Shown here in pieces: positions 1 to 64,000 of a stretch of 64,000 bases of DNA. A program made the translations under genes and the position numbers. The stretch covers positions 746,149-810,148 of the forward strand of contig JAEHCO010000001.1 in NCBI GenBank assembly GCA_020697715.1, given 5' to 3'. The DNA comes from Methanobacteriota archaeon (GTDB lineage Archaea; Thermoplasmatota; Thermoplasmata; SG8-5; JAGLSY01). Within the stretch, counting starts at the first letter, position 1. Every line of letters starts with the position of its first letter. The notes under the pieces were generated by a model, which was not told the DNA's origin, made no database searches, and saw nothing but the letters and a program-made list of their open reading frames with translations.

Positions 1-231
1 AATATAATGATCGCGACAGCCGCATATGGAACATCCTTCCTGCTGGGCGATTCAGACATTGCATTCATCATATTCTTCATTGGAACTGTGAATGCCTTCA
101 TAGGGGCATTCAATATGATACCCTTCATGCCTTTCGATGGAGCCAAGATAGTCAAATGGAGCATTCCCGTGTATGTGGTGATGCTGGCGGCTGTTCTATT
201 CCTGGTCGCGATAGGCTATGGCATAATATGA
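1..231 (+). CDS. C-terminal part of M50-family (site-2) membrane metalloprotease, 5'-truncated
   Basis: Frame is open from base 1; hydrophobic helices and AFNMIPFMPFDG, matching the NxxPxxxxDG motif of M50 peptidases. Confidence 0.75.
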   Translation, partial: NIMIATAAYGTSFLLGDSDIAFIIFFIGTVNAFIGAFNMIPFMPFDGAKIVKWSIPVYVVMLAAVLFLVAIGYGII

Positions 232-294
232 TAATATGATAATATGAAAATTTGACAGCAGGTTTTTTAAGCATGCCATCCGATTAACAAGTGT

Positions 295-1011
295 ATGCGA
301 AATACGATCTCAACAATCGTCATTGTAGCTATGATCATTGTTGGCTTGGCAATAGTCCCGGTAGCAAGTCTGGTAACAGCCCAGGTACTCCCGGACCCCA
401 CATATCTGGGTTATGGAGATCATGACATCGATATCACATTAGGCATGGGCGAGGTGTCGATATTCGTGATCCCGCTTGAGATGGGAGACAAGATCAATGT
501 GAACCTGGAGGTGGGGTCAGGTGGAGCTGTTGATTTCTTCTTGATGGACAATTATACAATGTACATCATGTCGGAAGAAGGTGGGCTTTTTGATGAAGAT
601 AGCGAACTGGTCTTTCTGGAAGATGGAACAAAAAGAGACACCTACCAGATATCTTATCAGCATACGGCAAATTTTGACGACACTCTCTTCTTATTGATAG
701 ATAATAGTGGTTTGACAGAGACTGGAGCCACACCGACTGGCGATGTCAAGGTATCAGGCTCGATCGATGTGAAGGAAAGCATCTGGACCTTGCAGAATAT
801 TGTCATCACTCTTGTCATAGTAGCCGTAATAATCATCATATTCGTTGGCATCAAACTTCCGGCCAAGAAGAAAAAGGAAGATGAGAGAAGAGTGGCTGTT
901 AGAAAAGCCAATCTTGCCAAGCATCATAAGCAAGCTGGACATAAGAAACAGGTTAGAAAAGTGAGACGAAGAAGTACAGTGAAGCAAATTAAACGCAAGC
1001 CAAAAAGATGA
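295..1011 (+). CDS. Hypothetical membrane-anchored protein with extracellular beta-domain and very basic cytoplasmic tail
   Basis: N-terminal hydrophobic segment, acidic beta-rich middle, TM helix IVITLVIVAVIIIIFVGI, K/R-rich tail. Confidence 0.7.
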   Translation: MRNTISTIVIVAMIIVGLAIVPVASLVTAQVLPDPTYLGYGDHDIDITLGMGEVSIFVIPLEMGDKINVNLEVGSGGAVDFFLMDNYTMYIMSEEGGLFDEDSELVFLEDGTKRDTYQISYQHTANFDDTLFLLIDNSGLTETGATPTGDVKVSGSIDVKESIWTLQNIVITLVIVAVIIIIFVGIKLPAKKKKEDERRVAVRKANLAKHHKQAGHKKQVRKVRRRSTVKQIKRKPKR

Positions 1012-1047
1012 GAAAGGATTTTATGGAATTCCGATGATAAGGAGCGG

Positions 1048-1644
1048 ATGTATTCTGATGAGGATGGGGAATTAGCCGTTAAATATGCCAGGGCTTTGAT
1101 CGAATATTATGTCAAGAATGATGTGAAACCGGATGTCCGGCTTCCCGAACATTTCAATGAGATGTCCGGGGCTTTTGTCACTCTGAACACTTATCCAGAA
1201 GGTGATCTAAGGGGATGTATTGGCTATCCAGTACCGTATTTTCCACTTAAAGAAACACTGGAAAAGGCCGCCGAGGGAGCTATCCAGGACCCGAGATTTC
1301 CTAAATTGAGAAAAAGAGAGCTAGATCTGGTGGTCGTGGAGGTCAGCATACTCAGTCCCCCCGAACAGATAAGTGTGGAAAAACCACTGGATTATCTGAA
1401 AGAGGTCGTCGTCGGGCGCGATGGTTTGATCGTGGAGAAGGGCAATTACAAAGGCCTGCTCTTGCCCCAGGTTCCAGTTGAATGGAAATGGGATGTCAAG
1501 ACATATCTTTCTCAAACCTGTTTAAAAGCAGGTCTGAGACCGGATGCCTGGCTGGAACCAGATACTCAAATATTCAAATTCAGTGGACAGGTCTTTGGGG
1601 AAAAGAAACCAAATGGAGATATCACAAAGAAGGAGCTTGCATGA
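1048..1644 (+). CDS. AMMECR1-domain (TIGR00296-type) protein
   Basis: GAFVTL...LRGCIG, DPRF, EVSILS and GLLLPQV...W...L...C.KAG motifs. Confidence 0.92.
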   Translation: MYSDEDGELAVKYARALIEYYVKNDVKPDVRLPEHFNEMSGAFVTLNTYPEGDLRGCIGYPVPYFPLKETLEKAAEGAIQDPRFPKLRKRELDLVVVEVSILSPPEQISVEKPLDYLKEVVVGRDGLIVEKGNYKGLLLPQVPVEWKWDVKTYLSQTCLKAGLRPDAWLEPDTQIFKFSGQVFGEKKPNGDITKKELA

Positions 1645-2888
1645 CCCGACCGGAGCTTGTTATCAAAGGTAGAGTTTTGATGGGCAATGAGGCTCAGACC
1701 ATCTGCATCGGCATCGTGGATGGCAAAATAACAGTCATGGGGAAGGATCTGGATGGTGATGAATTCCTTGATTATTCCAAATATCTCATAATGCCGGGTG
1801 GCATCGACATACACACCCATATGCGTGACCCAGGATTCACGGATAAAGAGGATTTCAACACTGGAACAATGGCAGCTGCCTTTGGAGGGACCACGACCAT
1901 ACTGGATATGCCAAATACCAAGCCAATGGTAACAACCACACAACAGTTGAAGGATAAGCTCGATATCATAGAAAAAAAGGCCAATGTGGATTATGGCCTT
2001 TATGCCTCGCTCACACCTGATTCGAATATCAAAGAATTGAAGGAATTGGCTGTGGGTTTCAAGCTTTTCATGGCCGAGACCACATCCGCGATCCCGATTT
2101 CGGAGGATGAGATAAGAGATGTACTGGTTGACCCTGAATTGGATGGACAGGTGGTCAGTGTTCACGCCGAATCCCCCGAAAGGTTCAGAGACATCGAGGT
2201 CACTGACCTCACGACTCATGACGATTCAAGACCTGCTTCGGCCGAGGTCGTCGCGGTCGATACCATCACCCAGATGAAAACATCCGCCATTATGCATTTT
2301 GCCCATCTGACAGATCTCATGTCCTTTGAAAAGGCCTTCGGGTACAGCAATGAGATCACACCACACCATATGCTCCTAAGCACATCCAATGTCCATGGTA
2401 CAAAGGGTAAGGTCAATCCACCTTTACGAAATATCAGGGAGCAGGCCTCACTCTTCACGGCCTTCGTGAAAGCACAGGTGGGCATCGTGGCCAGTGATCA
2501 CGCACCTCATACAGTGGGGGAGAAGATACTGCCTTTTGGAGAAGCTCCATCTGGACTTCCGGGAGTGGAGACCAGACTCCCGATGATGCTGGCACTTGTT
2601 CAATCAGAACAAGTGAGCCTCGGATTGGTGCAGGCAACCTGCTGTCACAATCCGGCCAAATTATTTTCATTACCTAAGGGACAGATAGATGTTGGATTCG
2701 ATGCTGACCTGTCGATATTTGATATGAATAAGACTACCAAGATCGAGGGAGATAAATTGCATTCGAAATGCGGCTGGACCCCTTTTGAAGGTTATAATGC
2801 GATCTTCCCAGAACATGTTTTCCTGGGCGGAGAAGAAATAATTTCTGATGGAGAATTGGTCAGGAAAGGAAAAGGAAAGAAGATATGA
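1641..2888 (+). CDS. pyrC: Dihydroorotase (amidohydrolase family)
   Basis: DIHTHMRDPG, AAAFGGTTT..DMPNT, KVNPPLR, ASDHAPH, SKCGWTPF; start moved to ATG 1641, which overlaps the AMMECR1 stop (ATGA) after AGGAG. Confidence 0.88.
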   Translation: MTRPELVIKGRVLMGNEAQTICIGIVDGKITVMGKDLDGDEFLDYSKYLIMPGGIDIHTHMRDPGFTDKEDFNTGTMAAAFGGTTTILDMPNTKPMVTTTQQLKDKLDIIEKKANVDYGLYASLTPDSNIKELKELAVGFKLFMAETTSAIPISEDEIRDVLVDPELDGQVVSVHAESPERFRDIEVTDLTTHDDSRPASAEVVAVDTITQMKTSAIMHFAHLTDLMSFEKAFGYSNEITPHHMLLSTSNVHGTKGKVNPPLRNIREQASLFTAFVKAQVGIVASDHAPHTVGEKILPFGEAPSGLPGVETRLPMMLALVQSEQVSLGLVQATCCHNPAKLFSLPKGQIDVGFDADLSIFDMNKTTKIEGDKLHSKCGWTPFEGYNAIFPEHVFLGGEEIISDGELVRKGKGKKI

Positions 2889-2901
2889 AAGAGTAAAGGG
2901 A

Positions 2902-2924
2902 AGCCCAGATTATGTACCTGGGCT
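2902..2924. terminator. Hairpin between convergent pyrC and rpl12
   Basis: AGCCCAG-N9-CTGGGCT perfect 7-bp inverted repeat 14 nt after the pyrC stop. Confidence 0.35.
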
Positions 2925-3032
2925 CATATTGCCAGAATTGGAATTATATGCAAAGCTAGATTAAGCCTACGGCCATGTGGGCCTGACAGTCAAGGTGACT
3001 GTTTTGGTTGACACGACCGTAAAATGGCCTAT

Positions 3033-3341
3033 CTAACCGAACAATGCACCGAGACCGGCTGCTGCGTCTTCCTCTGTTGCTGCTTCTTCTTCGGGCTCTT
3101 CTTCCTTCTTAGCCTCTGCTGGAGCTGCTGCGCCACCTGCTGGTGCTGCTGCAGCTGCTGGTGCGGCCACCGCGGTCTTCATTGCTTCCTCGATGTCCAC
3201 GCCATCAAGAGATGCGGCCAATGCCTTAATTCTGGAAGTGTCTGCTTCGACACCTGCAGCCTTCAAGATATTTGCTATCGCGGTCTCATTGATCTCCTTC
3301 CCAGCTGAGTGAAGGATCATTGCGCTGTATATATATTCCAT
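3033..3341 (-). CDS. rpl12: 50S ribosomal stalk protein P1/L12 (archaeal)
   Basis: [17 protein letters not shown] start, Ala-rich hinge, acidic tail ending [10 protein letters not shown]. Confidence 0.97.
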
Positions 3342-3380
3342 TTCTTATTCCTCCTATATGATCTATTGATTCTTATCTAC

Positions 3381-4388
3381 TTAACCGAATAGGGCACCAA
3401 GTCCTGCTGCTGCATCCTCTTCGGTAGCTTCTTCTTCCTCGTCATCGTCTGGCTTTTTATCATCCTCTGCTGCAGATTCTGCGGCCACGGGAGCGGCTAC
3501 TGGAGCTGCAGACAATCTCGATCTGAGATCGTCATCCAGTGCATCTGGCACTTGGGATGCCACTGCCATCATCTTGCCTGTTGCGATCGCAAGAAGCATC
3601 TCGATGGTATCCTTATTAGCGACACCGGCATTCAGCGCTACGCTAAATGCCGCCATCTGAGCCTTGCTTATCAATGGTCTGATGGTAAGTGGTGTTGTGT
3701 AGGATATGAATGTTGCCAAGTTAAAGGAACTTGATATGACATAGTTCAGGTTGCCCATGAAGGCCTCTTCATCGATGTTCAATACATCTTTCCTGAAGAT
3801 CGTGCCATTTTCATAGACCGCGCCCATGTCCATTCCCACTGTCAATGGGAATATCTCCAACTTCGTAAGCATGGATGCCACATCTACTGGGATGGGCTCT
3901 CCTTCTTTGACAAGGACCTTCGTCTTCTTTATGACGACCTTCCCGCCCTCAATGGCTGCTGGTATTCCAGCTTTCTGGAAATCTCCGACTATTGGACCTG
4001 GTTTGAATGGAGTATCTCCTGCTTTGAGCTCTATTTCGTCTGGAGCTATCTCGCCGCCCTTTGCAGGGGCTGCTGTCTTTGTCGCTTCCAGACTTTTGTA
4101 TAATTTGAATGGGTTCATGTCGGTTGCTATGATCGCACACTGGCCATTGACCTCTCCTACCAGGCCTTCCAAGCCTTTCTTCTCTTCGGACAGATCTTTC
4201 AGTGCCCTCTCGATAAGATTGTTCTTTGCGACGATAAGTTGTGCTTTTCCCTTGAGATTTCGTCTCATCTTCTGGATCTGAGGACCCGGGATACCATTTA
4301 CCCTGACGATGCCAATGACTTCACTTTCTTTGATAAGTGAACTCAGATCTTCGACATATGCTTTCTTCCATTTCGCTGCCTGTGTCAT
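3381..4388 (-). CDS. rpl10: 50S ribosomal protein L10 (P0)
   Basis: KWK..V, KNNLI, TDMNPFKL, GDTPFKPGP motifs; C-terminus [10 protein letters not shown]. Confidence 0.96.
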   Translation of the reverse strand: MTQAAKWKKAYVEDLSSLIKESEVIGIVRVNGIPGPQIQKMRRNLKGKAQLIVAKNNLIERALKDLSEEKKGLEGLVGEVNGQCAIIATDMNPFKLYKSLEATKTAAPAKGGEIAPDEIELKAGDTPFKPGPIVGDFQKAGIPAAIEGGKVVIKKTKVLVKEGEPIPVDVASMLTKLEIFPLTVGMDMGAVYENGTIFRKDVLNIDEEAFMGNLNYVISSSFNLATFISYTTPLTIRPLISKAQMAAFSVALNAGVANKDTIEMLLAIATGKMMAVASQVPDALDDDLRSRLSAAPVAAPVAAESAAEDDKKPDDDEEEEATEEDAAAGLGALFG

Positions 4389-5023
4389 TACATCAACCTC
4401 ACTGATGGACCCATAGTGGTCTTGACATAGATGGATGATATGTTCTGTTCACCGCGCTCTAATTTGGATTTCAATCTTGTGATCACAGCATCTATGTTCT
4501 CAGCCAGCTCGTCCGGACTCATATCTTTGGATCCGACCATCGTATGGAAGGTCTTGCTTTCCTTTGATCTTATCTTCACGGTCTTTCTCAAACCAGTGAT
4601 CAATACTGTTGGATCCATGCCTGGTGGTACTGGCTTAGGCATCTTTCCACGAGGACCCAGGAAAATACCCAATCTCTTACCAATTGTGGGCATAAGTGGA
4701 GCCTCTGCAATGAAGAACGCGTGCTGGTTGGCCAATTTCCTGGCCTTCCTCTTCTCATCAGCATATTCTTCGATCTCTTCAGGTGTGATGACCGTATCGG
4801 CAACTGCCTTTGCCTTTACTGCAAGTTCACCACTACCGAAAACCGCAATTTTCATGTCCTTACCCCTTCCGTTTGGAAGCTGGATCTCTTCTTCTATCCT
4901 GTTCTTAGGTATCTTCAGGTCGATATCTTTCAAATTGATAGCCAGCTCTACTGACTCTTTGAATTTTCGCTCCTGAGCATCTTCGATCGCCTTCTTCAAG
5001 GCTGCCATCATGTTTGGGTCCAT
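4388..5023 (-). CDS. rpl1: 50S ribosomal protein L1
   Basis: RKFKESVELAINLK, LGPRGKMP, YVKTTMGP. Confidence 0.97.
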   Translation of the reverse strand: MDPNMMAALKKAIEDAQERKFKESVELAINLKDIDLKIPKNRIEEEIQLPNGRGKDMKIAVFGSGELAVKAKAVADTVITPEEIEEYADEKRKARKLANQHAFFIAEAPLMPTIGKRLGIFLGPRGKMPKPVPPGMDPTVLITGLRKTVKIRSKESKTFHTMVGSKDMSPDELAENIDAVITRLKSKLERGEQNISSIYVKTTMGPSVRLM

Positions 5024-5035
5024 TGGATATTCCTC

Positions 5036-5069
5036 CTGTAGTTAGTCGGGGGATCAGCCCCTCCTACAG
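5036..5069 (-). promoter_or_regulatory. Candidate L1-binding autoregulatory mRNA hairpin abutting the rpl1 Shine-Dalgarno
   Basis: Minus strand CTGTAG-GAG-GGG-CTGAT-CCC-CCGACTAA-CTACAG followed by GAGGAATATCCAATG; helix/asymmetric loop/helix layout like known L1 sites. Confidence 0.65.
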
Positions 5070-5112
5070 TATCACATAACTTAACTGTGGAAACCATGGT
5101 AATAATGAGATG

Positions 5113-5120
5113 TTTATAAA
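5113..5120 (-). promoter_or_regulatory. Putative TATA box of the rpl1-rpl10-rpl12 operon
   Basis: TTTATAAA ~90 nt upstream of the rpl1 ATG in the intergenic region. Confidence 0.45.
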
Positions 5121-5181
5121 CGTTTTGGTTAAAATGGGGGTGAAGTAGGCATGAACAACACTTAGGTCTAGTCCTATACGT

Positions 5182-5460
5182 CTATTCAGGTTCCAGCCAC
5201 TTTCCATTCTCTCCATATTCCTGGACGATCCTGAGCATACCCAGAGTCTCCAACAGGATAAAGAGGACAAGCATCAGAACAGGATAGAGCGAATAATCTC
5301 CCTTTATAATAATAAATGATATCAATATACCAAAGAATATGAGAGAAGCCACACTGGCCGCCCTTCCCTTCTTATTGGGTATTATTTTTGGAACATCAGA
5401 AGGAGCATCTTCCGATGTCTCTATTGGTATTTCTGGATCATTGGCTTCAATTGCTTCCAT
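5182..5460 (-). CDS. Small hypothetical membrane protein (2 TM)
   Basis: 92 aa, two hydrophobic helices; starts 1 nt after the methyltransferase stop with a GGAGG SD upstream. Confidence 0.65.
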   Translation of the reverse strand: MEAIEANDPEIPIETSEDAPSDVPKIIPNKKGRAASVASLIFFGILISFIIIKGDYSLYPVLMLVLFILLETLGMLRIVQEYGENGKWLEPE

Positions 5461-5461
5461 T

Positions 5462-6199
5462 CTATTCCTCCTTCTCGATTATCGCTATGTATTGATGTTC
5501 ATTGTCCAGGTACTGGCTCACTTTCCAACCCGTGCCTTCCAGTATCATCTCCATCTCATCCTTTGACACGATGAGATAATCGAACCATGGGTTTGTGAAT
5601 TTTTTGTAGCGAACCCTTATCCTCACCTGGCCAGACATCCTGCCACGCTTGCGATTATATTCCTGATACCATAGGTGATCGGGGTTATCAGTTTCATGCA
5701 CTTGCATGCTCTCGGTGATTATCCTGGCATCTTCGCTCGTCATGCCATGGAAGCGCTTGAGCAACCATTTCGCCCTCTTGACATTGGAGAACAATCCGAA
5801 ATTATTGCCCAGCATCATTATGGTGTCGAACTGGCCTAATTTTGAGTTTACCTGTGTGATCGGCAGGGGCTTTGTCTTCTTCAAGCCCCTTTCCCTGGCC
5901 ACCTTCTGTGCCATCGGAGAATTGTCGATACCAAGGACATCCAGACCCTTCTCGTTCTGGAGATATATCGCATGCCGGCCTGCACCACTGCCAATGTCCA
6001 GCACTTTGCCTTTTGCGAACTTCATAGCCTTTTTCTCATGGGGAGCCCAGTCCTTGTATTCGGACAGATACATCTTGGGGCCAGTGGATGCATCGATATA
6101 GCCATCCTCTCTTTCTATAACCTCATCCACGTCCTTTCCCTTGTAAAAATCGTATATCACATGGCCTTGCGCATCCTCATGGTCCTTCAACATACCCAT
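5462..6199 (-). CDS. Class I SAM-dependent methyltransferase
   Basis: [11 protein letters not shown] (motif I), GIDNSP, FDTI.MLGNN. Confidence 0.88.
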
Positions 6200-6205
6200 T
6201 TTATC

Positions 6206-7972
6206 CTACTCCAGTCTCTTCAATTGTAAATTGTAAAGGGATACCATTTCCTCGGTAGTGGTGGCATCCTCCGGGCCCTTGTCCTCGCGCATGCCGATGA
6301 AGCGCGGGAATCGTATGGCCAGGCCATTTCCTTTTCTTATCTCGTCCAAGCCGCAGGTGTGGATCGGTGAAAGGGTTATCTCCGCACCTTTCACTTCCAT
6401 CACGACCACTGGCTCGAACCAATAGTCAGGTATCATCTTGGATTCAACTCGAACTGGTATCTTCTTCACTTTATGCTCATCCAGCATACTGGAGAAGGAT
6501 GCTAACATCTCGTCATTGAAGCCGCTTCCCAGTTTGGTCACGGATTCGAATGTGTCGGTCTCGTGATTGTAGGTGGCCATCAAAAGCGCGCCGTATGTAC
6601 CGGCGCGGCGACCCCTACCTGCGAACCCACCGATGATAGCCAGGTCCACTGTATCATCCAATTCGGACTTGTAATCGCGCTTGAACTTCACCCACTGCCA
6701 ACCGCGGGAGCCAGCCTTGTAAGGTGAATCATCTGAGATGGATTTGGCGATTATGCCTTCACAGCCATCGGATAGAGATTGCTGGAAGAAATCTTCGGCT
6801 TTGTCTGGGTCGTCAGTAATGAGGGAATGAGAGATGAACACCCTATCGGAGATATCAAGGCAGCTAGCTAGCTTCTCCCTTCGGGTTGTGTAAGGTAAAT
6901 TGATAAGTTCCTCTTCATTGAGAAAAAGACAATCAAAGAAAAACACGGAAACTGGATAATCCTCGATCGCTTTGGCCAACTCGGTCTTCCGACCCCTGCG
7001 ATGGCTAACCTCTTGAAATGGGAGCATCTGGCCAGTATTGATGTCTATGGGCACACATTCTCCATCAAGTATCCCTTCTGTTTTGTTGAAAGAGGCTTTC
7101 AGAACCTCGATCACATCCGGGAACTGGGCAGTGACATTCTCCAATTGCCTCGTGTATAATTCAACCACTTGCCCAACTCTTGGATCTGACCAAATATGAG
7201 CCTGTATCCTCAAACCATCATACTTGTATTCGAAGGAACATTTGCCTAATTTATCAATTATATCGGGCAAGCTCGATAGGCGCTCGCAAAGCATGGCCTT
7301 CAATGGCACGCCAGGATCTATTTTGATCTCATCCAGACCATCCAATCCCTTCTCTGACAGTACATAAGCTATTTGTCCAAGGGCTGGATATTTATTATAG
7401 GCAATCTCCACTCTTTCTTTTTCAGTTCCAAAGGTTTGTGCTAATGCATCTATTATAGTCATATCCGCAATGCCAAGTCGCAGCTTCCCACTCAGCATTC
7501 TAGCAATATACTTTGCCTCATGTGGTGAGGAGTCGTGGAAAAGATTTGCAAATATATCTTGCTTTGTCTTTTGAGAGCCAGAACCTTCTTTCATTGCCAT
7601 ATTCATCAAAGAATCGAACACCCTGTTAACTGTCAAAGGTTCTGAAAATAGAGAAGTCTGCGTCTTATTCGCCATCGCTCTCTCTGCAACAAACCCAAGA
7701 TCACCTGTTTCGATCCACCAATTTTCTATTGTTTCTGGGGAGACTCCAGAGCCTCTAGAAATTGCCTTAAGTGCGAGCTTATTGGCCACCCCAAGAACCA
7801 TTGACTGATAATCGGGCGATAATTGCCCCTGGGTAAGGTAGACAATTCTTCTGAGAAGGTCAGAATCATCTTTAACCTTACTGAACAGCTCCACCAGTAT
7901 CTCGGTCATCTCCAATCTTTTGCGAGTCTCCTCTATCCTGGAATAGGCCTCGGCGATCACGGAATAATCCAT
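6206..7972 (-). CDS. lig: ATP-dependent DNA ligase
   Basis: EYKYDGLRIQAH active-site motif, LDGE, FFDCL, EGIIAK, WVKFK, IRFPRF...REDK. Confidence 0.97.
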   Translation of the reverse strand: MDYSVIAEAYSRIEETRKRLEMTEILVELFSKVKDDSDLLRRIVYLTQGQLSPDYQSMVLGVANKLALKAISRGSGVSPETIENWWIETGDLGFVAERAMANKTQTSLFSEPLTVNRVFDSLMNMAMKEGSGSQKTKQDIFANLFHDSSPHEAKYIARMLSGKLRLGIADMTIIDALAQTFGTEKERVEIAYNKYPALGQIAYVLSEKGLDGLDEIKIDPGVPLKAMLCERLSSLPDIIDKLGKCSFEYKYDGLRIQAHIWSDPRVGQVVELYTRQLENVTAQFPDVIEVLKASFNKTEGILDGECVPIDINTGQMLPFQEVSHRRGRKTELAKAIEDYPVSVFFFDCLFLNEEELINLPYTTRREKLASCLDISDRVFISHSLITDDPDKAEDFFQQSLSDGCEGIIAKSISDDSPYKAGSRGWQWVKFKRDYKSELDDTVDLAIIGGFAGRGRRAGTYGALLMATYNHETDTFESVTKLGSGFNDEMLASFSSMLDEHKVKKIPVRVESKMIPDYWFEPVVVMEVKGAEITLSPIHTCGLDEIRKGNGLAIRFPRFIGMREDKGPEDATTTEEMVSLYNLQLKRLE

Positions 7973-8018
7973 TGCTCCAGAGAAGCCTTGTGATTATAAG
8001 AATTTTGGGAATCGATAT

Positions 8019-9356
8019 TCACTTTCTCTTCCTGGAAACCATTGGCATGATAATACCTATGCCAGCAAACATCAATATCATTATCAAAGTGAGATCGTTC
8101 CCCAGGCCAAGGAATCCGTCCTCGTCGTCCGAGTTATCCCCGTCACCTGTATCGTCGCCATCGGTGTCGTCGTCATCATCATCCGAGGTATCATCATCAA
8201 CAATATCAGGCAAGACAAAGCCATTCACCTTGTATGCAAGTACTCTATTATTGGCAGAATAACTTGTCGCTCTGGTGAGTATGTCCAGGTTTCCATCATC
8301 GTCCAGATCGGCCAATACCAGAGCATCTTCTTCGCCCACATCTATCAATGTGTTTGAAGTGCTCCATATCGATGTCTTGTTCCCCGCATTCCATATCTCA
8401 AGACGGTCAGAGGTGATGACAATTTCCTTATTGCCATCATTGTCCAGGTCCGCGACCTCTATACTGTGTACAGCTCTTCCCAGATCCTCACTTTCCCATT
8501 CCAGTGTTCCTGCGGAATCATAGATATAGACATAACCATGATAGCTCATACCAGTTATTCCGCCTTCGCCCACTATGATCTCCATATCTCCATCAGAATC
8601 CACATCTGCGAGTTCGATGCAGGTGAAGCTCCCATTGAGTGTTTTGTTCAGTTTTATATCAAGGGTCTGGCTATCAATGATGAACAATCTTCCATCATCA
8701 TAGAACTCATCCACCAGAACAACTATCTCTTTATTGCCGCCAGCGATCACATCCGCGACCTCGATATCCCTTGTGATGGCGATATAAGTAATATCGACAG
8801 AGGAACCCTGTATGGTCTGGGTATCCACATCATGAACAGTGACATTGTCACCTACAGTGATTATCTCCGACATACCATCTCCATCAATATCCGCAACTGC
8901 GATATTATCCAGATTGAAAGAGGTTAATTCCCACTCAACAAGCTTGGTGGATGCATCGATCACTACGAAACCCCCGGACAAAGCCCCGGAATAACATATG
9001 ATCTCCAGTGCTGGATCTCCATCCGCCTGAGCGACTTCTATAGTATCGTACGATATCGTGAAATAACCTCCTGAAGAGGGTATCGTGATATTCTCGACGA
9101 ATGTGAAATCAGTAGCAGAATAAACACAGATAATATTACCTGATGCCATAGCCAGTATTTCCAGATCGCCATCCTGGTCTATATCCGCGACCTCCAATCC
9201 CCATTTATCAAAGATATAGTCAGTTAATTTCTCGCTTTCCCATGCTTCCTCCGCATACGGTATTGCTGTTTGTCCAGATGCTGCAAAAGGGGTCATACAA
9301 ATTACTAATATTACAATTATACTAATGCTAAATCTCTTCCACTCCATGGTCATCAT
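8019..9356 (-). CDS. Secreted FG-GAP/VCBS-repeat beta-propeller protein with acidic linker and C-terminal TM anchor
   Basis: Signal peptide; repeated ADxDxDGxxEI motifs; Asp-rich linker; terminal TM helix plus RKRK. Confidence 0.85.
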   Translation of the reverse strand: MMTMEWKRFSISIIVILVICMTPFAASGQTAIPYAEEAWESEKLTDYIFDKWGLEVADIDQDGDLEILAMASGNIICVYSATDFTFVENITIPSSGGYFTISYDTIEVAQADGDPALEIICYSGALSGGFVVIDASTKLVEWELTSFNLDNIAVADIDGDGMSEIITVGDNVTVHDVDTQTIQGSSVDITYIAITRDIEVADVIAGGNKEIVVLVDEFYDDGRLFIIDSQTLDIKLNKTLNGSFTCIELADVDSDGDMEIIVGEGGITGMSYHGYVYIYDSAGTLEWESEDLGRAVHSIEVADLDNDGNKEIVITSDRLEIWNAGNKTSIWSTSNTLIDVGEEDALVLADLDDDGNLDILTRATSYSANNRVLAYKVNGFVLPDIVDDDTSDDDDDDTDGDDTGDGDNSDDEDGFLGLGNDLTLIMILMFAGIGIIMPMVSRKRK

Positions 9357-9511
9357 ATCTCCATCACATAATCAAGATACTGATATATATTGATACTGAA
9401 ACCATCGCTAAATGATAGGAAGAATATACTGGCTATGACATAATGATATCATACTTAGGTTTCCAATAATCATCAATTAATTTATTAATAAGATAAACAT
9501 CAGGGGAATTC

Positions 9512-10075
9512 ATGGATGAAACTAACAAAACATTGGTAGCGATAGTCGCCATCGCCGTGATAGTTACTTTGGTTGTGGCAGGATTCTGGGCGATATCCAC
9601 CAATAATAAGATAGTGGAAGAAGAAGAGGCCATAGACAGTAACTGGGCTCAGGTGAGCAATCAATATCAGCGAAAGGTCGATCTGATACCCGAGCTTGTC
9701 ACTATAGTTTCAAATTATCAGGAATTCGAGTCCAGCACCCTGAGCAATATCACCGCATTGCGTTCACAATGGATGGATGCCGATACTACTGAGGAGCAGG
9801 TCAATGCATCCAATGCACTGGATCAGGAATTGATGTCCATAGTCCTGACCTTCGAAGCATATCCATACCTTCAATCGGTATTTGTCGTTAGTGATCTAAT
9901 GGTCTCGCTGGAGAGCACTGAGGATATGATCATGGTCGCGCGTATGAGATACAATGAGGCTGTCCAGGATTATAATGCCCATATCAAAAAATTCCCTGCG
10001 AACATGATAGCCGAGATGGGAGACTATGAGGAGCGTTCGTACTACTCCAGTACTGCCGCGCCTGAAGCCCCATAA
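9512..10075 (+). CDS. lemA: LemA family protein
   Basis: N-terminal TM; W.QV..QYQRK.DLIPELV, EAYP.L, AR.RYN..V..YN..IKKFP. Confidence 0.92.
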   Translation: MDETNKTLVAIVAIAVIVTLVVAGFWAISTNNKIVEEEEAIDSNWAQVSNQYQRKVDLIPELVTIVSNYQEFESSTLSNITALRSQWMDADTTEEQVNASNALDQELMSIVLTFEAYPYLQSVFVVSDLMVSLESTEDMIMVARMRYNEAVQDYNAHIKKFPANMIAEMGDYEERSYYSSTAAPEAP

Positions 10076-10089
10076 TAGAGCGTCTGGCT

Positions 10090-10782
10090 ATGAGATCACA
10101 CTGGGTATTTGGTGTTGTAATAGTTCTATCACTTTTAGTTCCAGCTGTATCTGGGTATCCTCAATTGGACTACTATGTCACGGATGATGTCGGAGTCCTT
10201 TTGAGCGATGAGATATACCTCATCGAGCAGGTGTGTTCCGACATGTATTACGAGACCGGGGTGGAGATGGCCATCCTCATCGTGAATGATACTGGCGATG
10301 ATGATATAACCCTTTTCGCGGTAAAAACATTCGAAGAGAATGGCATAGGTCAAGAAGGCGAGGATAATGGCCTTCTTTTCATCATTGTCACTGGTACTGA
10401 TGAATGGCGTATCGAGGTTGGCTATGGTCTGCAAGGCACCTTGCCAGCTATTCTCGTTCATCATATCGCGGAGGATAATCTGGAACCCGCGATGGCACAG
10501 GGTGATTATTTCACCGGCATAGGCAGCACGGTGGCCGAGCTGGCTGATGAGATATTGGAGAATTATGATGGGGAGCCCGTGAAAAAAACAAGCCCTTATC
10601 CGATAAGCTGGCTGCCATTGACGGGTTTCCAATTACTGCTGGTGGGTGTGGTAATTATCGTAATGATAATAACCAAAGGCCAGTTGGTCCTCTGGATACT
10701 GCCCTTTCTCGGAGGCGGTAGTGGGAGAAAGAAATGGGGTGGCGGACGATCTGGTGGTGGAGGATCTAGAGGCAAGCTCTGA
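10090..10782 (+). CDS. TPM-domain protein (YgcG-like), usual LemA neighbour
   Basis: YVTDDVGVL, GIGQEGEDNGLL, RIEVGYGL.G, Gly-rich GGGRSGGGGS tail. Confidence 0.9.
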   Translation: MRSHWVFGVVIVLSLLVPAVSGYPQLDYYVTDDVGVLLSDEIYLIEQVCSDMYYETGVEMAILIVNDTGDDDITLFAVKTFEENGIGQEGEDNGLLFIIVTGTDEWRIEVGYGLQGTLPAILVHHIAEDNLEPAMAQGDYFTGIGSTVAELADEILENYDGEPVKKTSPYPISWLPLTGFQLLLVGVVIIVMIITKGQLVLWILPFLGGGSGRKKWGGGRSGGGGSRGKL

Positions 10783-11397
10783 TCAGCAGCTGCAGACCTT
10801 TTCTTCTTTCAGGACCGTGTATCCTTCTTTGAAGAGGAAAACAACCACAAGCAATCCCACTATCGGGTCTGCCTGCCAGAATCCCCACAGATAGTTGGAG
10901 CCAAGCCCGACCAGCAGGGCGATGGACAGGAACATGCACGTCAATGTTTGCTTGGAATCAGCTTCCAGGCTTTTGCTTCCCATGGACCTGGCAGTATGGT
11001 TCTTGGTATAGAACAGAATGGGCATGACAATGAGGGAGGTAATGGCCAGAGCTATCCCCAAAAGGCTTGGATCAGGAATCTCCTGCAAATATAATTTCTT
11101 CACAGATTCATACAGAACATAGGAGCCAAGGATGAAGAAGGTGTAGCCGATGAGTTTAATGGCCTTCTTTTCGATCTTATCTTCTTCTGCCCCGCAAACA
11201 TCCTTCTTGCTGCCGAACCTCCATATCATGATGCAACCAGACAGGGATTCCACAAAGCTGTCCAACCCGAATCCTACCAGGGAAACACTGCCAGTCAATG
11301 AACCAGCAAAGAGAGCGAACATCCCCTCGATCACATTGTAACCCACTGTGAAATATGAAAGAAATAGAGCTCTCTTGTGGAAATCTGCCTTATTCAT
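10783..11397 (-). CDS. Cation efflux (CDF-like) membrane transporter
   Basis: YNVIEG, SLVGFGLDSFVE, LEADSKQT..C, WQADP; multiple TM helices. Confidence 0.85.
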   Translation of the reverse strand: MNKADFHKRALFLSYFTVGYNVIEGMFALFAGSLTGSVSLVGFGLDSFVESLSGCIMIWRFGSKKDVCGAEEDKIEKKAIKLIGYTFFILGSYVLYESVKKLYLQEIPDPSLLGIALAITSLIVMPILFYTKNHTARSMGSKSLEADSKQTLTCMFLSIALLVGLGSNYLWGFWQADPIVGLLVVVFLFKEGYTVLKEEKVCSC

Positions 11398-11595
11398 TAT
11401 AATGGCAATCTATTAACAATTGATAATAATTTCGCCATCTTTTGATATTAGACCTAGCCATGGGCTTTCCCAGGGAAATCCCACACTGGATTTATTAGCA
11501 TAATTTTACATTATTATTGATAGGAGGTCAAATTACTGATGCATAGCCAGTAATTCCAACCTCCTTGAAAATAAATTGATAAGGAGGTTAAAACT

Positions 11596-11694
11596 ATGAA
11601 CTGCGTAACCTGCAAGGTTTGGGTCAAGATGGCACGCGATGCCGCTCAGCGAGTGTGCACGGCCTGCCAGCAGCAGACATCCAATCCGGTATGA
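11596..11694 (+). CDS. Putative 32-aa double-CxxC zinc-finger microprotein (not in ORF track)
   Basis: AAGGAGGT SD then ATG; MNCVTCKVWVKMARDAAQRVCTACQQQTSNPV*. Confidence 0.55.
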   Translation: MNCVTCKVWVKMARDAAQRVCTACQQQTSNPV

Positions 11695-11830
11695 CTACAG
11701 GGAAATGATGCAGTTCATGGAAGTGATAAAATAATAAGCAAAATGGAAGCTCACCTCCTACTGCATCTCCTCTAACTCATAGAATAGGCCAGTCAGCTCA
11801 ATACTGGCCTTTGATTTTTTATTTATAACA

Positions 11831-12721
11831 CTATTTTGATGACAAGGATCTATTCTTTTTATTCCTTCTGATCTTCTTTGACCTTTCCGCCTTTTTGGAA
11901 TATCTGGCCAATAGATAAATAAGCATAATTCCAAAGGCAGCCGGCAGGAGGATGCTGCCAATCATGTCACTGTCCATATCGATATTATCATACGGGAGAC
12001 GAAGGGCTCCGAGCATCAGGCCAGTGAGGAAAGAAATGGTCTGATACTTCCATTTTTTAATCACTATATTGAGGATCTTGGAGAAGGCCAGCAAGCCGAT
12101 TATAGCTCCCAGCATGAAGGCGAATATGTCCACCAGGACCAGGGTCTTGAGTGAATGAAGCATGTACTCGTATTGATTGAGAAATAATAGGATGAGAGCT
12201 CCGGATATTCCTGGCAATATCATGGCGCAGATCGCCACTATGCCAGATAGGAAAATGATGGGCAAGTCATGACCTATTGTCAGGGAGGTCATACCGACAA
12301 AAAGATAGGCGAAGGAAAAGCCAATGAGCAGTAGGGAGATATTGGTAGCTGTCTTCTGCCTTATGCCCATGAATAACATCGCGGCGGATGCCAGTATTAT
12401 CGCGAAAAAGAATGAATAAATTTCAGTCGTGTGGTGTTCCAGAAGATAGCCCATGATATTGGACATCAGAAGAAAGGCCAGGGCGATCCCGCTTCCAAGT
12501 GGAATAAAGAATTCCAGATCCAGTTTCTTATCCTTGGCGACATCCTTTCTCTTAATGGTGTTGATAAGGGTTTCCTTATTAACCTGGCTGATGCCGTGAA
12601 CCAGCCTCTCATAGATGCCAGTAATGAGAGCGACAGTGCCGCCGGACACACCCGGAACTATGTCCGCCATGCCCATGGTCATGCCTTTGAAGAAGATCGA
12701 GCCAGATTCTTTTGGATTCAT
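11831..12721 (-). CDS. DUF368 (PopT-like) membrane protein
   Basis: KGMTMGMADIVPGVSGGTVALITGIYERL and AMILPGISG motifs; start trimmed to ATG 12721. Confidence 0.88.
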   Translation of the reverse strand: MNPKESGSIFFKGMTMGMADIVPGVSGGTVALITGIYERLVHGISQVNKETLINTIKRKDVAKDKKLDLEFFIPLGSGIALAFLLMSNIMGYLLEHHTTEIYSFFFAIILASAAMLFMGIRQKTATNISLLLIGFSFAYLFVGMTSLTIGHDLPIIFLSGIVAICAMILPGISGALILLFLNQYEYMLHSLKTLVLVDIFAFMLGAIIGLLAFSKILNIVIKKWKYQTISFLTGLMLGALRLPYDNIDMDSDMIGSILLPAAFGIMLIYLLARYSKKAERSKKIRRNKKNRSLSSK

Positions 12722-12914
12722 ATTATACCTGCTGTGGGTATATGTCTCAATATTTAATAATGGTGGGTTTCGGAAAGGTGGATATTCTCTATGAGGGTGT
12801 GTGGGTTTCAATTTGTTATGCTGGGTGAGGATAAGGACCCCGCCCGCCAGCTGAGAAAACAATACGATTTAGACGGGGCATGACCCCACCTATTAAAATT
12901 CAGATCTAACAATT

Positions 12915-14684
12915 CTATCCAGAATAATAGTACTCGCCAGAACTCTTCTGCTCGCGGTCGAGTCGGCTACCATCTTTGTTAATTCTCGGCCTATTGGTAT
13001 CAGTATCCCGCCTGAAAGTTATATTGACATCTTTCAGGAATTGGTTCATACCGATCCTCATTCCGTAAGGCCCAGCTCCATGGCCTTTAACAGATGGCTC
13101 ACCATCGAATACCATCAAGGAATCTGCCACCATGTCGATGAAGTACACGTCGTGATCGACGATCATGCCAGACTTGCCGGATTTCTCCATCACGCGGCGT
13201 ATGGTTCGGGCAGCTTCCATTCTCTGATTCGAATCCAGGTAAGCGGATGGTTCATCAATAAGGTAGATATCGGCCTCCCTTCCAAGGGCGAGGGCGATGG
13301 CAACTCGCTGCAATTCTCCACCGGAAATCGAGTCCACCATTCTGTCCATTATCGGCTCCAGGTTAAGGGGTGCGGCGATCTCCGCTTTGAAGAAGCCGGA
13401 CTCCATTGCTTTGCCAATCTGGCTTAATAGTAATATTCTAACAGATCCGTCAAAGTCCGGCTCGATATATTGTGGCTTGTAGGAAACTTTAACCTCCACT
13501 TCCACTGCGCCAGAATCGGGCTGAATTTCATTGGCTAACATCTTGACAAAAGTGGTCTTTCCGGTTGCATTCGAACCGACAATTCCGACCACTTCTCCAG
13601 CCTTGATCGTACCGGGTTCGGTCTCCATCTCGAAATTCTCGAACTTCTTCTTAAGGCTGTCAAAAGTTACGAGATCTGGAGCTGTCCAGTCCTCCCTCGG
13701 AGCCTTTGTTTCGAACTTGATAGATTTTGTGCGCACACGGATATTCTCTTCTTTAAGATAACCATCCAGATATGTATTGATCGCATTGCGTACGGTTCTC
13801 GGATGTGCGACCACACCGAAAGCTCCTTCCATCCCGTACATGAGATAGACATTATCAGCCAGGAAATCAAGGACCGCGAGATCGTGCTCGATGACCATCA
13901 CTTGGCTGTCTTTAGCCAGTGTCTGGATGGCCTTGGCGACATTCAATCGCTGGTAAATGTCGAGATAAGATGATGGCTCATCGAAGAAATAAATATCCGC
14001 GTCCTTGAGGAAGGTGGCGGCTATGGCCACCCTTTGAAGCTCTCCTCCGGATAATTTCCCCAATTCGCGCTCCATACAGTGTTCGATGAAAAGCTCTTGA
14101 CTTACTTCGTCCAGGCGACCGGAATCATCAACTTTTTTGAGCAGTTCACTGACCCTGCCAGTATGCACTTTGGGGAGCATGTCCACGTACTGCGGTTTCA
14201 TGGCAGTTCGAATCTCACCCTCGGATACCTTCTGAAGGTAATTGACCATCTCGGTCCCTGCGTATTTTTCCAGAACATATTCCCATGTGGAATCAGTATC
14301 CAGATTCCCCATGTTTGGAATTTCCTCTCCGGATAATATGCGGATGGCCGTGGTCTTTCCGATACCATTTGGCCCGAGAATTCCGATAACATCTCCTTCT
14401 CTGGGTACTGGCAGTCTGTAAAGCTGGAAGCCATTGACACCATATTGCTGGACAAGTTCTCCTTCCAGCTCTTCTGGAAGACCTATGATCCTTATCGCGT
14501 CAAAGGGGCATTTGTTTATGCAAATTCCGCAGCCCACGCATAGCTCTTCGGAGATGATCGGCTTGGTATCTGGACCCACAACTATGGTCTCGTCACCACT
14601 TCGAACACGAGGACAGAATTTGATGCACTCGATATTACACCGCTTTGGCTGGCATCTGTCTTTTAGCAGAACTGCTATGCGCAT
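12915..14684 (-). CDS. rli1: ABCE1/Rli1 ribosome recycling ATPase with Fe-S domain
   Basis: N-terminal C.PKRC...C...CP and CVGCGIC...CPF Fe-S motifs; two ABC cassettes (GPNGIGKTT, LSGGELQR, DEPS). Confidence 0.96.
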   Translation of the reverse strand: MRIAVLLKDRCQPKRCNIECIKFCPRVRSGDETIVVGPDTKPIISEELCVGCGICINKCPFDAIRIIGLPEELEGELVQQYGVNGFQLYRLPVPREGDVIGILGPNGIGKTTAIRILSGEEIPNMGNLDTDSTWEYVLEKYAGTEMVNYLQKVSEGEIRTAMKPQYVDMLPKVHTGRVSELLKKVDDSGRLDEVSQELFIEHCMERELGKLSGGELQRVAIAATFLKDADIYFFDEPSSYLDIYQRLNVAKAIQTLAKDSQVMVIEHDLAVLDFLADNVYLMYGMEGAFGVVAHPRTVRNAINTYLDGYLKEENIRVRTKSIKFETKAPREDWTAPDLVTFDSLKKKFENFEMETEPGTIKAGEVVGIVGSNATGKTTFVKMLANEIQPDSGAVEVEVKVSYKPQYIEPDFDGSVRILLLSQIGKAMESGFFKAEIAAPLNLEPIMDRMVDSISGGELQRVAIALALGREADIYLIDEPSAYLDSNQRMEAARTIRRVMEKSGKSGMIVDHDVYFIDMVADSLMVFDGEPSVKGHGAGPYGMRIGMNQFLKDVNITFRRDTDTNRPRINKDGSRLDREQKSSGEYYYSG

Positions 14685-14810
14685 GAGATGTTGTAATCAA
14701 AACTTGGATTTAAAATAATTGGGTGATAGTATAAACAAATCAGCAATAAACATTATACATAGGTTCACCATTTAGTAGAATATTAGTAGAACAATAAGGG
14801 GATCGTACAC

Positions 14811-15293
14811 ATGGTGGAAAGTAAATTAGATATCATACAGGCAATTGAGATCGCGATGCAAGAGGAACTGGCAGCTGCTGGTTTCTACAATTTGGCGATG
14901 AAGAAAGTGAAAGATGAGAGGGCGATCATGATGCTGAACCAATTGGTGAGGTTCGAGCAGCATCATTATGAGAAGCTGGTGGAGCTAAGGAACTCGCTGG
15001 AAGCTGATGGGAAGTTCATCAAATATGATGGGATCGAGTTCGCTCTGCCACCCAGCACACCCGAGGCCGCAGGTCGCATCGAGGATAATAAGATCGAGAT
15101 ACTGGACATACTCAGCATCGCTATCAAGACCGAGGAGAATGCCAAGAATAAATATCTTGAACTGGTCGAGAGGACTGATATTCCTGAGGGGAAGGAGATG
15201 TTCACCAGGCTGGCTAAGGAAGAAGAGATGCACTGGCGTATCTTGAGCGATGAGCATTACCATCTCACGAACGATGGTATGTGGGGTATCTGA
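14811..15293 (+). CDS. Ferritin-like/rubrerythrin-family diiron protein
   Basis: Duplicated A...E..A..FY ... ExxH half-domains (FEQHH, EEEMH). Confidence 0.85.
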   Translation: MVESKLDIIQAIEIAMQEELAAAGFYNLAMKKVKDERAIMMLNQLVRFEQHHYEKLVELRNSLEADGKFIKYDGIEFALPPSTPEAAGRIEDNKIEILDILSIAIKTEENAKNKYLELVERTDIPEGKEMFTRLAKEEEMHWRILSDEHYHLTNDGMWGI

Positions 15294-15319
15294 ACTACCA
15301 GGTTTTAGACTGGTAGTTC
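15292..15319. terminator. Bidirectional hairpin between convergent genes
   Basis: GAACTACCAG-N8-CTGGTAGTTC perfect 10-bp inverted repeat at the ferritin-like stop. Confidence 0.5.
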
Positions 15320-15362
15320 TCTAGATAATTTCTATTCGATTAGCTGAAGCTTTAGATAAAGC

Positions 15363-18131
15363 TCAGTCAGATCTCCTGAGCTTTCTCCAAACCACGGAGC
15401 CAATTAGCACGAGCAGAGGCAGGATATACAGTATGGTCAGATCGCTACCATCATCTGCCTTTTCCTCTGCCACTTGATCCAATGTGCCAGTCATATTCTG
15501 ATCCTCCGATGTTAGGGTCACTTCTTCCAATATTTCAGTCTCTATCTGATCAGTATCTGGATGGTCGATATCAAATATTGTAGCTTCTATTCTTATCATC
15601 AGATAGGTGTGATCGACATTTCCATAGATATCGGATATGGACAGTGTGACATTGTGATCACCTGGTTCGTCAAACACCCAGGTGGTGTTCATATCGAATG
15701 AATCCGCAATTCCATCAAAATCCATATCCCATGAGTAGTTGGATAGCTCATATCCGCAAGTGGAGCTGGAAGCCGAGAAATTGATGGTCATGTTCGTCAT
15801 CAGAACACCAGTGGCTGTTATGACTGGCCTTGGCTTTTCCATCTCGTCCTTCCAATCGTATCCAAATACCTGGGTGAAATAATCGGCTATTTCTCCATTT
15901 TCCACGATGATGCCCACTTCCCTGTTCCGTGTGCATGAGTTCTCGTTCCAATTTATGCTGGATATCAAGGTTTTCGAACCATCGACCACCATGCCTTTGG
16001 TGTGGACCTTGGTGAATATGTGTGTGCCGGACCTGACAAGCCTTGCCTCGATGTCCAGTTCCTCTGTTTCAGCCAATGAATTTAGGTATGCGACAGTGTC
16101 GTCATTGTCATTGTAATCCTCGAATTTGATATTATAATCTGAAGAATCCAAAAGCACCTTGACGGAACAGCCTCGCCTGGCAGCGTCTATGAGGGCTGCC
16201 AGGTAGGGATTGAGCTGTGGCCAGGAACCATCCGCATTTCGCTTTCCCCAATGCAGGTCGATGTAGAATTGCTCGACCAGTATAGTGTCCTCTGCGGAGT
16301 TGATAAGATTCATCAAGGGGTCTTCCGGGGTGAGGGACATATCTGGATAGATCACGGCGGTCACATTCGATGTGGATGTGCTGGTCTGCTGCTCGAAGAT
16401 GGGCTCCAGTGTCTTGTCCATCATTGGGTTGAAGATATCAGATACCGTATTTGGTTCGAACTCATGCACATCTTCCCAGTCCACTTTCCAATCATTGTAG
16501 AAGACATGTGAAAAATATTCTGCCAATCCCTCATCGTCTATGGCGACCCCCCAACCACGATTGCCTGTGGTTCCCGGAACTGGCACGCCACTTTTCTTCC
16601 AATTCTCGGTCATGACGATTGTTGTTGAATTATCTGCCACCATGTATTTCGCATGATTGAAATTGTACCTGGTCTCGATCTTGGGATTGGAAGGGTTCTG
16701 TGTATGCACCTGGGCTCCGGCCAGTGACAACCATGATAGTAGCTCTTCTTCCGCATCCGGCATGCCGCCGACAGGTGAACCATCCACCAGGATCATCACA
16801 TCCACACCTCTTGAAAGTGCGGTGTGAAGTGATGTGGCCAGATTGTAGTCCGTGAACTCATAGAGATTGAGCGAAATTCCGATCTCGGCATTTTCAATAA
16901 TATCAATGATAGCATCCATTGAACAATCTGGAGACACAAAAGCAGTGGTCTGGCCGGATGTTTGGAAGTATCCGGATGATACGCTGGATTGACCAGCCTT
17001 GATGGTCTTGGACATATCCCAATCCAATGAGGAATCCGTGTCCAGATAAGTTCCATTGATCATCATTCTCTTGACTATCTCATATGAACCATCCACCTTC
17101 ACTGCCGCCCCTGTCCAGCCTTCCCCGCTGTGGGTGGAATCTCCGAAGACAAAAGCATCTGCAACATCGAGGCCAGTGTTCACAAGGAATATCTCATCCC
17201 CATCATTCGCCATCGTGGGGCTTGACTTGGGCACACTGAGGCCATCCATGATCGATCGCCCTGTATAGGCGAATTCCGGATACTGGAGGGTCATCTCATA
17301 ATACCGGGTTCCATTGTCCGCTATTGCCATTACTTCGCCTGGCAGGATGACAGTTCCTTTATCAAAAACAGCCAAACCCTCGCCATCGGTGATCCCACAC
17401 ATGCTCAGATCGATGGATCCATTGGTCGGATTCATTATCTGGATGAACTCACCGCCAAGTTTTGCATCCGGGCAGACGGCGGTGATCAGAACACCGCTGA
17501 TATTCCTGGATAAGGAGCCAGGTGTTGGGAGTGACTGGCTCCATCTGTCTCCCTCTTTCACATATGAATAGCCTTCGGAAATGAATGATAGATTGGATCT
17601 CTGACCAAGCTCCATTGGCGGAAGGTCCACCGAGCTACCATCACCATAACTTATGAAATCCACAGGATGGTCAGTATTGTTCCTAAGTAGTATATCGTCA
17701 CCAGTACCAGTAAGCAAGGAGGATGTCTTGTTCATGAACAGATACCATGCTCCCTCGGTCGCATTATAGCTCGGTATGCCGCAGTTGACATGAACAACTG
17801 CGAATTCGCCAGGGGCCAGAGTGATATTCGGAAATACCATATCCACGCCTCCATCCTGATCACTAAGGGTCCAATTCAGGATATTGTGATGTTCCGTTCC
17901 CATGTTCTGCAATTCGATGAATTCCCCTTCCAGTTCCAATCCAAGAGGATCATAGAGGAACTCGCTGATGAATATCTCATTAGATGGGATGGTGGTGATG
18001 GTGTCCATCGTCTGTAATGGAACTACATCTGATGCGGCCGTGTTCATTGCCGTTCCGCAAAGGTTGATCATTGTCAGGGCGATTATCAGGGTTGCTATCA
18101 GTGTCTTTTTCATCTTATCACTGAAGCCCAA
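15363..18131 (-). CDS. Secreted phospholipase D-family protein with two lamin-tail domains, PKD domain and C-terminal TM anchor
   Basis: IFISEFLYDP..EFIEL.N and EFIQI.N lamin-tail motifs; HAKYMVAD and HTKGMVVD HKD motifs; YSWDMDFDG PKD motif; terminal TM. Confidence 0.88.
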   Translation of the reverse strand: MGFSDKMKKTLIATLIIALTMINLCGTAMNTAASDVVPLQTMDTITTIPSNEIFISEFLYDPLGLELEGEFIELQNMGTEHHNILNWTLSDQDGGVDMVFPNITLAPGEFAVVHVNCGIPSYNATEGAWYLFMNKTSSLLTGTGDDILLRNNTDHPVDFISYGDGSSVDLPPMELGQRSNLSFISEGYSYVKEGDRWSQSLPTPGSLSRNISGVLITAVCPDAKLGGEFIQIMNPTNGSIDLSMCGITDGEGLAVFDKGTVILPGEVMAIADNGTRYYEMTLQYPEFAYTGRSIMDGLSVPKSSPTMANDGDEIFLVNTGLDVADAFVFGDSTHSGEGWTGAAVKVDGSYEIVKRMMINGTYLDTDSSLDWDMSKTIKAGQSSVSSGYFQTSGQTTAFVSPDCSMDAIIDIIENAEIGISLNLYEFTDYNLATSLHTALSRGVDVMILVDGSPVGGMPDAEEELLSWLSLAGAQVHTQNPSNPKIETRYNFNHAKYMVADNSTTIVMTENWKKSGVPVPGTTGNRGWGVAIDDEGLAEYFSHVFYNDWKVDWEDVHEFEPNTVSDIFNPMMDKTLEPIFEQQTSTSTSNVTAVIYPDMSLTPEDPLMNLINSAEDTILVEQFYIDLHWGKRNADGSWPQLNPYLAALIDAARRGCSVKVLLDSSDYNIKFEDYNDNDDTVAYLNSLAETEELDIEARLVRSGTHIFTKVHTKGMVVDGSKTLISSINWNENSCTRNREVGIIVENGEIADYFTQVFGYDWKDEMEKPRPVITATGVLMTNMTINFSASSSTCGYELSNYSWDMDFDGIADSFDMNTTWVFDEPGDHNVTLSISDIYGNVDHTYLMIRIEATIFDIDHPDTDQIETEILEEVTLTSEDQNMTGTLDQVAEEKADDGSDLTILYILPLLVLIGSVVWRKLRRSD

Positions 18132-18321
18132 CTGCCCCTATGCGCATATAAACGAAGTCGATTCTTGTAGGCTATATGTAGGGTATTGTTTTCCATAAAT
18201 ATTTCAAATCCAGATATGATCTTTGTAACAGATGAGCAAAAAGCATTGGCTAGTATCTTTATTTGCTGGCCACTCAGCGACCATTTTATTTAAATTACAA
18301 GTAGCAAGGCTACCTGGGCAA

Positions 18322-18329
18322 TTTATAAA
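18322..18329 (+). promoter_or_regulatory. Putative TATA box upstream of the array
   Basis: TTTATAAA ~90 nt before ATG 18417; flanked by short dyads GTAGC-AAG-GCTAC (18301-18313) and ATACAAC-GTCT-GTTGTAT (18360-18377). Confidence 0.4.
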
Positions 18330-18416
18330 TATATATTGTTGTAATACATGCGTATATTGATACAACGTCTGTTGTATAACTATAGACTCAGGGTGGGGGT
18401 CTTTGGAGGAATATTA

Positions 18417-20876
18417 ATGGAATTTGATAGGAAAGTGATTAGCATTTTACTAATCACTTCAATGATATTAGCTAGTGTCGCGATAGTTTCTGAGAACGTG
18501 AGTTCCATCGATGTAGGTGGTAAAACTGTCACGGATATTGCCTCCCTTCCAAATGGGGTGACCATCAATGATATCTCATGGATGGATGATGGCTCAATGG
18601 CATTGGCTGTTGGAGCCAATGAATCCGGTGGCTCGAATGCTTTCTGGTATTATCCAAATACCGATCAATGGGTGGCCATCACACCATATTGTGTCGAGGT
18701 GGTCATGGAATTGGTCCATACCCAGACAGCCACAGAAACTGGCCCCTATGCCCTTGCAGACTCGCCTGTTTACAATTACACTTTCTATGTTGATGATGGC
18801 AGTCTTAGTCAGATAGTGGAGGGCGTGGATTACACTTTTGACCCAGTTACGGGACACATAACAATGTTGGCAGGTATAGCTCCTGCTGCAGATATTTTAT
18901 GCTGGTACAATTACTCAGTAAGAGAATTGTTCGCAACTGAATATGATAAGTTCACTGGTAGCTTCGGTATTGTTGGATCATTTATTGATGGTATACAGTC
19001 CAGTGCATTGTACATAACTCCCGGATCCTCGGAAATGATGGAGATATCACATAATGGTGCATGGCCGACCCAGGAACTAAGAGGTATGGATGTGGATGAG
19101 TACGGCAATTTCCTAGCAGTAGGATCAAATGATCTGGTCTTATTCTACAGACTACTGGATGACACTTGGTATGCGGTTGCCGATAATGAAGGTGAGACTG
19201 GCTGGGATTACAATGATGTTAGCTATGAGCTGGAAAATCATAGATACTACCTTGTGGGTGGTAATGCCAGCGGCGGCGTGATCGCATACTGTGACGCTCT
19301 TGCTGATAATACGGCTATACCAGTGAAGCATCACAATTATGATTCTTTTGCCAATATGACCCAGAAGGCGATCATCAATTCCATCGAATGGAACAATGAT
19401 CCGAATAAGTTCGGCGGAAATCAATACGCTTTGTTAGTAGGTGGCTCGGATCTGGTAATGATCCAGCCAATCGATTCAGGATCGCCGATGATCGTTGGCC
19501 CCCAGATCCCGAACATGGTCTTCGAGGATGTTGGATTTGATGAATACTCATGGGCGGATGCGACACTTGTCGGATGGGATCAATCCACTTCCAAAGGTTA
19601 TATTCTTTATTTCACACCCGGGGAATCCAATATAAAGACACTACATTCTGACTTAAGCCAGAAGTTCTATTGTGTGGATTACCGACCACCGAACAGTCCG
19701 TCCTTTGGTTTTGTACTGGGAGCAACTGGAGCAATGAAGATCAATACCAATGCATTTGATATGACCACCAAGCTCTACGTGAACACCGATGTGCCTCATG
19801 TATTCGATATAGACATGTGGGATGCCAGTGATGCTGGTCAGGTCTCGGTGCTCAATACACAGGTCGATGTCAAGAACACATACACCTTTTTCACGGAGGT
19901 GAATTACACTATTGGAGGAGTGGATGAGTTCTGGGACAATAATGACAATGTCAGAGTCATTCTTTGGGCATGGCATGATGAGGGGCAGACAGATACCGAT
20001 TCAAATCCAGAAGGGACCTGGGCCACAGAAGATAATAGGACCCGGCAGTTCAGTGTCGCATGGGATGAGGGGACCACTCTTGTTCCAGGACAGGGATCAG
20101 CCAGTATGTTATATCCTGTTGGAAGCGCAGGAGAGGACGAGTTCAGGCTGGACAGCTACTGGGTCGATCCAACGGGATATGGTTTAGACAGTAGCACCTG
20201 GCGATTGTATTTCAATATAACTTTCGATAATCAAACATGGGCCGCGGATGGAAATGGCTTTGGAAATGGAGCATCATCCAATATTAATGACCCTGGCCAA
20301 TCATTGAACGATATAAATAGCTGGGATATGAGATTCCAGATATATGACCAGAATTTCGTAACAGCACTGAATGAGAGTTATGAGGAGTTCGGAATATTCA
20401 AGTTCACGAACATCAGTGTCAGTGGAAACCCAATGGGCAATGCACCTCCAGGAACCAATGATTCCGCTCTATCACCATTCTCCCAGATCACCTATGCCGC
20501 GAATCTGGATTATTATCTCAATGTATCCATAACCAATCTTTCCAAAGTAGGTGGCGGAGCAGAGATCGGAGCCAATAATATCCGTGTTGAGATGAATGAT
20601 CCGCAGGCCAATAGCACCAATACCCAGTTGAACGACACGTTCAGCTATTTCCCGGATGCGGACATTCCTCTTGGAATTTGGGGGAATGTATCACAACCTG
20701 TTTCTAATTGGGTCTTACCAGCGCCACTGAATGGAACAACAGCCAATGGTCCATTTGGTTCGGATTACAATGCTTACGGTGGAGCCACTGATCTGGAGTG
20801 GTATGCGACCGTTCCGGGGGCCACACTCGAAGGGATCTATGAGGCTGTTATAACGATCACGATAGGGTACTATTGA
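18417..20876 (+). CDS. Array protein A1: secreted beta-propeller scaffold with small (~75 aa) insert and conserved C-terminal domains
   Basis: GGAGG SD before ATG 18417; signal peptide; PHVFDIDMW...TYTFFTEVNY, EEFG, NAPPG motifs; ends GIYEAVITITIGYY. Confidence 0.85.
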   Translation: MEFDRKVISILLITSMILASVAIVSENVSSIDVGGKTVTDIASLPNGVTINDISWMDDGSMALAVGANESGGSNAFWYYPNTDQWVAITPYCVEVVMELVHTQTATETGPYALADSPVYNYTFYVDDGSLSQIVEGVDYTFDPVTGHITMLAGIAPAADILCWYNYSVRELFATEYDKFTGSFGIVGSFIDGIQSSALYITPGSSEMMEISHNGAWPTQELRGMDVDEYGNFLAVGSNDLVLFYRLLDDTWYAVADNEGETGWDYNDVSYELENHRYYLVGGNASGGVIAYCDALADNTAIPVKHHNYDSFANMTQKAIINSIEWNNDPNKFGGNQYALLVGGSDLVMIQPIDSGSPMIVGPQIPNMVFEDVGFDEYSWADATLVGWDQSTSKGYILYFTPGESNIKTLHSDLSQKFYCVDYRPPNSPSFGFVLGATGAMKINTNAFDMTTKLYVNTDVPHVFDIDMWDASDAGQVSVLNTQVDVKNTYTFFTEVNYTIGGVDEFWDNNDNVRVILWAWHDEGQTDTDSNPEGTWATEDNRTRQFSVAWDEGTTLVPGQGSASMLYPVGSAGEDEFRLDSYWVDPTGYGLDSSTWRLYFNITFDNQTWAADGNGFGNGASSNINDPGQSLNDINSWDMRFQIYDQNFVTALNESYEEFGIFKFTNISVSGNPMGNAPPGTNDSALSPFSQITYAANLDYYLNVSITNLSKVGGGAEIGANNIRVEMNDPQANSTNTQLNDTFSYFPDADIPLGIWGNVSQPVSNWVLPAPLNGTTANGPFGSDYNAYGGATDLEWYATVPGATLEGIYEAVITITIGYY

Positions 20877-20908
20877 TGGTCTGATAATAAGGCTGATCTC
20901 CAAAAAGG

Positions 20909-20935
20909 CACAATCGGATAATCTATCCGATTGTG
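20909..20935 (+). terminator. Hairpin after A1
   Basis: CACAATCGGATA-ATC-TATCCGATTGTG perfect 12-bp inverted repeat followed by a T/C-rich tract. Confidence 0.6.
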
Positions 20936-20982
20936 TTATCCTACTTTTCCCCATAATATATAATAGTTACCCAAATAGTATA

Positions 20983-20990
20983 TTTATATA
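20983..20990 (+). promoter_or_regulatory. Putative internal TATA box for A2 onward
   Basis: TTTATATA within the largest (222 nt) intergenic gap of the array. Confidence 0.4.
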
Positions 20991-21098
20991 AAGTAACATA
21001 CAAGCTTTATTCTCTAAGGGGGGTTCCGAAAGGGCTCTGCATGATCCGCATCTCTCAATTATGGGAGGGCGAATTCAATAATAGAGGGGACGAGGCCT

Positions 21099-24000
21099 AT
21101 GTTCAGAAAACGAGTTATAGCTTTGAGCATTGTGATGTTGATGATAGCCAGTGTATTCACAGGAATATCATTTCTAATCACAGCTGAAGATGTTGGAACG
21201 GATCCTATCGAGGATATATCAAGTGCTCCAGCAGGTGTCCAATTGAATGATATCGCATGGCATCCTGATGAGAATATTGCCGTTGCCGTTGGTAATGATT
21301 CGACCAATGGATACATTTACAGATATGAGCCAGATGCTGATAATTGGGCCAATCTCAGAAATTATGTGGGAGATACTTTCAAGGGCGTGACCAGAACCGA
21401 GCCTTGGACCTTCTTTGATGATGCAGAGTCTGATGCTGGATGGACAATAAATTCATGGAGGGGTAACTTGGACTGGGAAAGAAAGAATCCAACAGTCTTG
21501 CCAGTGCCAGGCTCTGGTATCTCTCATGACACTGCATATTCTGGTAATTCAGTATGGTGGTTTGGAAACACCACCACTGGGGATTACAATGATAATAATC
21601 AGATAGTCAGAGGTAGCATGATATCCCCTGTAAAACACATACCAAATATCTCGACCAATGCATACCTATCGTTCCAGCACTGGTTCGATGTTGAGTCCGG
21701 TGGAAGTTATGACTACAGTCATGTCTATATCAAGAACACTACCGACCCAGGATGGACAAATCTGTACACCTGGAACTCTGGATGGGTAAGCTCCAATGGA
21801 GGCGCTGGCACTCACTCGAAGATTTCCTGGACACAAGAGAGATATGATATATCTGACTGGATAGGAAATGATGTCCTTCTTAACTTCACATTTGATTCTG
21901 GGGGAGACGGATCAGCTAATAATTATGCTGGATGGCATATCGATGATATCCAGCTGGAATCCAATGGTATTTTCATGGCTGTGGGTAATCCTGGCGGGGG
22001 TTCTTTCTCCGCTTTCTATACGGATGGTTACAGTCCGATGACCAGTGTGGAAGACCTGGCTGGCTTTGATCTTTATGATGTAGCTGCCGGACCTATTGGG
22101 ACCGCTGTGGCTGTCGGAGCAGGCGGAGCTGCCCTTTACTGGGATGGTGAAGTTTGGCAAGGTCTAAGTGGCCCGGCTGGCACGGACACCCTGGCATCTG
22201 TGGATTGTAATGGCTCGCATTACTTCATTGTAGGCTATGACTCGGGTGACAATGGGATCGGCTTCTTCATAACGGCCAATGAGCTGGCCACAGGGAATTA
22301 TGACATGCACTCAATGCCTGGAGCCCCCACTTACAAGCTCAATAGTGTAAGTTGGTCCAATGATTGTCCGGCTGGCAGTTCGGATAATGGATTGGGAATA
22401 ATCGCCGGAGAAGGAAACATCCTCGGTCTGACCAATCCCGAGTTCTGGCGGCAGAAGGATCCATCAACGGTTCCCACTGGCAGAAGGAATCAGGCCATGT
22501 CCTGGGATGAAGATTACAATCAAATGATAATGTTCGGTGGAAGTAGTGGAGTTAACCTTGGCGATACCTGGGCATATGATATTGGCAATGATGAATGGAA
22601 TAACCTGAACCCAGGAGGCGCCCCATCTGCAAGAGAATACCCCAGGATGGTATACAGTCCAACTGACAATGTTCATATAATGTTCGGGGGCAATGATGGT
22701 GGTGGCTATGATGATGAGACCTGGGTGTACAATTATGCCACAAACTCCTGGACGAACAAGAATCCCAACCCCAGACCCCCTACAAGATCCGAGCACACTA
22801 TGGCCTATGACGAGGTCTATCAAAAGGTCATTCTCTTCGGTGGAAAGAATAATGGTGGAAACCTGGCAGATACATGGGCGTACGATTACCGCACCAACAC
22901 ATGGACCAATATGACCCCCACAATATCAGGAATTCCAAGTGCGAGGTTCCTGAGTGGAATGAGCTATGACGCAATGAACGAAAAGACCATAATGTTCAGT
23001 GGCTGGGGATCTTCAGGAGCCATCAGCGACACTTGGGCCTACGATTATCCCAGCAATACATGGACCGATATGAGTCCAGTACCATCCCCAACAGCGAGAG
23101 ACAGGCATGCCATGACCTTCGATAAGGCTATTGGCCGAAGTGTTGTCCATGCTGGTTGGACCGGAGCTAATGTAGACGATACATGGACATACGATTATGG
23201 GACCAATACCTGGGAGGAAATGACCACACCCACTCGTCCATCTTATAGGTTTGATATGGTAATGGCCTATGCCACACAAGGTGTGATCGTCATGTTCGGA
23301 GGGAACTATCCTGTATCCAATGATGAAACATGGCTATGCAGGCTGAATGTGAACCCATGGGGGGAACCTTCCAGTGTCACGAATGGTGAGAGCTTCACTG
23401 ACACTGCATGGGATACAGCTGGAACAACAGCTATCGTCGTTGGTCATAATACCATATCCGCGGTCCTTTATTCATATCAATCTGGGGATGAGGATGTGAC
23501 TAAATTACAGGATTTGAACAATGTACTGGCTGGCCACGAGCTTTATGGCGTCAGCTGGAGACCTCTGGACCATGGTGCGGAATATGCCATGGCCGTTGGA
23601 GCCAGTGCCTTCAAGCTATGGAGCAATGTCTTTGATGATGGTACCGAAATAACAGTGTCCACTGACAAGCCACACATTTTCCAGCATGGCCTATGGAAGA
23701 CCGCGGATGGTCTATATTCTGCTTCAAAATTGGATAGCCAGCTGGATGTCCGGACAACATACACTTTCTTCGCCGAGGTCAATTACACCATCGGCGACGT
23801 GGATGACCTTATGGATGCGGATGGGAATTCGCGGATCGAGGTAATGGCCTGGTATGATGAAGGGAACACAGGAACATCCAATCCTGAACCGTCATGGGCC
23901 TCTGTTGATAACAGGACCAGGCAATTCAGGCTCATGTGGTTCGAGCAGAATGGACCTGTACCTGCCACAGCCAGTATGCTTTATCCCATTGCCAGTCCAG

Positions 24001-24758
24001 GGATCGACGAGTTCCAATTGGACGGATGGTGGATGGATCCCATCGCCTATGGTGCTGATGGCAATACAAGGAGATTCTTCTTCAATGTCACACTCGGGCC
24101 ACAGACATGGGCAGCGGATGGTAATGGCTTCAGCAATGGCATAGGTGTGCCATCTCACGATAAGGGCGTGGCTCTCAATGATCCAGACAGCTGGGATTTC
24201 AGGGTTCGACTATACGACAATAACTTCGTCAATTCGGCAAATCTCTCATTTGGTGAGTTCGGGATCTTCAGATACACGAACATCACAGTAGCTGGCAACC
24301 CTGGCGGGAATGCACCGCCAGGAACTATGAACTCCGGACTGGGACCGCAGAGCCAGATCACATATTCATCCAATATTCCACATTATGTCAATGTCTCAGT
24401 GGGGGATCTGAACAGACAGGGTGGTGGCGGTAGTATTGCTGCTACGAACATCAATGTCAGTCTCCAGAATGATCTGGGAATTGGATTGAACCCATACACT
24501 GAGATCAATGATGATACTTGGCCCAATGGAAGGGCCTTTACAGGTGCTGGACTAGCCAATGATCGGTGTGTCTGGGGTAATAGAACCCAGCTCATAAAAT
24601 CCATGCCAGCGCCAAAGAACGGGACTACCTCCCATGGACCTTGGGGTTCTGATTTCAATAGCATGGGAGTGACGTACATCAACTGGTGGGCCAATGTGCC
24701 CGGAGCTACGCCTGAAGGTATCTACCAGGCGAGCGTGACATTTACAATAGAATATTAG
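21099..24758 (+). CDS. Array protein A2: scaffold with MAM/immune-inhibitor-like jelly-roll insert and 6-blade Kelch insert
   Basis: FFDDAE...LSFQHWFD.E...GWHIDDI; six PxxRxxxxMxYD...FGG...DTWxYD...W repeats; ends GIYQASVTFTIEY. Confidence 0.85.
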   Translation: MFRKRVIALSIVMLMIASVFTGISFLITAEDVGTDPIEDISSAPAGVQLNDIAWHPDENIAVAVGNDSTNGYIYRYEPDADNWANLRNYVGDTFKGVTRTEPWTFFDDAESDAGWTINSWRGNLDWERKNPTVLPVPGSGISHDTAYSGNSVWWFGNTTTGDYNDNNQIVRGSMISPVKHIPNISTNAYLSFQHWFDVESGGSYDYSHVYIKNTTDPGWTNLYTWNSGWVSSNGGAGTHSKISWTQERYDISDWIGNDVLLNFTFDSGGDGSANNYAGWHIDDIQLESNGIFMAVGNPGGGSFSAFYTDGYSPMTSVEDLAGFDLYDVAAGPIGTAVAVGAGGAALYWDGEVWQGLSGPAGTDTLASVDCNGSHYFIVGYDSGDNGIGFFITANELATGNYDMHSMPGAPTYKLNSVSWSNDCPAGSSDNGLGIIAGEGNILGLTNPEFWRQKDPSTVPTGRRNQAMSWDEDYNQMIMFGGSSGVNLGDTWAYDIGNDEWNNLNPGGAPSAREYPRMVYSPTDNVHIMFGGNDGGGYDDETWVYNYATNSWTNKNPNPRPPTRSEHTMAYDEVYQKVILFGGKNNGGNLADTWAYDYRTNTWTNMTPTISGIPSARFLSGMSYDAMNEKTIMFSGWGSSGAISDTWAYDYPSNTWTDMSPVPSPTARDRHAMTFDKAIGRSVVHAGWTGANVDDTWTYDYGTNTWEEMTTPTRPSYRFDMVMAYATQGVIVMFGGNYPVSNDETWLCRLNVNPWGEPSSVTNGESFTDTAWDTAGTTAIVVGHNTISAVLYSYQSGDEDVTKLQDLNNVLAGHELYGVSWRPLDHGAEYAMAVGASAFKLWSNVFDDGTEITVSTDKPHIFQHGLWKTADGLYSASKLDSQLDVRTTYTFFAEVNYTIGDVDDLMDADGNSRIEVMAWYDEGNTGTSNPEPSWASVDNRTRQFRLMWFEQNGPVPATASMLYPIASPGIDEFQLDGWWMDPIAYGADGNTRRFFFNVTLGPQTWAADGNGFSNGIGVPSHDKGVALNDPDSWDFRVRLYDNNFVNSANLSFGEFGIFRYTNITVAGNPGGNAPPGTMNSGLGPQSQITYSSNIPHYVNVSVGDLNRQGGGGSIAATNINVSLQNDLGIGLNPYTEINDDTWPNGRAFTGAGLANDRCVWGNRTQLIKSMPAPKNGTTSHGPWGSDFNSMGVTYINWWANVPGATPEGIYQASVTFTIEY

Positions 24759-24769
24759 GAGGCTGTAAT

Positions 24770-24841
24770 ATGAAAACCAACACAGAAAAACTGAGCAAGA
24801 ACTTGACGGCCTTCGAACAGAGAAGGGGTGATTCTCAATGA
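24770..24841 (+). CDS. Possible 23-aa bridging ORF between A2 and A3
   Basis: GGAGG SD then MKTNTEKLSKNLTAFEQRRGDSQ*; TGA overlaps the A3 ATG (ATGA). Confidence 0.3.
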   Translation: MKTNTEKLSKNLTAFEQRRGDSQ

Positions 24842-27800
24842 ATCAAAAAATGACCTCAATAGTGATAGTGTGTGCGATGCTGTTGATGGGAATAACCATC
24901 AACATAGACAGTGGCGCCCAAGGGGCCTTCGTGAACTACCAGTCCGTACCATGGGACAGTAACTTCACACCATTGGATTCCGCATGGGATCCAGCCGGAG
25001 ACAATTGTATCGTTGTAGGCAATGATACGTCAGGACTACAGTCAAGTGCCTGGCATTATTATGAGCCTACGGACACTTGGTCTCAGATATCTGAGGCCGG
25101 TGGTTATATGTCAACACCTGGCAATTATGCTGAGAATCAGAACTCTGGAATTTCTTATCCAACTATCCAGGGTGCTATCGACGCGGCCAATGAGGGTGAT
25201 ACCATCGAGGTATGGGCAGGTTCATATACTGAGAATATTGCCGTTGGCATTCCCCTTACCTTGGAGGGAAATGGAAGTTACAACACCGTTATTGACGGCG
25301 CTGGTGCAGGTAATGTCGTCACAATATCAGTAGATGGTGTTGAGTTCAGTGGTTTCACGGTCACTAATTCCGGAGCAGGGAATTCTGGGATATTGCTGTT
25401 CAATTCGGACAATAGCCAGATACATAACAATACTGCTGAGGGAAATGGTTATGGGATACGCCTTGAGGGTTCATCCAACAATATCATTAGGGATAATGAT
25501 GTGGAGAACAATGATGTTGGAATGATAACCACTGACAGTCCAGAGATAAAGAAGATGGTCGGCATAACAGGTTATGGGGGTATGGGCTATGGTACTATGT
25601 TCGACATGGACCCATCTGGAGATAATTATGAAGTTGTACGTTCTTTCACCCCTGCATATGAAGATGGATACAGTCCGCAATTTGGGAAATTGACACAGGA
25701 TATCTTTGATCCCAGTATCCTGTTCGGTATGACGGCAAATGGTGGAACATATAATGAGGGGGTCATTTACAAGGTTCGCACCGATGGATCTGATTATGAG
25801 ATCCTACATGAGTTCAATGGGGGCACGACAGATGGAGGACGTCCATATGATGCCACCCTCCTTCAGATAGGCTCCACTCTTTATGGAATGACCTATGATG
25901 GAGGGATTTCTGATGCTGGAGTAATATTCTCGATCGAAAGAGATGGTACTGGTTTTGACATATTGCATGAATTCTCTACAGGGGCTGGTGGAAATAGTCC
26001 CCGAGGCAGTTTGACATATGATGGCATCAGGCTATACGGAATGACGTATTATGGAGGGGCTGTCTTCAATTATGGTGTTATCTTCTCGATGAACTTGGAT
26101 GGAAGTGCATATACCGTCCTGCGCAGTTTTTCAGCTCCAGATGGAGAATATCCATACGGTAGTTTGATACTGGATATGACTACCGGAACCTCCTTGTTCG
26201 GCATGGCCAGAGTAGGGGGTAGTGGCTATGGGACTATCTTCAGGATCAGTACAGATGGCAGTAGCTTCAATGTCCTGCACACTTTCACAGCACTATCAAC
26301 AGACGGACGCTATCCATATGGTTCTCTGATCCAGGATGGGCTGACCCTTTATGGAATGACGTACCAGGGTGGCAATGCTCTTGGTAATGATGGGTGTGTT
26401 TTTAAGATCCAAACAGATGGTAGTGGATTCACCCTCTTGCACAGCTTTTCAACCTCGGGAGGAGGCTACTATCCATATGGTGATCTGGTGCAAAGCGGCG
26501 GCATGCTTTACGGTATGACGCGCTACGCCACAGGAGGGACTGGAATGATATTTGGAGTAAGCACTGATGGATTAACATACAACACACTGCATACCTTCAC
26601 GAATTCACCAGATGGAGCTTACCCATATGGTGGTCTAATACTGGATGGGGCAACCCTTTACGGAGCAACAGGCAATGGAGGCCTGAACTACGGAGCACTG
26701 TTCAAGATAAACACGGACAGCAGTGGCTATTCTATAATTCATAATTTCGATGGTGTCGAGCATGAAGGAACAAAGCCATCTGGTCGCATGGTGCAAGATG
26801 GGAACACCTTGTATGGAGTTACTGAAGATGGTGGAGCTTATGGTTATGGAACCTTCTACAAGATAAACACGGACTACACGGGTTATACCATCCTGCATAA
26901 TTTCGATTATAATACAGAGGGTTATCCATATGCCAGTAGTGTCATTCAGGTAGGCTCGACATTCTACGGAATGCTTTATGAAGGGAACACGGATGATCAA
27001 GGAAGCCTTTACAAGATAAATGCAGATGGCACTGGATTCACTATCCTTCGTGATTTCGAGGATTGGGATGGAAGCTACCCATCCGGTTATTTAGCCTACA
27101 GCGACCCATACCTTTACGGCATGACAGAGAGCGGAGGCATGTGGGGCGAAGGGGTCTTGTACAGATTACGAACAGATGGGACGGATTTCTCTGTAATGGC
27201 TGAATTCGAATATGGTTCAGGATCACCGGCCTATCCATATTTCAATGGATTGGTCGATGGTGGATCGGTCATGTATGGATTTTCTCAAAATGGAGGGATC
27301 TTCAGCAGGGGATGTATATTCAGCATTGATAAGACAACATGGTTCATGGATGTTCTTTACAGCTTCACTGGCGATGTTGATGGAAGCTATCCTCATGGAG
27401 TTCCGATATTGGATGGCGGATACTTGTACGGGACAGCATCCAGTGATGGAGATGTTGTTGCGAATGATGGTACAATATTCAGAATAAACACCGATGGTAC
27501 CAATTTCGTGGTCCTTCATACTTTCCTTCCTGTTGATGGATCGAACCCATACCAAGGGCTGGCACTAGATGGCAATGAGCTCTATGGGATGACCGGTAAT
27601 GGAGGAGCATTCAATGATGGTACAATATTCAAAATGGATAAGGATACAACTACATTCACGGTCCTTCATGAGTTTTCGAGCAATCCAGATGGAAGAAATC
27701 CTAATTATAATGATATCACTGTGGTCGTAATTCCAGCAGCTCAATCCATGGGCAACCTCATCTACCACAATAATTTCATTGATAATACCCAGCAGGCACA

Positions 27801-29898
27801 GGATGATCTCATTCCACCACCGGCCAACTCATGGCATAATGGATTCGCAGATGGTGGGAACTACTGGAGTGATTATGGAGGAATTGACCTGACAGCAGAT
27901 GGAATTGGTGATACAAGCTATCCGATACCTGGCATTGCTTCAGCTTCTGATATCTGGCCCTGGATGAGGGCGGATGGCTGGAAACTGCCATACACGTCCT
28001 TCACCTCAGTTGCGTGGGACGATGTCAATGAGAGATTCTGGCTCTGTGGTGAAGTTTCCACTGATGCTCAGAGCTGTATCTATTATATTCAGAACGGCAC
28101 CTTTGATTCGATGGTGGCTATAGAACCACCACCATTCACCGTGACGGCCTTAGCACCTGACAATTTGGGTAATATCTTGTTAGCAGGGAACAATCTTGAT
28201 TCCATGTTCTATTTCGATCCGATAGCTATTGCCGCATATCCTGTGACCGAGATAGGCACAGGCAAGATGTGGGGCTGGAATATCACAGACATTACTTTCA
28301 ATCCTAATGATAACAGGTTCTATGTGGTCGGCAATCAGATGAATCAGGACAAGGGTGTGGCCTTCCACACGGATACCATTCCACTTGATTCAGGGTCTGA
28401 TAATTGCTATTTGGACACATCCGCATTCATCAGCACACCTCCAGGTAAATTGAAGTCAATTGAATGGAACCCTGCCAGAGACTATGCACTTGTCGTAGGG
28501 GATGGCATTTACAGAATGGATTACTATGATGGCAATCCTGGATATGAACTGACATGGTCCGAGATTGACGCAGGTTCCGCTGGTATCACTTACAGTGATG
28601 TTTCCTGGGATACTGATGGATGGAATGAGGCGGCCATATCGGGTGACGATAATACATTCGGATCCTATTGGAGATATTATCACACCAATCCTCAACTCCA
28701 GCTTGGGTTCACCAATGGAACCGCTAGTACGGGATACAGCACTTGTGCGATGAAGCCACCATCAAGTCCAAAATGGGGCCTTATACTCGGTGGCTCTGGT
28801 GCATTGCAGATCAATATTGAAGAACTGGATCAGAGCTCTACGGTATCGACCAGCTCAATAAATCCGAATTTGTACTGGGTGGGATTCAATGATACTGCTA
28901 TGAATCCTATGAACAACCAGGTCATCAACCCGGATTCATCATTCTACATAACCTTCGAAGGAAATTACAGTGGAGGATGGGACCAATTGGCCATGGAGAT
29001 CGACATGTGGTATGATTTCGGTTTCACCGGTACCAATTCTATATATCCTGTGGAGACTGAATTCAACAGGAACAAGGCCTTTAGTCTGACATATATTCCA
29101 GCCACTTCATCGTGTTCTGTCAATTATCCGAATGGTCCTATCATGGAATTCCAGACAGGTTCGATCACAGATATTGTCTCTATACCACATCCTACCATGC
29201 CAACACATTCCACACATAGGGTGGAGATCGAGATCCTGCTTGGGGCGCAGATGTTCGCGGCCGATGGCAGTGGTTCAATGGGTATTGGTCCCGATTATCA
29301 TTCGGATCCGAATATAGCACTTGACAGGGCCAATACCTGGGACTTCAATGTCACCATGATGGATGTGGGCGACCCAACCAAATTCAACTGCACATATGGG
29401 GAATTTGGTGTGAACAAGGCTATCTCCATATCCATAACTGGAAATCCAGGTGCCGAAGGTACACCAGGTACGAACGGCGTATACCTTGGCTCCAATACCA
29501 TCGAGTATTCGACCAATACCGATTACTGGGTCAATGTCTCGATACCTAATCTTTACTTATATGGCAATGAGGCCAGTCCTTACTTCATATCTGCGGATAA
29601 ACTGCAGGTGGAGAATACCAATGGACTATCTTACTTGCCATTGGTATCTGACATTGATGCTGCGACATATTTCTCGGGTCCTGACCTGAAATGGTGTGTG
29701 TGGGGCAGTTCTGCTGGAGGAGCATTACAAGCTCCCGGTAATGGAACGACAGCTCATGGACCTTGGGGTTCGAACTATAACAATTATGGCAGCGGAGATG
29801 GGTCCACGACTGTGGAATGGTACGTGGATCTTCCAGGGGCACTGGTCGCTGGCACTTATGAAGCGACCATATCATATTCGATAGAGACGGAGGGATGA
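24838..29898 (+). CDS. Array protein A3: scaffold with NosD/PbH1-type beta-helix interrupted by 14 GloVer-type (TIGR03803-like) repeats
   Basis: YPTIQGAIDAANEGDTI...YTENI; 14x LYGMTxxGG..G.IF.I.TDG..F.VLHxF; NLIYHNNF...GGNYWSDY...DGIGDT cap; ends GTYEATISYSIETEG. Confidence 0.85.
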   Translation: MNQKMTSIVIVCAMLLMGITINIDSGAQGAFVNYQSVPWDSNFTPLDSAWDPAGDNCIVVGNDTSGLQSSAWHYYEPTDTWSQISEAGGYMSTPGNYAENQNSGISYPTIQGAIDAANEGDTIEVWAGSYTENIAVGIPLTLEGNGSYNTVIDGAGAGNVVTISVDGVEFSGFTVTNSGAGNSGILLFNSDNSQIHNNTAEGNGYGIRLEGSSNNIIRDNDVENNDVGMITTDSPEIKKMVGITGYGGMGYGTMFDMDPSGDNYEVVRSFTPAYEDGYSPQFGKLTQDIFDPSILFGMTANGGTYNEGVIYKVRTDGSDYEILHEFNGGTTDGGRPYDATLLQIGSTLYGMTYDGGISDAGVIFSIERDGTGFDILHEFSTGAGGNSPRGSLTYDGIRLYGMTYYGGAVFNYGVIFSMNLDGSAYTVLRSFSAPDGEYPYGSLILDMTTGTSLFGMARVGGSGYGTIFRISTDGSSFNVLHTFTALSTDGRYPYGSLIQDGLTLYGMTYQGGNALGNDGCVFKIQTDGSGFTLLHSFSTSGGGYYPYGDLVQSGGMLYGMTRYATGGTGMIFGVSTDGLTYNTLHTFTNSPDGAYPYGGLILDGATLYGATGNGGLNYGALFKINTDSSGYSIIHNFDGVEHEGTKPSGRMVQDGNTLYGVTEDGGAYGYGTFYKINTDYTGYTILHNFDYNTEGYPYASSVIQVGSTFYGMLYEGNTDDQGSLYKINADGTGFTILRDFEDWDGSYPSGYLAYSDPYLYGMTESGGMWGEGVLYRLRTDGTDFSVMAEFEYGSGSPAYPYFNGLVDGGSVMYGFSQNGGIFSRGCIFSIDKTTWFMDVLYSFTGDVDGSYPHGVPILDGGYLYGTASSDGDVVANDGTIFRINTDGTNFVVLHTFLPVDGSNPYQGLALDGNELYGMTGNGGAFNDGTIFKMDKDTTTFTVLHEFSSNPDGRNPNYNDITVVVIPAAQSMGNLIYHNNFIDNTQQAQDDLIPPPANSWHNGFADGGNYWSDYGGIDLTADGIGDTSYPIPGIASASDIWPWMRADGWKLPYTSFTSVAWDDVNERFWLCGEVSTDAQSCIYYIQNGTFDSMVAIEPPPFTVTALAPDNLGNILLAGNNLDSMFYFDPIAIAAYPVTEIGTGKMWGWNITDITFNPNDNRFYVVGNQMNQDKGVAFHTDTIPLDSGSDNCYLDTSAFISTPPGKLKSIEWNPARDYALVVGDGIYRMDYYDGNPGYELTWSEIDAGSAGITYSDVSWDTDGWNEAAISGDDNTFGSYWRYYHTNPQLQLGFTNGTASTGYSTCAMKPPSSPKWGLILGGSGALQINIEELDQSSTVSTSSINPNLYWVGFNDTAMNPMNNQVINPDSSFYITFEGNYSGGWDQLAMEIDMWYDFGFTGTNSIYPVETEFNRNKAFSLTYIPATSSCSVNYPNGPIMEFQTGSITDIVSIPHPTMPTHSTHRVEIEILLGAQMFAADGSGSMGIGPDYHSDPNIALDRANTWDFNVTMMDVGDPTKFNCTYGEFGVNKAISISITGNPGAEGTPGTNGVYLGSNTIEYSTNTDYWVNVSIPNLYLYGNEASPYFISADKLQVENTNGLSYLPLVSDIDAATYFSGPDLKWCVWGSSAGGALQAPGNGTTAHGPWGSNYNNYGSGDGSTTVEWYVDLPGALVAGTYEATISYSIETEG

Positions 29899-32800
29899 AA
29901 ATGAGAACTAAATTAACCTCAATTTTGATCGTGAGCGCGATGTTGTTGATGGCCTTTAGCATCAACATAGACATGAATGCTCATGGGGCATTCATAAACA
30001 CTCTGTCCGGAAATGGACTGAACCCGAATTTCATCCCACTAGATACGGAATGGAACACAGAGGGGACCATGGCAGTGGTGGTTGGCCAGGATGTTACAAA
30101 TGGACCAAATGCATACATGTATTGGCCGCATAATGACACCTATTTCCCCATATCGAACTATGTGCCTGGCCAGATACTGATGGGAGTGGATTGTTACAGC
30201 GAACCTGTGTACAATAACACACAATCAGCCCCAGCCTCGACCGTACTTCTGGTTGACGCGGACTGCGCTAATGATGGATTGGTAACACTGTATGATGATC
30301 CTCTGGTGAACCAGGGCTACAGTGTGACCATATGGGATGTATATGGAACCAATGGCCCGGCCGAGGGAAAACCCCAGGATACGGATATGTCCAGCTATGA
30401 CCTGGTTGTGTGGATACCCAGCAGGGACACACAGGGGCCGCCGGTCTATAGTGGTGGAGAGACCTTTGACAGTACTGATCAGAATGAGGTCGGAAATTAT
30501 CTAGATGGTGGAGGAAATTTCTTCCTTTCCAATATCTATTGGTCCTCCTATCTACCTTTCGCAATGCCTTACAGTCTTGGTGAATTCACATACGATTACC
30601 TGGGACTTAGCGGTATATCCAACACTGGCTCCAATAGGGAGAACGCTGTAATGGGAAATACCGGAGATTCTCAGTTCGATGGGTTCGGAACAGCGTACCT
30701 GGATTGGAACCTGGGAAACTGGGGTGGAACGAATCCATTCCAGTCCGATGAGCCAACTGTCGGAAATGGGGAGATCTGTGCTTATATTGGATGGGATATG
30801 CCACCTCTCGATTGGGGAAATGGCGGGGTCAAGTATGATGCAGGAACCTTCAAGTCCATGTTCATGGGATTCCCTGTTGAAACACTACAACCAGCAGATG
30901 CAGATGATTTCTGGGCAAGAGTGGGAGATTTCTTTGAATTATCTGGTGGTGGTGATCTCACGAACTTCGCAATGTTAAATCCCTCACAGGATAACACCAT
31001 TTATGAAGAAGATACAAGCTACAGCAATGGTGCCGGGCAATACATCTTTACTGGAATGAATTCAGGCTCTGATATTAGAAGAGCTCTTGTTCAATTTGAC
31101 CTGGAGGGATCTCTGCCTGAAGGCTCGACCTTAACTGGTGCAGCCCTTTATCTATACTGTAGCTGGTCCGAGATGCCAGGAAACGAAGCGGTCAGCCTTC
31201 ATGCCCTACAGGAAGATTGGGGCGAAGGGATCTCAGATGCTAATCCAAATGAGGAATATGGAACCAGTGCGGCCATTGGAGATGCAACATGGAACCATAG
31301 ATATTATTCCTCAACCTTTTGGGCAAGTCCGGGTGGAGAATATGATCCGTCATCCAGTGCTATAACTACCGTGGGAGTTGCTGGTTCTTATTATGTCTGG
31401 ACATCTGCACAAATGAAAACAGATGTGCAAAATTGGATAGATAATCCAGAACAGAATAATGGATGGATGGTCAGAGGAAATGAGGGTATGATGGAAACTG
31501 CAAAAGGTTTCAGCAGTGTGAACAATAGCGATTCATCTACCATTCCGATCCTAGTTTTGGAATACACAAATCCCTTCACTCAAGAAGTGGTAATCGAATC
31601 AGATAGGGATAATGGTATGTTCTCCGAGGATCCAGACCAGAGCAATGGTGCCGGGGAGGCCATGCGTGCTGGTGCCAACAGTGTGGATGATGTAAGAAGA
31701 GGTCTGATCCACTTTGATGTAGCTGGCAATGTACCAGCAGATTCAATCATAAGCTATTCTGACCTGCAGATGACATGCAGGCGAGATGCGGATGGCTCTT
31801 CAAGGACCTACACTCTGCAGAGAATGACCAATGACTGGGGCGAAGGAATATCGGACGATGGAGGCTTTACAGCTTCCGGCAATGCTGAAGCTGAAGATGC
31901 CACATGGGACTACAATTTCTACTCCTATTCCAATTGGGGCACACCTGGTGGGGATTTCGATCCCACAATAGTATCTTCTCAGATCGTCACTAGCAGTGGA
32001 CAGGACTATACATGGAGCTTCACCAGCGAGATGCAGTCCAATATCCAATCCTGGTTGGATGATGATTCAACCAATTATGGATGGCTGGTCCGAGGAGACG
32101 AAACATTAGATGGTGTATCCAAGGCCAAGCATTTCTACACTCGAGAATATTCAGTTGCCGAGGATAGGCCACAATTGACCATCAGATACACTCCGGACAC
32201 TTTGCCGGATCCAATAGGGTACAATGACACCTTCTGGTTATGTGGGGACGATGCTGGCGGAGGAATGACCTGTGTCTACAAAGTTGTTCCAGATGTAAGC
32301 CTCAGCCTGGTAAATATGGGGAAGACCGTTGCCCAACCGTTGACCTCAATAGCCTGTGATGATGATGGGAACCCACTGGCTGTCGGCCACAATCAGGCAA
32401 ATATGTTCTATTACGACATCACAGCGACCACCTGGTATGATGTTGGAGGGACCATGCTTACGGACTGTGATTTCGAAGGCGTGGATTATAATCCAAATGA
32501 TGGAAGATTCTACGTAGCGGGATACAATGGCAACTGGGCATGGCCAGTGGTTTATTACACAGATCCAGGCCCATTGAACAATGGAACTTCAAGTGCCTAT
32601 TACTACCAGTCTACTGATTTAACCAGCGATTGCTATCTCTATTCAATTGCCTGGAACGAGTTGTATGATTATGGATTGGCCGTGGGTGAAGAGGGGCATA
32701 TCCTCAAGGTCTGGCCCTTCGATCATAATGGCGATGGCACAATGATGTACGAGGATATTTCCATTAATTTCGGGGATTACTACTACGATGTTTCGTGGGA

Positions 32801-34082
32801 CACAGATGGATGGGATGAGGCAGGTATCGTTGGCAGTGACAGCATGGGCTGGGATGGTCTGTATTACAGATATTACCAGTCTAACCCGGAGATCATACTC
32901 GGACATGACAGCAATGATGGAAGTTATTATCGTGCATGCGCGATGAAGCCCCCGTCAAGTCCAAAATGGCTGTTCATCCCAACATCCAGTGGAGGTGTCA
33001 AAGCCAATATCCAGGCTCTGGATCAAAGTTCCACAGTATCGGCCAGTTCCTTATTCCCCAACATATACTGGGCGGGTTTGAACGATACGGCCATGAACTC
33101 GAAGAACAATATGATGATCAATCCTGATTCGGACTTCTACATAACCTTCGAGGCGAATTATAGTGGAGGCTGGAACCAGATCCAAGCAGACATCCACATA
33201 TGGTATGATGATGGGTGGACGGGCACCAACTCACAATACCCTGCTGAAACACCAAATAATAGGAATTGGGCCATCAACCTGACCTATGATCCTAATGCTG
33301 GCTCCTATGTGGTGAATTACCCATCTACCCCTGTTTTGGAAGCCACCATTGGTGCGTATTCAGATACAATTGTTTCAGCGCATCCAGATCCAACTCAATC
33401 CATACATCGAGTTGAGTTGCCTATCCATTTTGGTGGCCAGATGTTCGCTGCAGATGGAAGTGGTTCCATGGGTGCAGGTCCAGATTATCACACTGACCCG
33501 AACATAGCACTTGATAGAGGAAACACTTGGGATTTCAATGTAACACTGTATGATAGTGCCAGTATCGCGAAGAAGAATAGTACATATGGTGAATTCGGAG
33601 TCAATCAGGCGATCTCCATATCTATTGCGGGAAATCCATCAGGAGATGCACCACCTGGTTCAAATGGCGTATACCTGGGAAGCAATGTCATAACATACTC
33701 GACCAACACGAACTACTGGGTCAATATGTCAATACCTGACTTGGACAAGGCAGGAGGAGGGTCATCTATTCCGGCAAGCAATCTGCAGGTACAGAACACC
33801 AATGGTCTTTCCACTCTGCCATCTGCTTCTGAGATCGGTGCCCAGACATACTTCTCTGGGGCAGATCAGAAGCTCTGTGTTTGGGGAATATCTGGACCTG
33901 CCGTGCCATTGGCCTCACCTGGAAATGGAACTACAGCCCATGGGCCGTGGGGTTCCAATTACAATAATTATGGTGACCCAGGAGGGACCACGAGCATTGA
34001 CTGGTACATAGATCTACCAAGCTCGCTACAATCGGGAATATACACGGCCACTATCACATATTCTATAGAGACGCAGGGGTGA
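29895..34082 (+). CDS. Array protein A4: scaffold with alpha/beta (GATase-like) insert and two DNRLRE/CBM96-like domains
   Basis: VLLVDAD...YDLVVW...YLDGGGN; two repeats of DN...SNGAG...RR.L..FD...DWGEG.SD...DATW...PGG.(Y/F)D...N.GW.VRG.E; ends GIYTATITYSIETQG. Confidence 0.82.
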   Translation: MKMRTKLTSILIVSAMLLMAFSINIDMNAHGAFINTLSGNGLNPNFIPLDTEWNTEGTMAVVVGQDVTNGPNAYMYWPHNDTYFPISNYVPGQILMGVDCYSEPVYNNTQSAPASTVLLVDADCANDGLVTLYDDPLVNQGYSVTIWDVYGTNGPAEGKPQDTDMSSYDLVVWIPSRDTQGPPVYSGGETFDSTDQNEVGNYLDGGGNFFLSNIYWSSYLPFAMPYSLGEFTYDYLGLSGISNTGSNRENAVMGNTGDSQFDGFGTAYLDWNLGNWGGTNPFQSDEPTVGNGEICAYIGWDMPPLDWGNGGVKYDAGTFKSMFMGFPVETLQPADADDFWARVGDFFELSGGGDLTNFAMLNPSQDNTIYEEDTSYSNGAGQYIFTGMNSGSDIRRALVQFDLEGSLPEGSTLTGAALYLYCSWSEMPGNEAVSLHALQEDWGEGISDANPNEEYGTSAAIGDATWNHRYYSSTFWASPGGEYDPSSSAITTVGVAGSYYVWTSAQMKTDVQNWIDNPEQNNGWMVRGNEGMMETAKGFSSVNNSDSSTIPILVLEYTNPFTQEVVIESDRDNGMFSEDPDQSNGAGEAMRAGANSVDDVRRGLIHFDVAGNVPADSIISYSDLQMTCRRDADGSSRTYTLQRMTNDWGEGISDDGGFTASGNAEAEDATWDYNFYSYSNWGTPGGDFDPTIVSSQIVTSSGQDYTWSFTSEMQSNIQSWLDDDSTNYGWLVRGDETLDGVSKAKHFYTREYSVAEDRPQLTIRYTPDTLPDPIGYNDTFWLCGDDAGGGMTCVYKVVPDVSLSLVNMGKTVAQPLTSIACDDDGNPLAVGHNQANMFYYDITATTWYDVGGTMLTDCDFEGVDYNPNDGRFYVAGYNGNWAWPVVYYTDPGPLNNGTSSAYYYQSTDLTSDCYLYSIAWNELYDYGLAVGEEGHILKVWPFDHNGDGTMMYEDISINFGDYYYDVSWDTDGWDEAGIVGSDSMGWDGLYYRYYQSNPEIILGHDSNDGSYYRACAMKPPSSPKWLFIPTSSGGVKANIQALDQSSTVSASSLFPNIYWAGLNDTAMNSKNNMMINPDSDFYITFEANYSGGWNQIQADIHIWYDDGWTGTNSQYPAETPNNRNWAINLTYDPNAGSYVVNYPSTPVLEATIGAYSDTIVSAHPDPTQSIHRVELPIHFGGQMFAADGSGSMGAGPDYHTDPNIALDRGNTWDFNVTLYDSASIAKKNSTYGEFGVNQAISISIAGNPSGDAPPGSNGVYLGSNVITYSTNTNYWVNMSIPDLDKAGGGSSIPASNLQVQNTNGLSTLPSASEIGAQTYFSGADQKLCVWGISGPAVPLASPGNGTTAHGPWGSNYNNYGDPGGTTSIDWYIDLPSSLQSGIYTATITYSIETQG

Positions 34083-34085
34083 TTG

Positions 34086-37000
34086 ATGAATAGAAAACTA
34101 GTATCCACATTGATAATCGCGATCCTCCTCAGCGTGAGCTTTGGCTATGGATTGGTCATGAATGCGGGAGCTAGTAATTTTGTCGAGGATATTGAGGGAC
34201 CTGATGCTACATTCAGAGATGTGATCTGGAATAATAATGGGACCAGCTCTTATGTGGTTGGTAATGATTCGGCCAATAATGGAGTGGTGTACACCTACAC
34301 GGCCGAGGACGAGACCTGGAATCCAATATCAAGTGTAGCTGGTGATAGCTACAATGCTATTTCCAGAACAGGATCCTACACATGGACGGATGATATTGAA
34401 AGTGGAAGTAATGGATGGACCACGGATAACTGGCAAAGCTCAACTCCAGCTCCAGCCCCAACCTCTTCCAACTCCTCTCTTGTGGGCGAGTGGAAGTTCG
34501 ACGAGGGTGTTGGTCAATACACTAACGATACTAGTGGAAGAGATAATGACGGGACACTTCTTGACTTTGATCCTGGAAATGCAGACCTGAACACACCTCC
34601 TGTGTGGACGCCAAATGGAGTATCTGGTAGTGCTCTGTATTTCGATGGCGTCGATGATTATGTGGACATCGATTATATTCCCAATACATTCAACAATCAC
34701 GACTTCTCAATTAGTGTATGGGTGCATCCAACTGCATCTATGTCGTATGGGGTCATATATGCTGTGGGAGAAACTGGTGGTGGCGCAGATAAGGCCATTG
34801 AATTCAAGCTGAGCAGTGGTGTCGTGGATATATGGCATTGGAGTGACAATTGGAATACGGGCTGTACGGTAAATCTGGGTGAATGGACTTACTTGACCTA
34901 CAATTATGTGAGCTCGACTAAGACCGGTTCCATCTATGTCGATGGCCAATTCGAGAACAGCCACATATTCAGTGGTTACCTTGATATCAATGATGATGGC
35001 TACATACCAAGCCAGATCGGCCTGGGATATCCCGGCAGGTATTATAAGGGCTACATAGACGAGGTTCAGATATACAACAAAACTTTGTCTTCGACAGAAA
35101 TATCTGATAAGTATAACATAACTGGCAACAAGGTTGGGGAATGGAAGCTGGATGAGGGGGCTGGGATCAATGCCGCAGACACAAGTCAACACAGCAATCT
35201 CGGAACGCTCACCAATATGGACGATACTAATTGGGTGGATGGAATATTTGGAAAGGCATTGCACTTTGATGGATCATCAGAATTTGTGGATTGTGGGAAC
35301 GATACCAGCCTGGATCTGCCTCATAGATTCTCCATCGAGGCCTGGGTGAAGCCAACCAGCGCAGGTACTGGAACATATCGTACAGTGGTCAGCAAAGCCA
35401 TTCAAAACACGGCTACTGGTATTTCATACGCCTATCTATTGAGCACGGATAATCGGGTCATCATCTATCTAGGGAATGGGGTGACCAGTGAGAACTATAT
35501 TAGTAATACTCCTTTGACACCCGATGTCTGGAATCATATTGCGATCGTGGCTACAGATACCGAACTCATATCCTATCTTAATGGACAGCCTGATGGAGCC
35601 AAGTTGACACATACCGTAACTCCACAGGTCATAGGTTCGAATGTCAGGATCGGAGTGAAAGCAATGGCTCCCACGCAATACTTTAATGGGGCCATCGATG
35701 AAGTGAATATTTGGAATTATTCACTTTCCCCCGATGATATCCTGGCCAATTACAATAATAGCTTGAGTAATGCCCTGGTAGGCGATTGGAAATTGGATGA
35801 GGGGTCTGGTTTCCTGGCAAGTGATGATACCCAGTACGAAAATGATGGTGCCCTCATTAACATGGAAGAGGCGGATTGGGTTGACGGAATATCTGGAAAA
35901 GCTCTGCTATTCGATGGCGTAGATGAATTTGTCAATTGTGGCAATGATTCGAGTTTGGACATGATCGATGAACTGACATTGGAAGCCTGGTTCAAGCCGC
36001 AAGCTGACGGATGGAAGTTCAAGAAGGCCCTGACCATCAGTGGCTCGGCATCCCCCCTTACCAATCACCAGGTGAAGATCGACCTTGATGCCGGGAACTT
36101 TGATTTCTCCAAAGCGGATCCCAATGGTGATGACATCAGATTCTACGATGATCTCGGAACAAAGTTAGATTACTGGATAGCCAATTGGGGAGCAGGGTTG
36201 GCAACGGTGTGGGTGAATGTCTCGAGCATACCCATTTCTGGCACGACCATCTATATGCATTACGGAAACTCGGTAGCTTCAAGTGAAAGCGACCACACCG
36301 CGGTCTTTGAACCATACACCATCACTTACAATATAGCCAGCAGTGCAGGTACCTTCGGCAATGTAGGCTCATCCATGTATCTGGGCAGTCCTGTGAATGC
36401 ACCTGGAGGGAAGGCCTTGAACATCGTGACACAAACAGGAATGAGTTTCAGTACCGCTTCATTCCCAATAGATCTTGAGCTTCAGATATGGGATGGGCTC
36501 AGTGATCCGTCCACACTCGAATACACATTCTCCCCACAAACCGTCTCCACTTTAGGATGGTTCTATTCACCGGTCGAGTTCCAAGAGGTTGATATTAACA
36601 ACGGATTATGGGTTGTCATACACAAACTGGCAGGCGGAACAGCATCAGGGGTTGACTGTGCAAGCACCATACCATCTGGTTTGGGAAGATATTCGGCCGA
36701 TGGCGCTTCTTGGAACTCATGGGGGGGCAATCCACCATCTGTATTCTTTAACGGATACATGCGAAATACTGCAATCCCGGAACCATCTATAATTGTTGGG
36801 GATGAAAATGTTGTCGGAATCAGCAAGCTAGACGCTTATGGCATGGGAGCAGATACTTCCTCAGTATATTCCAGTATAAACGGTGTGGTCATTGATTCAG
36901 CCATAGTAGCCGGTTGGAATCATGCTGCCTTGACCTATGACAGTGCCCTAGGCTCGAACCACATGAAACTGTACGTCAATGGTGCTCTTGCAGGACAAGC

Positions 37001-39470
37001 GAATAATGCAGGAGGGATCAGCTCGAACGGTAATGATCTAATAATAGGGGACAAAATTGCTTTCAATGGTACCATTGATGAGGTAAAGGTCTGGAGTCGT
37101 GCCCTTAATGATACTGAGATATCCGAACGCTATAGCAGTTTCAATGTGACGGCGTCATTAGGTTGGCAGGTCAATGATCCTTCCACTCTGCCTGTTCCGG
37201 GCTCTGGTATCGACCATGGAATCGCAGCCAGCGGGAACAATATATGGTGGTTTGGTGATAATGCAACAGGCAATTACGATACTGGAGAAAGGGTCACAGG
37301 AAGTCTTGTATCTCCAGAAACACATCTACCCGGTTCCTCTTTGACTGGTCAATTGGCGTTCAGCCACTGGTTCGATGTCGAGCCAGGCAATCCCGGTATG
37401 GATATGATGACCGTGTCCATAAAGAACACCACTGATGGTGTTTGGACAGAATTGAGATACTGGGACAGCGACAGTACCCCGATATCCAGTTGGGACAATG
37501 AGACAATAGACATCACTGGATGGTTGGGTAATGATGTCCAGGTGAGCTTCACATTTGATTCCGTGGATGAGAACAATAATGACTATGCGGGATGGCACAT
37601 CGATAATATCACTTTCCAGACCGATGGCGGCGCGTACATTGTCGTTGGTGATATCCCAACAGGAGCGGGCTATTCGGCCTATGTCATGGACGATCTGGGT
37701 AATATGAAAGATATCGATGGAATGAATACCATCGGGTTCAATGATGTGGCTGGCGATCCAGACTCAGCTTCTTTCGTAGCTGTAGGTGGCGATGTAGGAA
37801 TTTACTATGATGGCGGGAGTTGGAATGTATTAACTGGCATCATCGCAGGAGATTCCATGAATGGAGTGGAGTTCAATGGAACTCATTTCTTCATTGTGGG
37901 TCATGATTCGGGTGGCCTGGGCAAGTCATTTTACATAACACAAAGTGAGCTGGATTCAGGTCAGTTCGCCCTACATTCCATAGCCAATACCCCGTCCAAG
38001 AGATTGAATTCAATAGACTGGCATAATGATGTAGGTTCTGGCACCGGCCTGGTCTGTGCTGAAGGAGCCGTATACCTTCTGAGCAGTAGCTTCACATGGC
38101 AGGAGCTATCAGGTAATAATGCCACAGTGGATTACACTGCGTCAACTTGGAATGAGACAGGCATGAGGGCCATAATAGTCGGCAATACACCGACAAGAAG
38201 TGTGGCCTACGATCTCTACGATGGTAATGACTATATATCTAAAGTTCCAGACTATGATAATTTATTCCAGAACCACAAACTATACGGTGCCGAGTACCAG
38301 CCTATCACTGAAGGAGATACAGAGGTAATGCTGGTAGGAGCCAGTGCCTTCAAGATAATACCAAAGTTCTTCGACCAGACCACACAGGTATCGGTGGAGA
38401 CAGATCGCCCCTCATTATTCGACATCCAATTTTATAAGACAAGTGATGGTACAAAAGCATCCAGGCTCAATACCCAGATCAATGTTGAAGATACCTACAC
38501 ATTCTACACTGAAGTAAATTACAGCTCAGGTGGTAGTGATATGCTGTTCGATGGGATCAATAATACAGCAATGGACATAATCGCATGGTACGATGATGGT
38601 GGGGTCAATGAGTTCACTATTCCGGCTGAGGATGCAGAACACAGGAACAGGATGTTCAATGTCACATGGTATGAGGGAGATGGTGGAGGATCACCTCAGA
38701 ATGCCATAATGAAGTACCCGATAGCCAGCCCTGGAACCAATGAGTTCCAGGTGATGGGCTTTAACAGTGGTCCTGCGGGTGGAGATCACTGGTGGATTGA
38801 GATCGAGGTCTATATTGGATCCCAGGCCAATGCGGCAGATGGCATTGGATTTGGAAATGGTGTATCGGGCAATGAAAGTGATGCCATACAATCCTTCAAT
38901 GATGCGGATTCATGGAATTTCATGATAAATATGCATGATATTGGATCTCCAACAGCTTCGGATATCAGATACGAGGAGTTTGGATTGTTCAGATTCACGA
39001 ACATAACGGTATCTGGAAATCCTGGTGGAAGTGCACCTCCGGGCACGACCGATCATGCCCTTAGTGGTGGAAGCCTGATCACATACTCCACCAATGTGGA
39101 TCATTTTGTAAATGTGTCAATACCAGACATGCTAAGAGATGGAGGGGGAGGCAGCATACTGGCAACCAATGTCAATGTCTCGACGTCCAGTGTTCTTGCA
39201 AATAATTCAAATTCACAGATCGACAGCTCTTGGGGTCCTGCTGGAAGGTCCTTCTCAGGAGCCAATATGCCGCTTGGTGTTTGGGGCAATGCCAGCCAGG
39301 TGGATAAGGACATTGATGCCCCGAAAAATGGAACAACGGCCCACGGGCCATGGGGCTCGGATTTCAATGGTCATGGCGCCACTGTCGTACTTTGGTATGT
39401 CAGTGTGCCAGCCGCAACTATTGAAGGAGTTTACCGGGCCAAGGTGACATTCACAATAGAATACTATTGA
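34086..39470 (+). CDS. Array protein A5: scaffold with split MAM-like domain containing three LamG-like domains, the third split by DUF2341
   Basis: 3x VG.WK.DEG...AL.FDG...F.G.IDEV; GWKFKK...DFSKA..NGDDIRF...LDYWI...IYMHYGN; ends GVYRAKVTFTIEYY. Confidence 0.85.
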   Translation: MNRKLVSTLIIAILLSVSFGYGLVMNAGASNFVEDIEGPDATFRDVIWNNNGTSSYVVGNDSANNGVVYTYTAEDETWNPISSVAGDSYNAISRTGSYTWTDDIESGSNGWTTDNWQSSTPAPAPTSSNSSLVGEWKFDEGVGQYTNDTSGRDNDGTLLDFDPGNADLNTPPVWTPNGVSGSALYFDGVDDYVDIDYIPNTFNNHDFSISVWVHPTASMSYGVIYAVGETGGGADKAIEFKLSSGVVDIWHWSDNWNTGCTVNLGEWTYLTYNYVSSTKTGSIYVDGQFENSHIFSGYLDINDDGYIPSQIGLGYPGRYYKGYIDEVQIYNKTLSSTEISDKYNITGNKVGEWKLDEGAGINAADTSQHSNLGTLTNMDDTNWVDGIFGKALHFDGSSEFVDCGNDTSLDLPHRFSIEAWVKPTSAGTGTYRTVVSKAIQNTATGISYAYLLSTDNRVIIYLGNGVTSENYISNTPLTPDVWNHIAIVATDTELISYLNGQPDGAKLTHTVTPQVIGSNVRIGVKAMAPTQYFNGAIDEVNIWNYSLSPDDILANYNNSLSNALVGDWKLDEGSGFLASDDTQYENDGALINMEEADWVDGISGKALLFDGVDEFVNCGNDSSLDMIDELTLEAWFKPQADGWKFKKALTISGSASPLTNHQVKIDLDAGNFDFSKADPNGDDIRFYDDLGTKLDYWIANWGAGLATVWVNVSSIPISGTTIYMHYGNSVASSESDHTAVFEPYTITYNIASSAGTFGNVGSSMYLGSPVNAPGGKALNIVTQTGMSFSTASFPIDLELQIWDGLSDPSTLEYTFSPQTVSTLGWFYSPVEFQEVDINNGLWVVIHKLAGGTASGVDCASTIPSGLGRYSADGASWNSWGGNPPSVFFNGYMRNTAIPEPSIIVGDENVVGISKLDAYGMGADTSSVYSSINGVVIDSAIVAGWNHAALTYDSALGSNHMKLYVNGALAGQANNAGGISSNGNDLIIGDKIAFNGTIDEVKVWSRALNDTEISERYSSFNVTASLGWQVNDPSTLPVPGSGIDHGIAASGNNIWWFGDNATGNYDTGERVTGSLVSPETHLPGSSLTGQLAFSHWFDVEPGNPGMDMMTVSIKNTTDGVWTELRYWDSDSTPISSWDNETIDITGWLGNDVQVSFTFDSVDENNNDYAGWHIDNITFQTDGGAYIVVGDIPTGAGYSAYVMDDLGNMKDIDGMNTIGFNDVAGDPDSASFVAVGGDVGIYYDGGSWNVLTGIIAGDSMNGVEFNGTHFFIVGHDSGGLGKSFYITQSELDSGQFALHSIANTPSKRLNSIDWHNDVGSGTGLVCAEGAVYLLSSSFTWQELSGNNATVDYTASTWNETGMRAIIVGNTPTRSVAYDLYDGNDYISKVPDYDNLFQNHKLYGAEYQPITEGDTEVMLVGASAFKIIPKFFDQTTQVSVETDRPSLFDIQFYKTSDGTKASRLNTQINVEDTYTFYTEVNYSSGGSDMLFDGINNTAMDIIAWYDDGGVNEFTIPAEDAEHRNRMFNVTWYEGDGGGSPQNAIMKYPIASPGTNEFQVMGFNSGPAGGDHWWIEIEVYIGSQANAADGIGFGNGVSGNESDAIQSFNDADSWNFMINMHDIGSPTASDIRYEEFGLFRFTNITVSGNPGGSAPPGTTDHALSGGSLITYSTNVDHFVNVSIPDMLRDGGGGSILATNVNVSTSSVLANNSNSQIDSSWGPAGRSFSGANMPLGVWGNASQVDKDIDAPKNGTTAHGPWGSDFNGHGATVVLWYVSVPAATIEGVYRAKVTFTIEYY

Positions 39471-39489
39471 AAAAGATGGAGGAATATAG

Positions 39490-41715
39490 ATGAACAGAAA
39501 GCTGGCCGTAATGGCGATAGTGACCGCGATGGTCTGTCTCAGCTTAGCGAGCGTGTCTCCCAGCGTAGGTGCAGGAGATGTAGGTGGCGATGTGGTGGAG
39601 AAACTGCTCTCAACACCAGCAGGCATGATATTCGAAGATATTGCATGGTCTGATGATGGGACGATAGCATTGGCCGTTGGTTATGATTCCAATGGTGATG
39701 GAAGGAATGCCGCTTGGTATTATCCTGATATCAATACATGGGCATCGATCAACAATTATCCATACCCTGCTGGCTATACTTTGAATGCTGTTGCATGGAG
39801 TACGCAGAACAGTATGTTCTACATGGCTGGAGAAACAGATGGTGGCAGCTTGATCACGTGCTATTACATAACCAAAGGTGGTGCTACAGTAACACGATTG
39901 CCATCTAGCGGAACCGAACCCACCTTGTCCATGAATGACATTGCCGTTGATGTTTATGGTAATGCACTTGCTGTCGGATCCGATGATAGGGTCTATTTCT
40001 TCCATAACAGTGGTGGAACCTGGTATCCTGTGAATGATGCAGATGATGCACTGCCCAATGCGGATTACTTTGGTGTTGATTATGAATCCACCTACCAGCG
40101 CTTCTACATTGTGGGAGAGGTACAGGGCGGAGGTGAGGCAATGATCACCTACACAAATATGATACCAAATGCTGGTGTTATTCCTGCCAGCCATATCAAT
40201 TATCTATCAGCACAATTGCCATTTCTTCCAGAGTTCTACTCCATCGCCTGGAACAATGATCCAAATATGCCTGCAGCTGATAAATACGCTCTAGTGGGTG
40301 GAACCGATATCCTGATAGGAATTGGCCTTGTAGAAGAAGGAATGCAGTTCTATCCAGGCACAGGTAGCTATCCAAATGGTGTCTATCATCACATAACTTG
40401 GGATGAATCCACATGGGAAGAGGCCTCATTGATATCCAATGTGGGCACTACCAGTTATCTTTATCAGTTCATCAACAGTTCGAAGAGCATTGTTCTTCTC
40501 GGTCAGAAGACTCAGCCAGACACTTACAATGCTGTGGATTACAAGCCTCCTGCGAGCCCCAGCTGGGGATTTGTAGTTGGAGCAACAGGCGGATACCAGA
40601 TCAATACCAATGCCTTCCATTCCGATACCACGATAACCATCAGCTCGGATATGCCACATATCTTCTCCATGGATATGTGGAAGCAGTCCGCTGGTATCGG
40701 CGGAGCCTCCAAATTCAATACCCAGGTCGATGTGAATACTGTATACACTTTCGCCATCGAGATAAATTACACGGTGGGTGGGGTCAATAAGATCTTTGAT
40801 GGAATAGATGATGTGCGTATTGTCCTGGAAGCCTATTATGACGAAGGTAGTGCCGGTAGTTTCGCCGAGCCTACCTGGGCTACCACTGATAATCGAACAA
40901 GGCAGTTCAGTTTCCTATGGGAAGAAGGTGTTGCCGGTGATTCCGTGAACATGGTCTATCCGATTGGCAGTCCTGGAACAGATGAGGTCCAGCTGGTTAA
41001 TGGATGGCGAGATCCTGTAGGCTATGGTGGAGATGGATTCACTTTCAAATTATACTTCAATGTGTCATTCGGAGCCCAAATGCGGGCTGCCGATGGCAAT
41101 GGATTCGGCAATGGTGCCTCATCAGAACCATGGGATGAGGCAGCGTCCTTTGATGATCTCAATTCCTGGAATATAGGTATGATGATCTATGATGGCGCTT
41201 ACCCTGGTGCGGCCAATGCCTCATATGAGGAGTTCGGCGTGTTCCAGTATTCGAACATCACAGTATCTGGAAGTCCCGCAGGCAATGCGCCACCTGGAAC
41301 AGTAGACCAGGTTCTCGGTAATCCAAGCCAGATCACAGTAACTTCCAATATTCCTTATTATGTCAATGTGTCAGTGCCAGACCTTGCAAAGATCGGAGGC
41401 GGTCTACCTATATCTGCTAATAATGTGAAGGTCAGGTCGACTAGCACATTGGCATCTGATACTAACAGTATGATCAGAAATATGCAGGCATTCCCTGCAG
41501 CAAATGTGAACATCAGTGTATGGGGAAACACCAGCCAAGTTTTCAGCAACTGGATGGTGGCAGCACCGATGAATGGAACGACGGCCCACGGGCCATGGGG
41601 TTCTGATTACAATGGTTATGCGACCACGGACCTACTCTGGTATGTGACCATTCCTGGTGCCACTGCCGAGGGGATCTACCAGGCGACCATCACCTTCAGG
41701 ATCGGATATTATTAG
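39490..41715 (+). CDS. Array protein A6: insert-free scaffold (741 aa)
   Basis: Propeller blades contiguous where A1/A3/A4 carry inserts; ends GIYQATITFRIGYY. Confidence 0.85.
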   Translation: MNRKLAVMAIVTAMVCLSLASVSPSVGAGDVGGDVVEKLLSTPAGMIFEDIAWSDDGTIALAVGYDSNGDGRNAAWYYPDINTWASINNYPYPAGYTLNAVAWSTQNSMFYMAGETDGGSLITCYYITKGGATVTRLPSSGTEPTLSMNDIAVDVYGNALAVGSDDRVYFFHNSGGTWYPVNDADDALPNADYFGVDYESTYQRFYIVGEVQGGGEAMITYTNMIPNAGVIPASHINYLSAQLPFLPEFYSIAWNNDPNMPAADKYALVGGTDILIGIGLVEEGMQFYPGTGSYPNGVYHHITWDESTWEEASLISNVGTTSYLYQFINSSKSIVLLGQKTQPDTYNAVDYKPPASPSWGFVVGATGGYQINTNAFHSDTTITISSDMPHIFSMDMWKQSAGIGGASKFNTQVDVNTVYTFAIEINYTVGGVNKIFDGIDDVRIVLEAYYDEGSAGSFAEPTWATTDNRTRQFSFLWEEGVAGDSVNMVYPIGSPGTDEVQLVNGWRDPVGYGGDGFTFKLYFNVSFGAQMRAADGNGFGNGASSEPWDEAASFDDLNSWNIGMMIYDGAYPGAANASYEEFGVFQYSNITVSGSPAGNAPPGTVDQVLGNPSQITVTSNIPYYVNVSVPDLAKIGGGLPISANNVKVRSTSTLASDTNSMIRNMQAFPAANVNISVWGNTSQVFSNWMVAAPMNGTTAHGPWGSDYNGYATTDLLWYVTIPGATAEGIYQATITFRIGYY

Positions 41716-41721
41716 GGGGAT

Positions 41722-44418
41722 ATGATGAAAAAACTGATAACGATAACATTGTGCCTCCTGATGGCATTGTCCAGCCTGGGCTATATCTCCCAGAATGTGG
41801 ACGCTGAGAATTCCTCCATGCCCTTTGTGGAGATGAGCACAGGATACCCGGGTGCGGATCAAGTGTGGGATCAGGAGCATTTATCATCCAACATGGGAAC
41901 AGGACCTATCGGTCAGAGCTTCTCTATGGCCTTTGCTGCCCAGAGAATTACTGCTGGACTCGATGGTGATTTGATAGAATTCAGTGTTTACATAGAATCA
42001 TTCACTGGCTCTGGTAATGTCTATTACGATATTCGTAGTGCGACATCCTCTGGTAGCTCTCTCATTGGAGGATTCCAAGGTGTATCAATATTGACCTTGA
42101 CCAGCGGAACCTGGAACTCTTTCACACTCCCTGCACCATTGCCACTTTCATCTGGCCAAATGATCTATCTTGTATTGTCAGCAGATCCTGGAACCAATTT
42201 CCACTGGAGGATGAATGATCCAGGTTCTTATGGAGGTGGAGTTACATATGAATCAAATAATGATCTCACTTGGATATTGCTCAATGGTGGAAGTGGAGAT
42301 TTCACCTTCAGGACCCTGATGGAGATACCATCTGGTGGTCTCAGCAAAGTGGCATGGCACAGCAATGGAGAATATGCTGTTGCTGTCACAGGCTTCGATG
42401 ATGAGATATGGAAATTCACCAGAGACACAGGTACATGGTCATCTCTAGGCCATATTGCTGCTGGAGCTGTCTACACCGATATAGTGTATGACGATTTCAC
42501 AGAGGTCTTTTACTTTGTAGGATGGAAATCTACCAATAATCCATATGTTGTCAGATATGATGGATCTGGCTTCTCCGATTGTGGAGTTCCTCAAGATGTG
42601 GGCACGCGCCTATATGGTGTGGAAGTTTGTGGTGGAGTGAACGGATACCGAATACTTGTCACTGGAGAGGATGGTAGCGATGGCTATGCAGCTTGGTATA
42701 ATGGCGGCTGGACCGAGATCAGAGGAGGAGTCGCTGGCTGGGTTCCCGGAGAGGTTGCTCGTGTTGAGGATGCCACATGGAATCAAAGAACCAATCCAGT
42801 AACTTCAAAGCATTACCTTGTTGGGCACGATGATGAAAGTACTGGCTTTGTTTATGAACTAGGGGCCCCGGGCGACACGACAGTCACTAGACTGTACGCC
42901 ACTTACGATGATGACATAGATTGGATGAATGCAATATCATGGAATCCAGGATGGGCAGAGGGATCACAATATGATTATGCTATCATGGCCGGAATGAACA
43001 ATGAAGGCTGGGGAAATATATGGACGTTCGATGGCACCAATAAACCAGAGGCTATCCTGACATCCTCAGACACCTTCCATGATGTCGCTTGGACCACCGA
43101 TGGCAGTATGGCTGTTATTGTTGGAGAGGATTCAAGTGGTAATGGCAAGGTCTTGCATCATGGTGCTGGAACAGTTCTATTGGCCGATATGACATCGGAT
43201 CTTCCTCAAGGGACTGGCCCATTGTTCGGAATCGCTTACAAGGGATACACAAGCCCAAGCTCTGGCATAATAGTCGGAGCCAGTGGTGGCACCGCGACAT
43301 ATCCATCAGCATCGGACTCACTGACTACCATAACAGTGAATGCGGCCTTCCCTCACATGTTCACTATCGATATGTGGAAGACCAGTGATGCTGGACAGAG
43401 TTCCACACTAAATAGTGGAGTCGATGTGGAGACCACGTACACCTTCTACACAGAGATAAATTACACTGTAAGCGGATCGGACGAGCTCTTTGATGGAAAT
43501 AACAATACTTTCATCGATCTTCTCATCTGGTATGATGAAGGTACCGAGGCAGGTACCCCCGTTCCCGATGATCAACACAGGACAAGGTACTGTGTGGCCA
43601 GATGGTACGAGACAGCTGGTCCCGGACCTATTTCGGTCACTGGCTCTATTCTGTATCCCACAGCACCGAACGAATTCATTCTTGACAGCGTGGGATGTAG
43701 CGGACCCTTCGGGATCAATGATCGATACGCGGTCTGGATGAACATCACTTTCGGAGCCCAGATGCGCGCTGCGGATGGAAATGGTTTCGGTAATGGAGCA
43801 TCAAGCAACATATATGATGATGGCCAGTCACATGACGATATCAATAGTTGGAATATCGCCTACACAGTTTTCGACAATGATTATTCTGGAGCATCGAACA
43901 TCACATATGAGGAGTTCGGTGTCAATAAGCTGACCAATATCACGGCCTTGGGAAATCCAGGAGGAAATGCACCTCCTGGAGCCAGTGACATCTCCATTGG
44001 TGTCAGCGCGATCACATGTTCTGCAAATGTGCCATACTATGTCAACTGCTCACTGCCTAATTTGACCAATGGAGGTGGTGATGAGATAGAGGCCACGAAC
44101 ATCGCGATCATGCTTATGGGTCTTTATCCTGCGGGATTTGATTATGAGCCATACACTGAGATCAATGCATCCTGGAGTGCTACTGGAAGACCATTCTCAG
44201 CAGCAAATGAATCAAGAATGATATGGGGTAATGCAAGCCGGGCACCTGGAAATCAGATGCTTCCAGTTCCAGATAATGGAACATCGGCTCATGGGCCGTG
44301 GGGTTCGGATTTCAATGGGTTCGGCTCGACCTTCGTCCAATGGTGGGCGAGCGTGCCAGCAGCCACACCCGAAGGCATCTATACTGCGACAATAACATTT
44401 GAAATGGGGGAGTTCTGA
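41722..44418 (+). CDS. Array protein A7: scaffold with ~155-aa N-proximal beta-sandwich insert
   Basis: GYP[...AQRITAG.DG.L...Y.GG...DFTFRT]..LSKVAW; ends GIYTATITFEMGEF. Confidence 0.85.
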   Translation: MMKKLITITLCLLMALSSLGYISQNVDAENSSMPFVEMSTGYPGADQVWDQEHLSSNMGTGPIGQSFSMAFAAQRITAGLDGDLIEFSVYIESFTGSGNVYYDIRSATSSGSSLIGGFQGVSILTLTSGTWNSFTLPAPLPLSSGQMIYLVLSADPGTNFHWRMNDPGSYGGGVTYESNNDLTWILLNGGSGDFTFRTLMEIPSGGLSKVAWHSNGEYAVAVTGFDDEIWKFTRDTGTWSSLGHIAAGAVYTDIVYDDFTEVFYFVGWKSTNNPYVVRYDGSGFSDCGVPQDVGTRLYGVEVCGGVNGYRILVTGEDGSDGYAAWYNGGWTEIRGGVAGWVPGEVARVEDATWNQRTNPVTSKHYLVGHDDESTGFVYELGAPGDTTVTRLYATYDDDIDWMNAISWNPGWAEGSQYDYAIMAGMNNEGWGNIWTFDGTNKPEAILTSSDTFHDVAWTTDGSMAVIVGEDSSGNGKVLHHGAGTVLLADMTSDLPQGTGPLFGIAYKGYTSPSSGIIVGASGGTATYPSASDSLTTITVNAAFPHMFTIDMWKTSDAGQSSTLNSGVDVETTYTFYTEINYTVSGSDELFDGNNNTFIDLLIWYDEGTEAGTPVPDDQHRTRYCVARWYETAGPGPISVTGSILYPTAPNEFILDSVGCSGPFGINDRYAVWMNITFGAQMRAADGNGFGNGASSNIYDDGQSHDDINSWNIAYTVFDNDYSGASNITYEEFGVNKLTNITALGNPGGNAPPGASDISIGVSAITCSANVPYYVNCSLPNLTNGGGDEIEATNIAIMLMGLYPAGFDYEPYTEINASWSATGRPFSAANESRMIWGNASRAPGNQMLPVPDNGTSAHGPWGSDFNGFGSTFVQWWASVPAATPEGIYTATITFEMGEF

Positions 44419-44419
44419 A

Positions 44420-47400
44420 ATGACTGACAGGGCGACTTTCTGGATTAGAACACGAAGGAACCTGGCCGCAAGGGATATTCGACGGTCAGTCAGCCTTGCT
44501 TTAGCTTTAGCTATATTGTTCAGCTCACTCTCTATTATAATGGCTCCCAATGCTACTGGCTCGATATTCACTGACCTAAGCAGCCCGAATGCCACATTCA
44601 GAGATGTCGTGTGGCATGAAGATGGAGAATATGCGATGGTGGTTGGGAATGATTCATCCAGCAATGGTGTCGCCTACAGGTATGGGGCAGCAGAGGAGAC
44701 ATGGGATCAACTCATGAGCGTACCTGGTGATAGTTACAATGCTGTTACCAAAACCGAGGAATACGCATGGTGGGATACCTTCGAGGATGGGGAGAATGGC
44801 TGGACGACCAATACCTGGGAAGAAACACCGACCAGTTCACTTGTTGGTGAATGGAAGTTCGATGAAGGCTATGGCCAGTATGTGAATGACACCAGTACCA
44901 AGAACAATGTCGGAGAATTGAGGCCGATCTACCCATCAAATGTTCCGACATGGACAGCTGATGGCTTCTCCAATAGCGCACTATACTTCGATGGTTTAGA
45001 TGACAGGGTTGAAACAGATTATATTCCTAATACCTTCAATCTGCATGACCACTCTATCAAGGCCTGGGTGTATCCCACTATTGACAAAACCAATTCTGTT
45101 ATTTATGGAATTGGAGAAACAGGAATAAATGGTAAGAACCTTGAATTGAAGATAGATTCAGGTGAATTGCAGATATGGCATTGGGGATGGAACTGGTACA
45201 CTGGTATAACTATCGACATCAATAAGTGGACGCATATTGCCTATACTTACACTACCAACAATAAGACAGGGAACGTCTATGTGAATGGACAATACATAGA
45301 CAGCTTTGTGTATGGAGGATATTTGAACATTCTCAATGACGCCAACATACCCAGCCAGATAGGTATGAGCCTAGCCGGCAGAAACTTCAAGGGCTTCATA
45401 GACGAGGTCCAGATCTATAATCGAACTCTTACAACCACTGAGATCTCGAGTTATTATGATCTAACTGGCAACAAGATTGGAGAATGGAGCTTTGAAGAGG
45501 GTGCGGGAACCTTTACTGAGGATGCCACCCAGCATAGTAATGATGGCACGCTCATAAATATGGAAGAAGCCGACTGGGTGACAGGACCTTCAGGACAAGC
45601 TCTGATCTTCGATGGCTTAAATGAGTACATAAGAGTTGATGATGAGCCATCCTTGAACCTTACCTCGACCTTCACCTTAGAGGCCTGGATATACATGGTC
45701 AATGGTGGTAAATGGCAGTGTGTGGTTGCCAAAGCAAATCTGAACACGGCGGCCGACATATCATATCACTGGAGGGTGAGTATGACAAATCAGGTCCAGG
45801 TATTCCTGAGCAATGGTGTCACGTCTGAAAATGTATTCGGAAATACACCGTTGCAGGAAGATACCTGGCATCATATCGCAGTAGTGGCCACAGGTAGCCA
45901 ATACAAATTCTATCTCAATGGCCAGCCAGATGGTACTTTCCCACAGACCTATTCCCCCCAGATAATAAGCGCACCATTGAGGATCGGTTCTCACGGCAAT
46001 ACTCATTTCTTTGATGGGGCCATTGATGAGGTCAATATCTGGGATTGCGATCTTTCTGATGCTGATATTCAAAATCATTATGAAAGATATCTCAACAACT
46101 ATTATGATAATCTGACGAGAGTGGGTGACTGGGATTTCGATGAGGGTGCTGGCTTTGCAGTTAATGATGATAGCATATACGGAAATGATGGATCCCTCGT
46201 CAATATGGAGGGAGACGAGTGGGTGGGAGGCATATCCGGAGATGCACTGGAACTCGATGGTGTAGATGAATACGTATCTATTCCACACAGTCCCAGCCTG
46301 GACATCACAGATGAGGTCACGATCGAGGCCTTCATAAAGCCAGTGGAAAGCTTTGATTATTATGGAATTGTGTCAAAGAGGACAGCTGCTGGCGATATCC
46401 AGTATTACTTCAGGATATTCAATGACAATCTGGAATTCTATTACACATTCAGCGGTGGAGCGCATGTGTTCCGTTCAGATCATACTGTTATATTGAATGA
46501 ATGGCAGCATGTGGCCATGACCTATAAATCAGGGGATGGAAGCAGTGCGAAGATATACCTGAACGGTGTCTTGGCCAGTGGATATTGGAGCAGTGGCGAT
46601 GGATTATCGCCCCTGGAATCCAATGCCGCAGATGTATGGATAGGAGCCTGCGAATTTGGTGATTATTACTTCAATGGAACAATGGACAATGTGAAGATCC
46701 ATAGCAGGATACTGAATCAATCGGAGATATCTGAATCCTACAATGGTGCCTTCAGTTCAGAATGGCATTTGGTGGACCCTGCAACCTTACCAGATGCAGG
46801 CTCTGGCACATCCCACGGCACAGCCAAGAGTCCAGACAATATCTGGTGGTTCGGAGATGCTACCAAGGGAAATTACGACAATGGAGAAAGAGTGATGGGG
46901 AGTTTAGTATCTCCACCAAAGTATCTCCCCAGCATTTCCAACTTCGGTCTTGTTGTTTTCAATCATTGGTTCGATATAGAATCTGCTGGCCCGGATGCTG
47001 ATATAATGTCAGTTTCCATAAAGAACACTACGGATTCAGAATGGTACCTCCTCAAAACATGGGACAGTGAATCCATTCCTATATCCGACTGGCAACAGGA
47101 GATCATTTATGTAAGTGGGTGGTGTGGCAATACTGTCCAAGTAAAATTCACCTTTGATTCAGATGATGGAAGCTTCAATGACTTTGCAGGCTGGCATATT
47201 GATGATTTCGCCTTCTATACAAATGGAGCTTATGTCGTGGTCGGCGATATCCCAACAGGAGCAGGATACTCCGCTTATTCTGTCGATCTCGGCAGTGGTT
47301 ACAGTGATATTGATGGAATGGACTTCATCAGCTTCAATGATGTGGCTGCTGGCTTGATACCCGCGACCTTCCTGGCCGTGGGAGATTCCGGCCAGGGTAG

Positions 47401-49060
47401 ATACTGGGATGGAGCAGCCTGGAACACGATAACTGGAATAGATGGTGGCGACACACTGACCGGGATAGATTTCAATGGCACTCACTTTGTCATTGTTGGC
47501 TATGATCTTGGTGGTGCTGGAGTATCATATTATATCACCGAAGCAGAAGTAAATGTAGGCTCATATGTCGTTCATGCGATCGCAAATGTTCCAAATGTAA
47601 AACTGAACAGCATCGAATGGCACAATTATGTGAATGGTGGCCTGGTCTGTGCCGAGGGAGCTATGTATTTCCTCAATAGCACATGGGAATGGAAGGGGCC
47701 GATTGGCATTGACCCTTCAATGAATTATACAGCGTCCTCATGGAGTCCAGACGGCTCCAGAGCCATAATAGTTGGGAACACTGGGATTGGAAGTGCGGCC
47801 TTTGACATATATGCTGGAAACACAGAGATAACACAGATACCTGATTATGATCACATATTCCAGAGCCACAAACTTTATGGAGCGGCGTATCAACCTATTG
47901 CCTCGGGCAATACCGAAGTGCTTCTTATTGGAGCCAGTGCTTTCAAGATATACCCAAAGGCCTTGGCTCAAAATACACAGGTCCTGATCAATGTGAACTA
48001 TCCAAACCTCTTTGACATTGATTTCTACAAGACCAGCAATCCGGGAACATCCCTGGTCAATAAGCAAGTGGATGTACAGGAGACATACACCTTCCGCACC
48101 GAGGTCAATTATTCTGTCAGTGGGATAGATCGGCTCTTCGATGGCATCAATAACACTGCCATCGATCTCATGGTTTGGTATGATGATGCAGGAGCGAATG
48201 AGCTCACACTTCCTGGTATGGATGATGTTCACCGGACCAGATACTTCAATGTCACTTGGTTCGAAGGCGATGGTGGAGCGAATCTTGAGAATGCGATAGT
48301 GACCTATCCAATTGCCAGCCCCGGAACCAATGAGTTCCAGCTAATGGGCTTCAGTAGCGGTCCTGCCGGGGGAGATCATTGGTGGATAGAATTGGAAATA
48401 TACTTCGGCCCTCAGACAAGGGCAGCAGATGGACAGGGCTTCGTAAATGGTGACTCCACAAATGAGAGCGATATAAGCCAGTCATTCACAGACCCGGATT
48501 CTTGGAACTTCATGATGGAGATTTACGATACCACATTCACCACGGCCTCAAGCAAGGGCTATGAGGAGTTCGGGGTCTTCAAATACACGAACATCACAGT
48601 ATCCGGCAACCCGGCAGGAAATGCACCACCTGGCTCCAATGACAATTCGATGGGATCCAGCCTGGTGACCTACATGGCCAATGTGCCACACTATGTCAAT
48701 GTGTCAATACCAGACCTGGCAAGGATTGGTGGGGGTGGAAGCATACCGGCCACCAATATCGCGGCCTATTCTGCAAGCCCATTGGCCAATAACACTAATT
48801 GCGGTATGAATAGCACCTGGACATTCGGGAGACCCTTCCCAGGTGCTAATCAGAACTTGAGCATCTGGGGCAATACAAGCCAGCCCATTGCGGACTGGGA
48901 TCTACCTGCCCCTGAGAACGGAACAACGGCCCACGGGCCATGGGGCTCCGACTTCAATAGTTATGGAGCCACCGTAGTCAATTGGTATTCAAGTGTCCCA
49001 GGCGGAACACTTGAAGGTATCTACCAGGCTACAATCACATTCAAAATAGGGTATTATTAG
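44420..49060 (+). CDS. Array protein A8: scaffold with split MAM-like domain containing three LamG-like domains
   Basis: ATG 1 nt after the A7 stop; close paralog of A5 but lacking DUF2341; ends GIYQATITFKIGYY. Confidence 0.85.
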   Translation: MTDRATFWIRTRRNLAARDIRRSVSLALALAILFSSLSIIMAPNATGSIFTDLSSPNATFRDVVWHEDGEYAMVVGNDSSSNGVAYRYGAAEETWDQLMSVPGDSYNAVTKTEEYAWWDTFEDGENGWTTNTWEETPTSSLVGEWKFDEGYGQYVNDTSTKNNVGELRPIYPSNVPTWTADGFSNSALYFDGLDDRVETDYIPNTFNLHDHSIKAWVYPTIDKTNSVIYGIGETGINGKNLELKIDSGELQIWHWGWNWYTGITIDINKWTHIAYTYTTNNKTGNVYVNGQYIDSFVYGGYLNILNDANIPSQIGMSLAGRNFKGFIDEVQIYNRTLTTTEISSYYDLTGNKIGEWSFEEGAGTFTEDATQHSNDGTLINMEEADWVTGPSGQALIFDGLNEYIRVDDEPSLNLTSTFTLEAWIYMVNGGKWQCVVAKANLNTAADISYHWRVSMTNQVQVFLSNGVTSENVFGNTPLQEDTWHHIAVVATGSQYKFYLNGQPDGTFPQTYSPQIISAPLRIGSHGNTHFFDGAIDEVNIWDCDLSDADIQNHYERYLNNYYDNLTRVGDWDFDEGAGFAVNDDSIYGNDGSLVNMEGDEWVGGISGDALELDGVDEYVSIPHSPSLDITDEVTIEAFIKPVESFDYYGIVSKRTAAGDIQYYFRIFNDNLEFYYTFSGGAHVFRSDHTVILNEWQHVAMTYKSGDGSSAKIYLNGVLASGYWSSGDGLSPLESNAADVWIGACEFGDYYFNGTMDNVKIHSRILNQSEISESYNGAFSSEWHLVDPATLPDAGSGTSHGTAKSPDNIWWFGDATKGNYDNGERVMGSLVSPPKYLPSISNFGLVVFNHWFDIESAGPDADIMSVSIKNTTDSEWYLLKTWDSESIPISDWQQEIIYVSGWCGNTVQVKFTFDSDDGSFNDFAGWHIDDFAFYTNGAYVVVGDIPTGAGYSAYSVDLGSGYSDIDGMDFISFNDVAAGLIPATFLAVGDSGQGRYWDGAAWNTITGIDGGDTLTGIDFNGTHFVIVGYDLGGAGVSYYITEAEVNVGSYVVHAIANVPNVKLNSIEWHNYVNGGLVCAEGAMYFLNSTWEWKGPIGIDPSMNYTASSWSPDGSRAIIVGNTGIGSAAFDIYAGNTEITQIPDYDHIFQSHKLYGAAYQPIASGNTEVLLIGASAFKIYPKALAQNTQVLINVNYPNLFDIDFYKTSNPGTSLVNKQVDVQETYTFRTEVNYSVSGIDRLFDGINNTAIDLMVWYDDAGANELTLPGMDDVHRTRYFNVTWFEGDGGANLENAIVTYPIASPGTNEFQLMGFSSGPAGGDHWWIELEIYFGPQTRAADGQGFVNGDSTNESDISQSFTDPDSWNFMMEIYDTTFTTASSKGYEEFGVFKYTNITVSGNPAGNAPPGSNDNSMGSSLVTYMANVPHYVNVSIPDLARIGGGGSIPATNIAAYSASPLANNTNCGMNSTWTFGRPFPGANQNLSIWGNTSQPIADWDLPAPENGTTAHGPWGSDFNSYGATVVNWYSSVPGGTLEGIYQATITFKIGYY

Positions 49061-49071
49061 GAGGAGATGGA

Positions 49072-51753
49072 ATGAAAATAATACAGAAAATACTGGCCAT
49101 TGCGATAATCACCGCGATGGTTTGCGCCAGTCTAGTGATCGGGTTACCAAAGGTAACAGTCAGTGCAGAGGATTCCTCATCGCAGTTCGCGCTGTTGATG
49201 GACGGATATCCTAATGATGAAGAGGATCAAAGTATGGGGTCTCACAACACACAGTCCCCAGTATCTCCAATAGGCACATCATACAGGGCCCAGACCTTCA
49301 AGCCAGGAGTATCCGGGGCACTTACACAGGTATCTCTCATTTTATGGAATCAAGCAGCCCCCGAGATCGATCTGTACATCGGAATCTGGGATACGATAGG
49401 TGGAGATCCATCCTCCGAGATCTGCAGTGATATTATTCTGGGCGTCGTGCAGCCAGATGTAGCAGATTGGGTAGATCTGGAAATATCTTCTGAGCCTGAT
49501 CTGACAGGTGGGACACAATATGCGATAGTCATCCAGACCATTACTAACACAGGAGCATGGAAGAGATATAGTGGTTCTGATCTATATCTGGATGGAGTAG
49601 CATTGTCATCAACAAATGGGGGGGCCACATGGGATCCAGTAACCACAGATTTCGCATTCAAAACCCACATGTCCCATTCTGGAACTGGCTTGAGAAAGGT
49701 CGCGTGGCATGAGAGTGGTGAGTACGCTCTCAGCGTTAATGGTGTGGATGATTCAGTATACAAATTTGACAGGCAATCCTCCGCCTGGAGTTTACTTGGA
49801 AATCCAAATCCTAATGCGATCTTCAATGACATAACATATGATCCTGACTGGAATGAATTCTATTTAGCTGGCGAAGAATTCGCTTCCGCACTTCCTATTG
49901 TCTATACCTATGATGGTATCTTTGTGAACTTGGGAACACCAGGTACGAATGGAGAGTTCCACGCAGTTACAGCTGTTGGTGGAGATTCAGCTTATAAATT
50001 CCTAGCAGTTGGAGAAAGAACAGGGGGCTGGGGATATGCCGCATGGTTCAGAGATGGCTTTGGTTGGTTAGAGGTTTCCACTGGCTGGAGCGGCATTACC
50101 ACTGAGACATTGTATGATGTTACATGGAACCAACAGATCGGTGCTCCGAACAACTGCTATGGTGTTGGACAGGATGGCAATATTCATGGTTTTGTATTCA
50201 GATTCCCATTAGGGACAACGACAGCATCAAAGATCTACAACCTTGATAGTGATGGCAATGATCTTGAGCCTCAGAAATCGATAGCCTGGAACCCAGGATA
50301 TGCTCAGGGCGCGGAGCATGATTACGCTCTCATTGGTGCGAATATGTTCATGGGATATGGATGTGTATTGAAATTTGATGGATCATCTGCACCCAGTACC
50401 ATCTCGGACGTCACAGATACCATTTATGACATTGCATGGCAACCAAGTGGTGAAAGAGCCATACTGGTGGGAGAAGAAACAGGAGGGGGCTGGGGTGTTG
50501 TTTACTACCATCCTGCTGGAACCGAGGAAATGCTCCAGCAAGACATGGAGATGCCACCCATCTATGGTGTGGCCTTCAAGGGATACACAAGCCCCAGCTC
50601 GGCCATCATGGTCAGCTCAGGTGGCTCGGTCGCGGCTTATCCATCTGCCACGGATATTGGAACCACGATAACCGTGAACTCCGCTTTCCCGCACAGCTTT
50701 GGTATAGATATGTGGAAGACCAGTGATGCTGGCCGAGCTTCAAAATTGAATACACAAGTGAATGTGGAGACAACATACACATTCATGACCGAGGTCAATT
50801 ACACAGTAAGCGGTGTGGACCAATTCTATGCAGACGGTGAGCAGGATATATGGGTGCTGCTGACAGCCTGGTATGATGATGGTTTTACACCATCTCCAGA
50901 TCCAGATGATACTGACTATAATAGGACCAAGAATTTCCAGGCTATCTGGCAGGAAGGGGCTTCGATAGGAGCGGACACTGCTGGTATGGTCTATCCAGGC
51001 GGAAGCCCGGGAATAGATGAGGTTCAATTCGTCAGTGCGGGTATAGAGGTAGGTCCAGGAGATCACTATTATGTCTATATCAATTTGACATTGGGCCCAC
51101 AATTATGGGCAGGTGATGGTCAGGGATTTGGTAATGGGCCAGCTCCAGATATCAATGATGGAGCTACAGCCTTCAATGACCCGGATTCATGGGATTTTGT
51201 AATGACCATTGTTGATATCAACTACATGGATGCTGTGAATTCTTCCTTTGAAGAGTTCGGCCTGTTCAGGTTCACGAACATCACGGTATCTGGCAACCCT
51301 AGTGGAAATGCGCCACCAGGTTCTGTGGGTAATGCACTTGGAACCAGCCAGATAAATGTCTCGTCCAATATCCCGTACTATGTCAATGTCTCGATACCCC
51401 GATTGAATATGACAACTGACAATACAAAATTCATACCAGCCAGCAGTGTGAATGTATCTCTAACTAGTGCATTCGCTAATAATACGAACACGCAGATGAA
51501 CGGATCCTGGGGAGCCTTTGGAAGGGCCTTCCCTGGAGCGAATCAACAGCTGGGGGTATGGGGTAATGCAAGTCTGGCACAGTCTTTCTGGACTGTGCCA
51601 GCGCCTTTGAACAGCACGACGGCTCATGGCCCTCAAGGAGGGGACTTTCAGGGTCTTGGAGACACCTTTGTCCAATGGTACATCAATGTGCCTGGGGCGA
51701 CGGCTGAAGGAACCTATCAGGCGTCTATAACCTTCAGGGTGGGATATTATTGA
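49072..51753 (+). CDS. Array protein A9: scaffold with ~155-aa N-proximal insert
   Basis: GGAGG SD; GYP[...AQTFKPG.SG.L...YAIV...DFAFKT]..LRKVAW; ends GTYQASITFRVGYY. Confidence 0.85.
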   Translation: MKIIQKILAIAIITAMVCASLVIGLPKVTVSAEDSSSQFALLMDGYPNDEEDQSMGSHNTQSPVSPIGTSYRAQTFKPGVSGALTQVSLILWNQAAPEIDLYIGIWDTIGGDPSSEICSDIILGVVQPDVADWVDLEISSEPDLTGGTQYAIVIQTITNTGAWKRYSGSDLYLDGVALSSTNGGATWDPVTTDFAFKTHMSHSGTGLRKVAWHESGEYALSVNGVDDSVYKFDRQSSAWSLLGNPNPNAIFNDITYDPDWNEFYLAGEEFASALPIVYTYDGIFVNLGTPGTNGEFHAVTAVGGDSAYKFLAVGERTGGWGYAAWFRDGFGWLEVSTGWSGITTETLYDVTWNQQIGAPNNCYGVGQDGNIHGFVFRFPLGTTTASKIYNLDSDGNDLEPQKSIAWNPGYAQGAEHDYALIGANMFMGYGCVLKFDGSSAPSTISDVTDTIYDIAWQPSGERAILVGEETGGGWGVVYYHPAGTEEMLQQDMEMPPIYGVAFKGYTSPSSAIMVSSGGSVAAYPSATDIGTTITVNSAFPHSFGIDMWKTSDAGRASKLNTQVNVETTYTFMTEVNYTVSGVDQFYADGEQDIWVLLTAWYDDGFTPSPDPDDTDYNRTKNFQAIWQEGASIGADTAGMVYPGGSPGIDEVQFVSAGIEVGPGDHYYVYINLTLGPQLWAGDGQGFGNGPAPDINDGATAFNDPDSWDFVMTIVDINYMDAVNSSFEEFGLFRFTNITVSGNPSGNAPPGSVGNALGTSQINVSSNIPYYVNVSIPRLNMTTDNTKFIPASSVNVSLTSAFANNTNTQMNGSWGAFGRAFPGANQQLGVWGNASLAQSFWTVPAPLNSTTAHGPQGGDFQGLGDTFVQWYINVPGATAEGTYQASITFRVGYY

Positions 51754-51767
51754 GAGGGGGTGAAAGA

Positions 51768-54458
51768 ATGATGGATACGAGAAAAATACTGACTCTGGCG
51801 ATAATAACCCTAATGATGTGTGGAAGCGTGTTGATAGTCACACCTTATACACCTGCAGTAGCGGAGGATTCAGCCAAGGTCTTTGAAGCCCTAGATGGTG
51901 GATTCCCATTGGCTTATCAAACAACCATGGATCAGAGTTGTGAAGATGCAGTTGATCATTACACTGTTAGTTCCGGGGTTCCGTGGGCCCAGACATTCAA
52001 GCCAACAATAACAGGTAGGCTTTTAAGTGTCGATCTCCAACTTTATGCTGATGCTCCGATCACAACATCAATTCGCTGTGAGATCAGGACCACTCACTGG
52101 GACACTGACAAATGGGTTCCAGATGATGTGGGTGGTAGGATAACCTTTGAGGGTGATTCCCAGACACTGACAACATCTCCCACCTGGCATCAATCTACAA
52201 TATCGACCAAACCGATCTTAACAGCCGGAGAGACCTATGCATTGGTGCTTGTATGGTTGAGCCAGGATTTCAAATGGAGTTGCCTAGGGAGCTATGGGGA
52301 TGGAGATGGCTTCAACACTGGTGATGGAGGAACCACTTGGAGTGCCAATGGTGCCGAGAACTTTGGCTTCCGCACTTATATGGAAGAGCCAAACAATGAG
52401 CTTTCAAAGGTCGCCTGGCATGGTAATAATGACTATGCATATGGAGTCGATGGAACCTCAAGCAACCTATACAAATTCACAAGGGATACCGGCTCATGGT
52501 CCAATGCAGGAGAGCTTGAACCAGGGGCTACATTCAATGACATAGTCTATGATCCAAGCACATCCCTATTTTACATAGTTGGCCAGGATAATAGCGGCTA
52601 TGCAGCTGGTTGGATGTACAATCACGACACCGGGACACCAACCTATCTGATAGACACATTTGTGACCGGGGCATTCTATGGGGTGGAATACGCGGCTCCT
52701 TACGAGCATCCTTATCTGTTCCTAGCAGTTGGAGAAGATACAGCCAATGGCAAGGCCTACATGTGCTGGTATGATGATAATTCTCCATGGTGGGCTGCGG
52801 AAGACACCAGTCCCAGTCCAGATGATGCTCTCGGAGATGTGATTTACGATGTCACCTGGAATAGAATAAATGACGGAGGCAGTGATTATTTCTGTGTTGG
52901 AGAGGACGCGTCAGGATTCGGAGTGGTATACTACATTGGTGGCCCCTTGGAAAACGGAATGGATGTTGGAGCTACACAATTCTGGGACCCCATAAGCTCA
53001 TTGAAAGCCATAGACTATCATCCCACACAGCCCTATGCGATAATGGTCGGTGAGAACACTGACTCACTGGGAAATGCATACTTGTTCAACAGTGCCTGGG
53101 ATCAACCCACGATGATCGCAAATACAACAGACACTCTTTTTGATGTGGACTGGCGCCCTGATGGGGAGATGGCTGTGGCTGTTGGAGCTAAGTTGAATGG
53201 TAAAGGTGTCATGTACCAGCATCACGAAGATACTGATTATGTAATTGATCTATCTGCTGCCCTGTCTCCAGATACTGAAGCCCTATTTGGCGTCGCTATG
53301 AAGGGATTCTCCAGCCCCAGCTCTGGCCTCATAGTTGGAAGTTCAGGAGCAGTTGGATTTTATCCGTCGGCGGTTGATTCTGGAACGACGATAACAGTAA
53401 GCTCTGAAGAACCACATATGTTCAATATGGATATGTGGAAAACATTGGATGCTGGACGTGTATCCAAATTGAATTCACAGGTGGATGTGGAGACTACTTA
53501 CTCATTCATGGCCGAGGTCAACTACACGAAGGGCGGCATTGACCAGTTCTACACAGACGGAGACGACGATATCTATGTGATCCTGACCGCTTGGTATGAC
53601 AATGGAGCCGCTCCTTCCAGCCTACCAGGTCAGGATGATCACAACAGGACAAAGGAGTTCCAGGCAATTTGGGTAGAAGGAGTGGCTGCACCTGGAAATG
53701 CAGGTATGATGTATCCTGTTGGAAGTCCAGGAACTGATGAGGTACAGCTTGATAGCTATGGCTTCGAGATAGGGGCAGGTGACCATTATTACATCTACTT
53801 CAATCTGACATTCGGACCTCAAATGTGGGCGGCTGATGGTAATGGATTTGCAAATGGCGCATCCTCCGATGTCTATGATTACACCACCAGCTATGATGAT
53901 CCAAATAGCTGGGATTTTGTAATGACCGTGGAGGATGCGAACTTCAACAGTGCATCGAACTCCAGCTTCGAAGAGTTCGGAATATTCCAATTCACAAACA
54001 TAACAGTGTCTGGGAATCCGGGCGGAAACGCTCCGCCAGGGTCGAGCACACAGCTTGGACCGAATAGCCAGATAATGGTTTCTTCCAATATTGACTATTA
54101 TGTCAATGTCTCGATCCCGGATCTGGCCAAAGTTGGTGGAGGGCTGCCAATACTGGCAACCAATGTGGCAGTGAACATAACAAGCCCATTTGCCAACAAT
54201 ACGAATTCGATGATAAATGGAACTGCAGTGAATTTCCCAGGAGCCAATCAGACATTGAGCATATGGGGCAACACGAGCCAGGCCTTTGGAGACTGGGTTG
54301 TTGCAGCACCATTGAACAGTACGACGGCTCATGGACCGCAAGGAGCGGACTTCCAGAGCATTGGAACGACCGACTTAGAATGGTGGATCGATGTGCCAGG
54401 CGGTACAGCTGAAGGCATATATCAAGCCACGATAACATTCAAAATTGGATACTATTGA
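51768..54458 (+). CDS. Array protein A10: scaffold with ~160-aa N-proximal insert
   Basis: GGGGTGA SD then ATG 51768/51771; GFP[...AQTFKP...NFGFRTY]..LSKVAW; ends GIYQATITFKIGYY. Confidence 0.85.
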   Translation: MMDTRKILTLAIITLMMCGSVLIVTPYTPAVAEDSAKVFEALDGGFPLAYQTTMDQSCEDAVDHYTVSSGVPWAQTFKPTITGRLLSVDLQLYADAPITTSIRCEIRTTHWDTDKWVPDDVGGRITFEGDSQTLTTSPTWHQSTISTKPILTAGETYALVLVWLSQDFKWSCLGSYGDGDGFNTGDGGTTWSANGAENFGFRTYMEEPNNELSKVAWHGNNDYAYGVDGTSSNLYKFTRDTGSWSNAGELEPGATFNDIVYDPSTSLFYIVGQDNSGYAAGWMYNHDTGTPTYLIDTFVTGAFYGVEYAAPYEHPYLFLAVGEDTANGKAYMCWYDDNSPWWAAEDTSPSPDDALGDVIYDVTWNRINDGGSDYFCVGEDASGFGVVYYIGGPLENGMDVGATQFWDPISSLKAIDYHPTQPYAIMVGENTDSLGNAYLFNSAWDQPTMIANTTDTLFDVDWRPDGEMAVAVGAKLNGKGVMYQHHEDTDYVIDLSAALSPDTEALFGVAMKGFSSPSSGLIVGSSGAVGFYPSAVDSGTTITVSSEEPHMFNMDMWKTLDAGRVSKLNSQVDVETTYSFMAEVNYTKGGIDQFYTDGDDDIYVILTAWYDNGAAPSSLPGQDDHNRTKEFQAIWVEGVAAPGNAGMMYPVGSPGTDEVQLDSYGFEIGAGDHYYIYFNLTFGPQMWAADGNGFANGASSDVYDYTTSYDDPNSWDFVMTVEDANFNSASNSSFEEFGIFQFTNITVSGNPGGNAPPGSSTQLGPNSQIMVSSNIDYYVNVSIPDLAKVGGGLPILATNVAVNITSPFANNTNSMINGTAVNFPGANQTLSIWGNTSQAFGDWVVAAPLNSTTAHGPQGADFQSIGTTDLEWWIDVPGGTAEGIYQATITFKIGYY
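54102..54416 (+). repeat. 315-bp near-identical copy 1 (A10 3' end)
   Basis: Matches 56761-57075 with 4 mismatches by manual alignment. Confidence 0.9.
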
Positions 54459-54477
54459 GGTGGATGATGGAGGTGGA

Positions 54478-57117
54478 ATGATGAGTGGAAATAGAGAAAT
54501 GAAAAAGATACTGGCCATGGCTTTAGTTAGCATCATGGTCTGCGCAAGCATAGTGATAGTTTTACCGAATAACACGGTAATGGCAGAGGATTCTGCAAAA
54601 CCTTTTGTGGATTTGAACACGGGCTATCCCCTTCCGAGTTTTAATTTGGACCAAGAACAGAGTATGGAAGGAACGATCGTTACTATGTCTGGGTTCTGGA
54701 TGGCCCAAACTTTCACGGCAGGAATAACAGAGAATTTAGCAATAGCTAGTATACATTTTGCCTCATGGCCTGATGTCGAAGATATATCTGTGTACATCTA
54801 TGATACAAGCGGCGGTCTGCCAAATACCGTAATGGCTACAGAAACATTAGCAGGACCAACTGTTCTGGACAATGAATGGTTCAATGTTACCTTTGACCCG
54901 CAGCCATCATTGATAATAGGTGTGCAGTATGCAGTGGTATTCAAGAGTTCTGGCTCCGGCGGAAGTCCGGATTTGATGAACATGGATGTTTATGCAGGTG
55001 GGAGTGCCTACCAGAGCTTTGACGGAAATACATGGATGGACGTTAACAACCCTCTTTGGGACTTCACATTCAGAACATATTACGCTTCATCTGAATCCGG
55101 CTTGACCAATATTGCCTGGCATGAATCTGGGGACTATGCATTGGCCGTCTCAGGAGCAGATGATGGGAACATATACAGATATCAAAGATCTAACAACACC
55201 TGGTACTTGGCCTTCAATACTAATCCTAGTGGAACCAATAATGATATCATTTATGATGCAACTTGGGAGAATTTCTTCATTGTCGGAGCTATAGGTGGAT
55301 TCACGCATTCATACACTTGGAACGAGACATTTGGTCTCGTGGATCTGGGATCTACATTTTCTGATGGGCCGTACGAAGGTGTTGTGGCTTGTTCAGCTCC
55401 CTATTATTTCCTGGCAGTAGGGCATGATCTTGCTAATGTGGGCAAATTCGCATGGTACAATAAATCAAGTGCCAGTTATGAGGAATATTTCACCCCCTCT
55501 GATGAATGGCTGTACGATGTGACCTATTCTCCAACCGAAGGGAATTACTATGCAGTTGGAGACCTCGGTGGAACTGGTATTGTTTATCAATTTGATTATC
55601 CTGGCGACTCAACCGGATTACGGATTAGCGATGCCTGGAATGATACTTTCAGCCCTCTGTATTCCGTGGATTGGAGCCCCTTAGGTGGTGGGAATAATTA
55701 TGGACTCATGGCCGGATCAAATAGTCAAGGCAATGGCAATGTTCACAGGCTCAATCCTGGACCATCATATGATTCGATAATGAGTACCAGCGATACAATC
55801 TGGGATATTGATTGGCATCCTAATGGAGAAATGGCCATTCTAGTGGGTGAGACCAATGTTGGAAACGGTGCAATATATAGCCATTACCCTCAAAACCTAC
55901 AAAGTAAGTTAAGCAATGATCCAGATTATCCTTCACCCTTTTATGGTATTGCGATGAAAGGTTATTCCAGCCCCAGCTCGGGATTGATAATCGGAAATTC
56001 TGGCTCAGTAGGGTTTTACCCGTCTGCCATTGATTCAGGAACTACGATAACCGTGAACGCGGCCTTCCCTCACAACTTCGACATAGACATGTGGAAGACC
56101 AGTGACGGGATCGGAGGAAGCTCCAAGCTCAATACACAGGTCGATGTGGAGGAGACATACACCTTCATGGCCGAGGTCAATTACTCTGTCAGTGGCACTG
56201 ACCAATTCTATGCTGATGGTGTAAATGATGTGAGGATCGAGCTGTCGGCCTTCTTCGATGAGGGAGCCACACCGGGAGTGTTCCCAGCAACGGATGACCA
56301 GCACAGGACAAGAGCCTTTGTCGCTCTCTGGGAAGAAGGAAATGTGCCTTTCACGGATACGGCCAGCATGCAATATCCTATCGGTAGTCCCGGAACAGAT
56401 GAGTTCACCCTGGACAGCTTCTGGTTGGATTCTTCAGCACCTGGAGATCACTATTACATTTACATCAACATAACCTTTGGACCCCAAACATGGGCGGCCA
56501 GTGGTCCCTTTGGCGGAGCTTCTACAGATATCAATGACGATGTCCAATCATTGGATGATTCTAATACCTGGGACTTCGAGATGAGGATATATGACTCTAA
56601 TTATGGTGGAGCAACCAATTCCACATATGAGGAATTCGGCATTTTCCAGCACACGAACATAACCGTATCTGGAAATCCTGGCGGCAATGCGCCACCAGGG
56701 TCAAATGCGCAGTTGGGACCGAACAGCCAGATCGCAGTTTCTTCCAATATCGATTATTACGTCAATGTCTCGATCCCGGATCTGGCCAAAGTTGGTGGAG
56801 GGCTGCCAATACTGGCAACCAATGTGGCAGTGAACATAACAAGCCCATTTGCCAACAATACGAATTCGATGATAAATGGAACTGCAATGAACTTCCCTGG
56901 AGCCAATCAGACATTGAGCATATGGGGCAACACGAGCCAGGCCTTTGGAGACTGGGTTGTTGCAGCACCATTGAACAGTACGACGGCTCATGGATCGCAA
57001 GGAGCGGACTTCCAGAGCATTGGAACGACCGACTTAGAATGGTGGATCGATGTGCCAGGCGGTACAGCTGAAGGCGTGTACCAGGCATCTGTGACATTCA
57101 GGATAGGGTACTACTAG
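54478..57117 (+). CDS. Array protein A11: scaffold with ~155-aa N-proximal insert
   Basis: GGAGGTG SD then ATG 54478 (alternatives 54481, 54499); GYP[...AQTFTAG...DFTFRTY]..LTNIAW; ends GVYQASVTFRIGYY. Confidence 0.85.
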   Translation: MMSGNREMKKILAMALVSIMVCASIVIVLPNNTVMAEDSAKPFVDLNTGYPLPSFNLDQEQSMEGTIVTMSGFWMAQTFTAGITENLAIASIHFASWPDVEDISVYIYDTSGGLPNTVMATETLAGPTVLDNEWFNVTFDPQPSLIIGVQYAVVFKSSGSGGSPDLMNMDVYAGGSAYQSFDGNTWMDVNNPLWDFTFRTYYASSESGLTNIAWHESGDYALAVSGADDGNIYRYQRSNNTWYLAFNTNPSGTNNDIIYDATWENFFIVGAIGGFTHSYTWNETFGLVDLGSTFSDGPYEGVVACSAPYYFLAVGHDLANVGKFAWYNKSSASYEEYFTPSDEWLYDVTYSPTEGNYYAVGDLGGTGIVYQFDYPGDSTGLRISDAWNDTFSPLYSVDWSPLGGGNNYGLMAGSNSQGNGNVHRLNPGPSYDSIMSTSDTIWDIDWHPNGEMAILVGETNVGNGAIYSHYPQNLQSKLSNDPDYPSPFYGIAMKGYSSPSSGLIIGNSGSVGFYPSAIDSGTTITVNAAFPHNFDIDMWKTSDGIGGSSKLNTQVDVEETYTFMAEVNYSVSGTDQFYADGVNDVRIELSAFFDEGATPGVFPATDDQHRTRAFVALWEEGNVPFTDTASMQYPIGSPGTDEFTLDSFWLDSSAPGDHYYIYINITFGPQTWAASGPFGGASTDINDDVQSLDDSNTWDFEMRIYDSNYGGATNSTYEEFGIFQHTNITVSGNPGGNAPPGSNAQLGPNSQIAVSSNIDYYVNVSIPDLAKVGGGLPILATNVAVNITSPFANNTNSMINGTAMNFPGANQTLSIWGNTSQAFGDWVVAAPLNSTTAHGSQGADFQSIGTTDLEWWIDVPGGTAEGVYQASVTFRIGYY
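56761..57075 (+). repeat. 315-bp near-identical copy 2 (A11 3' end)
   Basis: Matches 54102-54416 (offset 2659). Confidence 0.9.
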
Positions 57118-57172
57118 GAGATATACAAATCCAAAAAATCATGAATAATGAGGTGAAAAAACAAAAAAGGAG

Positions 57173-59848
57173 ATGAGAAAAATGATAGAAATGAAAAAGA
57201 TATTGGCCATAGTGATCACGATTGCTATGGCAAGTGCTAGTTTAGTGATAGTTCTACCGAACAACACGGTAGTTGCTGAGGATTCTGCAAGGCCACTTGC
57301 TGGTCTGTCCGATGGATTGCCAGCAACAATGAATGTGGTGGATCAAAGAGATGAGGGCATAGGGTCATTCTTTACTGTAGATGATACTAACCAATTAGCC
57401 CAGAGGTTCACATGCGGTGTGGATGGAGACCTTACAAGTATAGACCTACACGTGTCTGGATCCTTTGATAATGGTGGCAACTTGTTTTATCAGATCCAGG
57501 ATGGTAGCGGTCCTTTACCTGGAACTCCACTCGATGTGGCTGAAATGATACCGATCAGTTTTCTAGGGGGAGGATGGAATAATCTTGCATTACCACCAAC
57601 AGATCTGTCTGAAGGTATGACATATGCTATTGTGATCTGGGCCTCCTCTACTAATTCGGTCGACATATCGATCGATACAGGAGCTCTATACGGTGGCTTG
57701 GGTTCCATGTCTATGAACGGTGGAGCATCCTTCAGTCCACTGGGAGGGCAGGATGTTACTTTCAGAACCTACATGGAGATCCCTTTCACTATGAGCAAGG
57801 TGGCATGGCATTCAAGTGGAGACTATGCTCTAGGTATAGCAAGTGGCACAGACCATGTTTACAAATATACACGAAATTCCATGGCCTGGGCCAGTGAGTA
57901 CGACCTTGCTAACGATATGATCTTCAATGATATAGAATACAGTGAGCATTTTGGTCTTTTCTACATCGTGGGAGATGATATTGGAAATTCATGGGCCAAA
58001 GCCTGGAGCTATTATGAGCCAACACAGAGCTTATTGGACCTTAATGCACCTCAACTTGCCTCAACAGACTTCAACTGCCTTTGTCTGGCAGATGAGGGTG
58101 GTACAACTGATTACGCCTTCTTGGCCTTCGGATTTGACTATGGTCAATGGTACGATGAGGGCAATGATATCTGGGTCGAAGTGACCGGAGGATTGAGCGC
58201 AGCTGTGGATGTGATGGATGTAACCTGGGACCATGGATATGGCTCTATATCATATTGGGCTGTTGGAGATAGTGCTGGTTCTGGATACTTGTATTATTTC
58301 ACCGGCGCGGGTGATACTGCAGCAGCACAATACAATCCTTCAGTATGGGGTGCAGTTGGATCATTCAGTGGTATTGAATGGCAGCCTGCTGGAGCCTCGG
58401 ATCATGCCGTGATAGTCGGTGAGAATTTAGGAGATGGAAATGTCTGGAGCTGGGATGGTACGACTGCAGAAGCTTTGTTAAACACCACTGATACCTATAC
58501 TGATGTTTCCTGGCACCCTGATGGAAGCATGGCCATGGCCGTTGGTTACACAGCATCAGATGATGGTGTGATCTACCACTATATTCCAGATAATGGCGCA
58601 ATGATCAAAATGAGCACAGATGGTGATCATGGAAAGCTATATGGTGTTGATGTCAAAGGCTGGACCAGTCCAAGCTCTGGATTGATAGTTGGATCCAGCG
58701 GAGCAGTTGGTTCTTACCTTTCAGCATCAGACGGAGATACGACATTGACCGTCAATGCCGCTTTCCCGCACATATACGATATCGACATGTGGAAAACCAG
58801 CGACGCTGGTGAGACATCCACACTTAACTCAAGAGTGGATGTTGAAGATACCTACACCTTCTACACCGAAGTGAACTACACGATAGGAGGTACAGATCAG
58901 TTTTTCGATGGTACCAATAACACCTTCGTGGACCTTACAGCGTGGTTCGATGATGGAAATGATGCAACAAGCATGACGCCATCAGCAAGTGACGATTCCC
59001 ACAGAACTAGGAAGTTCGTGGCCAGGCTTTACGAGACAACCAGCTTGGTCGCAAGCGGTGTTACAGGATCGGTCATCTATCCAGACACGACAACCAATGA
59101 AATCTTGTTTGATAGTGTCGGATGCAGCGGACCATACGGTGCTGATGACAGGTACGGTGTTTGGATCAATGTAACATTCGGAGCTCAGATGAGAGCTGGC
59201 GATGGCCAGAATTATGCAAATGGAGCTGCAGGTAGTATATTCGACAGCAACCAGGCATTCGATGATGATGACAGCTGGAACTTCCAGATGCAGATATTCG
59301 ATAATGACTTCCCTGGAGCGACGAACACCACATACGAGGAGTTCGGAATATTCATGGCCACTAACATCACAGTGTCCAATAATCCAAGTGTCAATGCTCC
59401 TCCAGGAAGTGTGAGCCAGGCATTTGATTCCAACAGTCTGATCACTTATTCGGCAAATATTCCATACCACGTGAATGTGTCAATTGAGAGATTGAACTTG
59501 ACAACCGATGATACCAAATTCATACCCGCCAGTAATGTCAATGCAAGTCTTGTCGACATGTACCCAGTTGGATTCGATCTTGAACCATACACTGAGATAA
59601 ATTCAACGTGGGGAGCTGCTGGAAGACCTTTCGCAGCACCCGGCGCAGAGCGTATGGTATGGGGCAATACAAGCCAGGCAACCGAGCTGGTACCAGCTCC
59701 AAACAATGGAACTGCTGCACATGGTCCTGTATACTCGAACTTTGACGGATATGGAGCCACGGAGGTCGCATGGTGGATAAGCGTGCCAGGAGCTACATCT
59801 GAAGGTATTTATCAGGCGTCGATAACCTTCAAGATCGGGTACTATTGA
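57173..59848 (+). CDS. Array protein A12: scaffold with ~155-aa N-proximal insert
   Basis: GLP[...AQRFTCG.DG.L...DVTFRTY]..MSKVAW; ends GIYQASITFKIGYY; exact start uncertain (several in-frame ATGs). Confidence 0.85.
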   Translation: MRKMIEMKKILAIVITIAMASASLVIVLPNNTVVAEDSARPLAGLSDGLPATMNVVDQRDEGIGSFFTVDDTNQLAQRFTCGVDGDLTSIDLHVSGSFDNGGNLFYQIQDGSGPLPGTPLDVAEMIPISFLGGGWNNLALPPTDLSEGMTYAIVIWASSTNSVDISIDTGALYGGLGSMSMNGGASFSPLGGQDVTFRTYMEIPFTMSKVAWHSSGDYALGIASGTDHVYKYTRNSMAWASEYDLANDMIFNDIEYSEHFGLFYIVGDDIGNSWAKAWSYYEPTQSLLDLNAPQLASTDFNCLCLADEGGTTDYAFLAFGFDYGQWYDEGNDIWVEVTGGLSAAVDVMDVTWDHGYGSISYWAVGDSAGSGYLYYFTGAGDTAAAQYNPSVWGAVGSFSGIEWQPAGASDHAVIVGENLGDGNVWSWDGTTAEALLNTTDTYTDVSWHPDGSMAMAVGYTASDDGVIYHYIPDNGAMIKMSTDGDHGKLYGVDVKGWTSPSSGLIVGSSGAVGSYLSASDGDTTLTVNAAFPHIYDIDMWKTSDAGETSTLNSRVDVEDTYTFYTEVNYTIGGTDQFFDGTNNTFVDLTAWFDDGNDATSMTPSASDDSHRTRKFVARLYETTSLVASGVTGSVIYPDTTTNEILFDSVGCSGPYGADDRYGVWINVTFGAQMRAGDGQNYANGAAGSIFDSNQAFDDDDSWNFQMQIFDNDFPGATNTTYEEFGIFMATNITVSNNPSVNAPPGSVSQAFDSNSLITYSANIPYHVNVSIERLNLTTDDTKFIPASNVNASLVDMYPVGFDLEPYTEINSTWGAAGRPFAAPGAERMVWGNTSQATELVPAPNNGTAAHGPVYSNFDGYGATEVAWWISVPGATSEGIYQASITFKIGYY
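58741..59845 (+). repeat. ~1.1-kb highly similar copy 1 (A12 3' region)
   Basis: Colinear with 61050-62154 (offset 2309); includes a 128-bp exact match 59465-59592 = 61774-61901. Confidence 0.85.
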
Positions 59849-59931
59849 ATGATATGAGATAAAATTCATGAAATCAAGAAAAAATGAAAAAATGAGGAAA
59901 GGAGGAAAAATGTAAAAAAGGAGATGAGAAA

Positions 59932-62157
59932 ATGAACAAAATAAACAAAATACTGGCCATGGCGGTAGTAATAGCCATGGCATGCGCTAGTATTATAATC
60001 GTGTCGCCGAACAATACGGTGATGGCAGAGGATTCAGCGAAGCCTTTAGCAGAGTTGAATGCGGGATATCCGGCAGGCATAGATAAAGTTGCCTGGCACT
60101 CGGATGGAAGCTTTGCACTTGGTATACAGAGTGGTACAGAACACATTTACAAGTACACAAGACAGACAATGAGCTGGGCCAGTGATTATAACCTTCCCGT
60201 TGGCGATACCTTCATTGATATCAAGTACAGTGAGTTCTTCGATATGTTCTATATTGTTGGAACGCAAAGTGGCCAGCAAGAAGCATGGAGCTATGATTAC
60301 AGCATCCAGAATTTGCTTGACCTGAACTCACCCAAGACAACCATGGGAGTCTATAATGGACTATGCCTGGCTGATGAAGGTGGAACACAACCCTATGCTT
60401 TCCTTGCAGTGGGCTATGCTGATACAAGCAAAGGATGTGCAGCATGGTTCGATGAAGCGGTTGATACTTGGACCGATGTGACCACTGGATTGACTTTGAA
60501 CCACGAACTTTATGATGTAACATGGGACCATGGCTTTACTGCAAATCCATATTGGATCGTCGGAGAGGATATGGGCACGGGGGCTGGAGTTATCTATTTC
60601 ATGAACAGTCCGGGTAATAACAAGGCCAACATCTTTGACACATCTGGCTGGGGTGTTACACCCGGTGCACTGAATGCCATTGACTGGAGGCCTTCAGGCG
60701 GAGCAGACCATGCTATAATGGCTGGAGGCAATTACGGTAACGGAAATGTCTGGCTTTTTGATGGTTTCAATGGAGAAGCTATACTCGATAACACAGATTC
60801 CTACACAGACGCATGCTGGCACCCTGATGGGGGCATGGCCATGGTTGTTGGCTACAATGTTGCTACTGATGGGATAATTCAGCATTATATCCCGGACAAC
60901 GAAGATACCCTCACGAAGATGAGCACAGATGGTGATTATGGACCATTCTATGGCGTTGATGTAAAAGCCTGGTCGAGTCCAAGTTCTGGTTTGATAGTCG
61001 GAGCTACTGGTGCAGTTGGATCATATCTCTCAGCATCTGATGGGAGCACGACATTGACAGTCAATGCCGCTTTCCCGCACATATACGATATAGACATGTG
61101 GAAGACCAGCGATGCTGGTGAAACCTCTACACTAAATGCACGTGTAGATGTTGAAGAGACTTACACCTTCTACACCGAGGTGAACTACACGATCGGTGGA
61201 ACAGATATGTTATTCGATGGTATCAATAACACCTTTGTGGACCTGACAGCGTGGTTCGATGATGGAAATGATGCTACAAGTATGACTCCATCAGCAAGTG
61301 ATGATTCGCACAGAACTAGAAAATTCGTGGCAAGATTCTACGAAACGACCAGTCTGGTTGCAAGTGGTGCAACCGGAGAGATAATATACCCAGATTCAAC
61401 AACCAATGAAATCTTGTTTGATAGTGTCGGATGCAGCGGACCATACGGTGCTGATGACAGGTACGGTGTTTGGATCAATGTCACCTTCGGCCCTCAGATG
61501 AGAGCTGGCGATGGCCAGAATTTTGCAAATGGAGCTGCAGGTAGTATATTCGACAGCAATCAGGCATTCGATGATGATGACAGCTGGAACTTCCAGATGG
61601 AGGTATATGATAATGATTATCCCGGAGCGACAAACACCACATACGAGGAGTTCGGAATATTCATGGCCACGAACATCACGGTGTCCAATAATCCAAGTGT
61701 CAATGCCCCTCCAGGAAGTGTGAGCCAGGCATTTGATTCCAACAGTTTGATCACGTATTCGGCCAATATTCCGTACCACGTGAATGTGTCAATTGAGAGA
61801 TTGAACTTGACAACCGATGATACCAAATTCATACCCGCCAGTAATGTCAATGCAAGTCTTGTCGACATGTACCCAGTTGGATTCGATCTTGAACCATACA
61901 CAGAAATAAATGCAACATGGGGAGCTGCTGGAAGACCATTTGCAGCAGCCAATACAGAGCGTATGGTATGGGGCAATACAAGCCAGGCAACCGAGCTGGT
62001 ACCAGCTCCGAACAATGGAACTGCCGCACATGGTCCTGTATACTCGAACTTTAACGGATATGGAGCAACTGAGGTCGCATGGTGGATCAATGTACCAGGA
62101 GCGACAGCTGAGGGAATATACCAGGCCACGATCACTTTCAAGATCGGGTACTATTAG
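59932..62157 (+). CDS. Array protein A13: insert-free scaffold (741 aa)
   Basis: AGYP-AGIDKVAW contiguous where A7 and A9-A12 have inserts; seven recognisable blades; ends GIYQATITFKIGYY. Confidence 0.87.
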   Translation: MNKINKILAMAVVIAMACASIIIVSPNNTVMAEDSAKPLAELNAGYPAGIDKVAWHSDGSFALGIQSGTEHIYKYTRQTMSWASDYNLPVGDTFIDIKYSEFFDMFYIVGTQSGQQEAWSYDYSIQNLLDLNSPKTTMGVYNGLCLADEGGTQPYAFLAVGYADTSKGCAAWFDEAVDTWTDVTTGLTLNHELYDVTWDHGFTANPYWIVGEDMGTGAGVIYFMNSPGNNKANIFDTSGWGVTPGALNAIDWRPSGGADHAIMAGGNYGNGNVWLFDGFNGEAILDNTDSYTDACWHPDGGMAMVVGYNVATDGIIQHYIPDNEDTLTKMSTDGDYGPFYGVDVKAWSSPSSGLIVGATGAVGSYLSASDGSTTLTVNAAFPHIYDIDMWKTSDAGETSTLNARVDVEETYTFYTEVNYTIGGTDMLFDGINNTFVDLTAWFDDGNDATSMTPSASDDSHRTRKFVARFYETTSLVASGATGEIIYPDSTTNEILFDSVGCSGPYGADDRYGVWINVTFGPQMRAGDGQNFANGAAGSIFDSNQAFDDDDSWNFQMEVYDNDYPGATNTTYEEFGIFMATNITVSNNPSVNAPPGSVSQAFDSNSLITYSANIPYHVNVSIERLNLTTDDTKFIPASNVNASLVDMYPVGFDLEPYTEINATWGAAGRPFAAANTERMVWGNTSQATELVPAPNNGTAAHGPVYSNFNGYGATEVAWWINVPGATAEGIYQATITFKIGYY
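61050..62154 (+). repeat. ~1.1-kb highly similar copy 2 (A13 3' region)
   Basis: Colinear with 58741-59845. Confidence 0.85.
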
Positions 62158-62200
62158 AAATGAGCTCCCCCAAAGCTAAATAACTGAAATGACCAAAAAT

Positions 62201-62253
62201 AGGGGGCGGTAGAGGATTCTCTCCTTTCCACTACCGTCCTCCCCTTTCCTTTT
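62201..62253 (+). terminator. Putative terminator at the end of the array
   Basis: GGGGCGGTAG...CTACCGTCCT stem (with G-U pairs) followed by CCCCTTTCCTTTT. Confidence 0.55.
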
Positions 62254-62378
62254 ATGTTCCTATTATTTTCATAATTAATAGATATATGATATAGATAATG
62301 ATGAATTCCTATAATCAATAATTAGGCACAAAGATTTATTAATGGGTAGGGGTTATAATCAACTATCAAGGTAATATT

Positions 62379-64000
62379 ATGGTACCACCCAAGAAAGAGG
62401 ATGAAAAAATCTGTGAAGCTCCAGTTGACTCTTGGATAGAGGAGCAGACATTCATCTCTACAGAAGATATAGAGATCCCAGAGAATATGGCTGATCAGGT
62501 CATAGGCCAAAAGGACGCGGTCTATGTCATCAAGAAAGCGGCAGAGCAGAGAAGACACGTCATGTTAATAGGGGAGCCTGGTACTGGAAAGTCCATGCTC
62601 GCACATTCTATGGTGGAATTCCTTCCAATGGGAGAGAATGAGGATCTGATAGCGTATGCCAATAAAGAGGATCCCAATGAACCATTGATAAAGGTGGTGC
62701 CAGCAGGTAAGGGCAAAGAGATAGTGAATGCCCAGAAAGCAGAGGTCACTCAACGCATGGAGCAGAAAGCACAGGCGATGATGACAATAATATTCCTTAT
62801 TGTTGGTTTTTCAATTGTCATGTTCGTGCTGGATGGTATGAACAATGGAGAATATAATCCAATGTGGATATTCTTCGGTATATTGGCTGCTGTTTTCATC
62901 TATATGGCCTCAAGATGGCCGGGCTCAAGACAGGAGCAGGCGAGTATTCCAAAGATGCTCCTAAGCCGTTCACCAGATGAGTCGCCATCTTTCATAGATG
63001 CAACTGGAGCACACGCGGGTGCTCTCCTTGGAGATGTGAAGCACGATCCTTTCCAGAGTGGTGGATTAGAGACTCCAGCTCATGATAGGGTGGAGGTTGG
63101 AGCAATTCACAAAGCCAATAAAGGTGTTCTATTCATAGATGAGATCAATATGCTGAAAATGGAGAGCCAGCAGAGCCTTCTGACAGCGCTTCAGGAAAAG
63201 GCTTTTTCCATTGTGGGACAGAGCGAGAGAAGCTCGGGTGCCATGGTCAAAAGCCAACCAGTTCCCTGTGATTTTATATTGGTTGCCGCGGGTAATCTTG
63301 ACTCCATATATGGAATGAGAGATGAGAATGGAGGCCTGAGAGGTGGAATGCATCCAGCTCTCAGATCAAGGATACGCGGTTATGGCTATGAAACTTACAT
63401 GAGGAACACGATGCCAGATTCGGATGAGAACAGAAAGAAGCTCATCAGGTTCGTGGCTCAGGAAGTTACCAAGGATAAGAAGATCCCTCATTTTACTAAA
63501 AAAGCAGTAGCGGAGATCATAAGAGAAGCTCAGAGACGAACTGGACGTCGTGGGCGTCTGACTCTCCGATTGAGAGAGCTCGGTGGACTGGTGCGTGTTG
63601 CTGGAGATATTGCAAAAGGAAAGAACAATCCACTTGTCACGGAGCTTGAAGTTGTGGAGGCAAAGAAAGTTGCTAGATCCCTTGAAAAACAGATAGTGGA
63701 AAGGATGATCGAGCATTCGATGGACTATCCAACAACATCGATAGTAGGTGGAGCTGTAGGTCTAGTAAATGGATTGGCCGTCATGCAAGGCGATGCTTCC
63801 ATGTCCGAAATGTCTGGAATTGTTCTACCCATAGCTGCAGAAGTAACTCCTGCCCAGGCGAAGTCCAATGGAAGGATAATCGCCACTGGAAAGCTTGGAG
63901 AGATGGCCAAAGAATCAGTCCAGAATGTGTCAGCTCTTTTCAAGAAGCTGACTGGAGAGGATATCAGTAATCATGATGTCCATGTTCAATTCATAGGGAG
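62379..64000 (+). CDS. lonB: Archaeal membrane-bound Lon protease, 3'-truncated (absent from ORF track)
   Basis: Manual translation MVPPKKEDE...DQVIGQ...[12 protein letters not shown], two TM helices, [51 protein letters not shown]. Confidence 0.95.

Follow-up and report, generated by a model that had tools for sequence, protein, structure and literature searches.

Whole-domain insertion into a few propeller loops of a tandem family of exported archaeal proteins

Thirteen tandem genes on a contig of an uncultured Thermoplasmata archaeon (JAEHCO010000001.1, assembly GCA_020697715.1) encode paralogs with a core homologous across all 13 open reading frames, and it is likely that they represent a lineage-specific exported family built on one rigid frame, which takes up whole domains in a few of its loops and so furnishes a putative co-expressed extracellular binding repertoire. 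The genes, A1 to A13, occupy positions 18348-62157 on the + strand of the window, by which we mean the whole 64,000-nt stretch analysed and in whose numbering all positions are given. They are tightly packed in the same orientation, neighbours from A2 through A13 overlapping by up to 20 nt or lying up to 83 nt apart, as if co-transcribed, and their products vary from 741 to 1795 aa (Table 1). In every paralog a signal peptide is followed by a 7-bladed beta-propeller and then by an all-beta C-domain of ~350 aa that is conserved; together these parts are termed here the chassis. Proteins are known to evolve by domain insertion, but this is a minority route, usually met in isolated cases. The array is a clear natural case of it, in a protein family not described before, and does not amount to a new principle; what it adds is insertion in series in one family, with defined slots, unrelated cargo per slot, nesting, loss and replacement on an unchanged frame, the whole series being visible in a single locus of 44 kb together with the orthologous locus of a sister species.

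Table 1. Genes of the array and their inserts (window numbering; slots S1 to S4 are defined in the text)
Feature	Position	Strand	Description
A1	18348..20876	+	842 aa; 72-aa insert of no known family at S2 (residues ~115-193, nt 18690-18926)
A2	21099..24758	+	1219 aa; InhA-like MAM at S3 (residues 103-286, nt 21405-21956)
A2, second insert	22434-23351	+	6-bladed Kelch propeller at S4 (residues ~446-751)
A3	24838..29898	+	1686 aa; 953-aa insert at S2 (nt 25102-27960)
A3 insert, repeats	about 25558-27684	+	NosD-type beta-helix split by 14 GloVer repeats
A4	29895..34082	+	1395 aa; 673-aa insert with two DNRLRE domains (nt 30204-32219); S3 by HMM, S2 possible
A5	34083..39470	+	1795 aa; 1074-aa insert at S3 (nt 34362-37583)
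A5 insert	34437-37103	+	MAM split after first strand; nested ~890 aa with LamG_3 domains, DUF2341 and more
A6	39490..41715	+	741 aa; chassis without insert
A6, parts (predicted model)			signal helix 2-20; 7-bladed propeller 33-375; linker 375-386; all-beta C-domain 390-741
A7	41722..44418	+	898 aa; 151-aa insert at S1 (nt 41854-42306)
A8	44399..49060	+	1553 aa; 820-aa insert at S3 (nt 44759-47218)
A8 insert	44822-46759	+	MAM split by ~645 aa of LamG_3 domains
A9	49072..51753	+	893 aa; 149-aa insert at S1 (nt 49213-49659)
A10	51750..54458	+	902 aa; 160-168-aa insert at S1 (nt 51885-52388)
A11	54445..57117	+	890 aa; 141-aa insert at S1 (nt 54649-55071)
A12	57173..59848	+	891 aa; 145-aa insert at S1 (nt 57335-57769)
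A13	59932..62157	+	741 aa; S1-subfamily chassis without insert; 75% identity to A12 chassis

The first-pass annotation, made by comparing the paralogs, had confined the inserts to a few defined sites, and mapping with a profile (HMM) of the insert-free chassis in A6 numbering agrees: all large length differences fall at four loops, with BLASTP giving the same break points. Slot S1, before blade 1, lies after residues ~36-47 and accommodates 141-160 extra residues in A7, A9, A10, A11 and A12 (~155 had been estimated, against an empty A13). S2, at the blade 1/2 junction (~84-96), holds 72 aa in A1 and 953 aa in A3, close to the ~75 and ~950 aa proposed with A6 as the empty counterpart, while S4, at blade 5/6 (~279-297), corresponds to the late propeller loop in which the Kelch domain of A2 had been placed. 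The assignment of A2, A4, A5 and A8 to S3, after strand 2A (~101-107), holds for A2 (184 aa), A5 (1074 aa) and A8 (820 aa), but the 673-aa insert of A4 is ambiguous between S3 and S2, being placed at S3 by the HMM alone with a 2A-like stretch also after the insert; a single 8-residue strand, 2A, separates the two slots. The HMM aligns over the full length of A6 and of A13, and neither has an insert. In the A6 model the slots lie between strands and not inside them, bounded by residues 35-36 and 46-53, 83-86 and 97-104, 104 and 109, and 278 and 298, respectively; by standard propeller topology they are not all on one face. The short strand ahead of the S1 cargo (residues 31-40) is of low confidence in this model (pLDDT ~54), for which reason the S1 cargo could alternatively represent a fusion immediately after a conserved leader instead of a loop insertion. 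At the DNA junctions, the closest filled and empty pair retains only ~70% identity.

The idea of insertion depends on the flanking segments reconstituting a single propeller. In the HMM alignment, the chassis stretches that flank each insert follow one another in order and do not overlap, and N-segment and remainder together amount to exactly one chassis. In the model of A6 (pLDDT 84), residues 33-375 match 7-bladed propellers with Z 27.8-30.3, at an rmsd of ~2.5-3 A over ~280-300 residues for most of the 50 matches listed. The AlphaFold model of A2 (pLDDT 86) bears out the expectation for an interrupted member: its chassis is in three pieces, and single 7-bladed propellers superpose on all of them, the aligned residues being spread over model positions 4-815 (3odt_B with Z 28.1 and rmsd 2.7 A over 280/296 residues; 8esq_p with Z 28.2 and 2.6 A over 273/290 residues). 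Insert-free A6 gives Z 27.9 with 282 residues aligned on the same 3odt_B, so that the interrupted propeller of A2 is predicted to be still one propeller, as good a fit as A6, and the inserted Kelch domain is modelled as a separate propeller (417-722, Z 40.2). Both A6 and the split A2 propeller thus have a 7-bladed WD40-like fold in predicted models, as distinct from experimental structures. At the level of profiles, the chassis propeller and C-domain find no Pfam or NCBIfam match; WD40 (PF00400) does not exceed its cut-off in any of the 13 proteins, the sole hit being A11 at 22.4 bits against 27, and a Pfam search for FG-GAP (PF01839) gives no hit in any of them.

An origin of the split genes as artefacts of gene calling or assembly, or as ordinary terminal or read-through fusions with the N-segments as gene remnants, appears scarcely credible. 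It would find some footing in gene starts that were assigned mechanically (first ATG, GTG or TTG), with TTG in four genes and some predicted starts overlapping the preceding gene; but the reading frames of all 13 genes are uninterrupted, the 12 architectures recur in order in a second genome, and each N-segment and remainder make one chassis, which the A2 model rebuilds as one propeller.

The cargo is varied. The Kelch insert of A2 (PF24681, PF13415 and related) scores 195.3 bits against a cut-off of 50 and superposes on the 6-bladed 9mey_B (rmsd 1.6 A, 293 residues), and the InhA-like MAM of the same protein (PF20773) scores 35.9-40 bits against 26.9. Further matches are Laminin_G_3 (PF13385), in three stretches each of A5 (199.7 bits) and A8 (232.8 bits; cut-off 27.6), NosD or right-handed beta-helix (PF05048, PF13229) in A3 (NosD 47.9 bits against 23.6, with a C-terminal piece at 32.6 bits), GloVer (TIGR03803) in 14 stretches of A3 (421.9 bits against 44) and DNRLRE (NF033679) in two stretches of A4 (98 bits against 34). 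The insertions are nested, with LamG arrays inside a MAM insert and GloVer repeats inside the NosD helix. Pfam itself lists no MAM in A5 or A8, but both sides of their nested inserts are homologous to the A2 MAM by BLAST; residues 1-121 of A2 match 2-118 of A5, and 106-498 match 1008-1383. This MAM-splitting pattern of A5 is found also in A8 and in seven family representatives. Likewise, NosD profile positions 57-159 match A3 at 132-234 and positions 155-212 at 966-1015, the helix being intact in P0050, P0054 and P0066. MAM and Kelch occur in all combinations, Kelch only in P0025, MAM only in A5 and A8, and both in A2, and the S1 cargos form a single homologous set. Relatives carry GLUG and FG-GAP as further cargo.

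The same slots recur across the sampled family beyond chance. Seventy rows have a chain from signal peptide to C-terminus; A2, whose chain was interrupted by Kelch cross-matches, is not one of them and was mapped separately. Inserts of 40 aa or more number 39, in 36 of the rows, and 35 of these inserts, two of them with wide bounds, begin between chassis positions 35 and 110, a stretch that makes up roughly one-tenth of the chassis; the rows are related to each other, and these counts are not of independent events. The few other slots lie where later blades meet or in a single loop of the C-domain, and insert size reaches ~1070 aa within the window and ~1415 aa across the family. Insert-free proteins are the commonest form (30/70 rows, 709-747 aa). 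A6 and A13, which had been singled out as two empty chassis, are indeed insert-free but are no special pair, and their shared length of 741 aa, to which significance had been attached, is a coincidence, the two differing by indels.

How the empty and filled states arose can be considered on a tree of 91 chassis cores, which requires at least 20 changes among empty, S1, S2 and S3 states. Since A13 falls within a clade of S1-bearing proteins (SH-aLRT 100 with A12 and the A12 ortholog), it has probably lost its insert secondarily. That P0021 and P0033 are also empty in the same 11-row clade with 7 S1 rows, and that the mutual homology of the S1 cargos suggests one gain and several losses, could favour a loss-dominated history, in which an insert-bearing ancestor gave rise to the present variety, including the empty chassis, mainly by precise domain deletions. 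We regard such a history as somewhat unlikely: unrelated cargo occupies one and the same slot (the 72-aa domain, NosD and others in S2; MAM, DNRLRE and unknown domains of 310-610 aa in S3), nested inserts require gains, insert-free forms occur all over the tree, and propeller-less forms of ~380-410 aa are present in another family of the phylum.

Comparison with a second congeneric genome, which has a syntenic array with the same 12 architectures in order and near-identical lengths, shows that cargo turns over independently of the chassis. The chassis of A9 and its positional ortholog are 0.81 identical and their cargos 0.30; for A12 the values are 0.83 and 0.32. The A9 cargo is closer to the cargos of P0028 (0.43, with a chassis identity of 0.41) and P0131 (51%, BLAST) than to that of its own ortholog. 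In A3, 54/193 four-fold sites are identical in the cargo as against 131/196 after it (Fisher p 1e-14); in the repeat arrays of A3 and A8 misalignment can inflate apparent divergence, but the non-repeat NosD parts of A3 also have only 14/47 four-fold sites identical. Turnover is episodic, because the cargo of A2, A4, A7 and A10 is conserved as much as the chassis.

The two-part all-beta C-domain is the only universal element of the family. A chassis profile of the 13 paralogs finds 521 clusters (50% identity, E <=0.001), and the C-domain is the part in common among the matches listed. Sequence, profile and language-model searches return no recognisable relative of known role, and 15 C-domains have no Pfam match at E <=5. 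The WxL cell-wall-binding domain (PF13731), the nearest named cluster in the language-model search, scores 0.75-0.76, below the counting level, and has no profile match among these C-domains. Envelopes of uncultured Thermoplasmata are poorly known, and the C-domain, widespread and previously undescribed, may form the base of many of their surface proteins.

The kinds of cargo present (MAM, ConA-like LamG, Kelch, NosD-type beta-helix, DNRLRE and GloVer, with GLUG and FG-GAP in relatives) usually bind carbohydrates or surfaces. It is on this ground, and because the proteins are very acidic (D+E two to five times K+R) with conserved N-x-S/T sites (sequons at or above expectation in 11/13) and the genes are packed, that we propose a binding repertoire, probably displaying glycan- or particle-binding modules. 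The frame consists of a Sec-type signal peptide (a hydrophobic N-terminal helix in the A6 model), a short conserved strand, the propeller and the two-part C-domain; diversity comes from whole folded domains set into surface loops, mostly around blade 1 and strand 2A. These domains can themselves receive inserts, and the slots are filled, emptied and refilled independently of frame descent. New specificities might arise by recombination swapping slot contents between conserved flanks, yielding a co-expressed extracellular set of modules that bind polymers, particles or other cells. The propeller would then be the display platform and the C-domain the common base attaching or assembling the proteins at the cell surface, although 'base or anchor' is a guess, as the C-domain resembles nothing of known role. 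At the C-terminus the proteins have a conserved beta-strand in place of a hydrophobic tail, and an NCBIfam search of A6, A13, A12, A1, A4 and A3 (E <=0.01) found no membrane anchor or PGF-CTERM, short signals being able to escape hmmscan. The bolder proposal of a natural scaffold-display system, in which the 13 co-transcribed proteins would assemble through the C-domain into a mixed surface coat or fibre, with the slots as recombination-exchangeable sockets, seems improbable. On that reading the lattice would stay fixed while cassette swaps between conserved flanks supplied the cell with new binding domains, combining domain-level ligand variation with a previously undescribed archaeal envelope-assembly domain.

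Cargo families such as NosD beta-helix and Kelch are also found in enzymes. The chassis could itself be an enzyme, with a catalytic C-domain or propeller (for example, glycan-degrading) and the inserts as substrate-targeting modules. The C-domain has acidic and aromatic residues that are invariant over 35 diverged sequences, and the structural matches include sialidases whose propeller carries an insertion (2bzd_A and 1eut for A6; 1w0o_A for A2). As described in PMC11525138, GH33 sialidases carry an insert in some paralogs and lack it in others, the propellers of Clostridium perfringens NanI and NanJ holding a beta-sheet domain; NanI, NanJ and the Vibrio cholerae and Micromonospora enzymes resemble the array in being secreted propellers with a beta-sheet or lectin module inside and further beta-sandwiches. 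But sialidases have six blades and a defined active site, whereas the likeness of the array propellers is generic, with seven blades of WD40 type, and no enzyme family in Pfam, NCBIfam or PDB sequences matches; the array inserts are also much larger, and the conserved element is the undescribed C-domain. We consider an enzymatic chassis unlikely, and retain the display of binding modules as the preferred reading.

Integrin alpha chains offer another architectural parallel. They comprise a 7-bladed propeller followed by beta-sandwiches, with a ligand-binding alpha-I (vWFA) domain inserted between blades 2 and 3, present in some paralogs, absent from others and of one origin, according to PMC10659397. 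The array shares the propeller with beta domains, the filled and empty paralogs and the domain inserted in an inter-blade loop whose flanks form one propeller (by HMM and the A2 model), and a Foldseek search with the A6 model ranks the ectodomains of integrin alphaX and alphaM first (E 5.7e-14, TMq 0.33). Unlike the integrins, which have one slot, one cargo type and, by the same source, one origin, it has at least four slots in the window, many unrelated cargo types, nesting and repeated turnover. Membership of the integrin family is contradicted by the lack of any FG-GAP match or vWFA domain, and this archaeal family has no transmembrane tail and no known partner subunit. For protein engineers the array provides a natural map of permissive propeller sites, and for evolutionary biology a setting that allows the gain, loss and exchange of inserted domains to be dated.

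Modular archaeal and bacterial surface adhesins draw on the same domain pool (LamG, NosD beta-helix, PKD, DUF11, Big_5, Kelch). In propeller-bearing members of the present family, by contrast, cargo is never terminal but lies within the propeller or in a single loop of the C-domain: of 66 such rows whose chain is complete, none is extended by >30 aa at either end. For these members the proposal that diversification proceeds by domain insertion and not terminal fusion is borne out. The proposal that both termini are constrained is only partly supported, because in nine propeller-less relatives, one in this genome, the C-domain comes first and is followed by extensions of 102-2048 aa, so that the C-terminus is not blocked as such. 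Some of these (P0095, P0047 and P0135), with domains after the C-domain, resemble adhesins of linear, terminal shuffling, and Pfam recognises domains in four of the nine extensions.

The 13 co-oriented ORFs of the array (A1-A13, 741-1795 aa), spanning window positions 18348-62157, share a core that aligns in all 13 proteins and has no Pfam or NCBIfam match. In the AlphaFold model of the insert-free A6 (35-sequence alignment; mean pLDDT 84, pTM 0.52) this chassis comprises an N-terminal helix (residues 2-20), a seven-bladed propeller (33-375), a low-confidence linker (375-386) and an all-beta C-domain (390-741). The modelled propeller is a strong assignment: alignment with solved structures (VIA-align) gave Z 27.8-30.3 over ~280-300 residues at ~2.5-3 Å in most of the 50 rows listed, and the best Foldseek matches of the model were the integrin alphaX and alphaM ectodomains and BT4663 propellers. 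For the C-domain, whole-model searches (Foldseek against PDB and BFVD; VIA-align against 48,161 chains) were taken up by propeller matches, its profile gave only chance matches to PDB sequences (best E 0.034, topoisomerase II), the C-domains of 15 members had no Pfam match at E up to 5, and language-model searches retrieved only unnamed archaeal clusters. Since profile positions 28-230 and 234-384 occur separately in relatives, these partial matches, together with the strand pattern, suggest that the C-domain consists of two beta-sandwich halves, roughly residues 390-600 and 605-741 of A6.

The insertion points in this chassis were mapped by combining BLAST segments with an HMM that represents the chassis without inserts (33 rows, each match state being an A6 residue). 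Global pairwise alignment, in which gap extension was cheap, scattered the inserts and was dropped. The four slots defined by the HMM, S1-S4 (see the table), agree with the positions given by BLASTP segments and all are loops in the A6 model. S1 lies between a short N-terminal strand (35-36) and strand 1A (46-53), S2 between strands 1D (83-86) and 2A (97-104), S3 between strands 2A and 2B (109-114), and S4 between strands 5C (274-278) and 6A (298-304), such that S2 and S3 are the opposite ends of one strand. The four fixed propeller sites, at which the first-pass annotation had placed plug-in cargo from the sequence alone, are thus correct, the placement of A4 at S3 being ambiguous. In the S1 proteins the leader preceding the cargo is conserved with the matching stretch of A13, as would fit a required closing strand.

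Insertion slots, ortholog pairs and features outside the array (slots in A6 chassis numbering; pairs are this genome, G000, against the congeneric G003)
Feature	Position	Strand	Details
S1	chassis 36-47		A7, A9-A12; inserts of 141-160 aa; chassis HMM
S2	chassis 84-96		A1 72 aa, A3 953 aa; chassis HMM
S3	chassis 101-107		A2 184, A4 673, A5 1074, A8 820 aa; chassis HMM
S4	chassis ~279-297		Kelch propeller of A2; chassis HMM
A9 pair			identity: chassis 0.81, cargo 0.30
A12 pair			identity: chassis 0.83, cargo 0.32
A7 pair			identity: chassis 0.72, cargo 0.87
A10 pair			identity: chassis 0.85, cargo 0.81
Secreted 922-aa protein	15363-18131	minus	two lamin-tail (LTD), two PLD-like and PKD domains, C-terminal hydrophobic tail; directly upstream of array, divergent
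Family member outside array, 749-aa frame	G000:C11:815707-816888	minus	~5.5 kb past window end, opposite strand to array
Family member outside array, 933-aa frame	G000:C22:73500-75188	minus	one and a half C-domains: a complete one, with its first half repeated behind it

One question then is whether the segments flanking the cargo reconstitute a single propeller, as the first-pass annotation supposed. We removed the signal peptide of A2 and modelled the remaining 1190 aa from an alignment of 31 sequences (pLDDT 86, pTM 0.60). Matches to Kelch structures cover model residues 417-722 (9mey_B, Z 40.2, rmsd 1.6 Å, 293 residues), while two single seven-bladed propellers, 3odt_B (Z 28.1, rmsd 2.7 Å, 280/296 residues) and 8esq_p (Z 28.2, rmsd 2.6 Å, 273/290 residues), match residues spread over the range 4-815, which includes the 184-aa MAM and the ~300-aa Kelch domains. 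Since the aligned range also contains these two domains, the propeller-aligned residues would come from three separated pieces of chassis, the structure search giving ranges rather than residue lists. In the DSSP string strand 2A lies ahead of the MAM domain and 2B behind it, and 3odt_B fits the insert-free A6 no better than A2 (Z 27.9, 282 residues). In the A2 model, then, the flanking segments do appear to rebuild one propeller, A2 matching 3odt_B as well as A6 does.

Insertion is also nested. Residues 1-121 of A2 match A5 2-118 and residues 106-498 match A5 1008-1383; A8 shows the same split match to A2 (28-141 and 788-1126), as do seven family representatives. Because A2 thus matches both sides of the A5 and A8 inserts, the LamG_3 arrays of these proteins are, as judged from these alignments, located inside the MAM domain, behind its first strand. 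Similarly, the NosD profile is split in A3, positions 57-159 falling at residues 132-234 and 155-212 at residues 966-1015, with fourteen GloVer repeats between the two pieces; in P0050, P0054 and P0066 NosD is unsplit and occupies the slot as in A3.

Searching representatives of clusters at 50% identity with a profile of the 13 paralogs gave 521 matches with E up to 0.001, 155 of them with E up to 1e-30, and the best 150 were examined. In 70 family rows the chain is colinear all the way from the signal peptide to the C-terminus; these include the window proteins and exclude five self-duplicates, with A2 and some relatives absent because Kelch cross-matches broke their chains. Thirty rows are insert-free (709-747 aa), 36 bear inserts of 40 aa or more (39 in total), and four lack the propeller (386-490 aa). 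The start of the insert falls at chassis 35-110 in 35 of the 39 (8 at 35-44, 14 at 77-93 and 13 at 101-110, two with wide bounds) and at 177, 277, 699 and 704 in the others. Terminal extensions of more than 30 aa are absent from all 66 rows with a propeller; nine propeller-less representatives begin with the C-domain and continue into extensions of 102-2048 aa, four of which contain Pfam-recognised domains (for example NosD, PQQ, PKD, LamG, DUF11 and Big_5). A further recurrent slot occurs in the C-domain itself, at chassis ~685-709, holding 106-125 aa in P0116, P0119, P0113, P0133, P0141, P0093 and P0146; it is filled in none of the window's proteins. Matches to the C-domain profile occur in 26 of 41 related genomes, with 13-20 in each of the four genomes of the genus (both counts including the window's genome), and in 12 of 200 other genomes in an even phylum sample, all 12 from one family and mostly as ORFs of 375-410 aa.

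The history of the chassis was reconstructed from a quick ML tree of 91 chassis cores (columns 116-740, LG+G4, SH-aLRT support only, midpoint-rooted for drawing). hmmalign supplied only its core columns, since it displaced entire N-terminal portions into the flank. On this tree the slot state (empty, S1, S2 or S3) must have changed at least 20 times, and the chassis of A3 (S2) and A4 (S3) are closely related. The two insert-free paralogs occupy different positions. A6 belongs to an all-empty clade, sister to a small-S2 group containing A1, whereas A13 groups with A12 and the A12 ortholog (support 100) within an 11-row clade with seven S1 rows. Because A13 is nested among S1 rows, it most likely lost its insert. 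The A12 and A13 DNA is ~69-71% identical on each side of S1, too diverged for microhomology to be read at the junctions.

How far the cargo is coupled to its chassis can be judged from the matching array of G003 (L001-L003, G003:C11:423500-476000), in which A1-A12 have the same order as in the window and are followed by LonB, 96% identical. An A13 ortholog is missing from this array, and the 11th position is taken not by an A11 ortholog but by an A12-like duplicate whose cargo is related (0.56 identity). Over all array pairs identity is 0.61 for cargo, 0.75 for the propeller and 0.82 for the C-domain, with a very uneven spread (table), and in sliding windows it steps down at the slot edges. 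The A9 cargo is closer to cargos on unrelated chassis than to that of its ortholog, being 0.43 identical to the cargo of P0028, whose chassis is 0.41 identical, and, over 126 aa, 51% identical to P0131. Four-fold sites under conserved residues of A3 are identical at 54/193 in the cargo against 131/196 after it, and at 14/47 in the non-repeat NosD parts against 16/26 in the N-segment; small counts give 5/18 for A12 and 9/19, without contrast, for A9. An exchange of slot contents by recombination fits these sequence comparisons better than fast point evolution alone, within the limits set by misaligned repeats and by the small counts. A diversity-generating retroelement as the source of cargo divergence was rejected, the divergence spanning whole domains; no reverse-transcriptase family match was found among the window ORFs scanned.

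In propellers one face carries the D-A and B-C loops and the opposite face carries the A-B and C-D loops. On this topology S1, S2, the 3D/4A site of P0136 and S4 (5/6 junction) would share a face, and S3, as an A-B loop, would lie on the opposite one. The slots are thus probably not clustered on a single face, a reading based on topology rather than on computed coordinates. The cargo domains belong to families with binding or adhesion roles. The proteins themselves are highly acidic, and 11 of the 13 have as many N-x-S/T sites as expected or more. From A2 to A13 neighbouring genes overlap by up to 20 nt or are separated by up to 83 nt according to ORF coordinates, the starts being assigned mechanically (four are TTG), and 222 nt separate A1 from A2; a gene for archaeal LonB lies downstream. 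We infer that the array may encode binding modules that are exported, expressed together and shown on a common platform.

Comparable insertions are known. In the textbook case, the ligand-binding alpha-I domain of integrins is inserted between propeller blades 2 and 3 and has a single origin (PMC10659397), an inter-blade insertion like those here, where in contrast several slots hold unrelated cargo. Propeller inserts that are present in some sialidase paralogs and absent from others, as in the present family, are likewise already described (PMC11525138). What is new here is the family itself, the several slots with unrelated cargo, the nesting and the chassis-independent turnover. No description of this propeller/C-domain family was found in open-access full texts or bioRxiv, and named homologs are only 'hypothetical protein [Thermoplasmata archaeon]'. 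The window covers C11:746149-810148 of a genome that is 2.12 Mb in size and 94% complete.

A second, unrelated propeller-type surface protein, a 445-aa FG-GAP repeat protein (window 8019-9356, minus strand), is encoded near the array. The chassis of A3 is itself a mosaic, because its four-fold-site identity with the G003 ortholog is higher in the C-domain (96/123; 28812-29898) than across the remaining propeller (35/73). Within the array, the C-domains of A10 and A11 share a 300-nt stretch at 86% DNA identity (53952-54251 and 56611-56910) and those of A12 and A13 another 300-nt stretch at 83% (58607-58906 and 60916-61215), both far above the rest of the genes, which suggests gene conversion between neighbouring paralogs.

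Follow-up and report, generated by a model that had tools for sequence, protein, structure and literature searches.

A tandem array of thirteen predicted secreted proteins built on a shared propeller and two-domain scaffold in a Thermoplasmata archaeon

Several described systems combine some of the traits of the proteins studied here. Archaea such as Methanobrevibacter and the Methanomassiliicoccales encode large paralogous families of 'adhesin-like proteins', which are secreted, modular and sequon-rich, carry binding-type domains, and are often clustered. In the ectodomain of integrin alpha, a seven-bladed propeller into which an I domain is inserted precedes the thigh and calf legs, which are beta-sandwiches. 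The protomers of the pond-water fibrils TLP-1a and TLP-1b (PDB 9IKJ and 9IKK) are single domains of about 236 aa with an N-terminal donor strand. Finally, the T9SS CTD, PGF-CTERM, and dockerin are constant elements at the very C-terminus of diverse secreted proteins, and models of Por secretion tails are present in the NCBIfam and Pfam libraries. To our knowledge, next to nothing is known about the cell surface of uncultivated Thermoplasmata from marine sediments.

Our study concerns a window of 64,000 nucleotides from a marine Thermoplasmata archaeon that is, judging by its genome, non-methanogenic; MCR alpha was not found in this 93.8%-complete genome. The window contains thirteen co-oriented open reading frames on the + strand (A1 to A13, Table 1), of 741-1795 aa each, spanning 18348 or 18417 to 62157. 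As proposed by a previous sequence-only reading, most of these genes abut or overlap (spacing of -20 to +222 nt), and GGAGG-like ribosome-binding sites precede every start that was inspected, including the one at 18417. With ~44 kb, or ~2% of the genome, the array is among its largest coding investments. That reading had considered that the array might be an assembly artefact. This is excluded, because the copies are just 60-86% identical in DNA, and because a congeneric genome (G003) has a collinear array, flanked by the same genes, on a contig of 718,769 bases. The array is conserved gene for gene between the two species, except for A11, which has no one-to-one partner. Two more members of the family are found in the genome of the window, outside it, and a search of that genome with separate profiles for the first and the second C-terminal domain (d1 and d2) recovered the 15 known members only, with no hidden membrane-anchored relatives. 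We favor the view that the array encodes secreted, N-glycosylated binding proteins, either extracellular or at the cell surface, mounted on a constant stalk, and think it about equally likely to hold or to fail.

Table 1. Coordinates of the array genes in the window, with the content of each protein.
Feature	Position	Strand	Length (aa)	Content	Basis or remark
A1	18417..20876	+	819	Core with ~80-aa insert after blade 1	ORF opens at 18348; GGAGG 8 nt upstream of 18417
A2	21099..24758	+	1219	MAM-like insert after blade 1; Kelch propeller insert later in the propeller	Pfam Kelch 1.1e-57; InhA-like_MAM 6.9e-9; HMM mapping of sites
A3	24838..29898	+	1686	After blade 1: NosD-like beta-helix and 14 GloVer repeat stretches	
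A4	29895..34082	+	1395	After blade 1: unnamed region and two DNRLRE domains	NCBIfam NF033679 5.8e-28, 2 stretches; HMM mapping
A5	34083..39470	+	1795	After blade 1: three LamG_3 stretches, DUF2341, and MAM-like domain	
A6	39490..41715	+	741	Core without cargo: signal-like helix 1-20; propeller 34-382; domain 1 ~390-585; domain 2 ~586-741	AF2 pLDDT 81.6
A6 two-domain C-terminal module	40573..41712	+		Equivalent ends all 13 genes	Reference copy of the module alignment
A7	41722..44418	+	898	Unnamed ~150-aa domain between signal peptide and propeller	
A8	44399..49060	+	1553	After blade 1: three LamG_3 stretches and MAM-like domain	Real start probably a few codons downstream of 44399
A9	49072..51753	+	893	N-terminal ~150-aa domain and core	
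A10	51750..54458	+	902	N-terminal ~150-aa domain and core	Start uncertain
A11	54445..57117	+	890	N-terminal ~150-aa domain and core	Start uncertain; stored cluster representative begins MSGNRE
A12	57173..59848	+	891	N-terminal ~150-aa domain and core	
A13	59932..62157	+	741	Core without cargo	

The constant part of these proteins has about 700 aa, propeller included. The AF2 model of A6 predicts a seven-bladed propeller, in line with the number of blades initially counted, followed by two beta-sandwich domains; how the domains of the full model are arranged relative to one another is uncertain (pTM 0.56). A Foldseek search with this model, also suggested by the sequence-only reading, placed the ectodomains of integrin alpha M, X, and V first (E 4.6e-14 to 1e-10). 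Since TM-scores were low and FG-GAP (PF01839/PF13517) had no Pfam match in any of the 13 proteins at E <= 0.01, the predicted likeness is architectural only. The modelled propeller itself has a generic seven-bladed fold. The constant propeller also gave nothing above the Pfam gathering score for WD40, Kelch, or BNR: the sole WD40 match, in A11, is sub-threshold (22.4 bits for a cut-off of 27), and the Kelch matches fall in the inserted cargo of A2, outside the constant propeller. An FG-GAP match does occur elsewhere in the window, in a gene unrelated to the array (8019-9356). The motif K-x-x-(S/T)-S-P-x-x-G, previously regarded as the ending of the blades, is indeed placed at the end of the propeller, but just once per protein and, in its strict form, in six of the 13 proteins; variants judged by eye are found in four others, and none in A2, A5, and A8.

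The last ~380 aa form a two-domain module that can be aligned in all 13 proteins (32-56% identity to A6, 41 invariant columns). Its consensus contains PH.F.IDMWKTSD, EEFG, NITVSGNP.GNAPPG, NGTTAHGPWGSD, and VPGAT.EG.Y.A.ITF.IGYY, thereby recovering the motifs that had been read from the middle and terminal domains. The modules of A10 and A11 are 74% identical, and those of A12 and A13 93%. The module tree groups A3/A4, A5/A8, A9/(A10,A11), and A7/(A12,A13), with a weak A1/A6 pair and A2 standing alone. The four subfamilies initially proposed were correct for A3/A4, A5/A8, and, weakly, A1/A6, but A2 does not join A5 and A8, and the supposed group of A7 and A9-A13 appears as two groups. Between congeneric species, module identity is 64-92% and that of the cargo is 28-89%; of the 10 pairs with cargo, 8 have a cargo that is less conserved than the module. 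The genome of the window has a second constant C-terminal domain, to which a conserved hybrid protein encoded at G000:C22:72987-75785 joins d1-d2-d1.

We found no match to the module in Pfam or NCBIfam, and searching Pfam at E up to 5 gave scattered single matches only (E of at least 0.046). Neither the profile of the module (E up to 1) nor that of domain 2 (E up to 10) matched any PDB sequence, the ESM Atlas returned unnamed clusters only (best score 0.90), and a homologue search with A6 gave 10 proteins, for which every name given was 'hypothetical protein'. Full-text literature searches found no description of a family with a propeller and these two domains. The earlier statement that no named family covers the constant region thus stands for Pfam, NCBIfam, and PDB sequences. 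The family is small and lineage-restricted: it has 267 cluster representatives among 1.84 billion, and of the genomes sampled, 43 of 301 in the class and 20 of 21 in the window's order carry it.

According to HMM mapping, the fixed sites that receive cargo number two or three: one immediately behind the signal peptide, one in the loop between blades 1 and 2, and, in A2, one in a later loop. The sequence-only reading was right about the scaffold of propeller and two domains common to the 13 proteins, but cargo is not simply fused to a C-terminal tag, since it lies before or inside the propeller. The Pfam and NCBIfam matches (LamG, MAM-like, Kelch, beta-helix/GloVer, and DNRLRE, in addition to the unnamed domain of ~150 aa) confirm that cargo is made of binding-type domain families, names that denote folds, not ligands. 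Yet, cargo does not differ in each member, as had been claimed. A5 and A8 have cargo in common, a MAM-like domain is shared by A2, A5, and A8 (47% identity, E 2e-41), a single type of ~150-aa domain is common to A7 and A9-A12, and A6 and A13 lack cargo altogether.

The cargo-free core of ~730 aa appears to be the commonest form in relatives, so this core is probably functional in itself. Because it is widespread and A6 and A13 are also empty, adhesion mediated by cargo cannot be the whole function of the family. The core might be an envelope-forming glycoprotein, i.e., the unit of an S-layer or canopy with which the cargo-bearing paralogues would co-assemble through their constant region. We regard this arrangement as fairly unlikely.

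Several traits are consistent with export. The only strongly hydrophobic windows of 19 aa are N-terminal in all 13 proteins, in n-h-c segments whose -3 and -1 positions hold small residues (in one case, VMA before the putative cleavage site and EDS after it), which agrees with the signal peptides initially ascribed to all members. Cleavage is putative, and the assumed topology would be inverted if the N-terminal segment stayed on as an anchor. The abundance of sequons noted before is clear: the 13 proteins total 14,423 aa and have 206 N-x-S/T, a density of 1.43 per 100 aa, while 1126 long ORFs of the same genome have a median of 0.39 and a mean of 0.54. Their pI is also lower (~4.05-4.3 versus 5.3 in the same genome comparison), and the genome encodes an STT3/AglB homologue (STT3 92.9 bits, above its cut-off). 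With signal-like N-termini, sequons, and an oligosaccharyltransferase, these proteins would belong, on sequence grounds, to the N-glycosylated secreted class of archaeal proteins, and they look extracellular and glycosylated, as originally suggested.

Their C-termini also correspond to the first description, since none of the 13 has a hydrophobic C-terminal window, a C-terminal transmembrane (TM) segment, or a PGF tail, and in each protein the last strand leads straight to the C-terminus (for instance ...IGYY, ...IEY, or ...IETEG). Three convincing PGF-type tails are found elsewhere in the same genome. Proteins with no visible anchor may simply be released, and could then process or scavenge polymers in solution, with the sandwiches binding the substrate (CBM-like) and the cargo acting on it. 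We find it distinctly unlikely that the array proteins are soluble enzymes or scavengers of this kind. In two relatives the module is followed by a PGF-CTERM-like or TM-plus-basic tail (PGF-CTERM-like in the distant relative P0077), so that in these two it adjoins the membrane.

The sequence-only reading had proposed that the module docks variable adhesins on a filament or the cell envelope, and had suggested looking for accessory genes near homologues. We surveyed the neighborhood of 20 loci of family members in 13 genomes. No pilin-like, chaperone, or peptidase gene recurs across genera in these loci, and no conserved partner gene was found. The only non-family clusters present in at least three genomes encode a TPR/zinc-ribbon protein, a metallo-beta-lactamase-fold protein, and a phosphoglycerate mutase. 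These are confined to one genus (the TPR protein is also in one further genome), and we ascribe them to synteny rather than to an accessory system. In the filament alternative, already raised by the sequence-only reading, the last domain might polymerise into a fiber decorated by propeller heads, exchanging donor strands in the manner of TLP-1, chaperone-usher, or TasA-type fibers. In contrast with TLP-1, this domain is the C-terminal end of a protein of 740-1800 aa and is modelled as self-complete, and neither TLP-1a nor TLP-1b has sequence similarity to the module. We think that a filament is very improbable.

If the array encodes binding proteins on a stalk, as we favor, the 13 lineage-specific proteins would be exported by Sec, N-glycosylated, and either extracellular or at the cell surface. 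Their constant ~700 aa scaffold would run from the seven-bladed propeller to two Ig-like beta-sandwich domains ending the polypeptide. The propeller would be the platform presenting the inserted binding-type domains, and the two sandwiches would serve as a stalk or association module that keeps the head close to the cell envelope or within an extracellular matrix. Together, the paralogues might equip the cell with a fixed set of heads that bind glycans or proteins and attach it to particles, polymers, or partner cells. A more speculative possibility, which we consider rather doubtful, is that a new surface-display system of wall-less Thermoplasmata is built from propeller/d1/d2 cores. The module would then self-assemble or dock, perhaps by strand exchange via a TLP-1-like last domain or onto the d1-d2-d1 hybrid protein, and the resulting lattice or fiber would present genetically fixed and interchangeable lectin-like heads.

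These proteins suggest a design principle in which binding-type domains are inserted at set positions of a propeller that sits on a constant stalk. Should the module be an attachment or assembly device, they would represent a new way of displaying archaeal proteins without a TM segment, lipid anchor, or known sorting signal. The ~380-aa module and the ~730-aa core give metaproteomics, structure determination, and cryo-ET a defined target.

Overall, the array resembles several of the systems described above in some respects. Of 135 representatives, 125 end with the module, which is thus, like the T9SS CTD, PGF-CTERM, and dockerin, a constant element at the very C-terminus of diverse secreted proteins. 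Yet, a constant part of ~380-700 aa is far beyond the size of a sorting tag, and the array proteins matched none of the NCBIfam and Pfam models for these signals, with no cognate machinery identified. They share with integrin alpha the predicted order of a propeller followed by Ig-like sandwiches, the insertion of a domain in a propeller loop, and a (here predicted) extracellular location, but they differ from it by having neither the FG-GAP signature nor a C-terminal TM segment. Finally, they resemble the archaeal adhesin-like families in being numerous secreted, modular, sequon-rich paralogues with binding-type domains, but on a different scaffold, which has no name in the libraries searched and in which cargo is inserted into a propeller.

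The array of genes for 13 probably secreted proteins (A1-A13) is real, as the sequence-only reading had taken it to be, and not an assembly artefact. Its shared regions are 60-86% identical in DNA from copy to copy, which leaves nothing for an assembler to collapse or inflate, and in the congeneric genome G003 a collinear array, flanked by the same genes, lies on a contig of 718,769 bases. Each of A1-A10 pairs with one gene there (53-87% protein identity), A11 is an extra gene in the window's genome, and A13 has lost an N-terminal domain that its G003 counterpart retains. The high similarity of A10 to A11 and of A12 to A13, the modules of the latter pair being 93% identical in protein, suggests that the 3' end of the array has recently undergone duplication or gene conversion.

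All array genes lie on the same strand, spaced by -20 to +222 nt. GGAGG-type ribosome-binding sites precede the inspected starts, including the ATG at 18417, which makes this position a likelier true start for A1 than the earlier ATG at 18348. The 222-nt spacer between A1 and A2 contains AT-rich promoter-like stretches and a hairpin, as read from sequence alone. The flanks are housekeeping genes: ribosomal L1 and L10, DNA ligase, ABCE1 and rubrerythrin on the 5' side, together with a TM-anchored PLD/LTD/PKD protein, and LonB on the 3' side. Farther upstream, an FG-GAP repeat protein has no sequence kinship to the array propellers, which themselves have no FG-GAP match. The genome (2.12 Mb, 93.8% complete) yielded no match to MCR alpha.

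Coordinates and content of the features (window positions, unless contig C11 or C22 of the window's genome is named)
Feature	Position	Strand	Content
Window	C11:746149-810148		64,000 nt
Array A1-A13	18348/18417-62157	+	13 ORFs, 741-1795 aa
A2 cargo			Kelch + InhA-like MAM
A3 cargo			NosD-like beta-helix + 14 GloVer repeat stretches
A4 cargo			two DNRLRE stretches
A5 cargo			three LamG_3 stretches + DUF2341 + MAM-like domain
A8 cargo			three LamG_3 stretches + MAM-like domain
A6 residues ~372-389	~40603-40656		strand-like D..TT.TVN linker ahead of domain 1
A6 residues ~684-711	~41539-41622		loop with invariant sequon NGT in APxNGTTAHGPWGSD
A10/A11 closest copies	53952-54251, 56611-56910		86% DNA identity over 300 nt
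A12/A13 copies	58607-58906, 60916-61215		83% DNA identity over 300 nt
FG-GAP repeat protein	8019-9356	-	445 aa, ~9 kb upstream of array
PLD/LTD/PKD protein	15363-18131	-	922 aa; two lamin-tail, two PLD-like and one PKD domain, C-terminal TM + basic tail; directly upstream of array, opposite strand, position kept in G003
STT3/AglB match	C22:103026-104210	-	within a 2419-aa open frame
Hybrid module protein	C22:72987-75785 (locus L028:7985-10783)	-	outside the window, no propeller
Second-domain gene cluster	C11:898806-933913	-	co-oriented

The constant part of these proteins had been placed mainly in two C-terminal domains. These indeed recur: the last ~380 aa (the module) can be aligned in all 13 proteins, at 32-56% identity to the cargo-free reference copy A6 and with 41 invariant columns, and the motifs quoted earlier are found in the consensus. 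The extent was nevertheless underestimated, as a core HMM of 728 match states, built from 27 full-length relatives of ~740 aa, extends from the signal peptide through the propeller to both C-terminal domains. Nothing but this core makes up A6 and A13, and A1 too, apart from a ~80-aa insert; all other copies bear additional domains. An S-layer or canopy role for the cargo-free core is a rival reading, which we consider unlikely. A7 and A9-A12 have a common but divergent ~150-aa domain between signal peptide and propeller (22-26% identity, 11 invariant columns). The cargo of A2, A3, A4, A5 and A8 is inserted after blade 1, past HMM position ~85-105, and A2 has a second insertion, the Kelch propeller, farther along. 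Some of these domains are repeated across paralogues, LamG_3 in A5 and A8, and the MAM-like domain in A2, A5 and A8 (47% identity of the latter two to that of A2), so that cargo is not unique to every member, contrary to the initial claim. Between orthologues of the two genomes, identity is 64-92% in the module, 55-88% in the propeller and 28-89% in the cargo, with the cargo more divergent than the module in 8 of 10 cargo-bearing pairs (the exceptions being A2 and A7). The module tree groups A3/A4, A5/A8, A9/(A10,A11) and A7/(A12,A13), with A1/A6 weakly paired and A2 alone.

Several traits fit export and glycosylation. Strongly hydrophobic windows are exclusively N-terminal in the 13 proteins, in segments that, read by eye, resemble Sec signal peptides in their n-h-c layout and in the small residues at positions -3/-1. 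The proteins are acidic (pI ~4.05-4.3 vs a genome median of 5.3) and, as previously noticed, rich in sequons: their 14,423 aa contain 206, a density of 1.43 per 100 aa vs a median of 0.39 in 1126 long ORFs of the genome. An STT3/AglB homologue is also encoded, in an open frame unusually long for an oligosaccharyltransferase, and there are two exosortase-family matches. The reported lack of PGF-CTERM and C-terminal TM segments holds for 13 of 13 proteins; elsewhere in the genome, PGF-type tails are convincing in 3 cases, and 27 large ORFs carry a TM anchor at the C-terminus. Such unanchored proteins might be released to bind or process polymers, an option we regard as improbable. In two relatives more sequence follows the module, an additional domain with a PGF-plus-TM-plus-basic tail in P0077 and a TM segment with a basic tail in P0127, which places it next to the membrane in these proteins.

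AF2 models the module as two beta-sandwich domains (residues ~28-225 and ~226-380; 13-row alignment, pLDDT 78.3, pTM 0.76), and in full-length A6 also folds residues 34-382 into a 7-blade propeller (27 rows, pLDDT 81.6, pTM 0.56). Two conserved segments of A6 have low confidence in both models; segments of this kind often order only within a complex or once glycosylated. A fibre assembled by donor-strand exchange seems very doubtful to us. The docking or filament role proposed from the sequence alone may hold, but found no direct support. The suggested search of neighbourhoods for pilin-like, chaperone or peptidase genes revealed none in 20 loci of 13 genomes. No non-family gene adjoining members recurs across genera in these loci, and within one genus the flanks include TPR/zinc-ribbon and metallo-beta-lactamase-fold genes.

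The module profile matched 267 cluster representatives at E <= 1e-3 (126 at E <= 1e-30) among 1.84 billion proteins. Public relatives are named 'hypothetical protein', from MAGs titled Thermoplasmata, Methanobacteriota or Methanomassiliicoccales archaeon. Among the best 150 representatives, 135 include the module end, which is the extreme C-terminus in 125; six are signal peptide and module alone, and four, including the C22 hybrid, carry the module close to the N-terminus, with a different domain at the end. In a class-wide sample, 43 of 301 genomes match, the window's own included. Matches occur in 20 of the 21 other genomes of its order and are patchy in the rest of the class, with none in four large families (0/39, 0/36, 0/37 and 0/33 genomes). 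Numbers are highest in the window's genus, 15-20 per genome. The 15 of the window's genome are the array, a core-type gene ~5.6 kb past the window on the opposite strand, and the C22 hybrid.

This hybrid, a candidate adaptor, comprises a signal peptide, an unnamed ~175-aa N-domain, the two module domains d1 and d2, then d1 once more, and ends in a different domain of ~170 aa. The d1-d2-d1 order recurs within one ORF in G014 and in G002, and G020 has it divided between two ORFs, with a TAG stop inside one match; G001 has d1 and d2 matches in reverse order. The ~170-aa domain, unrelated to the module, ends ~31 other large ORFs of the genome (481-2638 aa, jackhmmer). The organism thus possesses two large families of secreted proteins, and each is defined by a separate domain at the extreme C-terminus. 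The ~170-aa domain is marked by the motifs GWNL[IV]S.P … PGEGYWV … W, the last of them terminal; neither Pfam nor NCBIfam matches it at E up to 5, and the Atlas places it in unnamed clusters only.

Overall, the best-supported reading, to which we give about an even chance, is that these proteins are exported and N-glycosylated and reside outside the cell or on its surface, that their constant propeller presents interchangeable binding-type domains, and that their two sandwich domains act as a stalk or association module. In Foldseek, the whole A6 model ranked integrin alpha M/X/V ectodomains at the top (E 4.6e-14 and weaker, TMq ~0.34), along with a Bacteroides hybrid sensor periplasmic domain and a Micromonospora sialidase. 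All of these are extracellular propeller-plus-sandwich architectures, and some integrins have an inserted ligand-binding domain. We reject integrin membership because the FG-GAP signature is absent; the likeness is one of design alone. The constant region remains without a named family, as first suggested, with neither Pfam nor NCBIfam giving a match to it, and a search of the main text of papers found no description of the array family. Modular secreted adhesin-like multigene families are already known in archaea; the novelty relative to them lies in the scaffold, in the use of fixed sites within the propeller for insertions, and in an unnamed module that is strictly C-terminal.
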